From Bacteroidales bacterium (GTDB taxonomy: Bacteria; Bacteroidota; Bacteroidia; Bacteroidales; FEN-979), in the NCBI GenBank assembly GCA_014860625.1, contig JACZJJ010000119.1, forward strand, positions 363 through 64,362: 64,000 nucleotides of DNA, written 5' to 3'. Positions 1-64,000 of this stretch are shown one piece after another. The position numbers and the translations under genes are program-made. How positions within the stretch are numbered: position 1 is the first letter of the stretch; every line of letters starts with the position of its first letter. The notes under the pieces were generated by a model. It was not told the origin of the DNA. It ran no database searches and saw only the letters and a list, made by a program, of their open reading frames with translations.

Positions 1-2
1 TG

Positions 3-1253
3 ATACTGGTCAACGGGTTTGGTCCGCTGCCTCCTGTCGGCGAAGCCGTAAGTATTGCGACAAACACCTGCTGGATTGAACACTTTTTCGACACCCCATT
101 ACTGGATTACGGCGAGATCCGGACCAATTACTTCAATGCGGATATCTCCCGAAAAAACCTGTTCGTAAGGAACCGCTATTTCATCCTGGCAGATGTGATC
201 ACCTCCCCGGATACAAATACGTATACATTTCAACTGCAGGGGAACGGATTGATCGGAGGTGCTCCGGGAACTCCTGAAGGCGCTTTCACTCCCAACTTTA
301 CCAACCAGCAGGGCACCTGGTCGCGGGATTCCACCCAACTGCTTGTCCACACCATTGCTGCCGGGGGAGCTGCAAACTATTCAAATGCCCTCGACAGCCT
401 GGCAACCGGCACCAACAACTACCGATACTATAGCAAGATGCTGGTACGAAAAGAGGAGGTCAGCAACACCGGATTCCTTTCAGTGCTTTTCCCCTATTCA
501 GATATCCCGCCTGTTGTCACCACCCTGACAGCTGCATCAGAGGTGAGTGCCATACGGATTGAAGAGGGGAATTTCACCGACCTGGTTTTTGCGCAGCAGG
601 ACTCAGGGATGGTTCTTTTCCCGGCGTCAGTAAGCGGTTTGCCGGAAACCGTGAGAGCAAACGGCACCCTGAACCTGATTGAATACAATCCCCTCTATCC
701 GTACCAGCTCTTTTTGGGGAACGGGGACACCATGCACGTTGGAAGTCAGTATTACATCGTTTGTGCACATCGAATGGATGTGGCGTACGAAGTGGAATCT
801 GATGTCGTTCGTTCCGGTTATGTAAGCGATTCGGGATGGGTGGGGCTATATGTGTTTGCCCCTAACTACTTCCAGCCCACCTCAGGAAACATCCTGGAAT
901 ATTATCCTGATCAGACGAACCTGCTGTTGTGGGTCAGGTTTGCTACTGCCACCACATTTACCATTGAGCTGGCTGAGGGGTTAGAGGACCATCTCCAGGC
1001 AGGAGAGAAACCAGCTTTTGTCAGAAATCTTGGGAATGGAAAGTACGAATTGGTCGTTATCTCTGAAGAAGCCTTCAGCGGTACCATCACACTCCATCAG
1101 GCATCCGGGAAGAGACTGTTTAAGAGACCTATCTCAGGCATCGTTGGGAGGAATAGCCATCCAATTGATCTCTCCGGATTTGCATCCGGACTCTACATCA
1201 TTACCATCACAACACCCGTAAATCAAACCAGTATAAAACTCATAAACCACTAG
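3..1253 (+). CDS. secreted protein, 5' partial (heparinase II/III-like C-terminal region) with T9SS C-terminal sorting domain
   Basis: Frame 3 is open from the window edge (ILVNGFGPLPP...RNRYFILADVITSP) into the listed ORF. The last ~80 aa (GKYELVVISEE...GLYIITITTPVNQTSIKLINH) look like a Por/T9SS CTD. The enzyme family call is from motif memory only. Confidence 0.5.
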   Translation: MLVNGFGPLPPVGEAVSIATNTCWIEHFFDTPLLDYGEIRTNYFNADISRKNLFVRNRYFILADVITSPDTNTYTFQLQGNGLIGGAPGTPEGAFTPNFTNQQGTWSRDSTQLLVHTIAAGGAANYSNALDSLATGTNNYRYYSKMLVRKEEVSNTGFLSVLFPYSDIPPVVTTLTAASEVSAIRIEEGNFTDLVFAQQDSGMVLFPASVSGLPETVRANGTLNLIEYNPLYPYQLFLGNGDTMHVGSQYYIVCAHRMDVAYEVESDVVRSGYVSDSGWVGLYVFAPNYFQPTSGNILEYYPDQTNLLLWVRFATATTFTIELAEGLEDHLQAGEKPAFVRNLGNGKYELVVISEEAFSGTITLHQASGKRLFKRPISGIVGRNSHPIDLSGFASGLYIITITTPVNQTSIKLINH

Positions 1254-1315
1254 TCATGCTAAACAAAACAGAAGAGGCCTCCTTTCTTGAGACTAACCTA
1301 TAATCCTAAAAACAC

Positions 1316-1340
1316 ATTCGTCATTCGTCATTCGTCATTC
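1316..1340. repeat. heptamer tandem repeat ATTCGTC x3.5
   Basis: Read directly. It contains the RAYT stop codon (1335-1337), between convergent gene ends. Confidence 0.9.
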
Positions 1341-1898
1341 TTCTAAAAGGTACATCTTCAACCCTTTCTCTTCTACCGGTTCGGTCAGGATCTGTGAAAG
1401 CACCTCCCTGTTCCCAAAGCGCCGGAGGATCTCCTCCTTTGGGATCAGCGTTTGCCACGTTGTAACAGTCGCATGAAATGAGGAGTAACGGTACCTTGAA
1501 CAATCTTCCACCACCCCATGTCGCCGGGCATTTTGGTTGATGTACCGGATCACCTCCCTCAAAATCGTTTCACGGCGAATCTCAATGCGCTTGAGTTTGA
1601 ATTTAAATAACTGGCCGTCACCCCCATTCTTTGTATGGTACCCTTTGGTATAAGCGTTAAAGAGCAACGCAAAGGGCGTATAGGGATTGCCCTCCAGATC
1701 CTCCTTCATGCGAACGAGAAAATGGACATGATCGTCGAGGATGCAGTATGCCCAGGTCTCGGCAAAAGGGGTAACATGTGTTTTGTAGAGTCTGATGAAG
1801 AACTGAATGTCTTCTTCTTCGGGAAAAAGAGGGTTCCCGTTTTTTGCCCGGTTGTAAATGTGATAAAATTTACCCGGTTCCAGGATTGCAGTTTTCAT
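1335..1898 (-). CDS. REP-associated tyrosine transposase-like protein (RAYT, IS200/IS605 Y1 HUH fold)
   Basis: FYHIYNRAKNG N-terminus, HUH motif in DDHVHFLV, catalytic-Tyr region VIRYINQNARRHG, and 187 aa is a typical size. No IS ends or flanking hairpins seen. Confidence 0.7.
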   Translation of the reverse strand: MKTAILEPGKFYHIYNRAKNGNPLFPEEEDIQFFIRLYKTHVTPFAETWAYCILDDHVHFLVRMKEDLEGNPYTPFALLFNAYTKGYHTKNGGDGQLFKFKLKRIEIRRETILREVIRYINQNARRHGVVEDCSRYRYSSFHATVTTWQTLIPKEEILRRFGNREVLSQILTEPVEEKGLKMYLLEE

Positions 1899-2009
1899 GG
1901 CTTTTTTTAGCCATTAATCCGTTTATGGGGCAAAAGGTGAAACAAAAAATGTAAAATTCTGAATTAAACACTCTAAAAAAATACGGAATTACGTGAATGT
2001 AGTTCGTTA

Positions 2010-4991
2010 TCAGTGCTTTGGCTTAAATACGACCCCGTAACTTTTTTTTCCGTCGAGGGCGATTTTGCAGAAAGTTTCGAACCTGACGTTCCTGATATGG
2101 TCATTTTCCCAGAAAGCAGGCTGGCTGTCCAGGAAACCGACATCATACGATCCTTCACCAATGTGTGAATTGATGGTGAAGTATCCAACCCGGAAAGAGG
2201 TAAGGTTCTGAAAGAAATGAGTACCCTGGCTTGGATCAATCCGGTAGTTTTCCAGGCTCGACTCCACAATCAACCGGGCAGCAGATATCTGCGGCCAGCG
2301 GATCGGGATGCCCAGCCATGGGTCGCTGGAGCCCCAACGGCCCGGTCCGATCAGAATGTAGTTCTTATTCTCCTCCAGGAAACGGTCATTGACTTTCTCC
2401 AGCTGAGCGGCGAACTCCAGGCTTTTGGAGGCATCAAACGCCTCTGGTTTGATATAAACAATATCAGAAATATCGTTGATGATTCCATTGCCAAGTGCTG
2501 CATTTGAAACCAGGATCGTCTCCTCGGCGGAGATTGTTCCGGGATCAAGGTGAATGGTTTCATCGCGACCTGTAATAGGCCGGATCTGAAGTATGCTGAA
2601 TAACCTGGGCTCCCCTTTCGGCACATCAAGATTCACGGCAAATTCAATCTCTACCGGCTTGTCCATCTCCTTCTGCCCGATCTCCAGAATCTCCTGCAGG
2701 ATCTGTGCCAGGGGGAATGTGCCGTGATTCAAGATGTTTGAAAAGGTGATCAGCCGTTTTCCTGCAGACAACATGCCATCTTTGAGTGAATGGGCGTTGT
2801 AATCGTATGTGGAAGCTACCAGTTTCAGCACAGGATCACTTTCGGCATCCTTGACTTTAAGTTTCAGCAGGTTGATCGTCTCATCGCAGTCGGCATGAAA
2901 ACTGTCGGGGTTCAGATCCAGGGCATAAAAACTCTTCTGTGTTTCGGTAAGTGCCAGTTCAGGAGTGGACAGCTGAAGGATCTTTTTCGGGTAGCGCGGA
3001 GAGAACCGGATCCCGTTCCCGCCATCCACAATGTACTTGCCGAGTCCAAAAGCAATATTTGCGATGCCATCCCCGGGTTCTTCCGGAGCCATGGGATAAA
3101 AGTTGATGGATCGGGCAACTCCCGAGATCGTTGGGTAAAATCGGTTGCCATACTGCTTCCCGGTAACCTCTTGCAGCACTATTGCCATCTTCTCCTCGTC
3201 AATCATGTTCAGTGTGGCAGCCATGTAGGCTTTGGAGTCGTGGAAAAAGGCGGAGGCATAAACACTCTTGATTGCTTCACTCAGCTTCTCTATCATTAAC
3301 CGGTCGTTGAACCGGATGTTTGGGATCATGTAGGTAGAGTAAATCCCGGCAAATGGTTGATAATGTGAATCTTCAAGCAAGGAAGAGGACCTGATTGCCA
3401 CCGGGTTGCGGATGCATGTGATGAACGTATAGAGATCTTCATGGATCCGGAAGGGAAGCCTGGAAGCCACAAAATGGTCAAGAATCTCATTGTCGCTGTG
3501 ATTCGAAAGGGCAACTTCATACAGGTTGTTCTCCTCCATGAATTCATCGAAGACATCCGTACCGATAACCACCGTGCGGGGGATCGAAATCGTGACGCTG
3601 TTGTATTTGTCGGTAAGCCTGTTTCGTTTGATCAGCGAATCAAGAAAAGCAAGTCCCCTGGCTTTGCCGCCAATTGAACCCTCTCCGATCCGGCCAAAAT
3701 GTAAGAATTCATCGTAGCGGTCGCGATCGAAATCGGCAATCACACCTCTTGCCTTGTTGATGCGAAATGCCGAAATAGAGTCATAGATGTAGCGTTTGGC
3801 TTCATCCATATCATAAAACTCCGTTACGGAAATTTCAGAGAACATATCAGCAATAGGGAACAGAGCTCTTGCATTCAGCCACTTAGAAAACCTGTTGCGC
3901 TCCATGTGATACATCAGCGAATCGTCGGGGATCTCAAAAATCCGCTCCTGCATGGTGCGAAGATCAGCAACCCGACATATTTCGCGGCTGTTCTTCGGGT
4001 CCATGAAAACAAAATCTCCGAACGAGAAATGTTCATTGATGTAATTCCTCAACTCCATGGAGAGAGTTTTGGATACCTTGTTCACAAAACCAACTCTCAT
4101 CTGGTATGCTACATCTTTGTATTCCTCGTCTGACGACTGAAACAGGACTGGCATATATTCATCCTCTGTCCGGATCTTTTTCACAAATTTGATTCCGGCA
4201 GTTTTATCAGTCTCTCCCTGTCGTTTGAAACTGATGTCGGTGATGACCCCAAGCAGGTTGTTTTTGTATTTTTCCCAAAGGTCAATCGCTTCTTCATAAT
4301 TCGTAGCAAGCAGTATTTTGGTTCGACCGCGCATCCTGAGCATCTTTTGGTGCTCGTTCAGCCCTTCCGTCATGAACCCTTTTGACTGCTTGAAGATTAT
4401 CTTGTAGATGTTGGGCAGGTAGCTCGAATAGAATCGGATGGAATCTTCCACCAGCAATATGGCCTGTACGCCCTGCTTCACATCCTGATCGACATTCATC
4501 TTATCTTCGATCAGTTTGATAATTGCCAGCATGATATCTGCATTCCCCAACCAGGTGAACATATAATCGATGGCACTCAAATCCTTCTGACTGAGGCGCA
4601 GGCTGGATTCCCGTGAAAACGGCGTAAGTGCAACGATTGGAATTTTCGGATGCTGTTTCTTTATCCGAAGGGCAAGATCAAATGTGTCTGATTTCTCAAT
4701 GCTGAGCATTGAAATGATCAGTTCAACATGTTTGTCCTCCAGCACGGCGAAGGCCTCTTCTTCGGAAGTCACCTTGATAAACTGGGGGGGGTATCGAAGG
4801 TTCAGGGAGACATATTCCATAAAGATCTGCTCATCGATACGGCCATCCTCCTCCAGCATAAAGGCATCATATGTACTCGAGATCAGCAGGATCTGGTAAA
4901 TTCGCTTTTTCATCATCAGATTAAACTGAGTGTCAGCGAAATAATACTTCTTATGATCCAGCATTGATCGTGTTTTGGCCTTCTCTCCCAT
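2010..4991 (-). CDS. receiver-domain / PPDK_N (PEP/pyruvate-binding ATP-grasp) protein, no swivel-His domain; paralogue of 11845..15738
   Basis: Degenerate REC-like region (ILLISSTYDAFMLEEDG) followed by a canonical REC (AILLVEDS...LLGVITDISF...PVLFQSS). PPDK_N signatures GGKARGLAFL and VAIRSSSLLEDSHYQPFAGIYSTY. No GG-TSHAA-type phosphohistidine motif seen. Conserved C-terminal block ILIGPGRWGSSDPWLGIPIRWPQIS...GTHFFQN. Confidence 0.65.
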   Translation of the reverse strand: MGEKAKTRSMLDHKKYYFADTQFNLMMKKRIYQILLISSTYDAFMLEEDGRIDEQIFMEYVSLNLRYPPQFIKVTSEEEAFAVLEDKHVELIISMLSIEKSDTFDLALRIKKQHPKIPIVALTPFSRESSLRLSQKDLSAIDYMFTWLGNADIMLAIIKLIEDKMNVDQDVKQGVQAILLVEDSIRFYSSYLPNIYKIIFKQSKGFMTEGLNEHQKMLRMRGRTKILLATNYEEAIDLWEKYKNNLLGVITDISFKRQGETDKTAGIKFVKKIRTEDEYMPVLFQSSDEEYKDVAYQMRVGFVNKVSKTLSMELRNYINEHFSFGDFVFMDPKNSREICRVADLRTMQERIFEIPDDSLMYHMERNRFSKWLNARALFPIADMFSEISVTEFYDMDEAKRYIYDSISAFRINKARGVIADFDRDRYDEFLHFGRIGEGSIGGKARGLAFLDSLIKRNRLTDKYNSVTISIPRTVVIGTDVFDEFMEENNLYEVALSNHSDNEILDHFVASRLPFRIHEDLYTFITCIRNPVAIRSSSLLEDSHYQPFAGIYSTYMIPNIRFNDRLMIEKLSEAIKSVYASAFFHDSKAYMAATLNMIDEEKMAIVLQEVTGKQYGNRFYPTISGVARSINFYPMAPEEPGDGIANIAFGLGKYIVDGGNGIRFSPRYPKKILQLSTPELALTETQKSFYALDLNPDSFHADCDETINLLKLKVKDAESDPVLKLVASTYDYNAHSLKDGMLSAGKRLITFSNILNHGTFPLAQILQEILEIGQKEMDKPVEIEFAVNLDVPKGEPRLFSILQIRPITGRDETIHLDPGTISAEETILVSNAALGNGIINDISDIVYIKPEAFDASKSLEFAAQLEKVNDRFLEENKNYILIGPGRWGSSDPWLGIPIRWPQISAARLIVESSLENYRIDPSQGTHFFQNLTSFRVGYFTINSHIGEGSYDVGFLDSQPAFWENDHIRNVRFETFCKIALDGKKSYGVVFKPKH

Positions 4992-5053
4992 GATGAAACT
5001 TTAGCAAATCGTTATCCTGCGGATTCAAAGATAAGGAAGATTTGACAGGTATC

Positions 5054-5084
5054 CTGCCAACTGCCAACTAGCAACTGCCAACTG
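5054..5084. repeat. heptamer tandem repeat CTGCCAA x4.4 (one unit CTAGCAA)
   Basis: Read directly. It fills the spacer between the diiron-protein stop (5089) and the start of 2010..4991 (4991). Confidence 0.95.
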
Positions 5085-5088
5085 AAGA

Positions 5089-5544
5089 TTAGTTCTCCCT
5101 AAGGATATAATCGTCATACTCAATCTCGAACCGCATCTTGTGCTTCGATTCCTCCATTGCGAGGTGGCGGAACATCTCCTGCATCTCCGGTTGCTGAGCC
5201 CGGTCGGCCAGGGCCGTATAGAGCTTGAAAGCGGCTTTCTCCTTCTTCATGGCAAGAATCAGCGCCTTTTCGTACGACATGTCGGGTGTTGGTTTTACAT
5301 CCACCAGATAATCTGAAAGTTTCATGTCGACAATCGGGATGGTCCCAAAGACGGTAGAGCCATTCACCTTCACCTCCATCAATTTTGCCTTGTGCATCAT
5401 CTCCTCTTCCGCAAACTCGTGGAAGATTTTTTGAATCTGCTCGTTTTTCGACAGTTCAGCCAGCTTCAGGTAAAAATCCACTGCTGCCTGTTCCTCCCCG
5501 ATCGCAAAATCGAGAACGTCGTTTATGTTTTCAAATTCGATCAT
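5089..5544 (-). CDS. ferritin-like diiron protein (rubrerythrin-type four-helix bundle, no rubredoxin domain)
   Basis: Two E...ExxH pairs: GEEQAAVDFY / EEEMMHKAK and KKEKAAFKLY / EESKHKMRF. 151 aa. Confidence 0.65.
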   Translation of the reverse strand: MIEFENINDVLDFAIGEEQAAVDFYLKLAELSKNEQIQKIFHEFAEEEMMHKAKLMEVKVNGSTVFGTIPIVDMKLSDYLVDVKPTPDMSYEKALILAMKKEKAAFKLYTALADRAQQPEMQEMFRHLAMEESKHKMRFEIEYDDYILREN

Positions 5545-5586
5545 ATTTGTGATTGTTGTTGTTGTTTAATTATCAATTTAAACGAG

Positions 5587-5606
5587 AGCCGCAATGAATT
5601 GCGGCT
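5587..5606 (-). other. short intercistronic hairpin (agccgcaa-tgaa-ttgcggct)
   Basis: 8-bp inverted repeat between the fusion-gene stop (5615) and the diiron-gene start (5544). No clear T-run follows. Confidence 0.5.
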
Positions 5607-5609
5607 GTA

Positions 5610-5637
5610 CATCGTCATTCGTCCCTCATCATTCGTT
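5610..5637. repeat. degenerate heptamer repeat, ATTCGTC family (CATCGTC ATTCGTC CCTCATC ATTCGTT)
   Basis: Read directly. It spans the stop codon (5615-5617) and encodes the C-terminal RMMRDE tail of the 1237-aa fusion protein. Same family as 1316..1340. Confidence 0.7.
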
Positions 5638-8600
5638 CTTCAAATTCCTCCTCAAATCGCTTCACCAGGTAGTCGCATCCATAGTCAAAGTACCGGTTGG
5701 GATTGTCGTTGGCGCTGTAAGCCAGTGTGAGTTTCTCCGCCGGCATCTCCTCCTCCGTTTGAGGCAAGAGCTGGACGATCTCAGAGAATACATCCTCCCT
5801 GCTCTCTACTCCATTCAATCCAAATTGTTTCAGAATATGGATGAGTTGCCCAATGGAATCCATCTCCGGACGGGAAGGGAGTACCTTGTCAAACTCCAGA
5901 ATGACCTTCTGTGTATTGGAAAAGGTTCCTCCAATTTCTGCAGGGAATGAAGCCGGCAGAATCAGATCAGCCATCCTGGCCGTATCCGTCATGAAATAAT
6001 CCTGAACCACCTTGAACGGGATCTGCTCAATCAACATGCGGAACGACCCGGTTGTATCGCATCCCACAGGATCTTCACCAAAGATAAAGAGGTTCTTAAT
6101 CTTTCCCTGCGTGAGTTTTGTTTTAAGGCATGCTGAATCAGGTCCGGGGATTGAATCCACATTCCAGGCCTCCATGAGGTGTTTCAGGTAGGTTTCGTCA
6201 GTCAAACTCCTGCCCCCAACACCATACTTCCGGTTTATGCCCATGTCGAACAGTCCCTGTGCGTTATTCTTCTCTTTCAACACGATCAGTCCGTTGGCGG
6301 TTTTCCCAAGCTTTCCGGTGATCATAGCCATGTTCATCAAGGAGATGGCTCCATTCCCCGAAACCTCCTTCTCGGAATAGAGGATGATCGCGTTGAGTTC
6401 ATTGTTATACCCTTCCGCGAAGTTTTTTACCTCCTCTTCAGTTACACCGGCTCTGGCCAGAAGGGCGGGATAATCCTCCTTCGACATCTGCTCTTTGTAC
6501 TCGGTGAGCCCATCCACACGATCACGGAGGAAGAGTGCATTTTCCATCTTAGCTGTCAGCAGGAAATGGTTTACCGCTTTGATGAAATAGTAGTAGGACT
6601 TTACCTTGATGACCTGGTCCACTTTATGGTCCATCGCATTCTCCTCTTTGGTTGTGACAAGAACCACAGGAACATGCTTTTTCATCCGGGCGTTGCTTAC
6701 CATAAATCCGGCAACGGCATTGTCCCTGTTGATCTCGGATCCTACCAGATAAATTCGGGAGGCCTGTCCGATTTCTTCGAACGACGTGTTCATCGCTTCA
6801 TCCATACGGTAACCCTGCCACCTGCTTAGGTAGTGGAAGCTTCCGATGTTCCCGGTTTTGGCGCCAGCGCGGGCCAGCTTTTGAACCAGATACATCTCCT
6901 CATTGGTAAGCCGTGCCCCGGCAAAAAAAGCGCTGTCATCAGGATTCACTGCTCTGATTTGATCGAAGATCATCTGGAATGCCTCTTCAAAAGTGATCTT
7001 TTCAAATTTGCCATTGACGCGCTTCATCGGAGAGGTGATCCGGCTTCTATCGTTCAGGTAGGAGTAGCCAAACCGGGGGAAGCGGCAGATGTTGCCATCT
7101 TCGTTCACCTGTCCGGGGGCTCCGCTGACATTCATTACAAATCCGTTGAGGTGGTTCAGCGTCAGTGAACAGCCAATCGAACAGTAGTTACAAATGGTTT
7201 CGGCAGGAGTGGTGCGCACCGGACCTGGTTTAAAGAGCACATTCTCACTGATTGCTCCGGTCGGACAGGTAGAGATGCACATCCCGCAAGACTCGCAGTA
7301 AGTATCTTGCAATGAATCTCCCAGACTCGGAGCGACAAACGTCTCAAAGCCACGGTTGACGAGCCCCAGCGCATTGGCACCAACCACTTCGCGGCAGATA
7401 CGAACACAACGGGAGCATAAAATGCACTTGTTGTTGTCAATCTCGATATAGGGATGGCGGAAGTCGACCTGGTACTCCTTGTATGCTCCGGCAAATCCTT
7501 TCTGGTCGGCATTGTAATCGGTTGAATATTGCTGAAGGTCGCAATCGAAGAAGGCGTTGCACCCACATTCGAGGCAACGCTGGCTTTCATGAAGTGCGAC
7601 CTCTTCCCCGGCATACCCCAATTCCACTTCGGTGAAGTTCATCCGCTGATCGGTGTCCAGTACCGGCATCTCTTCCCGAAGCTGATTTTCAAATATTCCC
7701 GCATACTCTTCCCTGAGCTGCTTTTTGAAATTCTCCCGCTTGCTGGTAAAGGGTTTGTTGACAGGCATGATCTCCTGTCCCCTCAGAAACTGGTTGGCGC
7801 TGTGAGCAGCCACCTGTGCCTGGGCGATCGCTTCAATGATGGTAGCAGGACCGGTCACCCCGTCGCCAGCTGCAAACACCGATGGAATCCCTGTCTGGAG
7901 GGTATGCCTGTCGGCATCGATATCACCCCATTTGTTGATTTTCAACTCACCGGCAGAGGTGTTTGTATTGATGTCGTCAATAAAGTTCACATCGGTTTTT
8001 TGTCCGATAGCAGCCAGGATATAGTCTACCTTGATGTTGAACTCCGATCCCTCTACCGGCACCGGACGGCGGCGTCCCGAAGCATCGGGCTCGCCCAGTT
8101 CCATCTTGATGCAGGTGACTGTCTCCACATCCCCTTTCTCATTCTTATTGATCTTCTGCGGCAGCGTGAGGAACAGGTACTCTACCCCTTCGAGTTTCGA
8201 TTCATGGATCTCGATCGGGTTGGCAGGCATCTCTTTTTCGGTACGGCGGTATATGACATAGACCTTATCGGCATGGCATCTGATGGAAGTCCGACAGCAG
8301 TCCATGGCGGTATTTCCTCCACCAACCACTGCAATCGTCTTTCCGCTGAAGTCGTAATGCTGCTCCGTTACTTCCATGTTTTTCAGGAAGTCGATACCCG
8401 AGTATACATTCCCTGCATCGTCGCCTTCACAACCCACTCCGGTCCCGATCTGGGATCCGATGGTGAGAACCGTCGCATCGTACTTGTCAGCAATCGTTTT
8501 GTAACTCAGATTCTCTCCAAGCTTCTGGTTATAGAAAATCTGTACACCGAGGTCTGTGATGTTTTTCACCTCCTGATCCAGGATGTCGTTTGGCAGCCTG

Positions 8601-9328
8601 TATTCGGGGATGCCATAGCGAAGCCAGCCACCCGGATGGGGAGCTGCTTCATAAATGTCCACCTGATGTCCCTGAACCTGCATGAAGTATGCTACGGACA
8701 ATCCGCCGGGGCCTGCACCAATAACCGCTACTTTTTTCCCTGTTGAGGGCTGGATATCGGGGACAAATTTATCCGGAGATGCCAGATCCCAGTCTGCTGC
8801 GAACCGTTTCAGGTAATCGATTCCCACGGCAGCTCCTTCATCCAACAGGTTCCTGCGGCACTCCTTTTCACACGGGCGAACGCAAACGCGTCCGCAGATT
8901 GCGGGCAAAGGGTTGGTCTCTTTGATCAGGGCGATGGCATCGGAGTATTTTCCTTTTTCGATCAGGGAGATGTATCCCTGCACGTCGACGCCCGCCGGAC
9001 AAGTCTGCTTGCATGGTCCGAGACAGTCGGCATAGTGATTGCTCAGCATCAGCTCCAGCGCCATCTTGCGCGATTTCCGGATGGATTCATTGTATGTGGT
9101 GATCTTCATCCCTTCCGTAATCCGTGTTGAACAGGAGGGCTGATGGCCCCTCATTCCCTCTACCTCCACCACGCAAACGAAGCATGAGGAGTAGGGTTCG
9201 AGGCGATCATCGTTGCACAGGGTAGGGATCTCAATCCCGTTTCGGTTGGCAAGCTGGAGGATGGTTTCGCCAGGGGTTCCCTTAACGATCTTTCCGTCTA
9301 ATATGATATTTAATGATTGTTCAGACAT
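5615..9328 (-). CDS. fused oxidoreductase subunit: [2Fe-2S] ferredoxin + GltD-like NAD(P)H/FAD domain + NuoG-type FeS clusters + truncated molybdopterin-oxidoreductase-like domain
   Basis: N-terminal Fer2 (CNDDRLEPYSSCFVCVVEV). GltD-type motifs CGRVCVRPCEKEC, VAVIGAGPGGL, VVGGGNTAMDC and AAGDGVTGPATIIEAIAQ. NuoG-like CILCSRCVRIC and CESCGMCISTCP. MopB Fe4S4 CNYCSIGC...ICRFPRFG. The position of the Fdh Cys/Sec-His pair reads GSFHYLSR. Confidence 0.7.
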   Translation of the reverse strand: MSEQSLNIILDGKIVKGTPGETILQLANRNGIEIPTLCNDDRLEPYSSCFVCVVEVEGMRGHQPSCSTRITEGMKITTYNESIRKSRKMALELMLSNHYADCLGPCKQTCPAGVDVQGYISLIEKGKYSDAIALIKETNPLPAICGRVCVRPCEKECRRNLLDEGAAVGIDYLKRFAADWDLASPDKFVPDIQPSTGKKVAVIGAGPGGLSVAYFMQVQGHQVDIYEAAPHPGGWLRYGIPEYRLPNDILDQEVKNITDLGVQIFYNQKLGENLSYKTIADKYDATVLTIGSQIGTGVGCEGDDAGNVYSGIDFLKNMEVTEQHYDFSGKTIAVVGGGNTAMDCCRTSIRCHADKVYVIYRRTEKEMPANPIEIHESKLEGVEYLFLTLPQKINKNEKGDVETVTCIKMELGEPDASGRRRPVPVEGSEFNIKVDYILAAIGQKTDVNFIDDINTNTSAGELKINKWGDIDADRHTLQTGIPSVFAAGDGVTGPATIIEAIAQAQVAAHSANQFLRGQEIMPVNKPFTSKRENFKKQLREEYAGIFENQLREEMPVLDTDQRMNFTEVELGYAGEEVALHESQRCLECGCNAFFDCDLQQYSTDYNADQKGFAGAYKEYQVDFRHPYIEIDNNKCILCSRCVRICREVVGANALGLVNRGFETFVAPSLGDSLQDTYCESCGMCISTCPTGAISENVLFKPGPVRTTPAETICNYCSIGCSLTLNHLNGFVMNVSGAPGQVNEDGNICRFPRFGYSYLNDRSRITSPMKRVNGKFEKITFEEAFQMIFDQIRAVNPDDSAFFAGARLTNEEMYLVQKLARAGAKTGNIGSFHYLSRWQGYRMDEAMNTSFEEIGQASRIYLVGSEINRDNAVAGFMVSNARMKKHVPVVLVTTKEENAMDHKVDQVIKVKSYYYFIKAVNHFLLTAKMENALFLRDRVDGLTEYKEQMSKEDYPALLARAGVTEEEVKNFAEGYNNELNAIILYSEKEVSGNGAISLMNMAMITGKLGKTANGLIVLKEKNNAQGLFDMGINRKYGVGGRSLTDETYLKHLMEAWNVDSIPGPDSACLKTKLTQGKIKNLFIFGEDPVGCDTTGSFRMLIEQIPFKVVQDYFMTDTARMADLILPASFPAEIGGTFSNTQKVILEFDKVLPSRPEMDSIGQLIHILKQFGLNGVESREDVFSEIVQLLPQTEEEMPAEKLTLAYSANDNPNRYFDYGCDYLVKRFEEEFEERMMRDE

Positions 9329-9364
9329 TACAATGATTTTTTTGCTTTTTTGTGGTTTCTTTTT

Positions 9365-9424
9365 GCCCCTAACTCCCCTAAAGGGGACTTACTCCCTCCC
9401 CTTTAGGGGAGTGTTGGGGAGGGG
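9365..9424. repeat. REP-like GC-rich palindromic element
   Basis: ctcccctaaagggga / tcccctttaggggag inverted arms around a 9-nt loop, flanked by gcccct and ggggagggg. It ends directly at the TAA of the NuoF-like gene (9425). A 19-nt core (9374-9392) recurs reverse-complemented at 58928-58946. Confidence 0.75.
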
Positions 9425-11200
9425 TTATGTCAGGATAATTGAGTCAAACTTGCATTTCGAATAACACACGCCGCACTGGGTGCAAAGCTCCTGGCTGATG
9501 AGGTGTGGCTGTTTCCGTTCACCCGTAATGGCATTCGCCGGGCAGTTTTTCAGACAAACCATGCAGCCAGTGCATTTCTCCTGGTCAACGGTGTAAGTCA
9601 GCAGCGGCCGGCAAACCTTCGCGGGGCATTTCTGATGCACGATATGCGCTTCATACTCATCCCTGAAGTACTTGATGGTGGTGAGAACGGGGTTTGGCGC
9701 TGTCTGGCCAAGTCCGCACAGAGAGTTATCCTTGATCTCATAGGCAAGCTCCTCCAGCTTTTCGATATCGCCTTCACGTCCTTCCCTGTTGGTGATGCGT
9801 TCGAGGATTTCCAGCATCCTGACGGTTCCAACCCGGCAGAAGGTGCATTTCCCGCACGACTCCTTGCAGGTAAAGTCGAGGAAGAATTTGGCCACATCCA
9901 CCATGCAGGTGCTTTCGTCCATCACAACCATCCCGCCCGATCCCATGATCGCGCCGGTGGCATTCACCGAGTCATAATCCACAATTGTTTCGGAAAGGTA
10001 TTGAGGAATGCATCCGCCCGATGGCCCTCCCAGCTGAACAGCCTTGAACTTCTTGTCGTTCTTGATCCCGCCACCGAGTTTCATGATCACGTCGTTGATG
10101 GTGATGCCCATGGGCACCTCCACCAATCCCGAATTTCTGACTTTCCCGGCGAGGGCGAATACTTTTGTTCCCTTACTCTTTTCAGTGCCGTATTTGGAAA
10201 AGGCTTCGGCTCCATGGAGTACAATCCACGGGATGTTGTTTAAGGTCTCAACGTTGTTGATGTTGGTGGGTTTGCGCCACAATCCCGATTCAGCCGGAAA
10301 TGGCGGCCTTTTTCGCGGCATCCCGCGTTCCCCTTCAACGGAGGCGATGAGTGCGGTCTCTTCTCCGCAAACAAAAGCGCCGGCCCCTTCCTTGATATAG
10401 ATATCAAAGTTGAAATCTTTGTTTCCCAGAATCTCTTTCCCCAGATATCCTCTTTGACGGGCCTGATCCAGTGCGATGTTGAGCCGTTTGATCGCAAGCG
10501 GATATTCTGCCCTGCAGTAGATTACGCCGCCTGTAGCTCCTATGGAATAGGCTGCGATGATCATCCCTTCGAGAACCGAGTGTGGGTCACCTTCGAGAAT
10601 GCTGCGATCCATGAATGCTCCGGGGTCTCCCTCGTCGGCATTGCAGATCACATATTTCTCGTCGGATTGGTTCGCTTTGGCAAATTTCCACTTCAAGCCG
10701 GTGGGGAATCCACCGCCTCCGCGACCGCGAATCCCCGATTTGAGGATCGTATCAATCACCTGGTCGGCAGGGATCTTCTCTTCAATGATCCGTTTGATGG
10801 CTTTGTACCCGTCTCGGGCCTCGTATTCTTCAATCGATTCGGGATCCATGTAACCACAGTTCCTCAATACGATCTTTACCTGTGAATTCATGAAATCGTT
10901 CTCCGGAGCATCAAAGAGGTCGGTGTAAACGATAAAGTCCCTTATCGGATCGTGCTGGTTGACATGCTTCTCAATGACTTCGATTGCGCGCTCAGCATCA
11001 ACATCACCATAGATATAGGTTCCTGAATCGTCCACGATTTCAACGAGAGGCTCGCGGTAGCACATCCCGATGCAACTGGTTTTCTTCAGATCAAAATCGA
11101 GGTTGTCGCTCTCTTTGAGGGCTTTGATCTTGTCGTAGGTTTTATTAGCGCCGGCAGCAATTCCGCAGCTTCCAAGTCCGACGGTGACAGTAGTACTCAT
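9425..11200 (-). CDS. NuoF/HydB-like NADH-binding FMN iron-sulfur flavoprotein with N-terminal thioredoxin-like and C-terminal 2x[4Fe-4S] extensions
   Basis: GRGGGGFPTGLKWKF, CGKCTFCRVGT, and C-terminal CTGCMVCLKNCP / CTQCGVCYSKC. The ATG at 11200 (MSTTVTVGLGSCG) is preferred, because the listed TTG start at 11290 lies inside heptamer repeats. Confidence 0.8.
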   Translation of the reverse strand: MSTTVTVGLGSCGIAAGANKTYDKIKALKESDNLDFDLKKTSCIGMCYREPLVEIVDDSGTYIYGDVDAERAIEVIEKHVNQHDPIRDFIVYTDLFDAPENDFMNSQVKIVLRNCGYMDPESIEEYEARDGYKAIKRIIEEKIPADQVIDTILKSGIRGRGGGGFPTGLKWKFAKANQSDEKYVICNADEGDPGAFMDRSILEGDPHSVLEGMIIAAYSIGATGGVIYCRAEYPLAIKRLNIALDQARQRGYLGKEILGNKDFNFDIYIKEGAGAFVCGEETALIASVEGERGMPRKRPPFPAESGLWRKPTNINNVETLNNIPWIVLHGAEAFSKYGTEKSKGTKVFALAGKVRNSGLVEVPMGITINDVIMKLGGGIKNDKKFKAVQLGGPSGGCIPQYLSETIVDYDSVNATGAIMGSGGMVVMDESTCMVDVAKFFLDFTCKESCGKCTFCRVGTVRMLEILERITNREGREGDIEKLEELAYEIKDNSLCGLGQTAPNPVLTTIKYFRDEYEAHIVHQKCPAKVCRPLLTYTVDQEKCTGCMVCLKNCPANAITGERKQPHLISQELCTQCGVCYSKCKFDSIILT

Positions 11201-11241
11201 ATAGGGTTTCTTTAAGTTTTGTTTCTTCTTGAATAAGTCTT

Positions 11242-11265
11242 CAGTTGGCAGTTGGCAGTTGGCAG
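11242..11265. repeat. heptamer tandem repeat CAGTTGG x3.4 (reverse complement of the CTGCCAA family)
   Basis: Read directly, in the spacer between the NuoE-like and NuoF-like genes. Confidence 0.95.
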
Positions 11266-11277
11266 ATATTGCAATTT

Positions 11278-11305
11278 CTGCAGACTGCAAACTGCAGACT
11301 GCCCA
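11278..11305. repeat. heptamer tandem repeat CTGCAGA CTGCAAA CTGCAGA CTGCCCA
   Basis: Read directly. It abuts the NuoE-like TAG stop (11306-11308) and forms an imperfect inverted repeat (about 18/24) with 11242..11265. Confidence 0.95.
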
Positions 11306-11824
11306 CTAATTTTTCTCTGCCAGCCTGATGTTTTTAATCACTTTCACTGCAGCATTTCCGGTCAGTTTGCCATAAGTCTGGTCACCAATCATCATCACCG
11401 GGGCCAGCGAACAGCATCCCAGGCAGGCTACTGACTCGAGGGTAAAGAGGCGGTCTTCCGTCGTCTCCCCGTCTTTGACCTTCAATGCCTCTTCAATGGC
11501 TTCTGTGATCTCGTTGGCATTTTGCACATGGCAGGCGGTACCGTGGCATACCTTCACAATGTGCTTGCCAACAGGCTTCAGGCGGAACTGGGCGTAGAAA
11601 GTTGCTACCCCGAACATATCGCTAAGCGGGAGCCCGGTTCCGGCCGAGAGATGCTCGAAAGCCGCACGGGGGATAAAACCGTAGAGCTCCTGTGCTCCCT
11701 GAAGGAGGGGGATTACATTCCCCTTTTTGCCTTTGTACTTTTTGATCAATGGATCGAGTAGGGTGAGGTCGATCGCATCTGCTTCGGTAACGGCCTCTTT
11801 TTTGTACACTCTTGCAATTCGCAT
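11306..11824 (-). CDS. NuoE/HydC-like [2Fe-2S] thioredoxin-like ferredoxin subunit
   Basis: VCHGTACHV...ESVACLGCCSLAPVMMI cysteine pattern, 172 aa, directly upstream of the NuoF-like gene. Confidence 0.8.
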   Translation of the reverse strand: MRIARVYKKEAVTEADAIDLTLLDPLIKKYKGKKGNVIPLLQGAQELYGFIPRAAFEHLSAGTGLPLSDMFGVATFYAQFRLKPVGKHIVKVCHGTACHVQNANEITEAIEEALKVKDGETTEDRLFTLESVACLGCCSLAPVMMIGDQTYGKLTGNAAVKVIKNIRLAEKN

Positions 11825-11844
11825 AAAAATCTGGTTTTAAATCT

Positions 11845-14800
11845 TTATTTGGTTGGTTTCTTTGTCCCTTTGTCAAAGGTAATCACTGAGATTCTCTTTT
11901 TCCCGTCCATCCGAACGGTGAGGGGCTTCTCAAAGTGAGCGATGGAAAAATAGGTTGTTTTCTTAAGTTTGGGTTGTCTCTTCAGCACATCATACCGAAT
12001 GAAACTCCTGGAGAGTTCGGGCTGTACGCAGAAATAACCGACATTCATCGAGGTGACGTTGTGAAAAAAGTGCGATCCGGAGGAGGCATCCAGGGGAAAT
12101 CCTTCCAAACTCGTCTCCACAATCACTTTGGCATTGGATATCTGCGGCCAGGAGATTGGGATGCCGATCCATTTGTCGCGGGTGCCCCATCTGCCGGGAC
12201 CAATCAGGATATACTTCCTGTTCTCTTTCACCATCTCTGCGTTGATCCTTCCCATCTCTTCAGCCATTTCAAAGGTCTGTGATTTATCGAACGTATCGGG
12301 ATCAACAAACACCACATCATCGATGTCGCTGATCAGTCCGTTCCCCATCTCCTTTTCCGAATACAGCAAGATCTCCTCCTCGGGAATGGTCTTCATGTCG
12401 ATCACAAAATCTGTCGCATTCCCAATCAATGGTTTGATCTGAAGGAGATAAAAGGAGGCTTTGTTTTCCTTGTCCTTGTTCAGGTCAATCGCAAATTCAA
12501 TCTCAACAGGCGACCCCATTGCCTCCTGAACCACATCCAGCACCACATCTATGGTTTTGGCGAGGGGGATATAATTATATTTAAGGATATCGGCAAAGTT
12601 AATTACCCTGGGACCCGGATGGCTCAATCCCGGTATGATCCGGTTGTTTTCGGGGCTGAAGACAGAAGCGAGATGATTGAGGGTCCCTTGCCTTTCAGCA
12701 TCGTCGACATCCAGTTTCCTGAGGCCGGCATCCTCGCCCTCAAGCAGGTTTACATCTTTCTTGGCAAGGTCAACGGCATAGAAATGAACCTGGCTGCCTT
12801 TCAGCTGGTCTTCCGCCGAATTGATCTCCAGGTTGGGATAATGCGGAGAGAACCTGAACGCTTTCTCACCCTCTACAACAAACCGTCCCAGTCCCAGAGC
12901 GATCACGGCGAATCCCTCTTCGGGCTTCATATGGGCAAAAGGATAGTAGTTATACGACTGGGCCACACCACTGATATGCGGATAAAAAACATCTTCGTGC
13001 TGACTTCCAACTACCTCCTGAATTACAACGGCCATTTTTTCCTGTTCGATCCTGTAGTTAACCGCTTCAATATAGGCTTTGGCTGTCGGAGAATAAACCG
13101 ATGCGTAGACAAGCTTGATGGCATCTTTCAGTTGCTCCAGCCTGACTTTCGGATCCGGATGGTCGTTGGGGATGAGGTATGTCTCAAAGATGCCGGCGAA
13201 AGGCTGGTTCAGGGAGTCTTCGAACAGGCCGGAAGAGCGGATCGCCAAAGGCTTGTTCAAATGTTTGATCAGCACTTTCAGTTTCCGGATCAATGTTTCC
13301 GAAAGCCTTCCTTCGACAAACAGCCGTCGGATTTGCTGGTAATCAGTCTCCTGCACTGATCTTTCCCGAAGATGGTTTCGGTCAAGGAAATATTCAAATT
13401 CATCCGTTCCAACGATGGAGGTGGCAGGAGTGAGGATGTTGATGTTGGGGATGTGCCGTGAAAAGTCGTAGTTGTATATCAGGGTGTTGACAAATGCCAG
13501 TCCCCGGCCCTTCCCTCCCAGGGCTCCTTCTGTCAGGCTGACAATATTGGTGGCATCGGTGATGGAGGATTCTTCAAACGGGATCACCTTTCCTCTGCTC
13601 TGCTCGTTCCTGAAGTGGGAGATGACCGATATGAGGTATTCCCGCAGACTGGCGGCATCATTAAAGTCCGTTACCTTCGCCGGATTGAGAATCTTGGCAG
13701 CCTGGATCTCCCCCCGAGCCGTAAGCCAGAGGGAAAAATGGTCTTTCCTGGCATGGTAGAGAAGCGATTCTTCCGGAATGGTTTTCAACCTGTCTTCGAA
13801 TTCTTTGAGAGATCTCGCCAGTCCGATCTGTTTTCCATCATTGTCGCGGTAGATAAAATTGCCAAATCCAAGGTAATGTGTGATAAAGCTCCTGAAATCG
13901 ACGAGCAGCGTCTCTGAATTCTTATTGATGAAAGAGGTTTTAAGTTCATACGCTGTTACCGAGTTTGTATCGTCGGACGACTGCAGAACGATCGGCAGTT
14001 CCGGTGTCTCTTTCCGGGTTTGGTTGACAAGTGAGAATCCCGCAGTTTCATTGAGTTTACCATCCTTCTTAAACTTCACATCGGAGATCAGGCAGAGGAT
14101 AAACTCCTTGTATTTATTGAAGATATACATCGCCTCCTCGTAGGTGGAGGCGAGGAGGATTTTTGGACGGGCTTTCAGCCTGAGAATCCGGTAGAGTTCA
14201 TCGGTAGTAACATCTTCAATGATGTGTTTGGTTTGCTCGAGTACAATATTATAAAGCATCGGCAGGTAGAGCGAATAATATTGCGGCGAGTCTTCCACAA
14301 GCAGGATCACCCGCACCATACCCAGCCTCGTATCATTCTCGAGGTTGATCTTGTCCTCAAGGTAGTTGATCATGGCAAAAAAGATCCGCGTATCCCCATT
14401 CCATACAAAAACACGGTCAATCCAGCTCAGGCGATCGGATTCACTTTCAATAAGAGCCAGGTCGGTATTGCTGTTTAACAGCATAAAGACCGGGATATAC
14501 TGGAATTCAGCTTTAATGGTTTTGCTAAGCTCAATGGGGAATTGCTTGTCGACCCCCATCATAATTATCACCAGGTCGTAATGCTTGGAATGCAGTTGTT
14601 CCATCACCTCCTCAATCGAGGAGACACCGGTGATACGTGGCATCGTACTGAGACTCAACTGATAGAACTGGCCAAGCACATGCTCTGAGAATCGTCCCTC
14701 TTTTTCTATGCTGTAAGCGTCGTAAAGATTGGCTACAAGCAGAATCTCTCTCACCTTGAAAGGCATCAGGTCATGGTAAATGTCGCGGTTGTTGTTGGTA

Positions 14801-15738
14801 CGGTTCAGGAACGACTGAAGCAGACGACGGCTGGAGTTTTCATCGAAACTGTTTTCTCCCTGTTTATCCTTTTCTTCGGGCCTGGTGGTGCTCTTTTTAA
14901 GGATTGCCTTTCCCTTGATGGAGTTGAGATACCCGGTAATCAGATTGGAAAGGTTGATGATCAGGTCTCGCTCCTCTTCCAGGAAAGGCCCTTCAAATGC
15001 CTGCGGGAATGCCTTAACGTAGCAGATCTCAATGGAGCCGGTCTGGTTATCGATCGTCTCAAACACCTGCAATTGTTTCCATTGGGTCTCCCGGAAATTG
15101 GGACTCTGGACCTCAATATTTCCGTGTTTGATCCTGCATACGGTAAATTCGGGATACTGCCACGCCCTGGGAATTATCATGCAGATCTGGTGCATGGCTT
15201 CATCGGGTGGGGCTCCTGTACGAAGAATGCTGGTGGTTTGGTTTATTGCCGATAACTCTTTCAGCCGTTCCGTCGTGACGTAACGACCCTCTCTTCCCTT
15301 GATGGCGTTGAGGTATCCCTCGATCAAGCTGGAAAGTGTGTTGATCAGGTTCCTCTCCTCTTTCAGGAAGGGTCCTTCATACGCTTTTGGATACTCTTTC
15401 AGGTAGAAGACTTCCAGTGAACCTAAGAGATTGTCGATCGTTTGGAAAACCTGCTCCTGTTTCCATGCTGTTTCCCGGAAGTTGTTGGTGGTAAACTCCA
15501 TCTCATCGAACCGGATCCGAACCACAGTATGCTTGGGATATTGCCACGCTCGTGGCAGGACCTGGCAGATTCTGGTAAGGGTATCAGGTATGGACTTGTT
15601 TTCCTTAAGGATTGCCGTAGTATGATTGATCGCTGTGAGCTCTTTCAGCCGTTCACGATTATCGGACAGCAGTTTCTCAATGTCATTCGACTTGGCTGGA
15701 ATCTTTCCGGCGCGCTTTCTATCGTCCTTACCTGGCAT
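11845..15738 (-). CDS. 2x GAF-like + receiver domains + PPDK_N (ATP-grasp) protein; paralogue of 2010..4991
   Basis: ATG at 15738 (MPGKDDRK) is preferred over the listed TTG at 15837. There are two ~120-aa internal repeats (LKELTAINHTT... / LKELSAINQTT...). REC motifs are ILLVEDSPQYYS...LCLISDVKF...PIVLQSS. PPDK_N motifs are GGKGRGLAFV and LAIRSSGLFEDSLNQPFAGIFETY. The C-terminal block is ILIGPGRWGTRDKWIGIPISWPQIS...GSHFFHN. Confidence 0.65.
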   Translation of the reverse strand: MPGKDDRKRAGKIPAKSNDIEKLLSDNRERLKELTAINHTTAILKENKSIPDTLTRICQVLPRAWQYPKHTVVRIRFDEMEFTTNNFRETAWKQEQVFQTIDNLLGSLEVFYLKEYPKAYEGPFLKEERNLINTLSSLIEGYLNAIKGREGRYVTTERLKELSAINQTTSILRTGAPPDEAMHQICMIIPRAWQYPEFTVCRIKHGNIEVQSPNFRETQWKQLQVFETIDNQTGSIEICYVKAFPQAFEGPFLEEERDLIINLSNLITGYLNSIKGKAILKKSTTRPEEKDKQGENSFDENSSRRLLQSFLNRTNNNRDIYHDLMPFKVREILLVANLYDAYSIEKEGRFSEHVLGQFYQLSLSTMPRITGVSSIEEVMEQLHSKHYDLVIIMMGVDKQFPIELSKTIKAEFQYIPVFMLLNSNTDLALIESESDRLSWIDRVFVWNGDTRIFFAMINYLEDKINLENDTRLGMVRVILLVEDSPQYYSLYLPMLYNIVLEQTKHIIEDVTTDELYRILRLKARPKILLASTYEEAMYIFNKYKEFILCLISDVKFKKDGKLNETAGFSLVNQTRKETPELPIVLQSSDDTNSVTAYELKTSFINKNSETLLVDFRSFITHYLGFGNFIYRDNDGKQIGLARSLKEFEDRLKTIPEESLLYHARKDHFSLWLTARGEIQAAKILNPAKVTDFNDAASLREYLISVISHFRNEQSRGKVIPFEESSITDATNIVSLTEGALGGKGRGLAFVNTLIYNYDFSRHIPNINILTPATSIVGTDEFEYFLDRNHLRERSVQETDYQQIRRLFVEGRLSETLIRKLKVLIKHLNKPLAIRSSGLFEDSLNQPFAGIFETYLIPNDHPDPKVRLEQLKDAIKLVYASVYSPTAKAYIEAVNYRIEQEKMAVVIQEVVGSQHEDVFYPHISGVAQSYNYYPFAHMKPEEGFAVIALGLGRFVVEGEKAFRFSPHYPNLEINSAEDQLKGSQVHFYAVDLAKKDVNLLEGEDAGLRKLDVDDAERQGTLNHLASVFSPENNRIIPGLSHPGPRVINFADILKYNYIPLAKTIDVVLDVVQEAMGSPVEIEFAIDLNKDKENKASFYLLQIKPLIGNATDFVIDMKTIPEEEILLYSEKEMGNGLISDIDDVVFVDPDTFDKSQTFEMAEEMGRINAEMVKENRKYILIGPGRWGTRDKWIGIPISWPQISNAKVIVETSLEGFPLDASSGSHFFHNVTSMNVGYFCVQPELSRSFIRYDVLKRQPKLKKTTYFSIAHFEKPLTVRMDGKKRISVITFDKGTKKPTK

Positions 15739-15954
15739 GCTAAAATCGGGGATGGTCGTGCCAAAATTAACACAACTTTCGGAACTGAAAAAATTAAAAA
15801 GCAGCAGATGAGCATTGTAAGAATTATACCGAAACAAGCATCAGTGAAACACTTAGTTCGCATCCGAAATTCTCGTAAGTGTCTGAAAATAAGTAAATAA
15901 TATTGAAAAAACAAGAGGAATTCCTTGTTTCGAATAAAAACTTTTACTTAATAT

Positions 15955-15970
15955 TGTGAAAAATTTCACA
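15955..15970. promoter_or_regulatory. perfect 16-bp palindrome TGTGAAAAATTTCACA (TGTGA-N6-TCACA, Crp/Fnr-type half-sites)
   Basis: Read directly. Its centre lies ~40 nt upstream of the gdhA ATG, in the divergent region shared with the 11845..15738 cluster. Confidence 0.45.
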
Positions 15971-15983
15971 TAGAACACTATAA

Positions 15984-17357
<1,374 letters not shown>

Positions 17358-17388
17358 ACTCTCACATACTCATTTAAATATGACAGGT

Positions 17389-17425
17389 GGGCTGTTCTGA
17401 ATTTCAGGACAGCCCTCTGTTTTTC
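17389..17425 (+). terminator. rho-independent terminator after gdhA
   Basis: gggctgttctga-att-tcaggacagccc (12-bp stem with one G-U/mismatch) followed by tctgttttt. Confidence 0.7.
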
Positions 17426-17456
17426 ATCCCATCCCAGAAATGCTTAGATTTGCCTC

Positions 17457-18365
17457 ATGAAGCAGGTGGACTTTACCCGAACCTATTCCCTGATCCAGCG
17501 ATCCGTTTTTTCAAGGATCCGGGGGAGTGGCATATTTACAGAACTGATCGGATCATTGATCTTGCCAAAACCCCATGAGGAGGTCATTGCGAAAAACCAT
17601 TACGGTTTCAAGCTCCGCATCAATCCGGCCACCCATAAAGGGATTGAACGAAGCCTCTATTATACCGGAACCTATGAAAAAGGGACCCTCTTTATCCTGA
17701 ATCAAATTCTTCGTGAGGGGGATCTCTTTGTGGATGTTGGAGCCAACATCGGCATCATGTCTATCTATGGATCCATTCTCGTTGGAAAATCAGGGAAAGT
17801 GATTGCCTTTGAGGCAAATCCTGAAACCAAAGAGATCCTGGATGACAATATCTCGATCAACAGGGTCGCAACGATTGAAACATCTCCCTATGCTATCGGA
17901 TCACACCGCTCAACCGGTAATATCTATCTCAATACCGAAGTGGAGAGGGGAGCAGCATCACTGATCAAGTCTGAAGCAAGCAGTGATTTTCACCCTGTTG
18001 AAATTATTCCACTGGATGAATATGAGAACCTGAGAGGCAAAAAGATCCGGGCAATCAAAATTGATATTGAAGGGTACGAACTGGAAGCGCTAAAGGGGTG
18101 TAGTATGATCCTGAAAGGATCCGATCCTCCCATCCTTATCCTCGAATGCAGCGAGACGAGACAGAACCTGAATGCCACCACAGCAGATCTCTATCATTAC
18201 ATCAAAGAGGTAAATTCCTACAAGGTTTTCAAGCAGAGGAGCGGGAAAGAGAGGATGTCAAAACTGGTGGAAATTACCCATACCAACCAACTGCCAAGGC
18301 ATGATAATATCTATTGCTTTCCCGAGAGAGAGATTGCAACGCTTCCCTTGAGAATCTTTGCTTAA
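17457..18365 (+). CDS. FkbM-family SAM-dependent methyltransferase
   Basis: FVDVGANIGIMSIYG, AFEANPET, IKIDIEGYELEALKG. Confidence 0.7.
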   Translation: MKQVDFTRTYSLIQRSVFSRIRGSGIFTELIGSLILPKPHEEVIAKNHYGFKLRINPATHKGIERSLYYTGTYEKGTLFILNQILREGDLFVDVGANIGIMSIYGSILVGKSGKVIAFEANPETKEILDDNISINRVATIETSPYAIGSHRSTGNIYLNTEVERGAASLIKSEASSDFHPVEIIPLDEYENLRGKKIRAIKIDIEGYELEALKGCSMILKGSDPPILILECSETRQNLNATTADLYHYIKEVNSYKVFKQRSGKERMSKLVEITHTNQLPRHDNIYCFPEREIATLPLRIFA

Positions 18366-19642
18366 CGTTTGGGCATATAGAAGAACAGCAAGGCATTGAA
18401 AAAAGCGTAGAAGACAACGCCGGCCTGGTTTTCAAACATCGACTCCGTAAGGAGGTTCATCCCGAAAAGAAGTAAGAAAAAAAAGTAGATGTAATCCTTC
18501 CTGATAAAGGCTATCATCGCTGGCCAGACCAGCATGGCAACCAGCAATAAAAACCCCGCAAGTCCAACAGAAAGGTATGTTTGCAGGTATTGGTTGTGCG
18601 CATCCAGGTTCCTGGAGAAAGCATATTTTATCCCCTTGCTCGAATACTCTTCCAACAGGGCATCCTTTACATCACCGGTTCCAACCCCTATGAGTGGATG
18701 CTGCTGAATGATGTTCCAGGCTGAACGCCACACCAAAATACGCTCACCTGTCGACTCTTCCGCATCGGCCTTCACCGAGTTCATGTTCTCTACCACCGCG
18801 GTCCCGCGTTCAACCCGTTCCATCGTTTGAGGCAATGATACCATCAGAAGGATCACTGTTGCCATCATGGTAAGAGGGAGAATGGCTTTGTTCCGGTTGG
18901 CTTTGCTAAAGAGAAAGATGAGGGCCATCATCAGGTAGATCACCAGAAGACTGAGGATCCCCATCTTGGAAGAGAGAAGAACAACCATCAGGTTGAAGAA
19001 AATAAGCAAAAGTGTAATCAGACCCAGATGCCACCGCTTGAAACGCTGAAAATGGTTGAATGTCAGATAAACAACAAGTACGATGGCAAAATTGATGAAC
19101 ATAGCCAGGTAGCCGGAGTGATGGAGGAACGATAGGGCCATGTAGAAAAACAAGCTGGAATCTCCTGTCTCCAGATACCCCAAATAAGCATTCACAAGAC
19201 ATGCAACAGAGGCGGTGAGGCATCCTGCAATATAGGTCAGAAAAATGTAGTTGCTCCGGAGAAATGAAAAAACCCTTCCGTCAATGGTAGCAAAGAGGAG
19301 GGGAAAGACCAGCAGGGAGAGTTTCACTGTGATGTCAAACTGAGCATACTCTTTGTTACTGGTATAGAGCAGTCCAAGCAGGTATACAAGGTAGATGATC
19401 GTGAACAGAAGCAATTGTTGCCGTCGTGTTTCCTGCAGGATTCGCTTTAGTTTGGCCCAAAGTCTAAGTTCAACAGCCCAATTGATGACGATGAAACCAA
19501 TCACCCAGGTTGCCATCCGGTTTTTTATCGGGATCGCAAATCCCAGTGCCAAAAAAAGAAGGATATAAACGACTCGGTGAAACAGGGCGATCCAATCCCA
19601 AAGTTGCAACCAGCTGAATCTGTTACCTCTATTTTCCCTCAT
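18362..19642 (-). CDS. O-antigen ligase/polymerase-like membrane protein (Wzy_C family)
   Basis: Polytopic membrane protein. HPLIGVGTGD...DAHNQYLQTYLSVGLAGFLLL resembles the Wzy_C loop. Confidence 0.65.
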   Translation of the reverse strand: MRENRGNRFSWLQLWDWIALFHRVVYILLFLALGFAIPIKNRMATWVIGFIVINWAVELRLWAKLKRILQETRRQQLLLFTIIYLVYLLGLLYTSNKEYAQFDITVKLSLLVFPLLFATIDGRVFSFLRSNYIFLTYIAGCLTASVACLVNAYLGYLETGDSSLFFYMALSFLHHSGYLAMFINFAIVLVVYLTFNHFQRFKRWHLGLITLLLIFFNLMVVLLSSKMGILSLLVIYLMMALIFLFSKANRNKAILPLTMMATVILLMVSLPQTMERVERGTAVVENMNSVKADAEESTGERILVWRSAWNIIQQHPLIGVGTGDVKDALLEEYSSKGIKYAFSRNLDAHNQYLQTYLSVGLAGFLLLVAMLVWPAMIAFIRKDYIYFFFLLLFGMNLLTESMFENQAGVVFYAFFNALLFFYMPKR

Positions 19643-20864
19643 TCAGGTAAAGTTGAATGAATTGCTTAAAATCAACGAAGATTTTATCACGGTTAAAATT
19701 CTCCGACACGTAAAAATAGGCATTTTTAGACAACCTGTCGTACAGCGCTTTGTCGGAAAAAAGCAGTCTGAGCTCTTCGGTAAGCGACGCCGGATCCTCC
19801 GGTTTAAAAGCCAACCCGCAGTATCCCTGGTTGATAAATAGCTCCTTTGCCTCCCCCTCCACACCAAGCAAGATAGGTTTTCCCATCGCCAGGCTCTCAA
19901 AAATCTTAGAAGGAATTGCACCCAGGAAAAGATCCAGTTTCCGGAGAGGTATGATGGAAATATCAATCTCAGAGATCACATCCGGCATCCTTTGCTTTGG
20001 ATATGCGGGGAGGAACGTGACATTTGCGAGCCCCAGATGTTCAGACTGATCCATCAGCTCTTTCTTCAACGGTCCTTCGCCGGCAATGACAAATTTGATC
20101 CTCTTTTCATCCGCCAGTTCCACTGCTGCCTTCAGTATCACTTCAAGCCCTTGCGCATGGCCCAGGATGCCTCCGTAAAAAGCAACGAAATCATCTGCAC
20201 CAAATCCATTCTCTTCTCTCCAACCCGGGATGCCCTTTTCAGGAGAGTAATAGGTTAGATCAACCCCGTTCTTCAGCCAGAAAACCTTTTTCTCAGGCAT
20301 CCGTGAAGAGATATTCTTTACAATCCCCTGAGTCTGCCCGCTGATCAGATCGGATTTTCTGTAGAGAAACTCTTCCAGAGATTTAGATATGCGGAGGAAA
20401 AACCGGTTTGTAACCAGCCCCAGTTTCTCAGCGCTTTCGGGCCACAAGTCTGAAACATTGAAAAGTAATTTTGTCCGTTTAACCAGTTTTATCATCCATG
20501 CCGATATGCCCAGAAACAAAGGAGGTGATTCGCAGATGATAAGATCGAAACGCTTGAGTTGAAAAAGGCCGACAACCAGTGAAGAAAAAACGAAAGAAAA
20601 ATAGACCAGCAGCCGGATTGGTACCGACTGGCTCTTGCTGGCGAAAATCCAAGTCCTGTTCACGGTAACTCCATCCACTTCTTCCCGCACAAGCCATTTG
20701 CCCTGATATCCTTCAAACACTTTCATGAACGGATAATTAGGCATTGCCGTCAACACTTCCACATGATCTCCGGCGCGATGAAACCGTATAGCCAGTTCTG
20801 ACAGCCGGTTTTGCGGTGCGCCAACTTCAGGGGGATAATATTGCGTTAAAAAGAGGATCCTCAT
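19629..20864 (-). CDS. glycosyltransferase family 4 (WcaI/WbuB-like)
   Basis: MRILFLTQYYPPEVGAPQNR N-terminus and a GT-B C-terminal half. The coding region overlaps both neighbouring genes. Confidence 0.75.
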   Translation of the reverse strand: MRILFLTQYYPPEVGAPQNRLSELAIRFHRAGDHVEVLTAMPNYPFMKVFEGYQGKWLVREEVDGVTVNRTWIFASKSQSVPIRLLVYFSFVFSSLVVGLFQLKRFDLIICESPPLFLGISAWMIKLVKRTKLLFNVSDLWPESAEKLGLVTNRFFLRISKSLEEFLYRKSDLISGQTQGIVKNISSRMPEKKVFWLKNGVDLTYYSPEKGIPGWREENGFGADDFVAFYGGILGHAQGLEVILKAAVELADEKRIKFVIAGEGPLKKELMDQSEHLGLANVTFLPAYPKQRMPDVISEIDISIIPLRKLDLFLGAIPSKIFESLAMGKPILLGVEGEAKELFINQGYCGLAFKPEDPASLTEELRLLFSDKALYDRLSKNAYFYVSENFNRDKIFVDFKQFIQLYLNEGK

Positions 20865-21961
20865 CTCAACAGTTGTTGATAGACATTCGTCATCCGTTTT
20901 ACGCTGTCAGTCCAGTTGTATTGCGCTTCAACACGGATTCTTCCCTGCTGGCCCATCTCCCTGGCTTTATCGTTATTTTTCATGAGGCTCTCCACAGCCT
21001 GAACAGCTGCCTCCAGATCATTGTCGGGCACAACCAGTCCTGTCACACCATTCTCAACCACCTCAGGCAGACCTCCAACATCCGATACTACAACCGGTTT
21101 CTCGCAGGCAGCGGCTTCGAGGACAGAAACCCCGAAGCTTTCAGTGCGCGATAAAGCGACAAAGAGGTCGAGCATGTTATAATACATGGGCACTTCATGA
21201 TGAGGTACTTTTCCCTGAAATACAACATCCTCAGAGATTCCGATTGAAATGGCAAGATTCTTCAGCTCACTCTCTAACCGACCTCCTCCGACAATCAGAA
21301 GTTTAAGGTGTTTCTCAGGGTGAGTTTGCTTCACTGCATGAAAAGTACGGATCAGCAAGTCGATGCCATATTCCGGTTCCAGGGCCTTGATTGTTCCGAT
21401 GATGAATGTCCCCGGGGTAAAAGGATTTGCGGCCTGAAACGGGTGAAATAGCTGAAGATCAATTCCAAAGGGTACAACCAGGATATTCTTTCGTGTATAT
21501 CGTTGAATTTCAGGAATCATGCTTAAACTGGTAGAACAGATGGCATCAGCACGCTTAAAATTATAGTGCAATATTAACTTCCCAACAAGTGAATGTTTTG
21601 GAAACTGCAGAACGTCACTTCCCCAAACAGAGATGACAAAAGGATGAAAACCGGCAAGAGCCCCCAGCATCCCATAGCTTGTGGCATAATGAGCGTGAAC
21701 AATATCCGGATTAAATTGCCGGATTACCTTTTTAAGATGGGGAACAAGCTTCAGGAAAAGGGATTTGGCTATCAGCCGGGAAGAAAAGATTCCGGTTTGG
21801 AACCTCATCGGTGTATGCAAGCTTATTCCATGAGCTTCAGTCCAGTTCTCATCAGGGGTGGAGATGCTGAAAACAGCCAGGTCGATTCCTTGTTGACTCA
21901 GGGATGTTGCCCATCGTTTGGTATGTGCAGAATTTACATCTGAAAGCAGAAGTACTCTCAT
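20861..21961 (-). CDS. glycosyltransferase family 4
   Basis: ESFGVSVLEAAACEKPVVVSDVGGLPEVVENGVTGLVV (E-x7-E GT-B motif). Confidence 0.75.
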   Translation of the reverse strand: MRVLLLSDVNSAHTKRWATSLSQQGIDLAVFSISTPDENWTEAHGISLHTPMRFQTGIFSSRLIAKSLFLKLVPHLKKVIRQFNPDIVHAHYATSYGMLGALAGFHPFVISVWGSDVLQFPKHSLVGKLILHYNFKRADAICSTSLSMIPEIQRYTRKNILVVPFGIDLQLFHPFQAANPFTPGTFIIGTIKALEPEYGIDLLIRTFHAVKQTHPEKHLKLLIVGGGRLESELKNLAISIGISEDVVFQGKVPHHEVPMYYNMLDLFVALSRTESFGVSVLEAAACEKPVVVSDVGGLPEVVENGVTGLVVPDNDLEAAVQAVESLMKNNDKAREMGQQGRIRVEAQYNWTDSVKRMTNVYQQLLR

Positions 21962-22000
21962 CTATCAGTCATCAATAACTAACCGGGACGAACCAAAGCC

Positions 22001-23050
22001 CTAATCCTTAACGAAGAACGATCTTGGACGCAGCACCCGGTCGAAAGCAAAATACTGAACAAGTACAAAATCTTCCCCGTCATTTACCAGCGCGTAAAAT
22101 CTGTCAAGGTCGTACCTGATCTCATTCCCATCCATATCCACATCGCCATACCCCTCCTTGAAATAGGTTTTGATCGTTTTGCTGACCCCGGATGAATCCG
22201 TCAGTGTAATGATTGAAAAGGGAGTGGAAGCAAGGATTGAGTCCCTCTGTCCGGAATCCATATCACTCAGAATCCCTTCGAAATTGAGGTTTATGAATCC
22301 GGTGAGAAAATTCAATGCGGCCAGGGTGTCAAACCCGGAAATCAACTGCATCTCAGGATAAGAATAGAGAGATACGGAGCTGTTCTGGTTATTGGTGATG
22401 ACATATGATTCACTCTCCTTGATTGGAATCTCAACTTTGACGGATGCGATCTGGGGCAACTCTTTCTTAAAGATGGCGTAGTCGCGCCATGCATTTTTCA
22501 TCGGAGTGAACCTGGGAGAGACAAATCCCCTGAAGCCGGGCATAAAGATCACAAAAGGAGTGGAGGAGTCCTCCATCAGCATATAGCTGCCACGATTACT
22601 TTGGGTTGCACCCCCAACGTAGAAAACTTTCGTGAGCTTCTCATGAGGAAACCACCGGATAGCGTTGAAAAGATCAATCCGATAAACCTCCTGGTAAACT
22701 TCAACTTTGACCGAATTAACAGCCAGTTCCCTGATCACGTTGTTATGTGCTGCCAGGGCAACCGGCTCTTTTACCGCCAGGTTATGCATGGTTTGAAGTA
22801 GCATATCCATGTTGAACTTGGATGCGAAATAGCGATCATCAACCATCCAGCGGCCTTCCTCTTCCCTGGAAAGCGTTACCGTGTTGTTGTTTTTATCAGA
22901 AAGGAAAATCTTGGTAACAGAGGCAGTATCTGCAACGGCAAAATCACTCAGTGAGCTTTGAAACGTCTTGTCTGACCTCGAAAAGAATAAAAAGATGGCG
23001 GCAACAGCGAGTACCAGGACAACAATCAGAACGATTCTGTTTTTTTTCAT
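22001..23050 (-). CDS. DUF4340-like protein downstream of gldG
   Basis: N-terminal membrane anchor and a 4-nt overlap with gldG. The position and size are typical of DUF4340 partners. The call is by context. Confidence 0.5.
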   Translation of the reverse strand: MKKNRIVLIVVLVLAVAAIFLFFSRSDKTFQSSLSDFAVADTASVTKIFLSDKNNNTVTLSREEEGRWMVDDRYFASKFNMDMLLQTMHNLAVKEPVALAAHNNVIRELAVNSVKVEVYQEVYRIDLFNAIRWFPHEKLTKVFYVGGATQSNRGSYMLMEDSSTPFVIFMPGFRGFVSPRFTPMKNAWRDYAIFKKELPQIASVKVEIPIKESESYVITNNQNSSVSLYSYPEMQLISGFDTLAALNFLTGFINLNFEGILSDMDSGQRDSILASTPFSIITLTDSSGVSKTIKTYFKEGYGDVDMDGNEIRYDLDRFYALVNDGEDFVLVQYFAFDRVLRPRSFFVKD

Positions 23051-24789
23051 TTTTTTGCATATTTCTTTCTCCGCAGCTGGAACTTAACCAGGCCAAATCC
23101 GATGATCAGAAGGATTGGGAGAACAACATTCAATATTTGCCACAATGTACGTTGAGAAGCCAGTTTTGTCATGTCCAGCAATCTCAGTTTCAACTCCCGC
23201 GAACGGATAGAGATCAGTCCCGAATCATCGCACAGGTAGTTCATGATGTTGATCAGCAACTCTTTATTTCCGAAGGTCAGTCCGGTAAACTGATCATATC
23301 CCAGCGGTAATGGGTATTTCTGCGTGATATGGTACTGATTTTTTGCAATATCCCCGTCGGCAATTACAATCATGCGGGTAGGTTCACTCTTCTCCCTGAA
23401 GCCCAATTCCTTGTTCAATTCAATCTCGGGAGGAAGCCTGAAGAGGTAAGCCGATGTGAATTCACCTTCAAGAAGGACCGCCACAGGTTGTGCACCGCTG
23501 TTATACATCCGCGGATCAGGCTCATCGCGAAGGATCTCCAGATCAATCAGCACCGGAGCATTTGCAATCCGAGAGTAAGGCGAAGTGGTGAGAAGAACTG
23601 TTTTTTTCACGCCGGGCGCCTCAACCGTGTCGATGCTGCTGATAAACTCTGTTTTGATTGCATTCAATCCATTCACCACAGGGTGGTTGCTGGAAGGAGT
23701 GACCAGTGGGAAAAAGTACCATGGGAAGAAATCGAACTGAGGCTGGTTTCCCACCTGTCCGGTTTTGACCGGGATCTGGAGAGCGCTCATGTCCATCACC
23801 AGGTTCTTGTTCAGCCTCACCCCATAATTAAAGAGCATTTCATCCAGGTTGATGTCATTCGCCACGCCCATGGTAGAAGAAGCTTGTTGCAGGCTGTCCA
23901 TCTTGGCAAATACCGGATCTATCATCCACAGCACCCTTCCTCCCCGCATGATAAACTGGTCGATAAGAAATTTATCCCTGTCATCAAAACGGCGTTCCGG
24001 ACCGGCTATGATCAAGGCTTTGTACTTGTTCACCAACGGTGAACCGGATGAGTCGGTGGTCAGCCTGATTGTGAGACTGTTGATCTTTCCGTTGATCGTA
24101 ACCCGCTCCACATTGTAATATTCTGACAGGGCATCCTCCAAATCCAATGTCTTTTCCCCCGACAATTCTCCCTGTCCCTCCAGGATGCCAACTCTGGGTT
24201 TGGTTGTATTGATCAGCTTGTCAATGGCATTGCCGAGGTTGTATTCGAGTGCCTGGATCGAGTTGTTCAATACCTTCTGAGGGTCTTGCCCAAGTTGTGT
24301 CATGAGCAGCTGGACAGGCAACTCCCGCCCCCTGTACACCACAATTGTTCCGGGAAAAATGATCAGCTGGGATGATTCTCCTTTGTTGGTGACCCGCAGA
24401 TCTGTGGGTTGAAGCCCCTGTTCAGCCAGAAGCCTGTATGTGTCGTTTCGTTCACGGGAATTGGGACTTGCAGAAGGGTCGATAAACTCAAAATGAACAT
24501 GGTCGCTGTATGCCCTGAATTCATTCAGCATGTCGCGCGTTTCATTGGCAAGCCGGCGAAATCCTGAGGGAAGTTCTCCGTCGAGGTACACCCTGAAGAA
24601 AACATCATCCTCCAGCCCTTTAAGCATTGTTTTTACTGCCGGAGATAGAGAATAGCGTTTTTCGGCTGTCAGGTCAACCCGTGTAAAAACGAACGAAGCA
24701 ATGATATTGATAAGCACGATGATCACAATCCCCAGGCCAACCTGAAGAAGGTTATTTCGTTTGATATCACGCTTTTTACTTTTCACCAT
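23047..24789 (-). CDS. gldG: gliding-motility-associated ABC transporter accessory protein GldG
   Basis: N- and C-terminal TM helices, VDLTAEKRYSLSP...FFRVYLDGELP, directly downstream of the gldF-like permease. Confidence 0.75.
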   Translation of the reverse strand: MVKSKKRDIKRNNLLQVGLGIVIIVLINIIASFVFTRVDLTAEKRYSLSPAVKTMLKGLEDDVFFRVYLDGELPSGFRRLANETRDMLNEFRAYSDHVHFEFIDPSASPNSRERNDTYRLLAEQGLQPTDLRVTNKGESSQLIIFPGTIVVYRGRELPVQLLMTQLGQDPQKVLNNSIQALEYNLGNAIDKLINTTKPRVGILEGQGELSGEKTLDLEDALSEYYNVERVTINGKINSLTIRLTTDSSGSPLVNKYKALIIAGPERRFDDRDKFLIDQFIMRGGRVLWMIDPVFAKMDSLQQASSTMGVANDINLDEMLFNYGVRLNKNLVMDMSALQIPVKTGQVGNQPQFDFFPWYFFPLVTPSSNHPVVNGLNAIKTEFISSIDTVEAPGVKKTVLLTTSPYSRIANAPVLIDLEILRDEPDPRMYNSGAQPVAVLLEGEFTSAYLFRLPPEIELNKELGFREKSEPTRMIVIADGDIAKNQYHITQKYPLPLGYDQFTGLTFGNKELLINIMNYLCDDSGLISIRSRELKLRLLDMTKLASQRTLWQILNVVLPILLIIGFGLVKFQLRRKKYAKK

Positions 24790-24792
24790 TTC

Positions 24793-24824
24793 GCTATTTC
24801 ACTATTTCACTATTTCGTTTCACC
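24793..24824. repeat. octamer tandem repeat (GCTATTTC ACTATTTC ACTATTTC GTTTCACC)
   Basis: Read directly. It occupies the whole gldF-gldG spacer and includes the gldF stop. Same family as 36024..36069 (reverse complement) and 39913..39944. Confidence 0.9.
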
Positions 24825-25551
24825 ACTTCCTGCTCTCCAATCTGACCTTCGTGAGCAAAATAAACAGCGCAATCACACTCAGGAAGTAGACCAGATCGCG
24901 TGAGTCGATCACCCCGCGGCTCATGGAGGAGTAGTGATCACTCAATCCCAGGGATTGGATAAGCAACCCTGTTTTCCCTGACAGGACGAACGTATAAATA
25001 AATTCAAAGCCGATATACATGAAGAAACTCAGGAATACGGCCAGGATAAAGGAGACGATCTGATTGTCGGATAGGGAGGATGAAAAGATTCCGATTGACA
25101 CAAATGCTCCCCCTAACATGATCAGCCCGATGTAAGAACCCCAAATGCTTCCCAGGTCAAGATTTCCGGGGGGCAATCCCAACCGGTAAACTGTATAGAC
25201 GTACACCAGCGTCGGGACCAGGGAAAATATCACCAATACTGCACCGGCGAAAAACTTAGCCAGGATCACCTGCAGGTCGGTCAGCGGTTGTGTCATCAGC
25301 AATTCCAGTGTCCCGCTCCTTTTCTCGTCAGCAAAAGAGCGCATGGTTATGGCGGGTATGAGAAACAGGAAAACAAAGGGGCCGAGCAGAAACAGCCCGT
25401 CTACATTGGCATACCCGAAATCAAAAATATTGAACTGCAGGGGAAAAACCCAGAGGAACAACCCGATGACCAGTAAAAAAACAATGACAACGATATACCC
25501 TATCAGAGAGTTCAAAAATCCGTTCAGCTCCTTCTTGAAGAGAGTGTACAT
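24820..25551 (-). CDS. gldF: gliding-motility-associated ABC-2 permease GldF
   Basis: 243 aa, six TM segments, MYTLFKKELNGFLNSLIGY N-terminus, followed by gldG. Confidence 0.75.
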   Translation of the reverse strand: MYTLFKKELNGFLNSLIGYIVVIVFLLVIGLFLWVFPLQFNIFDFGYANVDGLFLLGPFVFLFLIPAITMRSFADEKRSGTLELLMTQPLTDLQVILAKFFAGAVLVIFSLVPTLVYVYTVYRLGLPPGNLDLGSIWGSYIGLIMLGGAFVSIGIFSSSLSDNQIVSFILAVFLSFFMYIGFEFIYTFVLSGKTGLLIQSLGLSDHYSSMSRGVIDSRDLVYFLSVIALFILLTKVRLESRKW

Positions 25552-25592
25552 GCCGCGAGTCGTGTTTGAAGTGCAAAGTTATAATTTTAATT

Positions 25593-25620
25593 CGGATACG
25601 CGATGCGGGATGCGGGATAC
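25593..25620. repeat. heptamer repeat CGGATAC GCGATGC GGGATGC GGGATAC
   Basis: Read directly, in the intergenic spacer. Confidence 0.85.
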
Positions 25621-25627
25621 GACTTCG

Positions 25628-25651
25628 CTGCCAACTGCCAACTGCCAACTG
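25628..25651. repeat. heptamer tandem repeat CTGCCAA x3.4
   Basis: Read directly. It ends 4 nt before the stop codon at 25656. Confidence 0.95.
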
Positions 25652-25655
25652 AATC

Positions 25656-26435
25656 TTACTCCACTTCAATCAGCACTGATGTGTCCAGCTTCAACCCCAG
25701 CAGGCTGCTGGCATCTCCCCGGTTGATGGCAATTTCGAGGTAGCCGCTGGTACTGAAAAGCGCAAGCATCTCTCCCTCATGGACATCCAGGTAAGATTTG
25801 CTGATGCGGGTGATCCGGTAAGTAGGAGAACGGAAGGTGATGGCAAACTTCCGGTTTTTGACGGTCGAATTGAACAGCTCTTCGGTGATGTTGGCAAACG
25901 CGTTTCCATAGCGGTCCACGTAGATCACTTTGCCTTTGATCTGGTCGGCGCTGATCACTGGCTGAAAAGCCATCTTCATCAGAACCTTTTCCTTTATGTG
26001 CCCTAGTTCCTCCATTGGCTTGCCCGATACAATATGGCACGCTGCCTTGACAAATACATCCCTGGTGGAAAAGGTAAAGTAGTCGGAATCCTGGATGATG
26101 TCGAGTTCGATGATCTTTTCAGGAGGTTTATCAAAAATCAGTGAGAAGATGCCATTGTCGGCCCCGATGAAATAGTGTCCCTTATGAAAAACTGCAGTGT
26201 GAGGAGTTTCGATGGAAGCCTCTGTGTTGATCCCGATGATGTGTACGGTGCCTTCCGGGAAGTTTTCGTAGAAGTTCCGAATGATAAACGCCGCCTGGTT
26301 CAGATCAAACGACGGGATCTCATGCGAAATGTCTACAATTACAGCTTCGGGAAGGATCCGCAGGATGGCTCCTTTGACGGCCCCGCGGTAGTGATCCTTC
26401 TTTCCCCAATCGCTGGTCAGTGTGATGACAGGCAT
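25656..26435 (-). CDS. SAM hydrolase / SAM hydroxide adenosyltransferase family protein (DUF62)
   Basis: MPVITLTSDWGKKDHYRGAVKG, VDISHEIPSFD, VIYVDRYGNAFANI. ATG at 26435 preferred over 26462. Confidence 0.7.
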   Translation of the reverse strand: MPVITLTSDWGKKDHYRGAVKGAILRILPEAVIVDISHEIPSFDLNQAAFIIRNFYENFPEGTVHIIGINTEASIETPHTAVFHKGHYFIGADNGIFSLIFDKPPEKIIELDIIQDSDYFTFSTRDVFVKAACHIVSGKPMEELGHIKEKVLMKMAFQPVISADQIKGKVIYVDRYGNAFANITEELFNSTVKNRKFAITFRSPTYRITRISKSYLDVHEGEMLALFSTSGYLEIAINRGDASSLLGLKLDTSVLIEVE

Positions 26436-26446
26436 CGATTTATTCG

Positions 26447-26454
26447 TACTTTTG
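26447..26454 (+). promoter_or_regulatory. candidate Bacteroidota -7 box TACTTTTG for the phoH-like gene
   Basis: Matches TAnnTTTG, ~25 nt upstream of the ATG at 26480. Confidence 0.4.
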
Positions 26455-26479
26455 CGTATCAAAGGTATAGTATTTTTTG

Positions 26480-27421
26480 ATGAGCGAAAAAATTATCCGG
26501 ATTGAATCGGTTGACCCTCTCGAGATCTTCGGTGTCAGCGATCAAAACCTTGAAGAGATCAGGAATTTCTTCCCCAAGTTGAAGATCGTTGCCCGCGACA
26601 ATGTCATCAAGGCAATGGGTGAAGAGTTGTTACTTCTCGAGTTTGAAGAGAAGTTCACCACTCTGATGCTGCACTACGAGAATTTTGGCAGGCTGACCAA
26701 GGGAGACATCGCCTATCTTCTCTCTGCAGAAAACGGATCTGTCCCCCTGATGCCTGAGGGGCACCACACAGGCGTGCTCGTTCATGGACGCAACGGGATG
26801 CTCATTCGTTCACGTACCCCCAACCAGCAAAAGATGGTTGAGGCAATTGACAAGAATGACCTGATGCTGGCTATCGGTCCGGCCGGAACGGGCAAGACTT
26901 ACACCGCTATCGCGCTTGCAGTGAGAGCCCTGAAGAACAAGGAGGTCCAGCGCATCATCCTCACGCGGCCGGCTGTTGAAGCCGGCGAAAATCTCGGATT
27001 CCTTCCCGGCGACCTCAAAGAGAAACTCGATCCTTATCTTCAACCGTTGTATGACGCGTTGCGCGATATGCTGCCAACACAGAAATTGCTTGCGTTTCTT
27101 GAAGATGGCACCATCGAGGTGGCGCCACTTGCTTTCATGCGCGGCCGCACTCTCAACAACGCGTTTGCCATTCTGGATGAAGCCCAGAATACGACGCCCG
27201 GACAGCTGAAGATGTTTCTCACCCGTATGGGAGCATCTGCCAAATTCATCGTTACAGGAGATATTACCCAGATTGACCTTCCAACCAAACAGGAGTCGGG
27301 ACTGGTTCATTCGCAATCGATCCTGAACAACGTCCCCGGAATTTCATTCGTATACCTCGACGAAAGTGATATCATCCGGCATAAGCTGGTGAGCAGGATC
27401 ATCAGGGCATACTCCAAATAG
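26480..27421 (+). CDS. phoH: PhoH-like ATPase
   Basis: GPAGTGKTYTAIALAV (Walker A), LTRPAVEAGENLGFLPGDL, AILDEAQNTT. Confidence 0.85.
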   Translation: MSEKIIRIESVDPLEIFGVSDQNLEEIRNFFPKLKIVARDNVIKAMGEELLLLEFEEKFTTLMLHYENFGRLTKGDIAYLLSAENGSVPLMPEGHHTGVLVHGRNGMLIRSRTPNQQKMVEAIDKNDLMLAIGPAGTGKTYTAIALAVRALKNKEVQRIILTRPAVEAGENLGFLPGDLKEKLDPYLQPLYDALRDMLPTQKLLAFLEDGTIEVAPLAFMRGRTLNNAFAILDEAQNTTPGQLKMFLTRMGASAKFIVTGDITQIDLPTKQESGLVHSQSILNNVPGISFVYLDESDIIRHKLVSRIIRAYSK

Positions 27422-27437
27422 TGCCACGAAAAAGTTC

Positions 27438-27445
27438 TATCTTTG
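27438..27445 (+). promoter_or_regulatory. candidate -7 box TATCTTTG for purC
   Basis: Matches TAnnTTTG, 25 nt upstream of the ATG at 27470. This argues against the listed upstream start at 27443. Confidence 0.5.
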
Positions 27446-27469
27446 CGACAACCAAACAGTGAACCTTTT

Positions 27470-28426
27470 ATGCAAAACGTAATCCTCAAAACCGAGTTCA
27501 ACTTTCCGGGGCAAAAAAGCCTTTACAAAGGGAAAGTACGTGACGTGTATAATATCGGCGACACCTATCTGGTGATGGTCACCTCCGACAGGATCAGTGC
27601 ATTTGACGTAGTGCTTCCAAGAGGCATTCCTTACAAAGGCCAGGTGTTGAACCAGATTGCAGTGAAATTCCTGGATGCCACCGCCGATATCTGTCCCAAC
27701 TGGAAGATCGACAGCCCGGATCCCAGCGTAACGATTGGTAAATATTGCAAGCCTTTCCCGGTAGAGATGATTATCCGGGGCTACCTCACGGGAAGTTCGT
27801 GGAGGACATACAAAAAGGGTGCACGTGAGATCTGCGGCGTCTCCATTCCCGACGGGATGAAAGAGCACCAGCGATTCACTGAGCCCATCCTCACTCCAAC
27901 TACCAAAGCCACGGAAGGGCATGATGAAGATATCTCAAAAGAGGAGATCCTTCAACAGGGACTTGTCTCGCCGGAAGATTATGCCTTGCTTGAGAAATAT
28001 ACCCGGGAACTCTTCAACAGAGGCACTGAGATGGCCAAAGAGAAGGGATTGATACTCGTTGATACGAAGTATGAGTTTGGTAAAGGCGAAGATGGCACCA
28101 TTTATCTCATCGACGAAATTCATACCCCCGACTCGTCCCGTTATTTCTACCTCGACGGATACGAAGAGCGTCAGGCAAACGGCGAACAGCAGAAACAGCT
28201 TTCGAAAGAGTTTGTCCGCGAATGGCTCATGGCGAATAACTTCATGGGAAATCCGGGTCAGCAGGTTCCCGATATGACCGATGAGATCGTGAACCAGATT
28301 TCCGAACGCTACATTGAGCTGTATGAGCAGATCACCGGTGAAGAATTCATCAAATCAGATACATCTGAAGTGATCAAACGTGTAGAGCATAATATTCTCA
28401 ATTGGCTTCAATCGCACGTAAAATAA
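27470..28426 (+). CDS. purC: phosphoribosylaminoimidazole-succinocarboxamide synthase (SAICAR synthetase)
   Basis: [43 protein letters not shown]. Confidence 0.88.
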
Positions 28427-28427
28427 G

Positions 28428-28458
28428 TTCGTAATTCTTCATTCCTAATTCGTAATTC
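28428..28458. repeat. heptamer repeat TTCGTAA TTCTTCA TTCCTAA TTCGTAA TTC
   Basis: Read directly. It starts 2 nt after the purC TAA and ends 3 nt before the TTG start at 28462. Confidence 0.9.
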
Positions 28459-28461
28459 ACC

Positions 28462-29691
28462 TTGATCCCCTTCTCCCCTCCCCGAATGGACAAAAAGATC
28501 GTCGATGCAGTCGTCGAGGCGCTCTATTCGGGGTGGATCACCACAGGGCCGCGCACCAAAAGATTCGAGAAGATGCTCACGGCACAGGGAGGTCAGCAGA
28601 CCACCCTGTGCGTCAACTCGGCTACGGCCGGACTTGAACTGGTGCTTCACTGGTATGGCGTGGGACCTGGAGATGAAGTAATCGTTCCGGCTTATACCTA
28701 CAACGCCACCGCCAACGTGGTTGTTCACTGTGGAGCAAAAGTGGTCTTCGCTGATGCCGGAGCAGATTTCAACATCAGCGTTGAAGCCATTGAACGGGCC
28801 ATCACATCCCGGACAAAAGTCATCATCCCGGTGGATATCGGAGGGTATCCCTGTAACTATGATGAGATAAACGAGCTGGTCGGCCAACAGGAGGTCCGTA
28901 CTCTTTTTCAGGCTGACACCCCAGCGCAGAAACAACTGGGACGAATCCTGGTCCTCTCAGATGCCGCTCATTCGCTGGGAGCCTGGTACAAGGGGAAGCG
29001 AGTAGGGTCTCTCACCGACATCACTGTCTATTCGTTTCATGCCGTAAAAAACCTTACCACAGCTGAAGGCGGAGCCATCTGCTTCAACCTTCCCGCTCCT
29101 TTCGATAACCAGAAGATCTACGAGAGGCTGAACATCAAATCGCTTCACGGTCAAACAAAGGACGCGCTGGCGAAGTCACAGGTAGGAAACTGGCGTTACG
29201 ACATTGTGGAAGCCGGTTACAAGTGCAACATGACCGACATCCAGGCTGCCATGGGAATTGTGGAACTGGAGCGGTACGACACCGATATGCTTCCCCGACG
29301 TAAAGCCATTTTTCACCGGTATTCCAACGCTCTAAAAAACTATAAATGGGTTCAACTTCCCCCTTTCGAGACCCCTGAAAAAACCAGTTCATATCATGTC
29401 TTCGCGTTACGCATCAAGGGCATCACAGAAGAACAGCGGGACCAGATCATTGCAGGGATCTTCACACGGGAGGTGGCGGTGAATGTTCACTTTGTGCCTC
29501 TTCCCATGATGACCTATTACAAAGATGCCGGATACCGGATGCCGGATTATCCTGTTTCTTATGACAACTATTCCCGCGAGATTACTTTGCCGGTTTATTA
29601 TGATCTCACGGATGAGATGGTGGATACGGTTGTGCAGGCGGTGGTGGAGGCGATGGAAGAGGAGATGCGGCAACCTGGAAGAAATCCCTGA
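28462..29691 (+). CDS. DegT/DnrJ/EryC1/StrS-family PLP-dependent sugar aminotransferase
   Basis: The conserved N-terminus IPFSPPRMDKKIVDAVVEALYSGWIT supports the TTG start. SFHAVKNLTTAEGGAI carries the PLP lysine. Confidence 0.8.
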   Translation: MIPFSPPRMDKKIVDAVVEALYSGWITTGPRTKRFEKMLTAQGGQQTTLCVNSATAGLELVLHWYGVGPGDEVIVPAYTYNATANVVVHCGAKVVFADAGADFNISVEAIERAITSRTKVIIPVDIGGYPCNYDEINELVGQQEVRTLFQADTPAQKQLGRILVLSDAAHSLGAWYKGKRVGSLTDITVYSFHAVKNLTTAEGGAICFNLPAPFDNQKIYERLNIKSLHGQTKDALAKSQVGNWRYDIVEAGYKCNMTDIQAAMGIVELERYDTDMLPRRKAIFHRYSNALKNYKWVQLPPFETPEKTSSYHVFALRIKGITEEQRDQIIAGIFTREVAVNVHFVPLPMMTYYKDAGYRMPDYPVSYDNYSREITLPVYYDLTDEMVDTVVQAVVEAMEEEMRQPGRNP

Positions 29692-29806
29692 CTAAGATAG
29701 TGACCGTACCACAAACCTGGAAGAATCAGACGATCAGATTTAAGCCGCAACCATATACTTAATTTCTATTGCCAGGTATCGTTGAATATCCACTGGAACG
29801 AAGTAA

Positions 29807-29827
29807 GGGCGGGTTCCAAACCCGCCC
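29807..29827. terminator. GC hairpin between convergent genes (gggcgggtt-cca-aacccgccc)
   Basis: 9-bp perfect stem located 6 nt beyond the guaD stop. Flanking T/A runs are weak, so a terminator role is inferred. Confidence 0.5.
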
Positions 29828-29832
29828 GCTTC

Positions 29833-31161
29833 CTACTCAAAACCCTTCATACTCTGCCCATAAATATACGTCTCTTCTATCAGGCTGCTGTCGCCAAGGG
29901 TCATCAGTACAAACAACAGCTCATAAATGTTTTTTACTCTGGCACTCCTGTAGCTGAGAAGTTCAGTGGCTTTTGGGTCGATGATAATAAAGTCGGCTTC
30001 CTTGCCAGGTTTGAAACTGCCGATGAAATCCGATAATCCTAAAGACTTGGCTGCTCCCAGGGTTGCCAGAAACCAGCGGGTCATGGAATAGACCTTGAAA
30101 TCCTGAAGCATTGAAATCTTGTAGAATTCATCCAGCACGGCCAACATCGAGAGCGTATTGCCCGCACCCCAGTCTGAACCCAGCGTGATCCTATCTGTAA
30201 ATTCCATCATTTTTCTGAAATTGAACAAGCCACTACCTAAAAAGCTGTTACTAATAGGGCAGCATGAGATGATTACCTTCTTATCACGCATTCCCTCATA
30301 TTCATCTTCCGTGAGATGGAGACAGTGTCCGAAAATTGTTTTATCCGTGGCTAGTCCGAACCGATCGTATACATCCAGATAGTTTTTACTCCAGGGGAAC
30401 AGTTTTTTAATCCCTTCAATTTCTGCAAAATTTTCATCAATGTGCGACTGAATATAAAGATCGGGGAATTCCATTTTAAGAGCACCCGCCAAACCCAGAA
30501 GTTCTTCACTGGATGAAAATGCGAACCTTGGCGTAATTGCATAAGATAGTCGTCCTTTGTTGTGCCACTTCAGAATAATTTCCCGGGCTATTTCATAATT
30601 TTCTTTCGCTGGAAGTGAGAGATACTTGGGAGAATTTCGATCCTGCATGGTATTCCCCGTGATAAACCTCATGTTTCTGCGGGATAGCTCTTCAAACAGA
30701 ATATCCGTCGCCTTGTATTTCAAAGGTCCATATCCGCAAGCTGTCGTTGTTCCATTCTTGATTAATTCCTTTAGGAAGAAATTAATGTCTATCCGTGCAG
30801 CCAAATCATCGTGATAGGCTGCCTCACACGGGAATACATAATTGTTCAGCCACTCAAGGAGTTTTTCACCATAGGCAGCAACAATCCCCGATTGCGTGAC
30901 GTGAAGGTGGGTATCAACAAATCCCGGTGTAATCATTTTTCCCGAATAATCAATAATCTGAGCATCCTGGAAGTCTTTGATGCAAGTATCGTAATCGCCT
31001 ACAGCTTTAATTTTCCCATTCTCCACCGCCAGAAGGCCATTCTCTATATAATGATACAATCTCCCGGGTGCCTCTTTGTCTGGTGAAAAATCCTTCAGCG
31101 TTATATTTTCGTTGAAATAAAAAATATTCCCTTTGTATAGTTTGAGGTCTGTTGTTTTCAT
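29833..31161 (-). CDS. guaD: guanine deaminase (amidohydrolase superfamily)
   Basis: GFVDTHLHVTQ, LLEWLNNYVFPCE, NGTTTACGYG, FGHCLHLTEDE, GSDWGAG. ATG at 31161 (MKTTDLKLYKG) is preferred, because the listed start overlaps the MFS gene. Confidence 0.72.
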   Translation of the reverse strand: MKTTDLKLYKGNIFYFNENITLKDFSPDKEAPGRLYHYIENGLLAVENGKIKAVGDYDTCIKDFQDAQIIDYSGKMITPGFVDTHLHVTQSGIVAAYGEKLLEWLNNYVFPCEAAYHDDLAARIDINFFLKELIKNGTTTACGYGPLKYKATDILFEELSRRNMRFITGNTMQDRNSPKYLSLPAKENYEIAREIILKWHNKGRLSYAITPRFAFSSSEELLGLAGALKMEFPDLYIQSHIDENFAEIEGIKKLFPWSKNYLDVYDRFGLATDKTIFGHCLHLTEDEYEGMRDKKVIISCCPISNSFLGSGLFNFRKMMEFTDRITLGSDWGAGNTLSMLAVLDEFYKISMLQDFKVYSMTRWFLATLGAAKSLGLSDFIGSFKPGKEADFIIIDPKATELLSYRSARVKNIYELLFVLMTLGDSSLIEETYIYGQSMKGFE

Positions 31162-31168
31162 TGTGCTA

Positions 31169-31196
31169 TTGCTGGTTACTGGTTGCTGGTTGCTGG
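31169..31196. repeat. heptamer tandem repeat TTGCTGG x4 (one unit TTACTGG)
   Basis: Read directly. It contains the MFS stop codon (31176-31178) and encodes its tail ...PATSNQ. Confidence 0.95.
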
Positions 31197-32411
31197 TTTT
31201 GGGGGTTTTAAATAAGCCAGAAGTCCGATGGAAATAACAATGCAAAATGGGAAAAGCCAAAGGGTGTTATAAAAAGTAGAGGTTTTAGTATCAAAAGCAT
31301 ACGGAAGGGATAATAAGAGGGTATTGACGAGAAAAACCACCGTATTCACCACACTCAGTGCAATCCCAGTCAGGTGTTTCGGGACCATGTTGGCTGCGAT
31401 AGTATAAAAAAGCTGAGACCCTCCCAGAAAGAACCCGATACAGAAAGCGATCGTTTCTGCAATGATAAGTGTATTGATGTTAAAATGTGGGAGGTAGATT
31501 CCAACGAGGAGAAACAGGGTTCCCATGATCAATGTTGAGTGGATCAGGGTATTCAACACCTTAACATACCTTGCGATCAATCCCCAAAAGAAGGTGCCAA
31601 GCCCCACTCCCATAAAGGTAAGTGTGGCAAAGAAGAGTATTTGATCTTCCGGGACCTGATAAAAGTTTTCCACTTTGACATACCAGAAACTCACATACGC
31701 GAGCAGTGCACCAAATGAGAAAGCGGCAGATAAAGAGCAAAGCCAGATTTTGGGAATCCGAATAACCTGGTGTACCGAAGAAATCAAGGAGGGCTTTGGT
31801 CCTGAATTCGTTTCAATCACATCCTTTTTGGGATCGTGAAAGAAAATCAAGGTGATGATGCATAAGATCGCTCCTGCTATTGCTAAAAAGAGATAGACTG
31901 TTTCCCAGGGACGAATTGCAAGCTGATCGGATAACAGGGTGTGGATAAACCCAGTCGAAAAACAGGAAAGCGTATTGGTAAGCCCGAACATCAGTGGAAA
32001 AGCGGCAAAACTAAACCATTTCGAGATCGATTTTCCGGCTGCGATGAAGGCGAACGAGCCTCCGATCCCCATGATGAAGTTAGCCAGAGAAAAGGAGATA
32101 AGGTTCGACGATCGTGAAATGAGAAAAGCTCCTGCGGTAAGAATGAAGATCGCACAACTTACGATCAGTTTGTTGTTAAACCTGTCGAGCAGCGCTCCTG
32201 CCGGGATCTGCATCAGGGCAAATCCCACAATAAACGCTCCCATAGCAATTGCTGTCTGGGTTTCAGTAAGGTTAAGTGTGTGTTCAATCGCCCCCGAAAA
32301 CACTCCCGCAGCCGTGTTCAGACAAAATGAGAATACCACAAAAAGTGATATGACGAACCACACAACATAACCGTAAAGATTTTGAATTGGTTTATTCTGC
32401 TCCATGTTCAA
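31176..32411 (-). CDS. MFS transporter
   Basis: 411 aa with ~12 hydrophobic segments and a D-R-x-N loop (LLDRFNNK) after TM2. Confidence 0.7.
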   Translation of the reverse strand: MNMEQNKPIQNLYGYVVWFVISLFVVFSFCLNTAAGVFSGAIEHTLNLTETQTAIAMGAFIVGFALMQIPAGALLDRFNNKLIVSCAIFILTAGAFLISRSSNLISFSLANFIMGIGGSFAFIAAGKSISKWFSFAAFPLMFGLTNTLSCFSTGFIHTLLSDQLAIRPWETVYLFLAIAGAILCIITLIFFHDPKKDVIETNSGPKPSLISSVHQVIRIPKIWLCSLSAAFSFGALLAYVSFWYVKVENFYQVPEDQILFFATLTFMGVGLGTFFWGLIARYVKVLNTLIHSTLIMGTLFLLVGIYLPHFNINTLIIAETIAFCIGFFLGGSQLFYTIAANMVPKHLTGIALSVVNTVVFLVNTLLLSLPYAFDTKTSTFYNTLWLFPFCIVISIGLLAYLKPPKPATSNQ

Positions 32412-32573
32412 TGTGTTAAAGATTCAAAGGTAATTGTAAAGTTGATGTGTAAAAAATAACAGTTCAAGATAAAAAAAATGAAAAAAAACTCCCTCCAACC
32501 TGTTACCTTTTGCCCCTAAACCTGATTAATGGGTGTTAAAAGTCAAATTATTCACCCATAAATCTACCAAATC

Positions 32574-33281
32574 ATGAAAAATCAACATTTTGTTCCAGCC
32601 ATCAACAATTACTGTGACCGTTGGTGCAGTAAGTGTTCCAAAGCAACCCAATGTCAGCTTTTTGCTAAAAAACAAACGCAGCAACTAAATGGTATAAAGA
32701 TGGATTTCCAGAATGAAGGTTTCTGGAAAAGATTAATTGAGAATCTTTCAAGTGCCACTGTTGAATTAGAAAAAGCGTTAGCAGAATTTAAAACCGATCC
32801 GAACAATGACACCTCTGTGACACATTCTCCCTTTTATGAAAAGCAGCTTGAATTGCTTGACCAGTCCTCCCTCTATGGCATGGAAGTCAACCGATGGCTA
32901 ACCGAAATTCAAGATTATCTGAGCGACTTTTTCAGATTTTCCGAAGATAACGGGAATGTGTCAATCATCACTATCAATGATGCCTGTGAAGTTCTTCGAT
33001 GGTATAGCATGTTGATTAGTGTCAAAATCAGCCAGGCTTCCTTTCAGCATAAATGGGAAGGCAAAGAGACCATAAAATACGATGAGCAGATCGGATCTGC
33101 CAAAGTAGCTTTGATAGGTTTGGAGAGTTCAATGGCTGCCTTTTTAAAAATCTTAACAGGATTTCCACAATACGAAGACCAAATCTTAGTATTTCTCGCT
33201 AAACTTGCAATTATAAAACAAGAAGTAAATCGTCTGTTCCCGGAGGCCGAGTCATTCAAACGCCCGGGATTTGATAGTTGA
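32574..33281 (+). CDS. hypothetical protein with N-terminal CX3CX2CX5C cluster
   Basis: The ORF has no family recognised. The cysteines are C14/C18/C21/C27 (CDRWCSKCSKATQC), and the rest looks helical. Confidence 0.5.
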   Translation: MKNQHFVPAINNYCDRWCSKCSKATQCQLFAKKQTQQLNGIKMDFQNEGFWKRLIENLSSATVELEKALAEFKTDPNNDTSVTHSPFYEKQLELLDQSSLYGMEVNRWLTEIQDYLSDFFRFSEDNGNVSIITINDACEVLRWYSMLISVKISQASFQHKWEGKETIKYDEQIGSAKVALIGLESSMAAFLKILTGFPQYEDQILVFLAKLAIIKQEVNRLFPEAESFKRPGFDS

Positions 33282-33312
33282 AACATGAAAACAATTCAGG
33301 TTAAACACCTGG

Positions 33313-33918
33313 ATGGACGGAAAGTCTCTTATGATCCGAATATTCGACATCTTCATCTCCCTGATCGGGCTATTGGTTCTCGCACCACTTTTTATTGTGA
33401 TCATGCTGATCATTCCGCTGGATTCAAGAGGATGTATCTTTTTTCTTCAGAGCAGGGTGGGACATCTTGGAAAAGAGTTCAGGCTGATCAAATTCAGGAC
33501 CATGGTGACCGATGCACAGAGTCGTGGCGGCCTTACCATTGGTGTGCGCGACAGCAGGATTACCAGGGCAGGCCGGTTTCTGCGGAAATATAAACTGGAT
33601 GAGATCCCTCAGCTCATCAACGTGCTTAAAGGGGAGATGAGCCTTGTAGGTCCACGACCGGAAATCAGGAAATATGTTGAGATGTACACTGAAGGGCAAA
33701 AGCAGGTTCTGAAGGTAAGGCCGGGAATCACCGATTATGCCTCCATTGAATACATCAATGAAAATGAGATTCTGGGCAAAGCTGAAAATCCTGAGAAAAC
33801 TTACATCGAAGAGGTAATGCCGGCAAAGATTGAACTGAATATGAAGTTCATCGAACACCCGACTCTTGCAAACTATTTCCGCATCCTGTGGAAGACCCTT
33901 GGTCGACTAATTTTCTGA
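33313..33918 (+). CDS. undecaprenyl-phosphate sugar phosphotransferase (small PglC-type bacterial sugar transferase)
   Basis: IFDIFISLIGLLVLAPLF, KFRTM, DEIPQLINVLKGEMSLVGPRP, PGITDYA. The start could instead be the Met at 33331. Confidence 0.82.
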   Translation: MDGKSLMIRIFDIFISLIGLLVLAPLFIVIMLIIPLDSRGCIFFLQSRVGHLGKEFRLIKFRTMVTDAQSRGGLTIGVRDSRITRAGRFLRKYKLDEIPQLINVLKGEMSLVGPRPEIRKYVEMYTEGQKQVLKVRPGITDYASIEYINENEILGKAENPEKTYIEEVMPAKIELNMKFIEHPTLANYFRILWKTLGRLIF

Positions 33919-33935
33919 TGAAATGTTCCTGACCG

Positions 33936-35057
33936 TTAGTGCATAACAACCATTTTCCGTGTCATCACGGCATCATCGGCTTTCAGGATACAGTAATAGA
34001 TCCCTTCTGCAATACCTTTGGCATCCCACGGGATCTCATAATAACCGGCTCCCATTTTTTCGTCCACTACTGTTGCCTTCATGGTTCCAGTCGCATCAAA
34101 AATCCGGACGATCACCCTGGTGTTGGAATTCTTAACCTCCAGCGGGATATAGGTGAATGAACGGAAGGGGTTAGGAAAGTTCTGAAACATGAGGGTTGTT
34201 TCAGATGCAATGAGTTCCGGCAGAGCATTTGGATCCATCACCGGCTTGCCAGCTTCCAGCCAGGCCGTATAAATCATTGATGAAAGTGCAAGCGATCCCC
34301 GCTGAAACAGAGGAATCGTAAACGAAACCGATTGATCCCATAGCGTCTGGTAATAGATTCCCGATGAGGTATTCCCGGCAACGGACTGTGCATAATCATC
34401 AGCCAGAAGAATACTGTCAAGGCAGGGATAATTTCCATAGATATAGTTAAAAATGAACCCTCGCACATCGGTAATCAGATTTACCGAATCATCCGTAATG
34501 ACAATCTGCGATGCAAACTGGTTGATCATCTTCGATTCGTAACGGGAGTGGATACCGGTATTTCCCGAATACTGACCGTTGTAGTTCCTTGTCAGGTGCA
34601 TTGGCATATGACCATCTCCAATATAATGCCCCAGGTCGGCAGCAAACAAACCTGCTTTCTCCCAGTTTTTCCTGGCGAAACAACTAACCAGTGAATCGTA
34701 TGATGCAAGTGTAGCCCATGGCAATACTCCCTGGTCGATGACAAACGAATACCCGAATTCTGTTATGAGTGAATCCAGATCCTGGTTGATCCTTCCGGAA
34801 AAGATAAACTCAGGATAGTTGTCAATGTCGATATAGTGGCGGGGGGCTTCATTGGGATCTGTCTCTTTCCGGTAATCGGCATCAGAAGCGTGAAGCCTCA
34901 CAATATCTGTCCATGCGGGCGCCAGAAATGCCATCTCCTGAGGTAAAATGAGACTTACCCCTCCGCTGATTTTCTGATGACCCTGGTAGCCCCATGAGGA
35001 GAGTAATACGATCGCCAACAGGGAGACGATTGGGAGAAAGGGTTTTGTATTAGTCAT
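33936..35057 (-). CDS. S1/P1 nuclease-like (zinc phospholipase C/P1 nuclease superfamily) secreted protein with T9SS CTD
   Basis: WGYQGHQKI after the signal peptide, PRHYIDID, LGHYIGDGHMPMHL. The C-terminal FQNFPNPF...GIYYCILKADDAVMTRKMVVMH is a T9SS CTD. Confidence 0.55.
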   Translation of the reverse strand: MTNTKPFLPIVSLLAIVLLSSWGYQGHQKISGGVSLILPQEMAFLAPAWTDIVRLHASDADYRKETDPNEAPRHYIDIDNYPEFIFSGRINQDLDSLITEFGYSFVIDQGVLPWATLASYDSLVSCFARKNWEKAGLFAADLGHYIGDGHMPMHLTRNYNGQYSGNTGIHSRYESKMINQFASQIVITDDSVNLITDVRGFIFNYIYGNYPCLDSILLADDYAQSVAGNTSSGIYYQTLWDQSVSFTIPLFQRGSLALSSMIYTAWLEAGKPVMDPNALPELIASETTLMFQNFPNPFRSFTYIPLEVKNSNTRVIVRIFDATGTMKATVVDEKMGAGYYEIPWDAKGIAEGIYYCILKADDAVMTRKMVVMH

Positions 35058-35068
35058 TTGTCAATAGG

Positions 35069-35086
35069 GTCATTAAAGTCATTAAG
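35069..35086. repeat. 9-mer direct repeat GTCATTAAA GTCATTAAG
   Basis: Read directly. Only two units, in the intergenic spacer. Confidence 0.6.
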
Positions 35087-35108
35087 GGAAATATCGTTTA
35101 TTTTGGAT

Positions 35109-36008
35109 TCAGAATTCAGCATGATCTTCATTGTGCTCAAATGCCTCTTTCATCAATTCCTGCAGGGCATTCAGTTCCTCTACTTTCTCAGGGTTCCCCA
35201 ACTGGGTATAAGTCAGGATCATATTGCTAACCAGTCGCTGAATAATATCCACATTGGAGCACGGATTGAAAAAAGAGGGTTCTGGCTTGAGCTTCATCTG
35301 ATTGAGGAAGAGATCAATTTCCCGCCGGGTAAATACAGCTCCTTTGTTGAATGGATTGATATAAAAAAGAACGTCTGATGTCTCTTTTCCCGGGTGATAA
35401 AGTTCAGTTGTATAGGCGAGGATAAAGTGCTGAGGAAGATTCACTCCCTGAATCGGCAGTTTCAGCTTCTGTGCCAGGATGAGGTAGAGAATTCCAAGGG
35501 TCAGCGGACTCCCTTTTCGTGTTTCCAGAACCGTATTGATATACTGATTTGTAGGGGCGTACAGGTTGATCCTGTTCCCTTCAAACCTATGCATGTCATA
35601 AAAGATATGGTTCATGACCTTTACGTTTTCCAGAGCAGTAAGGTTGTCGTTCAGCTCCAGCCAGGCATCCATCTTCATCTGCTCCAGCGTAACAGTAATC
35701 TCCGCTGCATTCAGCTCGGGGTAATGGCTTCGGGAGATCAGGAGAAATCCTTTCAGCAAATCGGACGATCCGAGTTTCATCCAATCAATCAACTGGTGGC
35801 GGAAACCCTCCTGCTGTATCTGATGAATGATCCATTCGATCCTCCCCTGCACGAGTTCATCAAAACTATTCTCCCAGGCTGTTTCGAGGGATGGAACTGC
35901 CTGTTCTCCAAAAGCAAAGATCTTCTCTTTGATGAGGTTGAACGTCTTGTCATCTGGCTCATCCAAAAGATTGATCAATGCGGAAAGCTGGCTGTGGTTC
36001 GTGATCAT
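35109..36008 (-). CDS. SirB1-like transglutaminase-fold/TPR family protein
   Basis: FYDMHRFEGNRINLYAPTNQYINTVLETRKGSPLTLGILYLILAQKLKLPIQGVNLPQHFILAY resembles the SirB1/UPF0162 core. Confidence 0.55.
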   Translation of the reverse strand: MITNHSQLSALINLLDEPDDKTFNLIKEKIFAFGEQAVPSLETAWENSFDELVQGRIEWIIHQIQQEGFRHQLIDWMKLGSSDLLKGFLLISRSHYPELNAAEITVTLEQMKMDAWLELNDNLTALENVKVMNHIFYDMHRFEGNRINLYAPTNQYINTVLETRKGSPLTLGILYLILAQKLKLPIQGVNLPQHFILAYTTELYHPGKETSDVLFYINPFNKGAVFTRREIDLFLNQMKLKPEPSFFNPCSNVDIIQRLVSNMILTYTQLGNPEKVEELNALQELMKEAFEHNEDHAEF

Positions 36009-36023
36009 GAGTAGTACAAAGAT

Positions 36024-36069
36024 AGCGAAAAGGAAAAAGCGAAATAGCGAGGTAGCGAAATAGCGAAAT
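36024..36069. repeat. octamer tandem repeat AGCGAAAT (x4 plus one degenerate unit)
   Basis: Read directly, in the intergenic spacer. It is the reverse complement of the ATTTCGCT/CTATTTCA family at 24793. Confidence 0.9.
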
Positions 36070-36079
36070 AAAAGAAACC

Positions 36080-36107
36080 AGTAATTAGTAACTAGGAATC
36101 TGTAATT
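36080..36107. repeat. degenerate heptamer repeat AGTAATT AGTAACT AGGAATC TGTAATT
   Basis: Read directly. It covers the TAG stop (36092-36094) and the C-terminal IITDS codons of the phosphorylase gene, and resembles the reverse complement of 28428..28458. Confidence 0.6.
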
Positions 36108-36970
36108 ATCCGATCCAGCACCATTTCTATTAAAGCACTGATCACCGGACCGTGGCTTGGATTGTACTCACCCGTTGCGCGGTTTGCGACCAGGGCACAG
36201 ATGGTGATGGTTTCATGCCCCATTAACGCTCCCAGTCCATAGAGAGCTGAAGTCTCCATCTCAAAATTTGTGATTCGGTGCACTCCGTATTGAAACTGCT
36301 GGAGTTTATTGATCATTTCAGGATCGGTCAGAGCCAGGTGCAATCCACGTCCCTGAGGCCCGTAAAAGCCGGGAGCCGTTACAGTAATCCCGGGGACAGT
36401 ACCCTTTGAGAAAAGTTGGACTAAACCTTCCGATCCCTTAATGAAATAAGGTAACGTGAGATGGGGGCTCCAGTTTACCTGCCGGGCAAAATGAGCAGAA
36501 AGTTCTTTATCAATGATATTTGGGTAATCGCGGTAAAAATAGATCACATTATCCAGTCCCATGGCATGGGTTGACAACCCGAAACTGTTGATGGTGATGT
36601 CGGGCTGAATGGCGCCGGAAGTCCCCAACCGGATAATGGTGAGGGTTTTGCGCTCAGGATTTGGGAGCCGGGTTTGAAGGTTGAAATTGGCCAGGGCATC
36701 CAGCTCCTGCATGACGATATCGATGTTATCTGTTCCGATTCCTGTCGACAGTGCCGTTATGCGTTTTCCGCGATACATCCCGGTATGAGAAATGAATTCG
36801 CGGTTCGAGACGTTGCATTCAATGCTGTCAAAAAAAACGGATACTTCAGGAACTCTTCCCGGGTCGCCCATGATGAGAACAGTTTCGGCCAACTGATCCG
36901 GTCTCAGACTCAGATGATACACACTCCCGTCGGCATTGACGATCAAATCCGGTTCTGCAAGGTTAATCAC
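36092..36970 (-). CDS. nucleoside phosphorylase (PNP_UDP_1 family, uridine phosphorylase-like)
   Basis: GDPGRV, STGIGTDNIDIVMQEL, RLGTSGA, FEMETSALYGL. Confidence 0.68.
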   Translation of the reverse strand: MINLAEPDLIVNADGSVYHLSLRPDQLAETVLIMGDPGRVPEVSVFFDSIECNVSNREFISHTGMYRGKRITALSTGIGTDNIDIVMQELDALANFNLQTRLPNPERKTLTIIRLGTSGAIQPDITINSFGLSTHAMGLDNVIYFYRDYPNIIDKELSAHFARQVNWSPHLTLPYFIKGSEGLVQLFSKGTVPGITVTAPGFYGPQGRGLHLALTDPEMINKLQQFQYGVHRITNFEMETSALYGLGALMGHETITICALVANRATGEYNPSHGPVISALIEMVLDRIITDS

Positions 36971-37071
36971 ATTCTTGAATTTTATAAGGACTCACAAAAG
37001 TAATCAATAGAAAGAAAAGAGAAGATGTCGCCGTCCAGACTTTTATGATTGGGAAAACCCGGAATTTTTCG

Positions 37072-37079
37072 TAAATTTG
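37072..37079 (+). promoter_or_regulatory. candidate -7 box TAAATTTG for the SPFH gene
   Basis: Matches TAnnTTTG, 24 nt upstream of the ATG at 37103. Confidence 0.45.
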
Positions 37080-37102
37080 TTGAAAATCAATAAAATCGAA
37101 CT

Positions 37103-37936
37103 ATGTCGCAAGAATTTGAACTCAACTGGAAAAAATTAATGCCCACCATCCTGATCGTTGCCGGAGTGATCCTCGTAATTATCTTCTGGGCAAAAATGAC
37201 CGTAACAATTGATGCCGGACACGGAGGTGTTTTGTTTAAAACATTTGCAGGCGGGATCGACACTACTCAAACTTATGGAGAGGGGTTTCATGTAGTCTCC
37301 CCCTGGAATAAAATGGTGGTTTATGAAACCCGGCAGCAGGAGATTGCGGAAGATATGCAGGTGCTTTCGTCAAATGGATTGGAGATAAAAGTAGATGTTT
37401 CGGCCTGGTACCAGCCAATCTGGAGTGAGATGGGAATACTGCATGTGAATATCGGAACCGATTACCTGAAACGCGTTGTTATTCCATCTTTGCGATCCTC
37501 GGCAAGAACGGTGATCGGGCGTTACACGCCAGAGCAAATATATTCCACCAAACGAGATGCTATCCAGGATGAGATTTTTCAGGAGACCAAAGCTATCCTG
37601 GATGATAAATATATCCAACTCAACCGTGTGCTGATCCGTTCGATCATCCTGCCTCCCACCATTAAAACGGCCATTGAAAGCAAGTTGAAGGAGGAGCAGG
37701 AGGCCCTGGAATATGTCTTCAAACTGGAAAAGGCCAAGCAGGAAGCCGAACGCCAACGCATTGATGCCGATGGAAAAGCTACTGCCAACCGGATCCTGAG
37801 TGCAAGTTTGACAGATAAGATCTTATTGGAGAAGGGCATCCAGGCAACATTAAAACTGGCAGAATCACCCAATACAAAAGTGGTGGTAATTGGCAGCGGA
37901 AAAGACGGACTGCCTATCATCTTAGGAGACAAGTAA
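37103..37936 (+). CDS. SPFH/band-7 (prohibitin-like) membrane protein
   Basis: N-terminal TM, EGFHVVSPWNKMVVYETR, and a coiled-coil KLKEEQEALEYVFKLEKAKQEAERQRIDA. Confidence 0.8.
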   Translation: MSQEFELNWKKLMPTILIVAGVILVIIFWAKMTVTIDAGHGGVLFKTFAGGIDTTQTYGEGFHVVSPWNKMVVYETRQQEIAEDMQVLSSNGLEIKVDVSAWYQPIWSEMGILHVNIGTDYLKRVVIPSLRSSARTVIGRYTPEQIYSTKRDAIQDEIFQETKAILDDKYIQLNRVLIRSIILPPTIKTAIESKLKEEQEALEYVFKLEKAKQEAERQRIDADGKATANRILSASLTDKILLEKGIQATLKLAESPNTKVVVIGSGKDGLPIILGDK

Positions 37937-37959
37937 CGTCCCGAAAAGTAATTCCTTAT

Positions 37960-38496
37960 CTACTTATCTCTTTCCGTCAGGATCTCTATCTGGACAGAGT
38001 CTGCAATTCGTTTGTCGGCTACAATGCCGCTGATCCTGTCGTTTGGAATTGTCGGGGAGAGAACATACTGTTCGATTTTCCAGCTGCCATCATATTTTTG
38101 AAGCACCCCTGAACCGCGGCATAGTCCCAGCTTCGTATCCAGCAACTCGTCAAACCAGGCTGTGTTTCCATCTTCACTGATATAGACAAATCTCTGTACC
38201 GGATGAAATTCCCAGGTTTTCCCTGCATCGAAATGGGGTTTGCAAAAGGTGTAAAATTCAGAGGTTGTCCAACGCTCTGTGGCATCTGTCCCGATAAAAA
38301 CCGCCGAATCACTCATGGCGCCAATGTATGCTTCCAGGTTTGCCAGGGCAGCGTCCTGATGCCATTGGTCGATCAGTTCCAGCAGTTCAGTTTCAGGATT
38401 ATTCAGCTGTTGTTCCTCCGGAGTAAACAGATTGCAGCCTGTTATCATGATGACAAGCAGGGAAGATATCAGGAGTAAGCAGTATATTTTTTTCAT
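37960..38496 (-). CDS. lipoprotein, SnoaL/NTF2-like fold (DUF4440-like)
   Basis: MKKIYCLLLISSLLVIMITGC lipobox from the ATG at 38496. The fold call from WHQDAALANLEAY...WKIEQYVLS is weak. Confidence 0.4.
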   Translation of the reverse strand: MKKIYCLLLISSLLVIMITGCNLFTPEEQQLNNPETELLELIDQWHQDAALANLEAYIGAMSDSAVFIGTDATERWTTSEFYTFCKPHFDAGKTWEFHPVQRFVYISEDGNTAWFDELLDTKLGLCRGSGVLQKYDGSWKIEQYVLSPTIPNDRISGIVADKRIADSVQIEILTERDK

Positions 38497-38517
38497 GGGA
38501 TCAAATATTCCCCTCAA

Positions 38518-38579
38518 TAGGCACAATAGGGCACAGTAGGAGTTATCGTGTGTTTTCTACTGTGTCCTATTGTGCCTAC
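38518..38579 (-). other. long stem-loop: 22-bp arms (21/22 complementary), 18-nt loop
   Basis: taggcacaatagggcacagtag ... ctactgtgtcctattgtgccta. It starts 6 nt beyond the Kelch gene stop. No T-run follows. Confidence 0.8.
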
Positions 38580-38584
38580 TAAGG

Positions 38585-39853
38585 TTATTCTTTAATAACA
38601 ACAAGTTTTCTCACCACCGATTGACTTTCATTACTTATCCTGCAGAAATAGACTCCCTGCGGAAGACTACTGATATCAAAGGTAACCTTTGGATTTCCAG
38701 AAGGAATCAGCTCTTTCATCACCCGAATCCCACTCACGTCAACAATCTCCAATTCTGCAAACTGCAAACTGCCAACTGCCCACTGCAGACTGACAACTGA
38801 GCTTGCAGGATTGGGATACAAAACCACATCGAGTCCATCGGAAGGCTGCAGGTTGATCCCAGCGATCGGGTAGCTCTGGGTCGATGCCCAGGTTTGGTTC
38901 ATGACAGCACCTCCCGATTCGCCACCGAATAATAGCACCTTGTAGCTATCTGCCAGACTGATACCCCGGGGACCATCCTCTCCTCCATCCTTGTAGAGCG
39001 CAGCATCGCCGCCAGATACCGGAAGAGGCAAGAAATTCTGCCGCTGGATCACATCGCCTGTTGCCGTATTGAACTCATAAACGAGATCACTATCCTCTCC
39101 CTGTGCGTCACGCCCTCCAAAAATGAAGACAACCTTCTCATTCAGGTTATTAAGCACATTGACATGGCTTGCATATCCCTGCAGGGGCAGCCCCCCAGTA
39201 GTCACTCCCCAGGTTCCATCTTCGATCTGATAATAGACAAATACCCCCGGTTCCCCAAATACGAGCATCATCTGATCCCCGATTGTAAATGCAAGATGGT
39301 GGCTATAGGATTTTGGACAATCTCTAAGCTTTTCGTATCCGGCGGAGGAGTATGACCAGAGGTCCCTGAGATTGTAGCCATCGGCTCCTGTACCTCCAAG
39401 GATCCCCATACTGCCTTCCGGGAAAGGCACGACAGACTGTCCGTGTCTTGCAGGTGGACGGGTTCCAGGGATGGAGGGCTGCTCCCATCGGTTCAGGTAA
39501 AGATCGTAGGTCCACATGTCGTCCAGGGGACCGTTTTCTCCCAATCCGCCAAAAACGTACATCTTGTCACCGCTGATCCAGGCATCATGCTCCATACGTG
39601 CCGGAGGGGGATCGTTCTCAGGGGTGATCTCATTCCAATCGTTTTGTTCAAATACAAATAGATCGTTAAACAGATCCTGTCCCGGGACTCCACCTCCAAA
39701 AAGAAGGACCTTGCCATCAGGCGTCGTCACCATGCTGTGTCCTTCGCGGGGGGAAGGTGCGTTGGGAGGGTTTAAGGATTGCCAGTCCTGGGCAATCAGA
39801 TCACTCATAAACAGGGAGAGGAAGATAGCAGCAACAATGTCTATGTGTCTCAT
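38585..39853 (-). CDS. Kelch-repeat beta-propeller protein with T9SS C-terminal sorting domain
   Basis: Repeated GG...W / R.GHS-type Kelch blades (PSPREGHSMV, PPARMEHDAW, PPARHGQSVV). The CTD is LYPNPASS...LEIVDVSGIRV...GVYFCRI. ATG at 39853 preferred. Confidence 0.72.
   Translation of the reverse strand: MRHIDIVAAIFLSLFMSDLIAQDWQSLNPPNAPSPREGHSMVTTPDGKVLLFGGGVPGQDLFNDLFVFEQNDWNEITPENDPPPARMEHDAWISGDKMYVFGGLGENGPLDDMWTYDLYLNRWEQPSIPGTRPPARHGQSVVPFPEGSMGILGGTGADGYNLRDLWSYSSAGYEKLRDCPKSYSHHLAFTIGDQMMLVFGEPGVFVYYQIEDGTWGVTTGGLPLQGYASHVNVLNNLNEKVVFIFGGRDAQGEDSDLVYEFNTATGDVIQRQNFLPLPVSGGDAALYKDGGEDGPRGISLADSYKVLLFGGESGGAVMNQTWASTQSYPIAGINLQPSDGLDVVLYPNPASSVVSLQWAVGSLQFAELEIVDVSGIRVMKELIPSGNPKVTFDISSLPQGVYFCRISNESQSVVRKLVVIKE
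38755..38799. repeat. heptamer repeat CTGCAAA CTGCAAA CTGCCAA CTGCCCA CTGCAGA CTGACAA CTG, inside CDS
   Basis: Read directly. It translates in frame on the minus strand as VVSLQWAVGSLQFA within the T9SS CTD. Confidence 0.95.
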
Positions 39854-39912
39854 AAGACTGATGTTTAGATTGATATACACAACACAAATATAATAACAAT
39901 TTCTATATGCCC

Positions 39913-39944
39913 CATTTCACCTTTGCGCCATTTCACCATTTCAC
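39913..39944. repeat. CATTTCAC octamer copies (x3, one separated by 8 nt)
   Basis: Read directly, in the divergent spacer upstream of cinA. Confidence 0.7.
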
Positions 39945-39952
39945 TAACTTTG
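39945..39952 (+). promoter_or_regulatory. candidate -7 box TAACTTTG, 4 nt before the cinA ATG
   Basis: Matches TAnnTTTG. The spacing implies a leaderless or near-leaderless mRNA. Confidence 0.45.
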
Positions 39953-39956
39953 TCCC

Positions 39957-41306
39957 ATGAAGATCGAGATCATCAACATTGGCGATGAGATTCTCATCGG
40001 CCAGGTTATCAACACCAATGCGGCCTGGATGGCGGAGGAGCTGAACCGGAACGGATTCAAAGCGTTTCAGTTCACCGTAATTTCCGACAGCCGTGAACAT
40101 ATCCTACAAGCCCTGGAAGATGCACTGAACCGGGCAGATGTGGTGCTGATCAGCGGAGGTCTTGGCCCTACGAAAGACGACATCACGAAAGAGACCATCT
40201 GCGAATTCTTTGATACAAAACTGATATTCAGTGAAGAGGCTTTCCAAAACATTGAAACCCTTTTTTCCAGGAGAGGTTATACAGTAACAGAAGTCAACCG
40301 CAAACAGGCCGAATTGCCAGAGAGTTGTATCAGTCTCCCAAACAGACTGGGGACAGCCAGGGGGATGCTCTTCGAACGAAGGACGAAGGAGGAGGGAAGA
40401 AGGACGAAGGACGAGGGAAGAGGGACGAAGGACGAGGGAAGAGAGACGAAGAAATTGCAAACTGCAAACTGCAAACTGCAAACTGTTTTCATCTTCCTTC
40501 CCGGTGTGCCGTTTGAGATGAAGGATATGTTTACCCGGGAGGTGATTCCCAGATTAAAGGAGCGGTTTGCACCACAAGCGATCTATCACAAAACTGTCCT
40601 CACACAAGGTAAGGGAGAATCGTTCATTGCTGATATCCTGGAAGACTGGGAAAACAACCTCCCCGAACATATCAAGCTGGCCTACCTTCCTCAACCAGGC
40701 ATTGTTCGATTGAGATTGTCGACTTGGGGTTCAGAAGAAGATGTTATTAAGCAGGAGGTAGAGTCGGAGATTTCGAAACTCCATCAACTCATCCCCGAAT
40801 TGATCTTCGGATTCGATAATGATACGCTTGAGTCTATTGTTGGTCAACTTCTCATGCAGCATAAGCAAACCCTGTCCATTGCCGAAAGTGCAACAGGGGG
40901 ATACATCGCGCACCTTGTCACATCCTTATCCGGTAGTTCCGCCTGGTTCCAGGGCTCTGTGGTGGCATATTCCAACCGGTCGAAAGAAGACATCCTTTAC
41001 GTAAAAAGAGATACGCTTGAAAGCCATGGTGCGGTGAGTGAACAGGTTGCGCTGGAGATGGCGCTGGGTGCCCGGGGACGATTCAGAACCGACTATGCCA
41101 TTGCAACCACGGGAATTGCCGGCCCCTCCGGTGAAACTCCCGACAAACCTGTTGGTACATTCTGGATAGGAATTGCTACCCCCGACGGTGTTTTTGCCAA
41201 ACACTTCCTCTTCGGCGACAACCGCGAACGGAATATCCGCAGAACAGCGGTTACGGCGTTGAATTTGTTGAGGAAGGAGATCCTGACCCGCCCCAACCCC
41301 TACTAA
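39957..41306 (+). CDS. cinA: CinA-family protein (MoCF-type N-domain + nicotinamide-nucleotide amidohydrolase PncC C-domain) carrying a 35-aa repeat-encoded insertion
   Basis: MKIEIINIGDEILIGQVINTN, ISGGLGPTKDDITKE, LPGVPFEM, SIAESATGGYIAH, IATTGIAGPSG. The insertion RRTKEEGRRTKDEGRGTKDEGRETKKLQTANCKLQT sits between GMLFE and VFIFLPGVP. Confidence 0.85.
   Translation: MKIEIINIGDEILIGQVINTNAAWMAEELNRNGFKAFQFTVISDSREHILQALEDALNRADVVLISGGLGPTKDDITKETICEFFDTKLIFSEEAFQNIETLFSRRGYTVTEVNRKQAELPESCISLPNRLGTARGMLFERRTKEEGRRTKDEGRGTKDEGRETKKLQTANCKLQTVFIFLPGVPFEMKDMFTREVIPRLKERFAPQAIYHKTVLTQGKGESFIADILEDWENNLPEHIKLAYLPQPGIVRLRLSTWGSEEDVIKQEVESEISKLHQLIPELIFGFDNDTLESIVGQLLMQHKQTLSIAESATGGYIAHLVTSLSGSSAWFQGSVVAYSNRSKEDILYVKRDTLESHGAVSEQVALEMALGARGRFRTDYAIATTGIAGPSGETPDKPVGTFWIGIATPDGVFAKHFLFGDNRERNIRRTAVTALNLLRKEILTRPNPY
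40378..40454. repeat. purine-rich heptamer repeat x11 (GAAGGAC/GAAGGAG/GAGGGAA...), inside cinA
   Basis: Read directly. Same family (reverse complement) as the CTTCCTT array at 46507. Confidence 0.95.
40455..40485. repeat. heptamer repeat TTGCAAA CTGCAAA x3 CTG, inside cinA
   Basis: Read directly and contiguous with the purine-rich array. The 15 units together total 105 nt, or 35 codons. Confidence 0.95.
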
Positions 41307-41483
41307 TAAGATATAGTTCATTGGTTCGAGGTTATGGGAATAAGTCAGCTCAGTGTCACGAGTTGTAATGACCCGTTCGTCTATTCTTTTAAAGTTTTTA
41401 TCGAAATCGCTTGACTTTGATGTTTCAATAGTTATATATTTGTAAACTTCATTTTTTATGAAGTATATATAAAGTTGAATATC

Positions 41484-42296
41484 ATGAACAATCGATCGAA
41501 GTTGAGAATGTCTGTTGGCCTCTTCTATCCCATCGCAATCATCTCCTGCTACATTTTAGCTATCGCCGAATGGGGTATCCGGTCGTGGCTGATAGGGGAA
41601 GGAATGGATATTAAACCAATGCCCTTCTTTACATATTATATATGTAGCGCATTCTTTATTGGCATGGGCATATTCCAGTGGTTCAAATACCGCCTCTGGG
41701 TAAATCCAGTCATTGGTATTATTGTCGGATTTCTGTGTATTCAGGGTCCAGCCTTGATCATCAACGACTATTTCTTCACCAAAGCCAGCTATTTCGCCAC
41801 GTTTTTTATACTGGGCCTAGTCGTTATCCTCAACTGGTCAACCCTCTACGGCCAGGAGCGTTACGAGATCAATGCACGGAGACTCCTCAAACTTGCTGCA
41901 GAGCAGATTTTTGAAACGATTGATGGTTTTACCGACCGTCCATTTTCTGCCGGGCAGATCAACGCATCAAAGGAAGAGCTATTGGGATTCTCCAGGTTCA
42001 TGGAAGGAAAGTATGTGACAAGGGTATTTCATGAAGATAGTACAATCTTCCTGGCTTTTTCGCTGAACCGAAGCCTCCTTACCGTTGTGAATCCCCGTGA
42101 TGTGAGTCATATTGCCATCTTTGACACAGGAACCATGACCATTTTTATCTCGGAAGCTGATTACCGTCAATATCGCAAAACATACAACTTCAACCAGCTT
42201 TGCCATTCACTTGGAGAGGTGGTCAAACGGTTCATGGGATATTATCAGGAAGGGCTTGAAGGACGGATCATCACCGAACTGAAAACAGCCAGATAA
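41484..42296 (+). CDS. hypothetical membrane protein (about 4 TM segments + soluble C-terminal half)
   Basis: ORF with hydrophobic segments in its first 130 aa. No family recognised. A weak TATATTTG box lies at 41435-41442. Confidence 0.5.
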   Translation: MNNRSKLRMSVGLFYPIAIISCYILAIAEWGIRSWLIGEGMDIKPMPFFTYYICSAFFIGMGIFQWFKYRLWVNPVIGIIVGFLCIQGPALIINDYFFTKASYFATFFILGLVVILNWSTLYGQERYEINARRLLKLAAEQIFETIDGFTDRPFSAGQINASKEELLGFSRFMEGKYVTRVFHEDSTIFLAFSLNRSLLTVVNPRDVSHIAIFDTGTMTIFISEADYRQYRKTYNFNQLCHSLGEVVKRFMGYYQEGLEGRIITELKTAR

Positions 42297-42375
42297 CTGG
42301 AAAATCACAATGTCCAAGCACCAAATTTCAAATAAATATCAATACTTAAGAAATCAATAACCAAAAAACAAACAC

Positions 42376-42561
42376 ATGAATTACAAAGTACACAGGTTAG
42401 ACATCAACATGTATCAGGACCAACACATGCTGGAATGTTTTCTAAACAGCCTGAAAGGAGAAGTAATCTCCATCATTCCAAACGTGGCCAAAACGACATT
42501 TGCTCAGATTTACGGCATTACCCGGAAAATAGATTTTTTGCTGATCGTTGACAAGATTTAA
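42376..42561 (+). CDS. small hypothetical protein (61 aa)
   Basis: ORF only. ATG start, same strand as its neighbours. Confidence 0.35.
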   Translation: MNYKVHRLDINMYQDQHMLECFLNSLKGEVISIIPNVAKTTFAQIYGITRKIDFLLIVDKI

Positions 42562-42621
42562 GAATGAATCTATTCCAAAATAGTCATGATGCTGAAAAAA
42601 GAACACTAAACAAGAATAAAG

Positions 42622-43176
42622 ATGAAAACGTTACAACTCATTGCCTGTGCCCTGTTGCTTGCATTCATCCTTCCCAAGTGTGCAAGCGGACAAGAGGGCC
42701 AGACCGGAAAAACAGGAGAGAAGACCTACTATTATGGAGTGGAGATCAATGATGTCCTTTGCGGGTATGCAAAGGTGACATCAGTTCCGGAAGAAAAAGA
42801 TAGAAAAACGATCGACAAGCTTGATGGCACTGTCTCCCTCAAACTCTCAATCCTGGGTGGAGGAATGGATCTGACTGGTACCTATTTATATCTCTCGGAT
42901 CCGTCATCTGAACAGTTCTTCTATAACACCACAACGGTGGAGACCGGTGGCACAAAAATGGACTTTACTTCTGAAGTGGTTCACGACACCATCTACTTTG
43001 AGTCAGTATCTGCAAAAGAGACGAAAAAAATCCCCGGCGCAAAAAATCTCATCATCGAAAATCCACTTACTACAATCCATATTGTTAAGGATTTTATAAA
43101 AGGGAATGCCACAGAGAAAACCTACAGTTTCTACGATCCGGCCCGGGGAGAGGTCCAGGAGAAACGGCGACGATGA
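42622..43176 (+). CDS. secreted hypothetical protein, possibly truncated
   Basis: Signal peptide MKTLQLIACALLLAFILPKCASG. The ORF ends in ...EKRRR immediately before an out-of-frame TPR-like tail. Confidence 0.5.
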   Translation: MKTLQLIACALLLAFILPKCASGQEGQTGKTGEKTYYYGVEINDVLCGYAKVTSVPEEKDRKTIDKLDGTVSLKLSILGGGMDLTGTYLYLSDPSSEQFFYNTTTVETGGTKMDFTSEVVHDTIYFESVSAKETKKIPGAKNLIIENPLTTIHIVKDFIKGNATEKTYSFYDPARGEVQEKRRR

Positions 43177-43270
43177 ACCTGCCATTGAAAACTACCGGAA
43201 ATCGTTGGAGTTGAATCCTGAAAACAAGAACGCTACTAAGATGCTGGAACAACTTCAATCAGGAGAATAG
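43142..43270 (+). pseudogene. out-of-frame TPR-like C-terminal remnant
   Basis: The +1 frame reads ...GDDEPAIENYRKSLELNPENKNATKMLEQLQSGE*. That is only about two thirds of one TPR unit, with no start codon of its own. Confidence 0.35.
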
Positions 43271-43291
43271 CTACCATAATGAAAGAAAACC

Positions 43292-43891
43292 ATGGACTTT
43301 AAGCAAGCTGCCATACTGGGTTCCTATATCTCGAAAGACTATGCAGAAGATCTTTTCAGGCTGCTGGCTAATTATAACAGCATCTCTGCCTCGGAAGCGG
43401 CTTCTCGTCTTGAAATACATATCAAAACAGCTCAGGACTTCCTGGAAGCCATGAGTGATCTTGGTTTTCTGGGAAAAGAGGAGGTCTATGAAAAGAAACG
43501 CCCCTATTACAGGTATAAACTGATGACGAAGAGAATCTCAATGGATATTGATCTGGCCCCACTCTATCCAAAAGTCACATCTGACGACAGGACAGCACTT
43601 CGGATACGGGAGCGAAAGAATGCAGGGGCACGCTTTACTACATCACGAAATAATCAATACATCAGCAATGTGGTAATCTGGATCGGAAAGGGACGGGAAC
43701 GGACAGAACGACGGATCAACATGACAATCCCTCAGGGACAATTCTTCTTCCACCTCCCCTTTCCCAGTGCTGATTCCCTCTCAATCAGTGCGATCATGGA
43801 GAAAGCGGAGGTTGACCCTGCTCACTTGTCGGAGATCCTCGATATTGTTGATGCCCTGATCGAATTTGGCGTGATTGAAAAAGATGAATAA
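43292..43891 (+). CDS. hypothetical protein with N-terminal winged-helix (ArsR/MarR-like) region
   Basis: DLFRLLANYNSISASEAASRLEIHIKTAQDFLEAMSDLGFL looks like a wHTH. The C-terminal half is unassigned. Confidence 0.45.
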   Translation: MDFKQAAILGSYISKDYAEDLFRLLANYNSISASEAASRLEIHIKTAQDFLEAMSDLGFLGKEEVYEKKRPYYRYKLMTKRISMDIDLAPLYPKVTSDDRTALRIRERKNAGARFTTSRNNQYISNVVIWIGKGRERTERRINMTIPQGQFFFHLPFPSADSLSISAIMEKAEVDPAHLSEILDIVDALIEFGVIEKDE

Positions 43892-43929
43892 AAGCAGTAA
43901 AAAAATTTACAACGTAAAACCAACATACA

Positions 43930-44811
43930 ATGACATCAAGAAAAATTTCACATCTGCTGCTCCCGGTTGGGATGATTTTGACAGCAATCGTTATCATGGC
44001 CGGATGTGCTTCCAAAAAGAGCATCTGGGGCGACACAAAAAAAGGATTGATCCTCAGCTACCGGATGCCGGAAGATAAAACCTACAAGTATCAAGTCACA
44101 TCCGACGTCGACCAGGCTATGGAGATAAATACCCAAAAGCTTGAGGTAACCATGAAAAGTTTTCAGGAGTTTTCCTTTTCCAACATGTTACCCGGTCCCG
44201 ACCCCCTGTCGCTCAAGGTTACCATCGACACCATGTACCTTTACATCAAATCGCCCATGAACGAAATGATCCCCGAAATGAAGGAAGTCATCGGGAAGAG
44301 AATCAACATGTACCTTTCATCCAATGGCCATGAGTCGGACCTTGATGGGGCAAAAGAGATTTTCTATGTTCTTGGTCCTGAGAAACGGAATCTGGGTACG
44401 GAATTCCAGGGGTTCTTTCCCAACCTCCCCGATCATCCTGTGAAGCCGGGAGATACATGGACGTTCAACGACACCATCATGGAAGAATCAGGTAACAACT
44501 GGCTGGGAATTTATTCCAGCAACAACGCCAAACTGGAGGGTTACGAAACGGTTGGCGGCCGCGAGTGTGCCAGGATCGTCATTGAGACAACCGGAACCAT
44601 CTCCGGGAAAGGCAACACTCAGGGAGTGGATACGGAAACGGTCGGTGAGTTCACCGGCACCGATCTCGTTTGGTTCGACTATAAGGAAGGGATTCTTATA
44701 AAGATCTCGTCGAAAGGAACGGCAAAATCACAAACCAAAACCTCCGGAGTACGACAAATGATCATCCCCGGCACGAGGGAGATGACGAAGACGATAGTCC
44801 TAACGGACTAG
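43930..44811 (+). CDS. hypothetical lipoprotein
   Basis: Lipobox ...TAIVIMAGC. The remainder looks beta-rich and no family is recognised. Confidence 0.55.
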   Translation: MTSRKISHLLLPVGMILTAIVIMAGCASKKSIWGDTKKGLILSYRMPEDKTYKYQVTSDVDQAMEINTQKLEVTMKSFQEFSFSNMLPGPDPLSLKVTIDTMYLYIKSPMNEMIPEMKEVIGKRINMYLSSNGHESDLDGAKEIFYVLGPEKRNLGTEFQGFFPNLPDHPVKPGDTWTFNDTIMEESGNNWLGIYSSNNAKLEGYETVGGRECARIVIETTGTISGKGNTQGVDTETVGEFTGTDLVWFDYKEGILIKISSKGTAKSQTKTSGVRQMIIPGTREMTKTIVLTD

Positions 44812-44820
44812 CAGACAAGC

Positions 44821-44884
44821 GGACCAGTGATCCAGTGATCCAGCGATCCAGTGATCCAGTGATCCAGTGATCCAGTAACCAAGT
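44821..44884. repeat. octamer tandem repeat GATCCAGT x8 (end units degenerate)
   Basis: Read directly. It starts 10 nt after the stop at 44811. Confidence 0.95.
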
Positions 44885-44890
44885 ATTCTT

Positions 44891-44898
44891 TATCTTTG
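44891..44898 (+). promoter_or_regulatory. candidate -7 box TATCTTTG
   Basis: Matches TAnnTTTG, 27 nt upstream of the ATG at 44925. This argues against the listed GTG start at 44901. Confidence 0.5.
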
Positions 44899-44924
44899 CG
44901 GTGGATTACTTAGAAGCCTCGATC

Positions 44925-45272
44925 ATGGAAGAGAAGAAGAAGAACCTGCATGTCTTGTGGACTACCGGCGAAAAAGATGTCGCCATACGGATGGTATTTC
45001 AATACCTGATGAATGCCAAAGCCAATGGCTGGTGGGATGAAATCAACCTGATCATCTGGGGGCCGTCGGCCAAACTCGCTGCTGAAGATGAAGAGATCCA
45101 GGATGAGATCCGCATGTGTCTCGACAGCGGTATCACTATACAGGCATGCAAGGCTTGTACCGACTCATATGACGTTACAAAAAAGATTGTCCGGTTGGGA
45201 GTCAATGTCAGGATGATGGGGGAATCGTTTACCGATTACCTGAAAGGAAACGATAAGGTGGTTACCTTCTAG
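44925..45272 (+). CDS. DsrE/DsrF-like family protein
   Basis: LHVLWTTGEKDVA...NLIIWGPSAKL...ITIQACKACTDSY pattern, ~115 aa. Confidence 0.5.
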   Translation: MEEKKKNLHVLWTTGEKDVAIRMVFQYLMNAKANGWWDEINLIIWGPSAKLAAEDEEIQDEIRMCLDSGITIQACKACTDSYDVTKKIVRLGVNVRMMGESFTDYLKGNDKVVTF

Positions 45273-45305
45273 AGGGGCATCATTAATAACATATTCGATT
45301 TTGTT

Positions 45306-45313
45306 TATATTTG
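45306..45313 (+). promoter_or_regulatory. candidate -7 box TATATTTG, 4 nt before the GTG start
   Basis: Matches TAnnTTTG. No in-frame Met is seen in the first ~100 residues downstream. Confidence 0.4.
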
Positions 45314-45317
45314 ATCC

Positions 45318-46484
45318 GTGAACCTCACCACGCACGTCGGAATTTTTGATCTTTTTATCTTTCTGGGAATATTCCAGGGATTTTTGTTATCGTGGTTTTT
45401 CATCAAAAACGGAACAAGCGGGAGAAAGGCAAATCTTTATCAGGGTTTTCTGTTGCTGTTTCTGTCGCTAGGCATCTTCGAGGAGCTGCTGAACAACACC
45501 GGTTACATTGTATTTGTCCTGCCAATCACAAACTTTGCAGAGCCGCTCAATTTTACCTACGCGCCACTCTTCTACCTCTATGTAAGAAGCACCCTTGACC
45601 CCCAGAAGAAAAGGGCAGCATGGCCACATCTAATCATCGCCGGGTTCTGGCTGCTATACATGGTATTCCATTTCATCCAGCCCGACGAATTGAAGTACAA
45701 CTCCTACGTTCAAACCAAACATCCCGATTGGGAGTACCTTTCGGTTAACTTCCCGTTATCAGACGATCCGTTGCTGATCAGGAGATTCACCAACGAGCTG
45801 ATGGCCGTTCAGTTTGTGATCTACATCGGAGCATCCATGGTGGTTCTTGGAAAGCGATTCAAGCTCCTGAATCAATCCTTTTTCAGGACCACAAACGAAT
45901 CCCTGGTAGTTCTCAGAAACACAACGGTTCATTTCACCATCCTTGTAATGATTTTCCTTGCCACGAAACTTTACTTTGGAATTGGCAGCGACATTGGCGG
46001 GTATTTGATCGCCGCCTACATCTCATTCATGATCTATACCACCAGTTTTCAAATCCTCAACCGAACCGATTTCTTCAACCAACCTCACTCCTTTCTTGAT
46101 TTCCCGATGCCGAAATACAAAAAATCCTCACTTACTGAAGAGCAGAAAGCAGAGATCCTGGCGAAGGTCGAAGCTGAGATGGCAGAAAAGCACTATTTCT
46201 CCAACAACCTTGCTTCGTTATCTGATCTTGCCAAACGCATCGGAAGCACATCCCACTACCTCTCCCAGGTAATCAATGAAAAAAGAGGCCAGAATTTTTT
46301 TGAAATGCTAGCTTCCTACCGTGTGGAAGAGGCAAAAAAAATCCTCCAGACCGATCGCGATAACAAACTCACCGTGGAAGAGGTAGCCGAACAGGTGGGG
46401 TACAACTCCAAATCGGCTTTCAACAATGCCTTCAAAAAACTGACCGGCCAAACCCCTTCCGAATTCCGCAACCGCTGGAAGTGA
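45318..46484 (+). CDS. AraC-family transcriptional regulator with N-terminal multi-TM domain
   Basis: About 6 TM segments followed by the HTH_18 region LSDLAKRIGSTSHYLSQVIN...VEEVAEQVGYNSKSAFNNAFKKLTGQTPSEFR. Confidence 0.8.
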   Translation: MNLTTHVGIFDLFIFLGIFQGFLLSWFFIKNGTSGRKANLYQGFLLLFLSLGIFEELLNNTGYIVFVLPITNFAEPLNFTYAPLFYLYVRSTLDPQKKRAAWPHLIIAGFWLLYMVFHFIQPDELKYNSYVQTKHPDWEYLSVNFPLSDDPLLIRRFTNELMAVQFVIYIGASMVVLGKRFKLLNQSFFRTTNESLVVLRNTTVHFTILVMIFLATKLYFGIGSDIGGYLIAAYISFMIYTTSFQILNRTDFFNQPHSFLDFPMPKYKKSSLTEEQKAEILAKVEAEMAEKHYFSNNLASLSDLAKRIGSTSHYLSQVINEKRGQNFFEMLASYRVEEAKKILQTDRDNKLTVEEVAEQVGYNSKSAFNNAFKKLTGQTPSEFRNRWK

Positions 46485-46506
46485 CCCAACCTCTCCTATT
46501 AACACT

Positions 46507-46583
46507 CTTCCTTCTTCCTTCTTCCTTCTTCCTTCTTCCTTCTTCCTTCTTCCTTCTTCCTTCTTCCTTCTTCCTTCTTCCTT
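46507..46583. repeat. perfect heptamer tandem repeat CTTCCTT x11
   Basis: Read directly: 77 nt with no mismatch, in the spacer between the AraC-family and acyltransferase genes. Confidence 0.98.
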
Positions 46584-46673
46584 CCCGACCGGCGCGAACG
46601 TCATCCTTACCGGCACATTCTTTCTGTGAAGTCAAACGGTGATAGTTTTGCCCGAACAACAAAAAACCGCACC

Positions 46674-47903
46674 ATGGCAAATCAAATTCAATTCAACGCA
46701 GGAACGAAACCAACCAGGCAATACGACATCGACTGGCTTCGGATAATCTTAATCTTTAGTGTCTTTCTGTTTCATATCGGAATGATATTCAATTCCTGGG
46801 ACTGGCACGTCAAGAATGACCAACAATACAAGGAGCTCCGTTACGTAATGGCATTCCTCCACTACTGGCGCATGCCTCTGCTGTTCTTTATCTCAGGCGT
46901 GGGCACCTATTATGCCCTAGGGATCCGCTCCTCTGCGCAGTACCTGAAAGAGCGCGCCAAACGACTGGTTATCCCATTGATGGCCGGTGTCTTCATCCTG
47001 GTTCCTGTACAGGTATACATAGAGAAAGCATCCCAGTTTGATTCCCTGATCGATTTCTACCCACACATGTTCGAAGGAATCTACCCTTCAGGAAACTTCA
47101 GCTGGCACCACCTCTGGTTCATCGCCTACCTCTTTGTAATGGCTCTATTCCTCTCACCTTTCCTGAGTTTTGTACGAAGTGTCCGCTTCCGCAATTTCAG
47201 GACATGGCTCGAAAAACGGGTCACCCGGAAGCTTGGGCTCAACCTGATACTTATTCCTCTCGTTCTCTCCCAGCTTATCCTTCGCCCCTTTTTCGAAACC
47301 GATACACATGCCCTTGTTGATGACTGGGCATCCTTTACCTTCAGTTTTATCTTCTTTGTTTCCGGGTTTGTGCTGTTGTCGAGCAGAATTATCGGGGAAG
47401 CCATAAAGGATCAACGGTGGTGGTATCTCGGAGAATCAGTCCTGGCAACTACCTTCATGTTCCTCGCACCAACTCTCTTCTCGGAAGGAGCCACAACTGA
47501 TATCGCCTGGGACTACGCAGCTATGGTGGTCAGCTGGTCGTGCAGCATCACCGCCATCGGCTTTGCCCGCAAACACCTCAACATAGACTCCAGCTTCCGG
47601 AAACTGGCCAATGAAGCGATCTATCCCTTCTACCTGCTTCACCAGCCCATCATTGTTGTGCTTGGATACTTTATGGTTCAATGGAACATTGCAGACGGAG
47701 TAAAGGTATTATTAATTACCCTGAGCAGCTTCACACTTACAGTTGCCATCTACTGGTTCCTGGTCCGTCCTTTCAACGTAACGCGCATCATCTTTGGCAT
47801 GAAGCCGAAAAGGAGTAAGGAACATGCATACGAGGAGAGGAAAGCAATCCTGATTCCGACATCCAGCATCCAGTATCCAGTATCTAGTGATCTAGTGATC
47901 TAG
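46674..47903 (+). CDS. acyltransferase family 3 membrane protein
   Basis: DIDWLRIILIFSVFLFHIGMIF, RMPLLFFISG, about 10 TM segments. ATG at 46674 preferred over GTG at 46626. Confidence 0.7.
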   Translation: MANQIQFNAGTKPTRQYDIDWLRIILIFSVFLFHIGMIFNSWDWHVKNDQQYKELRYVMAFLHYWRMPLLFFISGVGTYYALGIRSSAQYLKERAKRLVIPLMAGVFILVPVQVYIEKASQFDSLIDFYPHMFEGIYPSGNFSWHHLWFIAYLFVMALFLSPFLSFVRSVRFRNFRTWLEKRVTRKLGLNLILIPLVLSQLILRPFFETDTHALVDDWASFTFSFIFFVSGFVLLSSRIIGEAIKDQRWWYLGESVLATTFMFLAPTLFSEGATTDIAWDYAAMVVSWSCSITAIGFARKHLNIDSSFRKLANEAIYPFYLLHQPIIVVLGYFMVQWNIADGVKVLLITLSSFTLTVAIYWFLVRPFNVTRIIFGMKPKRSKEHAYEERKAILIPTSSIQYPVSSDLVI

Positions 47904-47952
47904 TGATCCAGGAATCTATTGATCTAGTGATCCCGTGATCCAGTGATCCAGT
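47861..47952. repeat. ATCCAGT/GATCTAGT/GATCCAGT 7-8-mer tandem array (~12 units)
   Basis: Read directly. It spans both convergent stop codons (47901-47903 TAG on +, 47924-26 TAG on -) and both C-terminal tails. Confidence 0.95.
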
Positions 47953-49480
47953 CAAAATACCCCTCAATATTCAGCCCTTCACCAGTGAACCGTCCCAGTC
48001 GCTCCTGCCAATGGTAAAACTCCCCGTTTTTGTAAAAGTACTCCCGCATCAGGGCTGCAGTTTCAGGATTGAAAATATAGTCGTTGCCCAGCCTCTTCCT
48101 GAGCTCATTGTGAATCTGCCACTGGATCACTTCAGCAAAGAGGTAGTTGTGGTTGTAGATCGGATACGAAACGTACATGGAGTTGGCAATCTCGTGTGGC
48201 CGTGAAGAGGGCTTGTCGACCAGCAGAATTCGTTTCAGGAGTTGTGTGCGAAGAGAGTCAACATCCAGGTTCGGATTGTTGAATATCTCCAACTCAAGCC
48301 AAACGTTATACAACCAGAATCGGATGTTGACCGGAGAGTATTTCTTATAAGCGGCGCTCTTGGCTGCAATTTCATCATCGGTCAGATCGGTGTATTTTTT
48401 CATCCATTCCGGTGTATGCAGGATGCCGGCCGACCATTCAGCCAACCCCTCAGCCATGATAGGACTGGTGCCACCTGCCACCCATTCATACCCCTTGAGC
48501 ACCGGAGAAGGGATCTCCGTATAAACACACGCCAATCCATGTCCCACTTCGTGAAAGATCGTAGACAACCCAACGCCGGGATTCACCACAAGTTTAAAAT
48601 TATCAGGGATCCGAACAGCAATTCCCTGCCCACCCATCGGTGGCGGCAATATCATCTCCCGATGCAGGATGGGCAACTCCTCATACTTCATCCCCAATCC
48701 GTTCAGTGTGGAAGAGAGAATCTCCTGACGCTTCTCTTTCGGGGGCTCCGGAGGACCACACTGGAAATAATTAAAGTAGATCCGGAATATATCCTGGATG
48801 CCAACCTCATCGATGTCATTCTCCTCTTTCATCTCTTCAACCATCTCCCGATAGGGCACAATGGTAAGGGTGTCGATCACATCCAGCCAGTATTGAAGCG
48901 CTTCGGGCTGAATTCCGTTGACCATCAGCACCAGCTCGATATAACCGGGGAAACCCAATGCCTCAGCCCACCCCTTCCGCTTTGAAAGTAGCTCGACAGC
49001 CATCTCTTCCAGCTTTTTAGATGTAGGTTTTCCCTTCACTGTATCCGACGCAACAAGCCATCTCTCCAACTCCGACTGGAGGTTTTTAATCTCCGGAACA
49101 TTGTTTACCATGGATGCCGCCAGGATGTTATGCCATTGGATCAACCTTCTGAACAATAAGGTATCTTTGATTTCCGCCTGTTTCGGCATCCAGTGGCGAA
49201 AAACAAATTCAATGCTGTCCTTCTCCACAAATGTCACTCCCTTCAGCTCTTCAAGTTTGCTATAATCACCTAAAACACCCGAGTAGTAATCGTAATAGGC
49301 ATCGCCAAGTGCTACCGAATAATCCTCAAAAAGAACATCCTGGCGATCCAGGAACCGGCCAACCTGATTGATATCTTCATACCATGCGGCTTCCTGAGAC
49401 TGAAGACCCGATAAAAATCCGACAAGAATTACTATAACCAAAAAAGATCTTTTCATAACATGTAAGAGATTAGGATTCAA
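47924..49480 (-). CDS. putative secreted HExxH zinc metallopeptidase
   Basis: N-terminal signal/anchor and the IFHEVGHGLA motif. The exact family is not recognised. Confidence 0.5.
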   Translation of the reverse strand: MNPNLLHVMKRSFLVIVILVGFLSGLQSQEAAWYEDINQVGRFLDRQDVLFEDYSVALGDAYYDYYSGVLGDYSKLEELKGVTFVEKDSIEFVFRHWMPKQAEIKDTLLFRRLIQWHNILAASMVNNVPEIKNLQSELERWLVASDTVKGKPTSKKLEEMAVELLSKRKGWAEALGFPGYIELVLMVNGIQPEALQYWLDVIDTLTIVPYREMVEEMKEENDIDEVGIQDIFRIYFNYFQCGPPEPPKEKRQEILSSTLNGLGMKYEELPILHREMILPPPMGGQGIAVRIPDNFKLVVNPGVGLSTIFHEVGHGLACVYTEIPSPVLKGYEWVAGGTSPIMAEGLAEWSAGILHTPEWMKKYTDLTDDEIAAKSAAYKKYSPVNIRFWLYNVWLELEIFNNPNLDVDSLRTQLLKRILLVDKPSSRPHEIANSMYVSYPIYNHNYLFAEVIQWQIHNELRKRLGNDYIFNPETAALMREYFYKNGEFYHWQERLGRFTGEGLNIEGYFDWITGSRDH

Positions 49481-49525
49481 CTCCTACAAATATGCGGATA
49501 AAATCGGGAAAGGGAAAATAAATTC

Positions 49526-50818
49526 TTACAGCTTCTGCCTGAACATATGCTTGTTATCTCCCTCCCCGGGGATGTCGTAGAGGTAGAATAGAAAATTGTT
49601 GTGCACCTTAACTTTTTGAGGGTACATGTGGGGTGTGCTTGCAATACGTCTGAGGTTGCCGTTGTTCAGGTCGATCCGGTAGAGGGTCATCCTCCCGTTC
49701 TTCAGAAAGGAGGTATAGGCCTTTTGTTCGATCTTGTCGATATAGATCTCTGTTGTCCACCGCCCGTCGCGGGTCTCCTGAACCTGCATCTTGAGTTTGG
49801 AGGTAAATTCACCGCCAAGGGTGTAAAGTTCGAGGGTATAATCGGCCGTGTTGAACACACACAGCATATCGTCGATTTTGTGAAGTGTGGAGGTGTTGGG
49901 TTTATAGAGGATCTTTTTTACCCAGACGTACTCCTGAAATGCTTCGCGGCCATCCGGGATGCCCGACATCATCATCAGGGAATTGTCGTCGGGATTGCGC
50001 CGGAGCATCTTCAACTTCTCTTCATCGTTGGCATTGGTCAGGTGTTGTCGCTCACTTGTCAGGCGGTTGATTGTATAAAACTCAACCCCCAGCTGGTTTC
50101 TGCTTACCTTCCGGAAAAAGAGCAGATCCCCGGCCGATGCAACACAATCGGAGAGGGTCCTTCTGAAACGTTCAATCTCGGAGGCATAAATCAGACGAAG
50201 GATCGTATAATCCTTGAATACCTGATAGGCGGAGTCGTGACTCAAAACATGAATATGGCCAAGACAGTCATGAAACAACTCATTCGGACGGAACTGAAGG
50301 GAACCCGAGCTGGAGGCAGTATCTCCCGATATCGAGAGGCAAAGCACCTCCGATTCAGCACGACGGAACCGGTAAATCAGCATGTATACCTGATTGCTGT
50401 CTACAGTGTAGTCGAGGACCGAATACTGGGTATCTTTAAAGAAGAGCTCCGGCTCATTCTCTGCCTTGATCTCCACCTCTTTCAGCATCTGGGCCTGCAG
50501 CTTCAGCATCACGGTGATAGAGGCAGAGGTGTTGTCAAGCCATATGCGTTGGGGTTCATAGCCCAGGTGACTCACTGTCATATAAACCGGAATGGTGTCA
50601 ATGAAAAACGAGAACTCTCCTTTGCTGTTTGTGGAACTTCCCAGACCGGACCCGGTAAAGGTGATATTGGCAGAGGCTATAGGATACTTCGTCTCCCGGT
50701 CGATCACTTTTCCATAGAAATACCTGTTCTGTTTTTGTGCAAACGTGGTAGCACAAAAAAGAGTGAGCATGAAAATGGCGGCAATCACTTTCGGCGCGAA
50801 AAAATCAATTTTACCCAT
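49526..50818 (-). CDS. secreted protein with N-terminal carboxypeptidase-regulatory-like (CarboxypepD_reg) domain
   Basis: Signal peptide from the ATG at 50818 (MGKIDFFAPKVIAAIFMLTLFCATTFAQ). YFYGKVIDRETKYPIASANITFTGSGLGSSTNSKGEFSF. Confidence 0.55.
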   Translation of the reverse strand: MGKIDFFAPKVIAAIFMLTLFCATTFAQKQNRYFYGKVIDRETKYPIASANITFTGSGLGSSTNSKGEFSFFIDTIPVYMTVSHLGYEPQRIWLDNTSASITVMLKLQAQMLKEVEIKAENEPELFFKDTQYSVLDYTVDSNQVYMLIYRFRRAESEVLCLSISGDTASSSGSLQFRPNELFHDCLGHIHVLSHDSAYQVFKDYTILRLIYASEIERFRRTLSDCVASAGDLLFFRKVSRNQLGVEFYTINRLTSERQHLTNANDEEKLKMLRRNPDDNSLMMMSGIPDGREAFQEYVWVKKILYKPNTSTLHKIDDMLCVFNTADYTLELYTLGGEFTSKLKMQVQETRDGRWTTEIYIDKIEQKAYTSFLKNGRMTLYRIDLNNGNLRRIASTPHMYPQKVKVHNNFLFYLYDIPGEGDNKHMFRQKL

Positions 50819-51795
50819 CGAACAATCAGAAAAATTGGAAACAAAAGGATGATTCCAAGAAAAAGCCATCTCAGGAATATCAGGCAATCAAATGGGAGTG
50901 GAATGAAGGAGGCCTCCTCAGGTGCCTCTTGCGTTTCTTTCATCGACTGAAGCCATTCCGACTCAACCGTGGCAAGCGGGAGCTGAAAAACACGTTTGAA
51001 ATTCTTTTTGGGCGACGAAGTCCAATGCATCATGGCTTCATATTCCTGCAGTTTTTCCTTCCCAAAACGACTCTCCAGATACCTGGTAAAGAGGCAAACC
51101 TGACCGTATCCTTTGGATGCCATTTTTCCATCTTCCATGTCTGCCATAGTCTGCCACGACCAGGGACGATTCAGCGATGTAACGGATACCATAGCGGGCC
51201 AGCTCCTGAGGTTCTCCCCTAACTTGTCGGCCGCCACCGAATACTCCTGCAGCATGGTAGCACACCCCTCCTCAAACCATTTCGGATAGAAAAACACCGA
51301 AGGAAGATACCCGAATTTGCGGGTGATGTAAAGTTGGTACATCTCATGGATCATCACGGAATAGGACGTCATTCCTTCCTCTATCCGCGATTCGTTCAAT
51401 ACCATCCGTCCCATCACGGCAGATCCCATCTCTTTGTTCCATGTAAGATGAACATATTGACGGGGTGAGTCACAGAGAAAGATGGTAACGCCTTTTTTAA
51501 ATCCGTCGCCCGACTTTTCACCCCAGAAATGCTCGATCGAATCCTGCGTGACAGAGGCCAGCCAGAGCACGTCAAGCGCCTTCTCTATCCGGTCTCCGTA
51601 GAAGTAAACGGTATTTTTATTATCGGATACACTGGTGTATGAAATCAACAACGAGGGGAACAGAAGTCGGCCGGGACCTGCAAAAAAGAAATAGATCAAC
51701 ACCCAGATGAAGAGGATAACAACAACCCGGAGAGTCCATGGATTGGGCCTCTTCCGGGTTGTTTGTTCCTTGATTTTATTTTCAGTATCTGTCAT
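50785..51795 (-). CDS. hypothetical membrane-anchored protein (degenerate MA-peptidase-like HEMYQ motif)
   Basis: N- and C-terminal TM segments. VMIHEMYQLY lacks the second His of HExxH. Confidence 0.45.
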   Translation of the reverse strand: MTDTENKIKEQTTRKRPNPWTLRVVVILFIWVLIYFFFAGPGRLLFPSLLISYTSVSDNKNTVYFYGDRIEKALDVLWLASVTQDSIEHFWGEKSGDGFKKGVTIFLCDSPRQYVHLTWNKEMGSAVMGRMVLNESRIEEGMTSYSVMIHEMYQLYITRKFGYLPSVFFYPKWFEEGCATMLQEYSVAADKLGENLRSWPAMVSVTSLNRPWSWQTMADMEDGKMASKGYGQVCLFTRYLESRFGKEKLQEYEAMMHWTSSPKKNFKRVFQLPLATVESEWLQSMKETQEAPEEASFIPLPFDCLIFLRWLFLGIILLFPIFLIVRWVKLIFSRRK

Positions 51796-51887
51796 AATCG
51801 GATCAAACAGGCGTAAAAATAAACTCTTTCTGCTACGGAAGCAAAAGATATCGATGATCTTTTACAATCCATCGATAAGCAGAAATG

Positions 51888-54887
51888 TTATTTCTCCAGC
51901 TTGACCAGATTTTCAAAGAGTTTTTTCTCTTTCTCAATCTTATCGGCATTGCCATAAACACAGTAGGCCTGCTGATCCACAATGTCCTGCATCATCTTGG
52001 CAAAGCCCCGGATGTCGGCAGCCGTTGTGGAAAGAATGGCATCGCGGTCTTGCTGGAGTTCCTCCTGCGAAATTTTGGAGAGGTAATGGTTGACAGCACG
52101 CTCTCCTTTTTGGGAAGGGGTCAGCGGATTATCCAACCCGGCGATCGTACCGATGATATAGCGGGTCATGGTATTGTCGTCGGCTACAAAGTTGGCTACG
52201 TAACCCGGAACTCCGGCATAATTATCCAGCGTCTCTTTCAGGTTGGGATCGCGGTATGAATTGAATGTAGTCATACCGTATGGAGTGATCATACACCAAC
52301 CTCCGTAGGCCCCACCCATCACGCGGATTTTAGTTTGCAGGTAATCCGTTGAGAGAACCTGGTTGAGAACGCGCATCTTACCGTCCCATGAATAGCCAAG
52401 ATCGTTGAAATCGGCACCCTCCACAACGTATTGTACCTTCGACGGGGTAAGCAACCCTTCATTCTTCTTCACAGGATCCAATTTCCACTCGGTCATGGAA
52501 ACCGATTCATCAGGTAATGTTGCAACAAAACCTTTCAGTCCCTCGGTGAAAATAGGCATCTGAGATTGGTCGCAAGTGGTGGTGACCAGCAGGTTTTGCC
52601 TGTTGAAGAGCATGGTTGCCACGTTGGCAAGTGTTTCACAAACAAGCTGTGGATTCTCGTCATACTTTTTGGCCAGGTCAGAAACAAACCAGTAGTAATC
52701 AAGTCCTCCTGTCAGCTCCCTGAACATACCGCGGTTGGTCACATACGAAGCCTGGCGGCGGGAAGCGTAGGTATATCCGTTGCGCTTCACATCGGCATCC
52801 AACTGCGCCTGGTGTTTGACGATCACCGTCTTCAACCGTTCCGTATCACAAAAGAGCGTCTTGTTCAGGATCTCTCCGGTCAGATCAAACATCTTCTCCA
52901 CTTTATCACCCATTGCTTTGGAGGCGACTTCAAATTTGGGGATCAGGTTGTTGTCATCCTGATTTTCAAGATATATCGGCAGTGAAACATTGAACATCCC
53001 GGTGTTGATATTGAGCGACTTGTTCAGGTCGCCATAGGTGTAATTTTCCGTGTTCAGCAGGCTCAGCACGTTGGACAGCAGGGAAGCATAAGGGATCATA
53101 TCCTGAGGAAGAACCCGGAGATCAAACATCAGGTTCATGTAAACCACATTGTTGGTGAACTGATCGCAATGCAACACCGGAACTCCGTCAACTTCAGTTT
53201 CGGCAACATCAAACCACTCGGCTTTGGGATTAATATCGGAGATGTCGAGTAACGGAATGGAAGCCAGCGCTTCGGGTGTATCCTCCCGTTCCTGATAGGC
53301 GAACAACTCATTCGTTTCAGCAATCAGCTGCTCTTTCTGCTCCTTGGTAAGCGTTTCTTTGTATGCTTCAAGCTCTTGTGTTACCTCGGCCATGTTCTCT
53401 TTTTCCATTCCCGGCTTCGGTTCGAGAGTCAACTCAAGCGAATGTGGGTTGTTGAGGAAATAGGAGGTGATCAGCTTCTCCAGGTAATTCTCCCGGATGC
53501 CTTTTTTCAGGGCAGCCAGCGGTTTCTCCCACTCAAGGGTCAGGAACGGGTCATTGGCGAAAAACCAGCCTGAAAGTGCCTGGAATCCGTAGGTCAGTCC
53601 TTTTTGTGCGTTGTCTCCTTCGCGCAGCTGGAACTCCATCCTGTTCAGCACTCCTTCAACCTCTTCCCTGTCAACGCCCTCTTCAGCCACCTTTTGAAGG
53701 GTGTTCTGTATCACATCCATAAACTTTTCTCTGTCAGCCGGATTGGCGTTCGTAACGATGATCTGAACGACATTCTGGTTGTAACTGTCGATCGAAGCCG
53801 ATACATCCTGTCCGATCCCGGCTTCCTGCAGTGCCAGTCGAATCGGTGCCGACTCCTGGTTGACCAGTACCTCGGTCAGAATATCGAGTCCCCAGGTAAG
53901 CTCCTGGTCGACGTTGTGTCCGGCCACAAAGCTATAGGTCAGGTAAGTCTGATCTTCGGTGTTGGCACCGTCGAGAACAGGATAATAGGCTGTTACCTCT
54001 TTCATGGAGGCGAACGGAGCCTGGTCTTCGATGGTCACCGGATCTGTACCCTTGTCGTACTTCGAGAGGTAAGCTGAGTCGATGAATGCCAGTTCCTTGT
54101 CCATATCGGCATCACCGTAGACCAGGATATAACTGTTTTCTGGGTGGTAGTATTTTTTGTGGTAGTTGAGGAAGGCTTCATAGGTCAGGGAAGGAATCGC
54201 AGGCGGGTATCCTCCCGACTCCAGCCCGTAAGCGTTATCCGGGAAAAGATTCTTATAGATCTCATAATTCAGGACGCGCGTAGGGCTTGAGAAGGATCCT
54301 TTCATTTCGTTGTAAACCACACCTTTAAATACAACAGGTTCACCCTCATCAGTCAGTTCGTAATGCCATCCCTCCTGTTTCAGGATGCGGGGATCGTCGT
54401 AAATCAGTGGATTGAAAACGGCATCCAGGTAGACATGCATCAGGTTGAAATAGTCTTTGTCGTTCATACTTGCCACCGGATACATCGTCATATCCTTGCC
54501 TGTAAACGCGTTGATAAACGTGTTCAGGGATCCTTTCGACAACACGTCGAACGGGCTCTTCACAGGGAAATTCTTCGAACCGTTCAGTACAGAGTGCTCC
54601 ATGATGTGTGGCGTTCCGGCGTCGGAATCGGGGAAGGTTTTGAAAGCGATCCCGAAGGTCTTGTTCGGGTCGTCGGAAGCGATCTTCAGCAGATGAGCTC
54701 CACTTTTTTCATGTTGGTAGAGGTAGCAGTCGGCATTCAGCTCCTTTACAAAGCGTTTTTCAACGAGTTTAAATCCGTGCATGTCGTGATTTTTACATCC
54801 AGAAAGGATAAGAGCCGACAAAATTACACAAACAAACAGAGAAACAGTCGACACTGACCATTTCAGAGATCGGGCAAAATTCTTCAT
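51888..54887 (-). CDS. M16C (PreP/insulinase-like) zinc metallopeptidase, lipoprotein signal
   Basis: HIMEHSVLNGS (HxxEH), ~1000 aa PreP-like length. ATG at 54887 gives MKNFARSLKW...LILSGC. Confidence 0.85.
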   Translation of the reverse strand: MKNFARSLKWSVSTVSLFVCVILSALILSGCKNHDMHGFKLVEKRFVKELNADCYLYQHEKSGAHLLKIASDDPNKTFGIAFKTFPDSDAGTPHIMEHSVLNGSKNFPVKSPFDVLSKGSLNTFINAFTGKDMTMYPVASMNDKDYFNLMHVYLDAVFNPLIYDDPRILKQEGWHYELTDEGEPVVFKGVVYNEMKGSFSSPTRVLNYEIYKNLFPDNAYGLESGGYPPAIPSLTYEAFLNYHKKYYHPENSYILVYGDADMDKELAFIDSAYLSKYDKGTDPVTIEDQAPFASMKEVTAYYPVLDGANTEDQTYLTYSFVAGHNVDQELTWGLDILTEVLVNQESAPIRLALQEAGIGQDVSASIDSYNQNVVQIIVTNANPADREKFMDVIQNTLQKVAEEGVDREEVEGVLNRMEFQLREGDNAQKGLTYGFQALSGWFFANDPFLTLEWEKPLAALKKGIRENYLEKLITSYFLNNPHSLELTLEPKPGMEKENMAEVTQELEAYKETLTKEQKEQLIAETNELFAYQEREDTPEALASIPLLDISDINPKAEWFDVAETEVDGVPVLHCDQFTNNVVYMNLMFDLRVLPQDMIPYASLLSNVLSLLNTENYTYGDLNKSLNINTGMFNVSLPIYLENQDDNNLIPKFEVASKAMGDKVEKMFDLTGEILNKTLFCDTERLKTVIVKHQAQLDADVKRNGYTYASRRQASYVTNRGMFRELTGGLDYYWFVSDLAKKYDENPQLVCETLANVATMLFNRQNLLVTTTCDQSQMPIFTEGLKGFVATLPDESVSMTEWKLDPVKKNEGLLTPSKVQYVVEGADFNDLGYSWDGKMRVLNQVLSTDYLQTKIRVMGGAYGGWCMITPYGMTTFNSYRDPNLKETLDNYAGVPGYVANFVADDNTMTRYIIGTIAGLDNPLTPSQKGERAVNHYLSKISQEELQQDRDAILSTTAADIRGFAKMMQDIVDQQAYCVYGNADKIEKEKKLFENLVKLEK

Positions 54888-55066
54888 GATGAGAAAGGGG
54901 TTTATTGATTTGGGGTTCAAATTACGAGGATTCCCCGAAACCGGAAAGGAAATTCGATAACAGCCCCCATTTTATCGATTTTCGTCGAAAGGAAGGGGTT
55001 GTATGATGTGAATAGCGTGAAAATATCCAGTTATCGGGTCATCCAGCATCATTGCATTGCGAGGAA

Positions 55067-55088
55067 CTGAAACTGCAAACTGCAACTG
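55067..55088. repeat. degenerate CTGCAAA-family repeat (CTGAAA CTGCAAA CTGCAA CTG)
   Basis: Read directly, within the 369-nt intergenic region. Confidence 0.7.
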
Positions 55089-55143
55089 TGAGCGAAGTGA
55101 AGCAGGTAACGAAGCAGACAGCAACGCGGCAACAGAATCAAAA

Positions 55144-55174
55144 GTGCCAATTGCCAACTGCCAACTGTTGACTG
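55144..55174. repeat. heptamer repeat GTGCCAA TTGCCAA CTGCCAA CTGTTGA CTG
   Basis: Read directly, within the same intergenic region. Confidence 0.9.
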
Positions 55175-55219
55175 GTATCCTGATCCTTTGAGATTCATTA
55201 CCACATTTTGAATCCATAA

Positions 55220-55251
55220 TTTGTAAATTAAATTTTATCGGTGTATCTTTG
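55220..55251 (+). promoter_or_regulatory. Bacteroidota sigma-A type promoter for rpmB (TTTG at 55220-55223, TATCTTTG at 55244-55251)
   Basis: The -33 TTTG and -7 TAnnTTTG are separated by 20 nt, 39 nt upstream of the ATG. Confidence 0.6.
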
Positions 55252-55289
55252 CACTCCATTTTTGAAAACTATTCTTTAAGAAAATTACC

Positions 55290-55529
55290 ATGGCAAGGAT
55301 TTGTGAACTTACGGGCAAGACATACATGAAGGGGAATAAGGTCTCTCACTCCAACAAGAAGACCAAACGGGTATTCCATCCCAACCTGCAGACAAAGAAG
55401 TTCTACATCCCTGAAGAAGACGCTTTCATTACACTGAAAGTCTCCACCGAAGGCATCCGGAACATCAATAAAAAAGGGATTTCCGCTTGCCTGAAAGAGG
55501 CCCGCGAAAAAGGGCATCTGGCGAAATAA
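55290..55529 (+). CDS. rpmB: 50S ribosomal protein L28
   Basis: MARICELTGK...GNKVSHSNKKTKR.F.PNLQ... is the canonical L28 N-terminus. 79 aa. Confidence 0.92.
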   Translation: MARICELTGKTYMKGNKVSHSNKKTKRVFHPNLQTKKFYIPEEDAFITLKVSTEGIRNINKKGISACLKEAREKGHLAK

Positions 55530-55580
55530 GTGCTCTGTAACTGCGAGTCCGGTCAGGACATCCAGGCACAAACAGTATAC

Positions 55581-55614
55581 GCAAGGGCATCCGGATCGGA
55601 TGCCCTTGCTTTTT
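55581..55614 (+). terminator. rho-independent terminator after rpmB
   Basis: gcaagggcatccg-gat-cggatgcccttgc (13-bp perfect stem) followed by ttttt. Confidence 0.88.
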
Positions 55615-55701
55615 ACCGGATACCGCTTTGGATAACCGATTTAAACTGACAACATCGAAATAAAACAAGCGCAATTTCGTTGATAAACCAGCACATTCTT
55701 T

Positions 55702-55709
55702 TAATTTTG
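55702..55709 (+). promoter_or_regulatory. candidate -7 box TAATTTTG, 5 nt before the ATG at 55715
   Basis: Matches TAnnTTTG. The spacing implies a near-leaderless mRNA. Confidence 0.45.
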
Positions 55710-55714
55710 TCCGA

Positions 55715-56425
55715 ATGAATCACCGCCTTCATTTTCTGATCGTTACTATCGTATTTATGGCAGGTTGGATCAGGGGCGGAGCACAGGAGATTGGCGATAC
55801 TGCCGGTCAGGTCAGGCAGCAAGCTCAGCTTGATCCGTATCAATGGGCGAACGACTGGCAACTGGTACAGTTTACAGGCATCACCGTTACGGCCGACAGC
55901 CTCTCTTCCGTTCCCTTCACAAAAATTTTAATTAAGACAAGTCACGAGGGCACGACCACCGATGCCATGGGGTACTTCTCTTTTGTTGCCCATATCGGGG
56001 ATACCGTTCTCTTCAATGCCATAGGGTACAAACCCACTTCGTTTATCATCCCCGACACGATTTTGCATCAACGCTATTCATTGATCCAGCTGATGACTGC
56101 CGATACGCTCACCCTCACACCTGCCATCATCTTTCCCTGGCCCACCTACGAAGAGTTTAAGCAGGCATTTATCAACCTCGACATTCCGGATGATGATCTG
56201 GAGCGTGCCAGGAGAAACCTGTCACCTGCGAAAATCATGATGATGGCCGATCAGCTTCCGATGGATGCCCGGATGAACTACAACAACTATATTGAGAATC
56301 AAACCAGCAAGCTCTACTATTTCGGCCAGCAGCAGCCCTTCTCCATCTTCAACCCGTTTGCCTGGGCCCAGTTCATCAAGGCCTGGAAAGACGGGAAGTT
56401 CAAACGAAAAACCTACGAGGAGTAG
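55715..56425 (+). CDS. carboxypeptidase-regulatory-like domain protein
   Basis: FTGITVTADSLSSVPFTKILIKTSHEGTTTDAMGYFSFVAHIGDTVLFNAIGYKP. Directly upstream of a TonB-dependent receptor. Confidence 0.55.
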   Translation: MNHRLHFLIVTIVFMAGWIRGGAQEIGDTAGQVRQQAQLDPYQWANDWQLVQFTGITVTADSLSSVPFTKILIKTSHEGTTTDAMGYFSFVAHIGDTVLFNAIGYKPTSFIIPDTILHQRYSLIQLMTADTLTLTPAIIFPWPTYEEFKQAFINLDIPDDDLERARRNLSPAKIMMMADQLPMDARMNYNNYIENQTSKLYYFGQQQPFSIFNPFAWAQFIKAWKDGKFKRKTYEE

Positions 56426-56430
56426 ATTCG

Positions 56431-58866
56431 ATGATCTGCAGAAAAGTCACCATCACCGTTGTCCTCATGCTCTCCTTCATCTGGAGTGCTGTTGCCCAGG
56501 TGGCCACGGTTAACGGCTATGCGGCCAATGAAGAGGGCGACCCGATAGAGTATGTTAACCTGGCTGTGAAAGGAACTACTACCGGCACCACGACGAATAA
56601 AAAGGGATTTTTCTCGCTGGAAGTTCCTGCCGGCAAAGAGGTGGTGATCCTCTTCTCGTTTATCGGATATGAACGCGATTCCCTCGTTGTGAACCTCTCT
56701 GACGGCGAAAAACATACGACCGACATCACCCTGAAAGAGACATCCACGGAACTGAGCACCATTGAAGTGAAAGACGAACAACTGAGAACAAGCACCTTTA
56801 ACCGGATTGATCCAAAAACCATCTCGTTTATCCCTTCCATCAATGCCAGCGTTGAGGATATCATCAAAACCCTCCCCGGGGTCTCCTCACGCGATGAATT
56901 AAGCTCACAATACTCGGTAAGAGGCGGGAACTACGACGAAAACCTGGTCTTTGTCAACGACATTGAAGTGTACCGACCCTTCCTCATCCGGTCGGGCCAG
57001 CAGGAAGGGATGAGTTTCCTCAACCCCGCCCTGGTCTCCGGGATCCTGTTTTCTGCCGGAGGGTTTGATGCGAAATACGGAGACAAGCTTTCTTCGGTGC
57101 TGGATATTCGTTACAAAAAGCCACAAACGTTTGCCGGCACCTTCGATGTAAGCCTGATGGGTGCCAATGCCCACCTGGAGGGAACGTTCGCAAAAAAACG
57201 GTTCTCCTACCTCCTGGGCGCGAGGTACAAAACCAACACCTATTTCCTGAAAGGGCTGGATACCAAGGGGAATTACAAACCCCGCTATTTCGACATCCAG
57301 GGGATGCTCTATTACGATGTGTCGGAGAAGGTGGAGATCTCACTGCTGGGGTACTATTCCAACAACAGCTTCAAGCTGATCCCCGAAACCAGGGAGACCA
57401 GTTTCGGAACCCTCGATGAAGCCTATAAGATCAAGATCTATTTTGACGGGCACGAAGTGGACCGATACCGCAACTGGCTGACCGGCCTCACCCTTACCTA
57501 CAGGCCTGCAGACAAGATGAGGCTGCGGTTTATTTCCAGCGTCTACCAGACCAACGAGAGTGAAACCTACGACATCTCCGGCGAATACTGGATCGGTAAG
57601 CTGGAGACTTTCCAGGGATCTTCTGAATATGGTGAAGTGACAGAAGTTCTGGGAGTAGGAGCCTACCTTGACCATGCCAGAAACTACCTCAACGGAACGG
57701 TGTTTAACCTGGAACACAGAGGGTCCCTGGAAAAGAATATCAACCAGATCGATTGGGGAATCCGATATCAATACTCCTATTTCGAGAACCGGATGAGCGA
57801 ATGGGAGTTGCAGGACTCTGCCGGCTATACCCTCCCCCGCCCGATCGACTCCATCGGCTTCCCGACCCCGGATCACGATCCGTTTGTTCTGAAGAATGTG
57901 ATCCGAACTACCCAAAACCTCAGCACCAGCCTGATCTCGGCCTTTGCTCAGGACACATGGACCTTCAAGCTGAACCAGACCGATATTGCCCTGACAGCAG
58001 GAGTTCGTGCGATCTACTACAGTTACAACAACCAGGTGAATGTCAACCCGCGGATCAACCTTGCCTTCAAACCACACTGGAAGACAGAAACAACGTTCAG
58101 AATTTCATCGGGATATTACTCTCAACCTCCCACATTCAGGGAGATGACCGACCTGCAGGGAAATATTATCAACAACCTGAAAGCGCAGACCTCCATTCAG
58201 GTATTGGCCGGCAGTGATCTCTATTTCAGGGCATGGGGCCGGCCGTTCAAGTTTGTGGCCGAAGCCTATTACAAATATGTCAAGAACCTCATCCCCTACG
58301 AGATCGACAACCTCAACATCCGTTACTACGGCACCAACGATGCACATGGGTATGCCACAGGGATCGATTTCAGGATCAACGGGGAGTTTGTGAAAGGAGC
58401 CGAATCATGGGCCAGTCTTTCATTTATGAAGACCGAAGAGTTTTTTGAGGGTGCCTGGATCCCGCGGCCTACCGACCAGCGTGTGAACCTGAGCATCTTT
58501 TTCCAGGACTACATCCCGAAATTCCCCACCTGGAAAGTGGCGATCACCCTGTTCTACGGAACCGGGTTGCCGGTTGGCCCGCCAGACTCACCGAGGTCAT
58601 CACACACCCTTCGCATCCCTGCTTATAAGCGTGTAGATATCGGCATCTCGAAACAACTTATTGGCGAAAGAACCCGCTACAAAAATCCGAAGAATGTACT
58701 GAGGGCGTTTAAATCGATGTGGGTATCGCTGGAGATCTTCAACCTCCTGCAGCTCAGCAACACGATCTCTTACCTCTGGATCACGGACATCACCAACCGC
58801 CAGTATGCCATCCCGAATTACATGACTCCGAGGACGTTTAATTTGAAACTTCTCGCATCTTTCTGA
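56431..58866 (+). CDS. TonB-dependent outer-membrane receptor (CarboxypepD_reg + plug + barrel)
   Basis: N-terminal VNGYAANEEGDPIEYVNLAVKGTTTGTTTNKKGFFSL, plug region, and 811 aa ending in the aromatic ...LKLLASF. Confidence 0.8.
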   Translation: MICRKVTITVVLMLSFIWSAVAQVATVNGYAANEEGDPIEYVNLAVKGTTTGTTTNKKGFFSLEVPAGKEVVILFSFIGYERDSLVVNLSDGEKHTTDITLKETSTELSTIEVKDEQLRTSTFNRIDPKTISFIPSINASVEDIIKTLPGVSSRDELSSQYSVRGGNYDENLVFVNDIEVYRPFLIRSGQQEGMSFLNPALVSGILFSAGGFDAKYGDKLSSVLDIRYKKPQTFAGTFDVSLMGANAHLEGTFAKKRFSYLLGARYKTNTYFLKGLDTKGNYKPRYFDIQGMLYYDVSEKVEISLLGYYSNNSFKLIPETRETSFGTLDEAYKIKIYFDGHEVDRYRNWLTGLTLTYRPADKMRLRFISSVYQTNESETYDISGEYWIGKLETFQGSSEYGEVTEVLGVGAYLDHARNYLNGTVFNLEHRGSLEKNINQIDWGIRYQYSYFENRMSEWELQDSAGYTLPRPIDSIGFPTPDHDPFVLKNVIRTTQNLSTSLISAFAQDTWTFKLNQTDIALTAGVRAIYYSYNNQVNVNPRINLAFKPHWKTETTFRISSGYYSQPPTFREMTDLQGNIINNLKAQTSIQVLAGSDLYFRAWGRPFKFVAEAYYKYVKNLIPYEIDNLNIRYYGTNDAHGYATGIDFRINGEFVKGAESWASLSFMKTEEFFEGAWIPRPTDQRVNLSIFFQDYIPKFPTWKVAITLFYGTGLPVGPPDSPRSSHTLRIPAYKRVDIGISKQLIGERTRYKNPKNVLRAFKSMWVSLEIFNLLQLSNTISYLWITDITNRQYAIPNYMTPRTFNLKLLASF

Positions 58867-58954
58867 CCCCTACCCCCAAACCCCCTGAAGGGGGCTTGCT
58901 CCCGCTTAGCGGGATATCCCGAAGGAAGTAAGTCCCCTTTAGGGGATTTAGGGG
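58867..58954. repeat. cluster of three small GC hairpins including a REP-like core shared with 9365..9424
   Basis: ccccc-tgaa-ggggg (58881-58894), tcccgc-tta-gcggga (58900-58914) and tcccctttagggga (58933-58946). gtaagtcccctttagggga (58928-58946) is the exact reverse complement of 9374-9392. The cluster ends at the TAA of the C69 gene. Confidence 0.8.
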
Positions 58955-60691
58955 TTAATGCGTTGCCTTATACCTGTCTCCTGTATTCTGCATCATCAGC
59001 CGCTCCCACTCTTTGCCGTAGCCGGGTTGTGACGGGCCGGGAGGGATTCCTTTGCCGTTACCGTTGTCAAGCAATTTGCGGCCATCCGCTTTTTTAACGT
59101 TGCCGTCCATGTACTTCATAAAAAGGTAGTGAAAGAAGTCCATCCAATCAGCGACCAGCTGGTCGCCGGTTGTTACGGAAAACCGGGTGATATAGGCACG
59201 TGCATCGGCGGGTGATTTTTTGTACAACGCAACGGCCTTTGCATCCACCTCGGTTACTTCAGCTATGAATTTCGACTCCAGTTCCTGCTGGTAAGCCTCC
59301 ACTTCGGGGTGGATCAGATCGTAGCGGGTATATCCCCAGTTGGTGACCAGGTTGAAGGTCCAGAAAGCGGATTTGTCGTCCCACTTAATCATCGAGCCGT
59401 TGCCCCAGGTATAGCTGTAGGGGATCTCTGTCATGCCGCAATACATGGGAGCATACACGCATCCGTCAGTGTCGTCGACGCCAAACCAGAAGATACCGCC
59501 GACAGGATCGGGCAGCCAGCTTCGCGATTGCGCTACAAAGCTGTAACCGGTTTGCTGGGTGGCGATCGAACGCTCGTTGCAGTATCCATTGCTGTCGATG
59601 GTATAGGTCATCGGGCGCCAGCGGTACGGGAGGTGAAACGGTCCGGCACCGATGCCATCATCGAACTGAAGCGGCGTTCCTTCGAAGTGGTCACGCATGC
59701 CAAACATGACATCTTCCAGGGATACTTTTTCATCCGGCTTCACCCACAGTGGCATCCTGTTGGAAGCAAATCCATTGGGATTCGGGTTTCCGTCGGGGAA
59801 ATGATCGAGGTGTTCCACTTGTCCACAAGCATATTCGGTAATTCCTGCATCATTCCTGATGCCTGCATTGAACCTGCGAAAGAAGGTCCATACCCGGGCG
59901 TCGCAGAAACGGGCGCCGCCAAAATCGACCGGGTTGTACACATCCGAAAAGCTGAAAGCGGCATCGCTGCCTGAATAAAAACCGTGCTCTTTGGCAAAGC
60001 TGATCACGTCGGGAGAATGAAAGCAGGTCTGGGTTTTGTCGTTCCACCTGTTCTCCTTCATGAAAGGAAAAGTTGTGATCCGGGCCTGGTTGGCATGCCC
60101 GCAGATATAGCCGTCGGGAATCTGAAGGGCTACCCAAACAGCTCCCTTCTCAAATTCGCCTTTCCCGATGATTTCGAGGATCCAGGCTTCATTGGCGTCG
60201 GAAACGGAAATGGACTCCCCGGATGTCGAATAGCCGTATTCGGCTACCAGTTCGGCTATCACGCGAATCGCTTCCCGGGCGGTTTTGCTCCGCTGCAGGG
60301 CGATTTTCATCAGTGAGCCGTAGTCGAGAAAGGCGTCCGGCTGGGAACTAAGCTCTTTCAATCCTCCCCAGGTGGTCTCCCCAAGAGCAACCTGGTACTC
60401 ATTCATCAACCCAATTACGGAGTAGGTATGGGACACTTCCGGGATCTGACCGGTGACCTTGCCGTTCTCGTAATGCACAATGTCGAGCATCGCCCCTTTC
60501 GGGTGATCGGCAGCAGGGTAAAAAGCCAGAGCGCCATAGCGTACGTGCGAGTCGGCAGCATAGGTGATCATCACCGAGCCGTCCTTGCTGGCCCCTTTGG
60601 TGACGATGAGGTTGGTGCAGGGGTAGGAGGATTTTGAGGCCATAAGCCCGAAAATCATAAACAGAATTGCAAAAAATTTATTTTTCATCAT
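58955..60691 (-). CDS. C69-family dipeptidase
   Basis: The signal peptide is followed by the nucleophile Cys in YPCTNLIVTKGASKDGSVMITY. 578 aa. Confidence 0.8.
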   Translation of the reverse strand: MMKNKFFAILFMIFGLMASKSSYPCTNLIVTKGASKDGSVMITYAADSHVRYGALAFYPAADHPKGAMLDIVHYENGKVTGQIPEVSHTYSVIGLMNEYQVALGETTWGGLKELSSQPDAFLDYGSLMKIALQRSKTAREAIRVIAELVAEYGYSTSGESISVSDANEAWILEIIGKGEFEKGAVWVALQIPDGYICGHANQARITTFPFMKENRWNDKTQTCFHSPDVISFAKEHGFYSGSDAAFSFSDVYNPVDFGGARFCDARVWTFFRRFNAGIRNDAGITEYACGQVEHLDHFPDGNPNPNGFASNRMPLWVKPDEKVSLEDVMFGMRDHFEGTPLQFDDGIGAGPFHLPYRWRPMTYTIDSNGYCNERSIATQQTGYSFVAQSRSWLPDPVGGIFWFGVDDTDGCVYAPMYCGMTEIPYSYTWGNGSMIKWDDKSAFWTFNLVTNWGYTRYDLIHPEVEAYQQELESKFIAEVTEVDAKAVALYKKSPADARAYITRFSVTTGDQLVADWMDFFHYLFMKYMDGNVKKADGRKLLDNGNGKGIPPGPSQPGYGKEWERLMMQNTGDRYKATH

Positions 60692-60704
60692 TAATAATTT
60701 TATC

Positions 60705-60850
60705 GTACAGACGGGGCATGCCCCGTCTGTACGTTCGTGTTTTGTATTTCGTATTTTGTGTTTCGTTGGGCATGCCCCGTCTGTACGTTCGTGTTTTGTA
60801 TTTCGTATTTTGTGTTTCGTTGGGCATGCCCCGTCTGTACGTTCGTGTTT
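60705..60850. repeat. 54-bp tandem repeat x~2.5, preceded by a 28-nt perfect palindrome
   Basis: Units start at 60714, 60768 and 60822 (gggcatgccccgtctgtacgttcgtgttttgtatttcgtattttgtgtttcgtt). The palindrome gtacagacggggcatgccccgtctgtac lies at 60705-60732. The array fills the whole spacer. Confidence 0.95.
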
Positions 60851-61955
60851 AGTGATTTAGGGGTCTCATCCATTCCGGAATGGATTTGACCGGGGGCCGT
60901 TTCCCATAAAAAAGATTGTCGAGATGAAAAGCAGCCCGGGCAAAGAGTTTTGACCGGGAGATTCCGATCCGTACCATCCTGTGAAAAAAGGTATCGGGAT
61001 GGGAGAAAGGGCAGACAGCCATACAGCGGGCACAGTCGGTACCTGCTTTGCACCAGAAGGTAAAGCATCTTTCGCCGTTGATCTTCCATCCTGCAGTGGC
61101 AGGATCCCTGCTATAAGGCGTTTCAGGAATCGCATGGGCCGGACAGTTCTCTGCACATTTCCGGCAAATCTCACAGAAAAAGAGCGGATTGTCATTGGTT
61201 TGCACGGGGTCAACGGGAAATGGAAATGTGGTGGTCACCACGCTGATCCTGCAGCGGGGTCCAACCTTTCGCGACAGCAGCACCCCCATGCGGCCAATCT
61301 CTCCCAAACCGGCATCACGGGCAACGGGAGGGCAAATCACTTCGTAGTTGGAATCAATATGTGCTTTGGCTTCCCAACCAAAAGAGCGTAACAAGGATGC
61401 TACCTGCACGGCAATCACTCCCGCGTTCAGGTATTGCCTGTACGACTCCATGATTACCGGAGCCTGGGGGGCGGCGAGTGTAAACTCGCGATCCATCTCC
61501 ACTACAAAGGCAATGGCATAAGTGTGGGTGGTCTCCACGGGGTCGCCATAGTAATGATGCCGCCCCCTAACGGTGTACAGATGTTCGGGCTTCAGCAGGC
61601 AAAAACCTGTATCTATGGCATGCATCTTTGCAGCCCAGCGGCGGATATACTCCTGCAAGAAGTTGGGATCTGTCTCTTTTCGGTTGGGTGCCACATCACC
61701 GTCTATTTCAAACCTGAGTGCATCGATCGCCGGCTGCATCGCTGCAGCAGAGGCAAAGGCCAGCGGGTTGAAATAGGCTGACTGCTCAGAAAGGAGTCCC
61801 GGAAGTTTTTTCCACAGGTTATCTCTCTCCTTCCTGTCGGGGTGTGCCTGATAATAGGCTTCTTCCCTCCCTGGAGACATGAAATACCTTGAAAAGATGG
61901 TATCGCGCTCATCAACGCGGCTGGTTCGGTTTCGTGGAAATCGATGGGGATCCAA
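60849..61955 (-). CDS. reductive-dehalogenase-like / QueG-like 2x[4Fe-4S] protein, no Tat signal seen
   Basis: CEICRKCAENCPAHAI and CARCMAVCPFSHP near the C-terminus. There is no RR Tat signal and no membrane-anchor gene adjacent. Confidence 0.5.
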   Translation of the reverse strand: MDPHRFPRNRTSRVDERDTIFSRYFMSPGREEAYYQAHPDRKERDNLWKKLPGLLSEQSAYFNPLAFASAAAMQPAIDALRFEIDGDVAPNRKETDPNFLQEYIRRWAAKMHAIDTGFCLLKPEHLYTVRGRHHYYGDPVETTHTYAIAFVVEMDREFTLAAPQAPVIMESYRQYLNAGVIAVQVASLLRSFGWEAKAHIDSNYEVICPPVARDAGLGEIGRMGVLLSRKVGPRCRISVVTTTFPFPVDPVQTNDNPLFFCEICRKCAENCPAHAIPETPYSRDPATAGWKINGERCFTFWCKAGTDCARCMAVCPFSHPDTFFHRMVRIGISRSKLFARAAFHLDNLFYGKRPPVKSIPEWMRPLNH

Positions 61956-61961
61956 CCTCGT

Positions 61962-63185
61962 CTATTCTAGTTCTTTCAGCGATTTACGGATAATCTCTAC
62001 CGCTTCAAGGATTTGTGCTTCGTTGATCACCAATGGAGGTGCAAACCGGATGATATGATTATGAGTCGGCTTCGCCAGAAGGCCATTCTCTTTCATCTGC
62101 AGACAAACATCCCAGGCTGTTTTGCCATTGTGAGGCTTGATTATGATGGCGTTCAGCAATCCTTTGCCTCGAACGAGTTCGATGAACGGTGAGTCGATTT
62201 TCCTGCACTCTTCCCGGAATATCTTGCCCATGGCTTCGGCATTTTCTGCCAGCTTCTCATCCTTCACCACCTGCAGGGCGGTTACTGCTACTTTGCAGGC
62301 AATGGGATTTCCACCAAAAGTTGATCCATGCTCACCCGGGTGGATCGTTAGCATGATCTCATCATCGGCCAGTACTGCTGAAACCGGATAGACTCCTCCC
62401 GACATAGCTTTGCCCAGGATCAGGACATCGGGCTTGAACCCTTCCCAGTCGCAGGCAAGCAATTTGCCGGTACGTGCAATCCCTGTCTGAACTTCATCAG
62501 CAATGAAGAGAACGTTCTTCGACTTACAAAGGCCATATGCTTTTTTCAGGTATCCTTCATCGGGGACATACACACCAGCTTCTCCCTGAATGGGTTCTAC
62601 GAGAAAGCCTGCCACATTGGGATCCTCAAGAGCCTTTTCCAGGGCGCCAAGGTCATTGTAAGGGATCGTGATAAATCCGGGTGTAAACGGGCCAAAATCC
62701 TTCCGTGCATCGGGATCTGTCGACATCGACACAACAGTGATCGTCCGACCATGGAAGTTGTTCTCGCAACAGATGATCTTCGCCTGGTTTTCCGGAACAC
62801 CTTTCACCTTGTAAGCCCATTTGCGGGTAAGCTTGAGGGCGGTTTCATCACCTTCGGCGCCGGTATTCATTGGAAGAACACGGTCGTAGCCAAAATATTC
62901 GGTTACAAACTTCTCATACGAACCCAATACATCGTTGTAGAAAGCGCGTGAGGTGAGCTCCAGGGTTTGAGCCTGTTCAATCAGGGCGTTGACGATGCGT
63001 GGATGGCAATGGCCCTGGTTAACAGCAGAGTAAGCAGAAAGAAAATCGAAATACTGTTTCCCTTCCACATCCCACATATAGATGCCTTTGCCTTTGGCCA
63101 GTACGACAGGAAGCGGGTGATAGTTGTGAGCTCCGTACTTGTCTTCGAGCTCCATAGCCATCTTTGAACTTGTTATTTTAGTCAT
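61962..63185 (-). CDS. rocD: ornithine--oxo-acid aminotransferase
   Basis: [70 protein letters not shown]. Confidence 0.85.
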
Positions 63186-63207
63186 GATAGTGCATCGTTA
63201 AGTAAGT

Positions 63208-64000
63208 TTATTTTGTGATAATAAATGAACCGGTATTCAGGCTTTTTGAACCATCTGTAATTCTATAATAATACATGCCGCTCTTCAGAGAGCTCACATT
63301 CAGCGTTTCAGATGCAGTGGTCAGATTGAACTGTGTGATCTTCTTTCCCTGGCTGTTATACACTTCAAACAATCCATTTTTGATCTGTTCGCTCATCGTG
63401 ACCGTCATTTTTTCTGAAGCCGGGTTGGGAGCCAGAGAAACATTCACATCGGGCATCAGCAGCATGTCAATTCCTGAGATGTTTGTCAGTGTCACATCAT
63501 CGAAAAAAGCCTGACTTCCAACCTGTCCGACAGAACCCATCATGTTATTGGCGTTGTATCCTGCACAGGAGAGGAGCAACAGGGTGATGGAGTCGGGCAT
63601 CGCAGTGTTATCCCAATAATCAATGGCTTCGTCAAATTTGGTCCAGGTATCGACTGTCCCGTGAAATACCAGTCTTTTGTAAGCAATGGTGTCGCGTTTC
63701 ATGGTTGAACTGTTCCATTTGGAGAGCAGGACGATTGCACCGGTTGAATCCCCGTTCAGTGGAAATGCCATGTATTGACCCTGAAACCTCTCAGGCTTGG
63801 TGGACCACGTGTATTTAGTTCCCAATATCGCATTGGCGGTAGCCCAGTTGATCTTAAGTGTACCTATCACTCCGGGAATCAGGACAAAAAGGAGGTCGAT
63901 TTTGCGTGTCACCAGCCGGGCCGATTTGCTTCCCGAATAAGCAGTATCTGAGGGATAGGCAGTTACGCCGGGAGGTGTTGGGATAGTATCCAGCTGATTG
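63208..64000 (-). CDS. secreted protein, 5' partial, with T9SS C-terminal sorting domain
   Basis: The frame stays open to the window end upstream of the listed GTG. The C-terminus is LAPNPASEKMTVTM...FEVYNSQGKKI...GMYYYRITDGSKSLNTGSFIITK. Confidence 0.55.
   Translation of the reverse strand, partial: NQLDTIPTPPGVTAYPSDTAYSGSKSARLVTRKIDLLFVLIPGVIGTLKINWATANAILGTKYTWSTKPERFQGQYMAFPLNGDSTGAIVLLSKWNSSTMKRDTIAYKRLVFHGTVDTWTKFDEAIDYWDNTAMPDSITLLLLSCAGYNANNMMGSVGQVGSQAFFDDVTLTNISGIDMLLMPDVNVSLAPNPASEKMTVTMSEQIKNGLFEVYNSQGKKITQFNLTTASETLNVSSLKSGMYYYRITDGSKSLNTGSFIITK

Follow-up and report, generated by a model that had tools for sequence, protein, structure and literature searches.

What two large proteins that combine receiver domains with a PPDK_N-type ATP-grasp domain do on either side of a redox enzyme is the question raised by this locus. 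The window, a stretch of 64,000 nucleotides of Bacteroidales DNA, carries a six-gene cluster in which these proteins bracket an EFG-type oxidoreductase trio and a small diiron protein, with gdhA divergently upstream. An earlier note on this DNA had read the trio as an Nfn-type enzyme that is regulated or covalently modified by the flanking proteins. This interpretation was partly supported: the Nfn-type trio stood, whereas the Nfn complex became the less likely target of the flanking proteins.

A window ORF check recovered the six minus-strand genes and their coordinates (Table 1), and the spacers of 20, 105, 96, 70 and 97 nt were reproduced only with the nfnB start taken at ATG 11200. From this codon, nfnB encodes 591 aa, the same as its orthologues; the ORF itself reaches TTG 11290. 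For the large PPDK_N paralogue, ATG 15738 is the more likely start, because the resulting 1297-aa length is that of an identical database entry and of the orthologues (1280–1300 aa). In addition, Pfam and NCBIfam searches showed that the domains assigned earlier were largely right, with PF01257 in the NuoE-like subunit, PF01512, PF10589 and two Fer4 matches in the NuoF-like subunit, and PF00072 and PF01326 in both flanking proteins.

Table 1. Features of the locus, with positions counted from the first letter of the window.
Feature	Position	Strand	ORF span	Evidence or remark
gdhA, NADP-specific glutamate dehydrogenase	16002..17357	+		NCBIfam NF006929, 765 bits vs cut-off 536
Divergent intergenic region, large paralogue/gdhA	15739..16001	.
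Large PPDK_N paralogue, 1297 aa	11845..15738	-	11845-15837	Pfam PPDK_N 4.3e-40, weak Response_reg match
Two tandem ~130-aa sensor repeats, unnamed domain family	15295-15675, 14884-15294	-		Internal similarity
nfnC / stnA, NuoE-like [2Fe-2S] subunit (BfuC)	11306..11824	-	11306-11824	PF01257 1.9e-49; PDB 9bov_C 1.9e-56, 8oh5_A, 9n5u_C
nfnC/nfnB spacer	11201..11305	-		Heptamer repeats folding into long hairpin; -30.8 kcal/mol, z -4.0
nfnB / stnB, NuoF-like FMN subunit, C-terminal 2x[4Fe-4S] domain (BfuB)	9425..11200	-	9425-11290	PF01512, PF10589, Fer4
nfnB/nfnA spacer	9329..9424	-		16-bp GC-rich hairpin, no U tract; -38.8 kcal/mol, z -4.5 (RNA fold)
nfnA / stnC, 1237-aa fusion (BfuA)	5615..9328	-	5615-9328	Pfam and PDB
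nfnA/diiron spacer	5545..5614	-		8-bp hairpin then CUCGUUUAAAUU; -14.7 kcal/mol, z -3.7
151-aa ferritin-like diiron-carboxylate protein	5089..5544	-	5089-5544	PF02915 3.4e-15
Small PPDK_N paralogue, 993 aa	2010..4991	-	2010-4991	Pfam, conservation, AlphaFold model
Small paralogue pseudo-receiver	about 4542-4904	-
Small paralogue receiver with D252	about 4056-4469	-
Small paralogue linker domain	about 3687-4055	-
Small paralogue PPDK_N ATP-grasp	about 2556-3686	-
Small paralogue C-terminal domain	2013-2555	-		Model pLDDT 86.5

On sequence grounds, nfnC-nfnB-nfnA encode the electron-bifurcating/confurcating NfnABC (also StnABC, Nfn-Bfu), which catalyses reduced ferredoxin + NADH + 2 NADP+ <-> oxidised ferredoxin + NAD+ + 2 NADPH (PMC10482914, PMC11829005, PMC12018979, PMC9304861). 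The redox trio is an already known enzyme, because all three subunits match solved NfnABC/StnABC structures over their full length, and in the PDB their top matches come from three complexes, 9bov, 8oh5 and 9n5u, one chain per subunit (E 1e-56 to 1e-261). This supported the earlier reading of an EFG-type trio that includes a GltD module as an Nfn-type transhydrogenase of the Bfu family. For nfnB, full-length matches were obtained to 8oh5_B (5e-261), 9n5u_B and 9bov_B, with residues 4-591 aligned to StnB and NfnB. Both BfuB-type extras are present, namely an N-terminal thioredoxin-like [2Fe-2S] region (a weak Pfam match to 2Fe-2S_thioredx at residues 54-108) and the C-terminal 2x[4Fe-4S] domain (two Fer4 matches at 566-616). 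The nfnA fusion matched 9bov_A (1.6e-237), 8oh5_C (5e-220) and 9n5u_A (8e-186), as well as PF13510, PF14691, PF07992, Fer4_Nqo3, Molybdop_Fe4S4 and PF00384 in Pfam. Its Pfam order (Fer2_4 4-80, Fer4_20 104-182, Pyr_redox_2 198-504, Fer4_Nqo3 626-693, Molybdopterin 763-1153) corresponds to a [2Fe-2S] domain, a GltD-like FAD/NADP(H) module, NuoG-like FeS clusters and a cofactor-less MopB-like domain, so that the GltD/NfnB-like module is placed after the N-terminal [2Fe-2S] domain and ahead of the NuoG-like clusters. The NfnABC/StnABC of Caldicellulosiruptor saccharolyticus, Sporomusa ovata and Thermococcus sibiricus have the same subunits, domain order and length, and Nfn-Bfu has been reported before in Bacteroidetes (PMC9304861). 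What sets the window apart from the known systems is the surroundings: the trio is followed by the 151-aa diiron gene, lies between two receiver-PPDK_N genes and is next to gdhA, neighbours that go unmentioned in the cited NfnABC literature.

The small diiron protein had been described as rubrerythrin-type. PF02915 and the ExxH motifs of a four-helix-bundle diiron site (E17/E18, E48-x-x-H51, E102, E132-x-x-H135) bear this out, but the rubredoxin-like Fe(Cys)4 domain was not found in its 151 residues, which hold no Cys pairs. Among solved structures in the PDB, the ferritin-like diiron-carboxylate proteins 2fzf and 1vjx are its nearest relatives. Its gene lies directly 3' of nfnA in 17 of 34 NfnABC loci and is a habitual downstream companion of NfnABC in Bacteroidales. 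In the Rub-Bfu proposal (Schut et al. 2022, PMC9304861), a rubrerythrin-type diiron gene is likewise placed directly downstream of Bfu genes; however, BfuA is missing there and rubrerythrin takes its place, whereas the window has a complete NfnA and a diiron protein without a rubredoxin domain.

The large and small flanking proteins are paralogues (38% identity over 966 aa) with a common order of pseudo-receiver, true receiver, linker, PPDK_N-type ATP-grasp and conserved C-terminal domain. The PPDK_N nucleotide domain matched PF01326 at 2.5e-41 in the small and 4.3e-40 in the large paralogue. Pfam found neither the PEP/pyruvate-binding TIM barrel PF02896 in the flanking proteins nor, even at E <= 1, the swivel phosphohistidine domain PF00391 on the isolated C-terminus. 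Moreover, a profile of 83 family members searched against the PDB matched dikinases over the ATP-grasp part only, and the C-terminal domain gave no PDB match for its predicted model and no recognisable profile match. Identity as ordinary PEP synthases, which the earlier note had named as a refuting outcome, was rejected: the TIGR01418 scores of 27.4 and 39.5 bits lie far below the cut-off of 739.75, and the swivel and PEP/pyruvate domains are missing. In Foldseek, the AlphaFold model of the small paralogue matched rifampin phosphotransferase best, with PleD-like tandem receivers next. A single receiver had been assigned to each flanking protein; a receiver is indeed there, but each protein has two receiver-like domains, and in the first of them the acidic pocket and acceptor Asp are missing.

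The large paralogue carries two extra N-terminal sensor repeats before the pseudo-receiver. These had been called GAF-GAF; the two tandem repeats are real, but the GAF assignment was not confirmed, with no Pfam match at E <= 1 and a single weak PDB match of their profile, to 33 residues of the Nlh2 GAF-domain protein (E 0.15). They are homologous to the N-terminus of a histidine kinase at a distant locus, L165 (hhalign probability 96.7%, E 3.4e-10). That kinase and the sigma-54 activator beside it, used as tblastn queries, gave no match within the window. In Cloacimonetes, the same sensor domain is found on an adjacent histidine kinase.

Residue conservation was evaluated in 83 sequences of 32–50% identity. 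The ATP-grasp residues G441, G442, K443, R534, S535, S536, E540, D541 and Q802 are invariant, and E783 is kept in 82. In the second receiver, E182, D183, D252, S286 and K305 are kept in 80, 72, 74, 78 and 80 of the 83 sequences, respectively, and E182/D183, D252, S286 and K305 are invariant among close relatives. Judged by this signature, the second receiver should be phosphorylatable, with D252 as the predicted acceptor. The first receiver-like domain was classed as a pseudo-receiver because the signature residues are absent (LLISS / ISM). The C-terminal domain also has invariant positions (R885, E910 and G923), and H925 is retained in 82 sequences.

By sequence similarity, the flanking proteins are members of a large and uncharacterised family that spans several phyla, comprising 5102 clusters at 50% identity with E <= 1e-3 and 1213 with E <= 1e-30; most clusters are ~990 aa long and matched over their full length. 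Source names include Spirochaetales, Myxococcota, Bdellovibrionales, Bacteroidales and Cloacimonetes, and a literature search found no publication on the family. In a small sample of ten distant loci, picked partly for the length of available sequence, a GDH gene was directly adjacent on the same strand in eight, and Nfn was found in none. The two paralogues sit together in five of the ten. The gene orders are PPDK>PPDK>GDH (L165, L170), PPDK>GDH (L168, L174), GDH>PPDK (L169, L172, L175) and PPDK<GDH<|PPDK> (L173); the GDH and PPDK genes of L169 overlap by 4 nt, and GDH is absent from L166 and L171. The adjacency in other phyla holds at 32–40% identity. The hallmark genomic neighbour of the family is glutamate dehydrogenase, not Nfn, and this suggests that the GDH-adjacent family is a control system for ammonium assimilation.

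Within Bacteroidales, 78 species-level loci of the small paralogue were compared, 34 of them with both flanks of at least 8 kb. In about 24 of the 78, the two paralogues are immediate neighbours with no gene separating them, and Nfn lies between them in only some Bacteroidales. Nearby genes include gdhA in 12 loci, Nfn in only 11, and 2-oxoacid:ferredoxin oxidoreductase (OFOR) in the flanks of 16, in most of these directly upstream of the pair. At least one of the three is near in 20 of the 34 well-flanked loci, and all three are absent within 8–10 kb in 12. The closest sister species (L005), whose small paralogue is 86% identical to that of the window, has a classical NfnAB in the slot of the window NfnABC (PDB 5jca_S 2e-95, 4ylf_B 4e-163). 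The suggestion that the trio supplies NADPH near gdhA was strengthened by five metagenomic loci (L101, L109, L112, L113, L116) in which gdhA immediately precedes nuoE-nuoF-nfnA and has the same orientation. Conservation of the bracketing, which had been named among the checks on the proposal, gave a divided answer: it recurs in four loci (L001, L007, L072, L108), but the pair has Nfn at few loci and few NfnABC loci have a PPDK_N gene near.

A Bacteroidetes-type TAnnTTTG box (15762-15769) precedes the large PPDK_N gene; it falls inside the longer ORF, a position that fits the start at ATG 15738. Another such box precedes the small paralogue. Upstream of gdhA, a TGTGA-N6-TCACA palindrome (15956-15971) was found, which is also present, equally far from the gene, in L086 and in L005, there with a single mismatch. 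The nfnC/nfnB spacer consists of period-7 arrays (TRF), and the nfnA/diiron hairpin could be a weak attenuator or processing site. Together, the three very stable spacer hairpins and the box before the small paralogue would count against taking the cluster as co-transcribed.

We propose, at a probability of roughly 0.54, that the locus is a reductive ammonium assimilation module around NADP-glutamate dehydrogenase, in which the receiver-gated, ATP-dependent pair works with GdhA. The PPDK_N pair would be the primary unit and GdhA its partner, in a path of reductive glutamate synthesis from ferredoxin through NADPH to GdhA. In this lineage an NADPH-supplying transhydrogenase may have been recruited between the pair, and so be co-expressed with it next to gdhA; related lineages may have recruited classical NfnAB or OFOR at the same place. 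Phosphorylated Asp252 would gate a dikinase-like, ATP-dependent phosphoryl transfer by the ATP-grasp domain, with further signal input to the large paralogue through its fused sensor repeats. The C-terminal domain may be a target-binding site or a phospho-carrier, the latter idea being drawn from one conserved His (His925). The most likely target would be GdhA or another enzyme of the 2-oxoglutarate/glutamate/NADPH node, which would make the pair a post-translational flux controller.

The specific regulation or covalent modification of the bracketed Nfn complex now seems distinctly unlikely. It draws on the order big-nfnCBA-(diiron)-small of the four bracketed loci, on the five in which the small paralogue directly follows nfnA or the diiron gene (L006, L027, L033, L093, L110), and on the classical NfnAB in the same slot of L005, which fits selection for Nfn function beside the pair. 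However, NfnAB and NfnABC have the GltD-like module alone in common, and therefore a shared protein target would have to lie there. The idea became less likely because GDH is the constant neighbour (8 of 10 distant loci, against none for Nfn), few loci have Nfn (the 11 of 78), and most NfnABC loci (26 of 34) have no PPDK_N gene in reach. That there is no functional connection at all and the arrangement is synteny inherited in a Bacteroidales clade is already disfavoured, and we regard it as exceedingly improbable. Many loci are related MAGs, so their counts are not independent events, and a third of the well-flanked loci have no partner; on the other hand, at least eight different gene orders unite the same partners, GDH adjacency persists across phyla at the identities given above, and the same slot is taken by two Nfn types, called non-homologous apart from their common GltD-like module.

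The remaining alternatives concern the activity of the pair itself. We judge it unlikely that the flanking proteins are metabolic enzymes under receiver control rather than protein modifiers, namely dikinases or ligases whose substrate is a small molecule of the 2-oxoglutarate/glutamate node, with GDH adjacent through a shared substrate or product; the gene neighbourhood would fit such an enzyme and a GdhA regulator alike. To our knowledge, all characterised PPDK_N-domain enzymes (PEP synthase, PPDK, rifampin phosphotransferase, PigC/RedH) act on small molecules, the best structural and profile matches are to rifampin phosphotransferase and PEP synthase, and the C-terminal polar constellation (R885, D890, E910, S921, H925, N929) is compatible with a small-molecule site. 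Against this, the swivel and PEP/pyruvate domains are missing, we know of no pathway gap at this node, two receiver-type domains, plus sensor repeats in the large paralogue, are features more usual in signalling proteins, and the frequent paralogous pairing is left unexplained. It appears very unlikely that the pair is a pure signalling device, an unorthodox phosphorelay in which the C-terminal His, the receiver Asp or both are autophosphorylated by the ATP-grasp domain and a separate regulator provides the transcriptional output. The retained receiver signature, the PleD-like tandem receivers, the histidine kinase and sigma-54 activator after the L165 cluster and the PAS-receiver protein 3' of that of L171 would agree with it, but the flanking proteins lack a DNA-binding domain and any known output domain, for the majority of loci no partner regulator is in view, and the gene overlaps of 4 nt and 8 nt (L169, L171) and tight GDH coupling look like an enzyme-level partnership.

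The proposed partnership with GdhA may extend further. The receiver-PPDK_N family, which often comes as a pair of paralogues, could be an unrecognised, cross-phylum system for post-translational control of NADP-glutamate dehydrogenase, in which a signal, either two-component or directly sensed, would gate a dikinase-type ATP-grasp enzyme that covalently modifies GdhA or its NADPH or 2-oxoglutarate supplier through the new C-terminal domain and a putatively essential His; we put this forward tentatively, as a doubtful extension. If true, ammonium assimilation would be switched on and off by a GlnE/AceK-like principle for the GDH route, built on an ATP-grasp fold. GlnE (glutamine synthetase adenylyltransferase) and AceK (isocitrate dehydrogenase kinase/phosphatase) are large proteins that use ATP and that act on, or are encoded together with, an enzyme at a branch point of nitrogen or carbon assimilation; the likeness is one of logic only, an analogy rather than membership, as the flanking proteins have no sequence or fold relationship to them. 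The relationship to rifampin phosphotransferase and PEP synthase/PPDK is one of homology in the ATP-grasp nucleotide domain, with the GGK and RSS..ED motifs kept (for rifampin phosphotransferase, Foldseek 1.3e-9 to 5hv1 and profile 2.5e-12 to 5hv6). In contrast to these enzymes, the flanking proteins lack PF00391 and a PEP/pyruvate- or rifampin-binding domain; they have a pair of receiver-type domains towards the N-terminus and, at the C-terminus, a domain that matches no solved structure. PleD-type response regulators also have a tandem of true receiver and pseudo-receiver ahead of their enzymatic output (Foldseek 2e-7), whereas in the flanking proteins the pseudo-receiver comes first and an ATP-grasp domain takes the place of GGDEF as output.

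Window ORF calling revealed six long ORFs in tandem at 2010-15837, all on the minus strand, with gdhA divergent from them. Pfam and NCBIfam searches (see table) reproduced the domain calls that the earlier note had made for the six proteins, GAF excepted, and its spacer lengths are correct provided that the NuoF-like protein is translated from the ATG at 11200, the start that its orthologues use. The large paralogue more probably starts at 15738, giving a predicted protein of 1297 aa, since this length matches an identical database entry and the orthologues, and a TAnnTTTG box of the Bacteroidetes type lies just upstream. The two flanking proteins share 38% identity over 966 residues. The 187-aa ORF next to the cluster showed a sub-threshold match to the REP-associated tyrosine transposase NF047646 (47 bits, cut-off 80), and its homologue (cluster c44) lies at or near the same position in three comparison loci (L001, L006, and L072). 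Beyond gdhA and an FkbM-type methyltransferase gene, the window carries envelope-related genes unrelated to the finding; three of these (DUF4340, ABC_transp_aux, and ABC-2 permease; clusters c41-c43) adjoin the small paralogue in L051, L054, L064, and L065.

Features of the cluster region and of comparison loci from other genomes or metagenomes (L numbers)
Feature	Sequence	Position	Strand	Content
187-aa ORF	window	1335-1898	-	directly downstream of small paralogue
Small paralogue (993 aa)	window	2010-4991	-	Response_reg, PPDK_N
Rubrerythrin-type diiron protein (151 aa)	window	5089-5544	-	
Spacer hairpin	window	5545-5614		-14.7 kcal/mol, z -3.7, no U tract
nfnA (1237-aa fusion)	window	5615-9328	-	Fer2_4, Fer4_20, Pyr_redox_2, Fer4_Nqo3, Molybdop_Fe4S4, Molybdopterin
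Spacer hairpin	window	9329-9424		-38.8 kcal/mol, z -4.5, no U tract
nfnB (NuoF-like)	window	9425-11200	-	SLBB, NADH_4Fe-4S, two extra Fer4 motifs
Spacer hairpin	window	11201-11305		-30.8 kcal/mol, z -4.0, no U tract
nfnC (NuoE-like)	window	11306-11824	-	PF01257
Large paralogue ORF	window	11845-15837	-	Response_reg, PPDK_N
CRP/FNR-type palindrome	window	15956-15971		TGTGAAAAATTTCACA
gdhA, NADP-specific glutamate dehydrogenase	window	16002-17357	+	NF006929, 765 bits (cut-off 536)
Envelope-related genes	window	18362-25551	-	Wzy_C O-antigen-ligase-like, two GT4 glycosyltransferases, DUF4340, ABC_transp_aux, ABC-2 permease
Heptanucleotide arrays (examples)	window	5054-5084, 11242-11302, 25628-25651, 38755-38800, 40376-40485, 46506-46584, 55145-55174		
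AbiEii/AbiEi-type toxin-antitoxin genes	L001	7883-9017		between diiron gene and small paralogue
Formimidoyltransferase-cyclodeaminase locus	L003; L004	8272-9960; 234-1922		
Histidine kinase	L165	12340-13467		HisKA/HATPase
2-Oxoglutarate dehydrogenase complex	L168	15007-18928		E1, E2, E3
Repeat-number variation	L173	8001-12674		1557-aa family member
AbiEii/AbiEi-type toxin-antitoxin genes	L173	12820-14233		adjoin 1557-aa family member
Repeat-number variation	L175	4427-6856		

The redox trio was identified by homology as an Nfn-Bfu enzyme (NfnABC), which is already known and not novel. The best PDB matches of the 1237-aa fusion were the large subunits of three solved complexes, namely C. saccharolyticus NfnABC (9bov_A, 1.6e-237), S. 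ovata StnABC (8oh5_C, 5e-220), and an archaeal NfnABC (9n5u_A), and the NuoF-like and NuoE-like proteins gave full-length matches to the B and C/A chains of 9bov, 8oh5, and 9n5u. These matches bear out the earlier placement of the trio in the HydABC/Bfu family as an Nfn-like variant. The biochemistry and structures of Nfn-Bfu are established (PMC10482914, PMC11829005, PMC12018979, PMC9304861), and its occurrence in Bacteroidetes has been noted before in the Nfn-Bfu literature.

The possibility that the two flanking proteins are ordinary PEP synthases, named in the earlier note, was checked by domain searches, which indicated that they are not: the swivel and PEP/pyruvate domains were absent from both in the Pfam and NCBIfam searches, and both proteins scored far under every PEP-synthase cut-off. 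An alignment of both paralogue groups yielded an architecture of five domains (residue numbers of the small paralogue): a receiver-like domain without acidic pair or acceptor Asp, that is, a pseudo-receiver; a receiver with E182/D183, D252, S286, and K305; a linker of ~120 residues; the PPDK_N ATP-grasp; and a C-terminal domain of ~180 residues. Among 83 aligned family members of only 32-50% identity, no sequence departs from the nucleotide-site residues G441, G442, K443, R534, S535, S536, E540, D541, and Q802, and 82 retain E783; the receiver residues are conserved in 72-80. R885, E910, and G923 of the C-terminal domain are also invariant, and H925 is present in 82/83.

The whole-protein AlphaFold model had a pLDDT of 70.5, and its best match was rifampin phosphotransferase (1.3e-9), followed by the PleD tandem receivers. 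The isolated C-terminal domain was modelled confidently (pLDDT 86.5, pTM 0.86), and a Foldseek search of this model against PDB structures gave no significant match. Its strand/helix order and an "S-x-G-[ST]-H" motif prompted a comparison with a diverged swivel phosphohistidine domain. This reading was unsupported: there was no Pfam match, the 83-member family profile matched only the ATP-grasp part of dikinases among PDB sequences and left the C-terminal domain unmatched, and the best Foldseek hit reached only E 0.02 and TM 0.29. A search of PDB with the small paralogue sequence returned zero matches.

At its N-terminus, the large paralogue has two repeats of ~130 residues each. The "GAF-GAF" assignment proposed for them could not be confirmed by Pfam or PDB profile searches; the repeats match no Pfam family, and a homologue search with the repeat profile recovered nothing but fragments of these proteins, and thus no further architecture. 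Repeat number differs among large paralogues, with about one in most adjacent pairs (~1150 aa) and about four in the 1557-aa protein of L173.

The genomic neighbourhood was then compared among Bacteroidales. A scan of species-representative genomes recovered 80 small-paralogue loci (57-86% identity), all from Bacteroidota-type MAGs, in which ORFs were called, clustered, and searched with the window proteins. The bracketing order of the window, big-nfnC-nfnB-nfnA-(diiron)-small, recurs in L001, L007, L072, and the metagenomic L108. The commonest arrangement, found in about 24/78 loci, has the paralogues directly adjacent with no gene between them. Most adjacent pairs are directly preceded by both subunits of a 2-oxoacid:ferredoxin oxidoreductase (TIGR03710, 660 bits), and gdhA often adjoins them. 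Other orders were also observed, such as nfnA<nuoF<nuoE<gdhA divergent from big>small (L053), small>gdhA>nuoE>nuoF>nfnA>diiron (L101), and big divergent from gdhA>nuoE>nuoF>nfnA>diiron (L109 and L113). Among the 34 small-paralogue loci with at least 8 kb on each side, the large paralogue was found in 16, the oxidoreductase in 9, Nfn in 8, and gdhA in 5, and 12 had none of these. In the two formimidoyltransferase-cyclodeaminase loci, which represent a single lineage, this other glutamate-linked enzyme is encoded 5' of a small paralogue of 76% identity and an MFS transporter gene lies 3', with neither Nfn nor the large paralogue in view.

In the closest species (L005), whose small paralogue is 86% identical to that of the window, a classical two-subunit NfnAB (PDB matches 5jca_S, 2e-95, and 4ylf_B, 4e-163) lies between the paralogues instead of NfnABC, and a divergent gdhA adjoins. 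The presence of two enzymes of the same reaction and different architecture in the same slot suggested selection on Nfn function there. Conversely, no PPDK_N gene was within reach in 26/34 NfnABC loci, indicating that the transhydrogenase is independent of the pair.

In a full HMMER scan against 1.84 billion representatives, the family comprised 5102 clusters at E <= 1e-3 and, at the stricter threshold of E <= 1e-30, 1213 clusters; the majority are ~990 aa long with an end-to-end match. Source names included Spirochaetales, Myxococcota, Bdellovibrionales, Bacteroidales, and Cloacimonetes, and the annotation of every one of these members reads PEP synthase, PEP/pyruvate-binding protein, or hypothetical. 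Judged by its domain content, the family is widely mis-annotated as "phosphoenolpyruvate synthase". Of ten distant loci (32-50% identity), eight have a glutamate dehydrogenase (GDH) gene immediately next to a PPDK_N gene and co-oriented with it, with a 4-nt overlap of the two genes in L169; five of the ten contain two paralogues side by side. In the Cloacimonetes locus L165, the order is hydA<nuoF<nuoE<rex divergent from PPDK>PPDK>GDH>histidine kinase>sigma-54 activator; the divergent upstream genes encode Rex and a bifurcating hydrogenase of the HydABC type. The N-terminus of its kinase is homologous to the window sensor repeats (hhalign probability 96.7%, E 3.4e-10), suggesting that this sensor domain accompanies the system, whether as a fused part or on an adjoining kinase; tblastn with this kinase and the NtrC-like regulator as queries found no homologue of either in the window. 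The neighbours in the distant loci indicated that the deep conserved association is that of the pair with GDH. On the metagenomic contig L168, the PPDK-GDH pair has a further neighbour of the 2-oxoglutarate node, a 2-oxoglutarate dehydrogenase complex encoded at a distance of a few kb.

What all these variants share is the receiver-ATP-grasp pair. It is considered to be a signal-gated, ATP-dependent, dikinase-like enzyme acting on the ferredoxin/NADPH/GdhA node, as suggested by the invariant nucleotide site, the phosphorylatable receiver, and the sensor repeats. NfnABC would work in the confurcating direction, with ferredoxin driving NADPH formation, and this NADPH would feed glutamate synthesis by GdhA coupled at the locus; in related genomes, ferredoxin-dependent 2-oxoacid synthesis would be added at the same place. 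The most probable target of the pair is GdhA itself, although the pair may instead act on a small molecule or serve in signalling alone. The Nfn complex, which the earlier note had proposed as the regulated or modified target, is less likely, since of all partners of the pair Nfn recurs the least constantly. According to the title of Baggio and Morrison (1996), cited in PMC4539542, GDH activity of B. thetaiotaomicron depends on trans-acting genes downstream of gdhA. The neighbours of BT1970 are malic enzyme (BT1969) and catalase (BT1971) (PMC8865466, PMC12596196); as these are not family members, the trans-acting genes were rejected as evidence for the family.

Co-transcription of the six genes is plausible, and there may be internal processing or a second promoter. 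No canonical intrinsic terminator was found in any cluster spacer, and sigma-70 promoter and terminator counts were near the shuffled expectation in a scan not modelled on Bacteroidetes promoters. A TAnnTTTG box lies 5' of the small paralogue, and three spacers are predicted to form unusually stable RNA hairpins, which could be processing, stabilising, or REP-like elements within a putative operon. The palindrome is perfect and lies ~47 nt 5' of the gdhA ATG-proximal end of the divergent region; L086 keeps it at the same distance (TGTGAACTGTTTCACA), L005 does so with a single mismatch, and it is absent from L108 and more distant gdhA loci. Tandem heptanucleotide repeats (CAGTTGG, CTGCAAA, TCTTCCT, ACGAAGG, and others) abound between the genes of the window, two arrays of them fall in cluster spacers, and the motif CAGTTGGCAGTTGGCAG (<=3 mismatches) occurs 20 times window-wide versus 0.10 expected.

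In many anaerobes, among them the Bacteroidota that dominate guts, digesters, and sediments, ammonium is assimilated mainly by GDH. To our knowledge, control of GDH flux and NADPH supply in such anaerobes is poorly understood. The locus and its relatives connect three previously unlinked things: a bifurcating transhydrogenase (the structurally solved NfnABC, swapped for classical NfnAB in the sister-species slot), NADP-GDH with 2-oxoacid:ferredoxin oxidoreductase, and a family of ~1000-aa response regulators with a predicted catalytic ATP-grasp that is conserved and a C-terminal domain without PDB match. Literature searches found no relevant publication on PPDK_N with a receiver domain or linking such proteins to GDH; as far as searched, the family-GDH linkage, the displacement of NfnABC by NfnAB, and the unmatched C-terminal domain are undescribed. 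There is a real chance that the whole represents a metabolic control system of a new kind. If the family does control GDH, a new regulatory enzyme class would result and thousands of annotations would be corrected; even if it does not, a physiological role of Bacteroidales Nfn-Bfu would be to feed NADPH to GdhA, and the data make the function of the family directly testable.

On its predicted domains, the whole falls into the class of response regulators with enzymatic outputs, joined here to metabolic enzymes that are already known. The diiron companion counts as a minor variant. Both ExxH diiron motifs are present in this 151-aa protein, which lacks a rubredoxin domain and is similar to 2fzf and 1vjx, two ferritin-like diiron-carboxylate proteins. 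Its gene lies directly 3' of nfnA in 17/34 NfnABC loci recovered from metagenomes, which makes it a habitual companion of Bacteroidales NfnABC. By analogy, it may protect NfnABC from oxygen or peroxide, a putative role that follows, in spirit, the Rub-Bfu proposal.

Follow-up and report, generated by a model that had tools for sequence, protein, structure and literature searches.

How can an array of seven-nucleotide repeats persist inside the reading frame of a conserved enzyme, and does it act there as a switch or as a tolerated loop? The window (the whole stretch of 64,000 nucleotides that was analysed) raises this question in its cinA gene. The original prediction described an in-frame heptamer array of two unit families inside cinA, together with its translation, and both the sequence and the open reading frame at 39957-41306 agree with that description; it left the choice between a tolerated surface-loop insertion and a slipped-strand on/off switch. 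The features that bear on this choice are the following:

39912..39944, plus strand: octamer array, CCATTTCA x4 (TRF), ending 12 nt before the cinA start codon and outside the coding insert
39957..41306, plus strand: cinA, encoding a 449-aa bifunctional CinA (ORF, Pfam, PDB matches, AF2 model, dN/dS 0.03-0.10 against relatives)
39966-40559, plus strand: MoCF_biosynth/COG1058 domain, aa 4-201 (Pfam PF00994, E 1.6e-33)
40362..40379, plus strand: beta-strand aa 136-141, GMLFER, first hairpin arm (DSSP on the AF2 model; conserved GTARGMWFE segment in alignment A1)
40377..40453, plus strand: 11 purine-rich heptamers in tandem (CGAAGGA / CGAGGGA / AGAGGGA and variants), superperiod 21 nt, reading RRTKEEGRRTKDEGRGTKDEGRETK
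40454..40485, plus strand: ACTGCAA (CTGCAAA-type) heptamer array of 4.3-4.9 units, reading KLQTANCKLQT and adjoining the second hairpin strand
40482..40499, plus strand: beta-strand aa 176-181, TVFIFL, second hairpin arm, leading to the conserved LPGVPFE motif (DSSP on the AF2 model)
40587-40811, plus strand: CinA_KH domain, aa 211-285 (Pfam PF18146, E 7.9e-07)
40821-41279, plus strand: CinA/PncC amidohydrolase domain, aa 289-441 (Pfam PF02464, E 2.2e-56)

The composite array and its repeat families

In the composite array at 40376-40485, 4.3 ACTGCAA units follow about 11 purine-rich heptamers, all in frame. Unit by unit, the purine part of 40377-40485 is CGAAGGA, CGAAGGA, GGAGGGA, AGAAGGA, CGAAGGA, CGAGGGA, AGAGGGA, CGAAGGA, CGAGGGA, AGAGAGA and CGAAGAA, and the 3' part is ATTGCAA, ACTGCAA, ACTGCAA, ACTGCAA and a final ACTG; within the cinA ORF the array reads ...GTARGMLFE-RRTKEEGRRTKDEGRGTKDEGRETKKLQTANCKLQT-VFIFLPGVPFEM. 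The predicted junction peptides across it are MLFER, TKDEGR and LQTANCK...VFIFLPGVPFEMK. An in-frame repeat is thus present as originally described, but not at the proposed size of 105 nt (15 x 7): the arrays total 109 nt (~15.6 units), and the extra peptide of 36 aa corresponds to 108 nt (40377-40484). From anchor to anchor the window has 132 nt, versus 36 nt in distant orthologues, a net gain of 96 nt. The frame is indeed preserved, the reason being a total length divisible by 3 and not, as had been supposed, a count of exactly fifteen whole units; a change of one or two units would shift it, as anticipated, the unit of 7 nt not being a multiple of 3.

Analysis of periodicity distinguished the two parts of the array. 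The purine part (40376-40451) was scored by TRF as 10.9 copies of period 7 with 78% matches and as 3.5 copies of period 21 with 94% matches, and its autocorrelation at lags 7, 14 and 21 was 0.77, 0.75 and 0.91, respectively. The 3' part (40452-40485) has 4.9 copies of period 7 with 96% matches, and the longest perfect tract anywhere in the array is only 4.3 ACTGCAA units. The purine array therefore repeats imperfectly every 7 nt but regularly every 21 nt, a sign of steps that preserve the frame; by autocorrelation, the intergenic arrays of the window repeat almost perfectly at the length of their own unit. The 21-nt superperiod is clear in the window, weak in locus L046 and not visible in the composite inserts of most relatives, so we rejected it as a general rule and treat it as supporting evidence only.

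As originally noted, both repeat families recur in other arrays. The CTGCMAA family is found at five further places in the window (5054, 11238-11305, 25628, 38755 and 55144), and the purine family at 46506-46584 as its reverse complement, TCTTCCT x11.3. Three consecutive CTGCMAA units with at most 2 mismatches match 13 times in the window against 0.00 expected, and the purine-rich triple 19 times against 0.04. TRF returned 47 rows for the 64-kb window, most of them of period 7 or 8 and between ORFs. The octamer array just upstream of cinA is the same genome-wide repeat phenomenon as the cinA insert, and arrays of other units occupy the same place before cinA in L001, L003, L004, L024 and L025. 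Loci with cinA arrays also have 7- or 8-mer arrays in their flanks; among six array-free comparison loci, five (L009, L011, L012, L033 and L034) are free of flank arrays and the sixth, L014, has flank arrays and none in cinA. Head-to-tail copies of three or more units far above chance, in many arrays of several families that are mainly intergenic and lineage-specific, place these repeats with the long simple sequence repeats (LSSRs) and short tandemly repeated (STRR) heptamers discussed below.

Several other candidates were set aside. The minus-strand ORFs at 40104-40481 and 40277-40492 are not genes; they exist because the array is without stops in all six frames. At 29524-29547, within the DegT aminotransferase, what looked like a third heptamer insertion inside a gene proved to be ordinary conserved coding sequence with no insertion. 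The RNA fold of the array was no better than that of shuffled sequence (z-score -0.67) and an Rfam scan returned no relevant match, only sub-threshold miRNA/sRNA noise, on which grounds an RNA structure or known RNA was rejected. The window insert is a pure tandem repeat with neither an ORF nor terminal inverted repeats, which removes an intein, an intron and a mobile element from consideration. Inverted repeats do occur in L028 and L045.

The hairpin turn and the enzyme around it

The window protein has three hallmarks of CinA: firstly, the N-terminal COG1058 domain and its motifs; secondly, the KH-type and PncC domains; thirdly, an overall fold like that of solved CinA proteins. The closest PDB matches are 6mr3 (1.8e-54) and 4ct8 (2.1e-43), and Foldseek superposes the AF2 model on Thermus thermophilus CinA (4uux/4cta/4ct8) with TM 0.80-0.81 normalised to the target and E ~1e-38. 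The GGLGPTxDD and (L/M)PG(V/P)P motifs of the family are present in the window protein and invariant in alignment A1, as are P182, G183, V184, P185, F186 and E187. From this sequence and model evidence, we regard it as a putative NMN deamidase / ADP-ribose pyrophosphatase of the COG1058-KH-PncC bifunctional type. The domain architecture is common to T. thermophilus bifunctional CinA (PDB 4CT8/4CTA/4UUX; PMC4246079) and the COG1058 pyrophosphatase family (PMC3680494), and T. thermophilus CinA (TM 0.81) likewise conserves the GGLGPTxDD and PGxP motifs. A lookup of protein records found none identical to the window CinA; its closest relative is 85% identical.

The array interrupts the N-terminal COG1058 (MoCF_biosynth) domain at the turn of a beta-hairpin. 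Distant orthologues have at this site a 12-residue tight beta-hairpin (MWFEK-NGK-xxVS), with a turn of just 2-4 residues in those without repeats; the alignment of orthologues thus bears out the proposed insertion point and reveals no equally long segment in repeat-less relatives. HMMER alignments to the PDB chains 6mr3 and 4ct8 split at query 140/177, chain 141/146, so that the tight turn formed by residues 141-146 of solved CinA proteins is lengthened in the window protein by 36 residues, encoded by the repeats. The PF00994 match runs straight through the insert, covering profile positions 1-143 of 144. On the AF2 model and the PDB alignments the insert lies, as foreseen, in the loop preceding the beta-strand of the LPGVP motif; residues 146-172, flanked by two confidently modelled strands, have pLDDT values below 50. 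The array is thus predicted to swap the hairpin turn for 36 polar, unstructured residues. We searched the T. thermophilus CinA structure paper (PMC4246079) for a description of this hairpin and found none.

On both flanks of the array cinA is under strong purifying selection, with dN/dS against relatives of 0.02-0.10 upstream and 0.04-0.08 downstream. Together with the hairpin-turn site, the low pLDDT and the short turns of orthologues, this favours the tolerated surface loop of the original prediction.

Might the array length instead be misassembled, or cinA be an intact-looking pseudogene? Repeats assemble poorly, Logan contigs break within the array, and its purine-rich units are common to many other metagenome contigs. 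Nevertheless, Logan contigs from three bioreactor-metagenome runs reproduced 40000-40472, 40337-40481 and 40396-40839 with zero differences or gaps, covering both junctions and the full purine array in three independent runs, and common read lengths exceed the 109 nt of the array. Decay of the gene is contradicted by an intact ORF, three well-scoring Pfam domains, the invariant motifs and dN/dS values of no more than 0.1. We therefore consider an artefact or a decaying gene very improbable.

Frame, polarity and turnover among relatives

In a family-level clade of Prolixibacteraceae-like Bacteroidales, each DNA locus that we recovered has heptamer or octamer arrays filling the same turn. The distance from GTAxG to [LM]PGVP is 54-225 nt in this clade, the window's own, versus 36 nt in orthologues from array-poor genomes. 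Unit families and insert lengths vary from genome to genome, with no conserved peptide or nucleotide motif, and in L002, L005, L006, L024 and L025 the 3' end of the insert is, as in the window, a CTGCCAA-type array. The proteins P0014 and P0015, within the same clade, have no insert but 3-4 residues at the site, from which the insert appears to be dispensable. A second, separate clade (P0084, P0091 and P0111; locus L045), nested among insert-free sequences, has arrays at the same turn, suggesting recurrent colonisation of this hairpin turn. The spread of Bacteroidales MAG CinA lengths (409-464 aa) is explained by one variable loop, and labels such as 'frameshifted' or 'chimeric' are unwarranted.

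Despite this variation, every one of the 17 distinct relatives' loci that bear an insert, found by tblastn or taken from the DNA behind named proteins, stays in frame without a stop, and so does the window. With unconstrained lengths such an outcome would have a probability of ~(1/3)^17, a figure for loci that are not fully independent. In 18 of 18 inserts the sense frame is more hydrophilic (mean Kyte-Doolittle -1.53) than any antisense frame (mean +0.50).

Since the nearest relative of the window is only 85% identical, a sister species (P0005-P0009 versus P0011) served as a stand-in for strain comparison. Five of its strain variants have an identical insert, and the sixth has a different 3' half, apparently replaced by recombination. 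Outside the insert, L024 and L042 are 99.1% identical in nucleotide sequence, yet the 3' halves of their inserts are unrelated, that of L042 resembling that of L043, from another species; the unit counts of their 5' sub-arrays also differ (GGTTCAA-type, 4 vs 6), and not in steps of three. Such differences between near-identical alleles mean that frameshifted intermediates or recombination must occur, leaving some room for transient OFF states. The unit counts of these near-identical alleles and the 21-nt superperiod point to replication slippage as the source of the arrays.

The switch proposed originally would make cinA a contingency (phase-variable) locus, turned OFF by frameshift when slipped-strand mispairing adds or removes one or two heptamers, and back ON. 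The 7-nt unit inside the ORF and the GGTTCAA-type alleles with their implied out-of-frame intermediates or recombination fit this reading, as do contigs of one relative MAG that end at the array (L008 and L016), although short-read assembly at repeats explains such breaks equally well. CinA is, moreover, dispensable in many bacteria. Its loss alters drug tolerance in M. tuberculosis, according to PMC9033802. Against a switch stand the absence of any out-of-frame allele among the 17 relatives' loci and the window, the insert shared unchanged by five strain variants, the shortness of the only perfect tract (4.3 units, beside a purine array matching at 78% at period 7) and the strong purifying selection 3' of the array; contingency loci typically have long perfect tracts, the reverse of this degenerate array with its period-21 regularity. 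Three DNA runs contain the locus, and their Logan contigs, which have 2-7x depth and lose rare variants, show no array length variants. A 'goes back 63' joint came from other purine-repeat loci and not from cinA variants, its source contigs differing at 6 of 61 positions. Our search for RNA runs covering the locus found none. Taken together, the data do not support an on/off switch, which we judge quite improbable; if real, it would provide heritable, reversible population heterogeneity in NAD recycling or stress tolerance.

Alternatively, the insert could be a selected functional element: either a loop under diversifying selection, for example through escape from a phage- or competitor-encoded CinA inhibitor or through oligomerisation tuning, or arrays acting in cis as DNA or RNA sites for a repeat-binding regulator. 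The insert is kept in nearly the whole clade and the same turn is colonised in a second, two very different alleles sit on a 99% identical background, one of them apparently imported from another species, and in several genomes arrays lie directly upstream of the cinA start codon. A post-transcriptional role has been argued for TAACTGA arrays near start codons (MacGregor 2015, PMC4679880), and AACTGCM units contain the AACTG core of TAACTGA, a resemblance only. On the other hand, unit families differ by genome without a conserved peptide or nucleotide motif, insert-free members exist inside the clade, disorder is predicted for the loop, the RNA fold is no better than that of shuffled sequence, no candidate binding partner was identified, and a high array birth rate at a permissive site would explain retention equally well. 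A selected element of either kind is thus unlikely in our view. We are similarly doubtful, and a shade more so, of a further form, in which the turn is a selected, recurrently targeted hypervariable cassette whose mosaic sub-arrays are swapped among strains and species and modulate CinA activity, interactions or expression; it would amount to repeat-driven protein diversification or regulation in a housekeeping enzyme of LSSR-rich Bacteroidales. Were the switch or the selected-loop reading true, this would be unusual repeat-mediated variation in a metabolic gene.

A probably tolerated loop and its place among known repeats

We think it likely that the insert is a fast-changing, in-frame, tolerated surface loop, in which slippage-prone 7- and 8-nt repeats, typical of the lineage, settled in a permissive hairpin turn, with selection acting solely on frame, stops and polarity. 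The source genome would be that of a Prolixibacteraceae-like Bacteroidales rich in 7- and 8-nt tandem arrays, mostly intergenic and of the long simple sequence repeat, cyanobacterial STRR or TAACTGA type. One composite array would have colonised the hairpin turn (strands aa 136-141 and 176-181) before the LPGVP motif, and its transcription and in-frame translation would yield a polar loop of 36 residues, predicted to be disordered. This loop would leave the N-terminal end of a strand whose C-terminal end holds the catalytic-site LPGVP motif; from this strand topology it probably points away from the active site, so that the enzyme would stay functional. We infer that the loop is translated, that CinA activity is retained and that the loop is neutral. 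Its DNA may change by three routes: replication slippage, here in 21-nt (3-unit, 7-codon) steps; birth and decay of adjacent sub-arrays, with unit-number shifts in one compensated by another; and occasional short-patch recombination among alleles. Selection would purge frame breaks, stops and hydrophobic strands in sense, leaving a hypervariable, always-open loop. Clade-wide retention and the second colonisation could nonetheless reflect benefit and not mere tolerance.

Simple-sequence contingency loci of host-adapted bacteria undergo phase variation by slipped-strand mispairing in coding repeats. The window cinA resembles them in that its ORF contains a repeat whose unit length is not divisible by 3, so that a one-unit change shifts the frame; it differs in that the window and the 17 relatives' loci are all in frame, in that the tracts are short or degenerate and the array has a frame-keeping 21-nt superperiod, and in that contingency loci are surface or restriction-modification genes, whereas cinA encodes a cytoplasmic NAD-salvage enzyme. 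Contingency loci are also referred to in PMC4679880.

LSSRs have units of 5-11 nt in prokaryotic genomes, heptanucleotides being the commonest class, and those in coding sequence mostly have units divisible by 3 (Mrazek et al. 2007, as summarised in PMC4679880). As far as that summary describes them, LSSRs, including cyanobacterial STRR heptamers, share with the window 7-nt (8-nt) arrays of several coexisting families at many genome sites, sporadic phylogenetic spread, a mostly intergenic and often composite character, and polymerase slippage as proposed origin. Set against the same summary, the window array differs in lying inside a conserved enzyme gene and being kept open; its heptamers, unlike the units of coding LSSRs, must be stop-free in three frames and change by 3-unit or compensated steps, and one protein loop is occupied clade-wide by differing unit families. 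TAACTGA direct repeats, known from marine Beggiatoaceae, some Cyanobacteria and five Bacteroidetes (MacGregor 2015, PMC4679880), are likewise heptamers and often stand just 5' of start codons, a position whose counterpart in the window is the octamer array 39912-39944. The dominant family of the window, AACTGCM, shares the AACTG core, but TAACTGA has forward stop codons and cannot sit inside genes, whereas the window units differ from it and vary between genomes. TAACTGA repeats are mostly intergenic, with one set of two near the end of a putative PurC gene (PMC4679880).

If the loop is tolerated as we propose, non-triplet repeats can persist in an essential-type fold provided that they occupy a hairpin turn and that their units have no stop in any of the three frames. 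The filters on frame, polarity and stops would be recognisable from their traces, namely a superperiod of 21 nt, a sense strand that is hydrophilic and unit-number changes that offset one another. The site would offer a natural series of loop replacements on a near-constant scaffold, and may give a handle on the unexplained biology of heptamer repeats in Bacteroidota, Cyanobacteria and Beggiatoaceae.

The heptamer array and its place in CinA

The tandem heptamers lie inside a complete cinA gene, whose features are as follows.

CinA features in the window
39957-41306, plus strand: cinA open reading frame, 449 amino acids, complete three-domain CinA
amino acids 4-201: MoCF_biosynth/COG1058 domain
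amino acids 211-285: KH-type domain
amino acids 289-441: CinA/PncC domain
40377-40485, plus strand: 11 purine-rich heptamers (CGAAGGA, CGAGGGA, AGAGGGA and variants), then ATTGCAA, three ACTGCAA units and ACTG

Tandem Repeats Finder resolved a purine-rich part (40376-40451), periodic at both 7 nt (10.9 copies, 78% matches) and 21 nt (3.5 copies, 94%), and a second part (40452-40485) of period 7 (4.9 copies, 96% matches). Translation of the open reading frame yields the array peptide RRTKEEGRRTKDEGRGTKDEGRETKKLQTANCKLQT, flanked by ...GTARGMLFE and VFIFLPGVPFEM. The sequence and this reading bear out the original prediction of purine-rich heptamers followed by CTGCAAA-type units, and its translation; the length it gave, 105 nt, is corrected to 109 nt for the arrays (~15.6 units) and 108 nt for the peptide. 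Both unit families do recur in the window, as it had also claimed: triples of CTGCMAA gave 13 matches against 0.00 expected, and purine-rich triples 19 against 0.04, the latter including the reverse complement of TCTTCCT x11.3 at 46506-46584. The array region was reproduced with zero differences in independently assembled contigs from three bioreactor-metagenome runs.

HMMER alignments to the solved CinA structures 6mr3 and 4ct8 break into two blocks, with query residue 140 matching chain residue 141 and query 177 matching chain 146. An AlphaFold2 model (33-sequence alignment; mean pLDDT 83.8), which superposes on Thermus thermophilus CinA with a TM score of 0.81, has strands at 136-141 and 176-181; residues 146-172 fall below pLDDT 50, meaning that no fixed structure is predicted for them, which is not proof of disorder. 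The alignment split and the flanking strands indicate that the insert takes the place of a beta-hairpin turn, in agreement with the loop that had been expected ahead of the strand entering the LPGVP motif. The second hairpin strand leads into the invariant LPGVPFE motif, and from the strand topology the turn would sit at the opposite end of that strand.

Repeat-filled turns among relatives

In distant, repeat-free orthologues (Sphingobacteriia, Aureispira, Clostridia, Parafrankia and others) the anchors GTAxG and [LM]PG[VP]P are without exception 36 nt apart, the interval typically encoding MWFEK-NGK-xxVS, as compared to 54-225 nt in the window's clade. The closest named relatives are uncultured Prolixibacteraceae MAGs (85% identity). 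In this clade the interval consists of tandem units of 7 or 8 nt, and each genome has its own set.

Repeat units of the CinA insert in relatives' loci
L001: ACGTMAG, AACAACG, CGACAAT
L002: CGAARGA, GCGAAAA, CTGCCAA
L003: CGAGGGA, ATCCGGG
L004: AATTCGA
L006: octamer GCGGACAA, AACTGCC
L024: GGTTCAA, GGGAAGA, CTGCCAA
L042 and L043: GGGCTCA, ATCCGGC
L046: CATCGCR

The sub-array types recur patchwise and in similar order (purine-rich, then GCGAAAA, then CTGCCAA or ATCCGGS), a pattern best read as descent from a common ancestor, after which sub-arrays expanded or were lost to differing degrees. A neighbor-joining tree of CinA computed without the insert columns shows one large clade, nearly all of whose members carry 10-57 residues at the hairpin turn; two members (P0014 and P0015) have just 3-4 residues there. 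A second insert-bearing clade (P0084, P0091 and P0111) is separate, nested among plain 9-residue-turn sequences, and its DNA (L045) likewise has an insert made of heptamers.

Not every insert is a simple direct array. At L045 1894-2040 it reads (GCATCCY)n and then the reverse complement (GGATGCA/GGATCCA)n, and at L028 3409-3480 it is the inverted repeat GGGGCAGGT-TCCAA-ACCTGCCCC; both are in frame. In one MAG (CALCGJ01), cinA is divided over two contigs, L008 and L016, that end at the insert (query residues 1-154 and 134-443), indicating that such arrays fragment short-read assemblies.

In a sister species, five protein variants (P0005-P0009; 1-3 substitutions apart, 17 contigs) carry an identical 44-residue insert, so the array is not hypermutable on that timescale. 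Outside the insert, a sixth variant (P0011, locus L042) matches L024 at 99.1% of nucleotides. Within the insert (locus positions ~3400-3620), L042 has six GGTTCAA-type units versus four, its purine sub-array is shifted, and its 3' half is unrelated to that of L024. This 3' half, plus ~15 nt beyond, resembles that of L043, from a species only ~82% identical in protein; the simplest account would be that short patches recombine between lineages at the repeat. The differing unit counts of the 5' half indicate that single-unit changes become fixed when compensated elsewhere in the array.

Reading frame, constraint and the on/off alternative

Both anchors stand in the same frame, with no intervening stop, in the window and in 17/17 distinct insert-bearing DNA loci of relatives, a count that, like the 18/18 below, overstates independence because the loci are mutually related, though the arrays themselves differ. 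Most of the 17 came from tblastn, which would also detect frameshifted genes. Wherever dS is unsaturated, Nei-Gojobori dN/dS of the window's cinA against five relatives is 0.02-0.10 on the 5' side of the array and 0.04-0.08 on the 3' side, so both halves of cinA are constrained and probably translated. The insert units are stop-free in the frames where they are read, and in 18/18 inserts no antisense frame gives a peptide as hydrophilic as that of the sense frame (mean Kyte-Doolittle +0.50 in antisense versus -1.53 in sense).

These observations bear on the two readings originally offered, a tolerated surface loop or a slipped-strand on/off switch of cinA. The switch is unlikely, lacking its expected signs: no OFF alleles occur among the 17 loci or the window, each repeat tract is either short or degenerate, and the part of cinA beyond the array is strongly constrained. 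The tolerated loop, by contrast, is supported by the hairpin-turn position, the preserved frame and the constrained flanks. Regularity of the window's purine array is much higher at lag 21 (0.91) than at lags 7 (0.77) and 14 (0.75), as frame-keeping three-unit steps would leave it, whereas arrays between genes repeat almost perfectly with the period of their unit; the lag-21 signal is weak or absent in the composite inserts of most relatives.

Other arrays and known repeat systems

Repeats also occur elsewhere in the window. CTGCAAA/CTGCCAA heptamers at 38755-38799 are in frame in a minus-strand Kelch-repeat protein gene (38585-39880), where they read SLQWAVGSLQFAE in the loop following the LYPNPA strand of the T9SS C-terminal sorting domain (Por_Secre_tail). 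At the corresponding site, relatives carry either a different sequence or 7/8-mer arrays built of other units (L002 1713-1744, L006 1700-1725, L007 1708-1733, L024 1756-1781), making the loop an apparent second hot spot in coding DNA. Between two convergent genes, heptamer and octamer arrays at 47860-47952 (CATCCAG, ATCTAGTG, GTGATCC) supply the last ~13 residues of an acyltransferase (46626-47903, plus strand) and the last ~9 of an open reading frame (47924-49480, minus strand); repeats thus also create C-terminal tails. The longest perfect array in the window, the TCTTCCT tract, precedes the start codon of the acyltransferase by 42 nt; read on the other strand, its units are the AGAAGGA units of the cinA array. 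A 54-nt tandem repeat at 60714-60858 (2.7 copies, 97% matches), between or overlapping minus-strand open reading frames 58955-60691 and 60849-61955, is a higher-order repeat of TTCGTAT/TTTGTAT heptamers.

Among the long simple sequence repeats (LSSR) of repeat-rich prokaryotic genomes, heptanucleotides are described as the most frequent class; slippage is the proposed origin, and repeats within coding sequence usually have unit lengths that are multiples of three (Mrazek et al., 2007, as cited in PMC4679880). TAACTGA heptamer arrays, found in Beggiatoaceae, Cyanobacteria and five Bacteroidetes, are mostly intergenic and near start codons (PMC4679880). The cinA array belongs to this kind of repeat, and the window has a start-proximal array of its own, the octamer CCATTTCA x4 at 39912-39944, ending 12 nt before the cinA ATG; L001, L003, L004, L024 and L025 have arrays of other units (ACCATTTC, AACATCC, ATTTCGCT) at the same position, reminiscent of the TAACTGA repeats, and such arrays may have a part in translation or transcription. 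Unlike those systems, the cinA array is a composite mosaic, lies inside a conserved enzyme fold and occupies one protein loop recurrently across a clade.

The hypervariable CinA loop, or the repeats acting as DNA or RNA, may have a selected role: nearly the whole clade retains an insert, and the turn was colonized twice. However, the inserts have no conserved motif, insert-free members occur and the insert RNA fold is unremarkable; no Rfam family matches the insert region. Of six array-free comparison loci, five are free of arrays both within cinA and in the flanking DNA; the sixth (L014) has them in the flanks only. The data fit a filter model in which these genomes would produce 7/8-nt arrays frequently, the CinA hairpin turn would accept any length, and a variant would survive only if it is in frame, free of stops and polar when translated.
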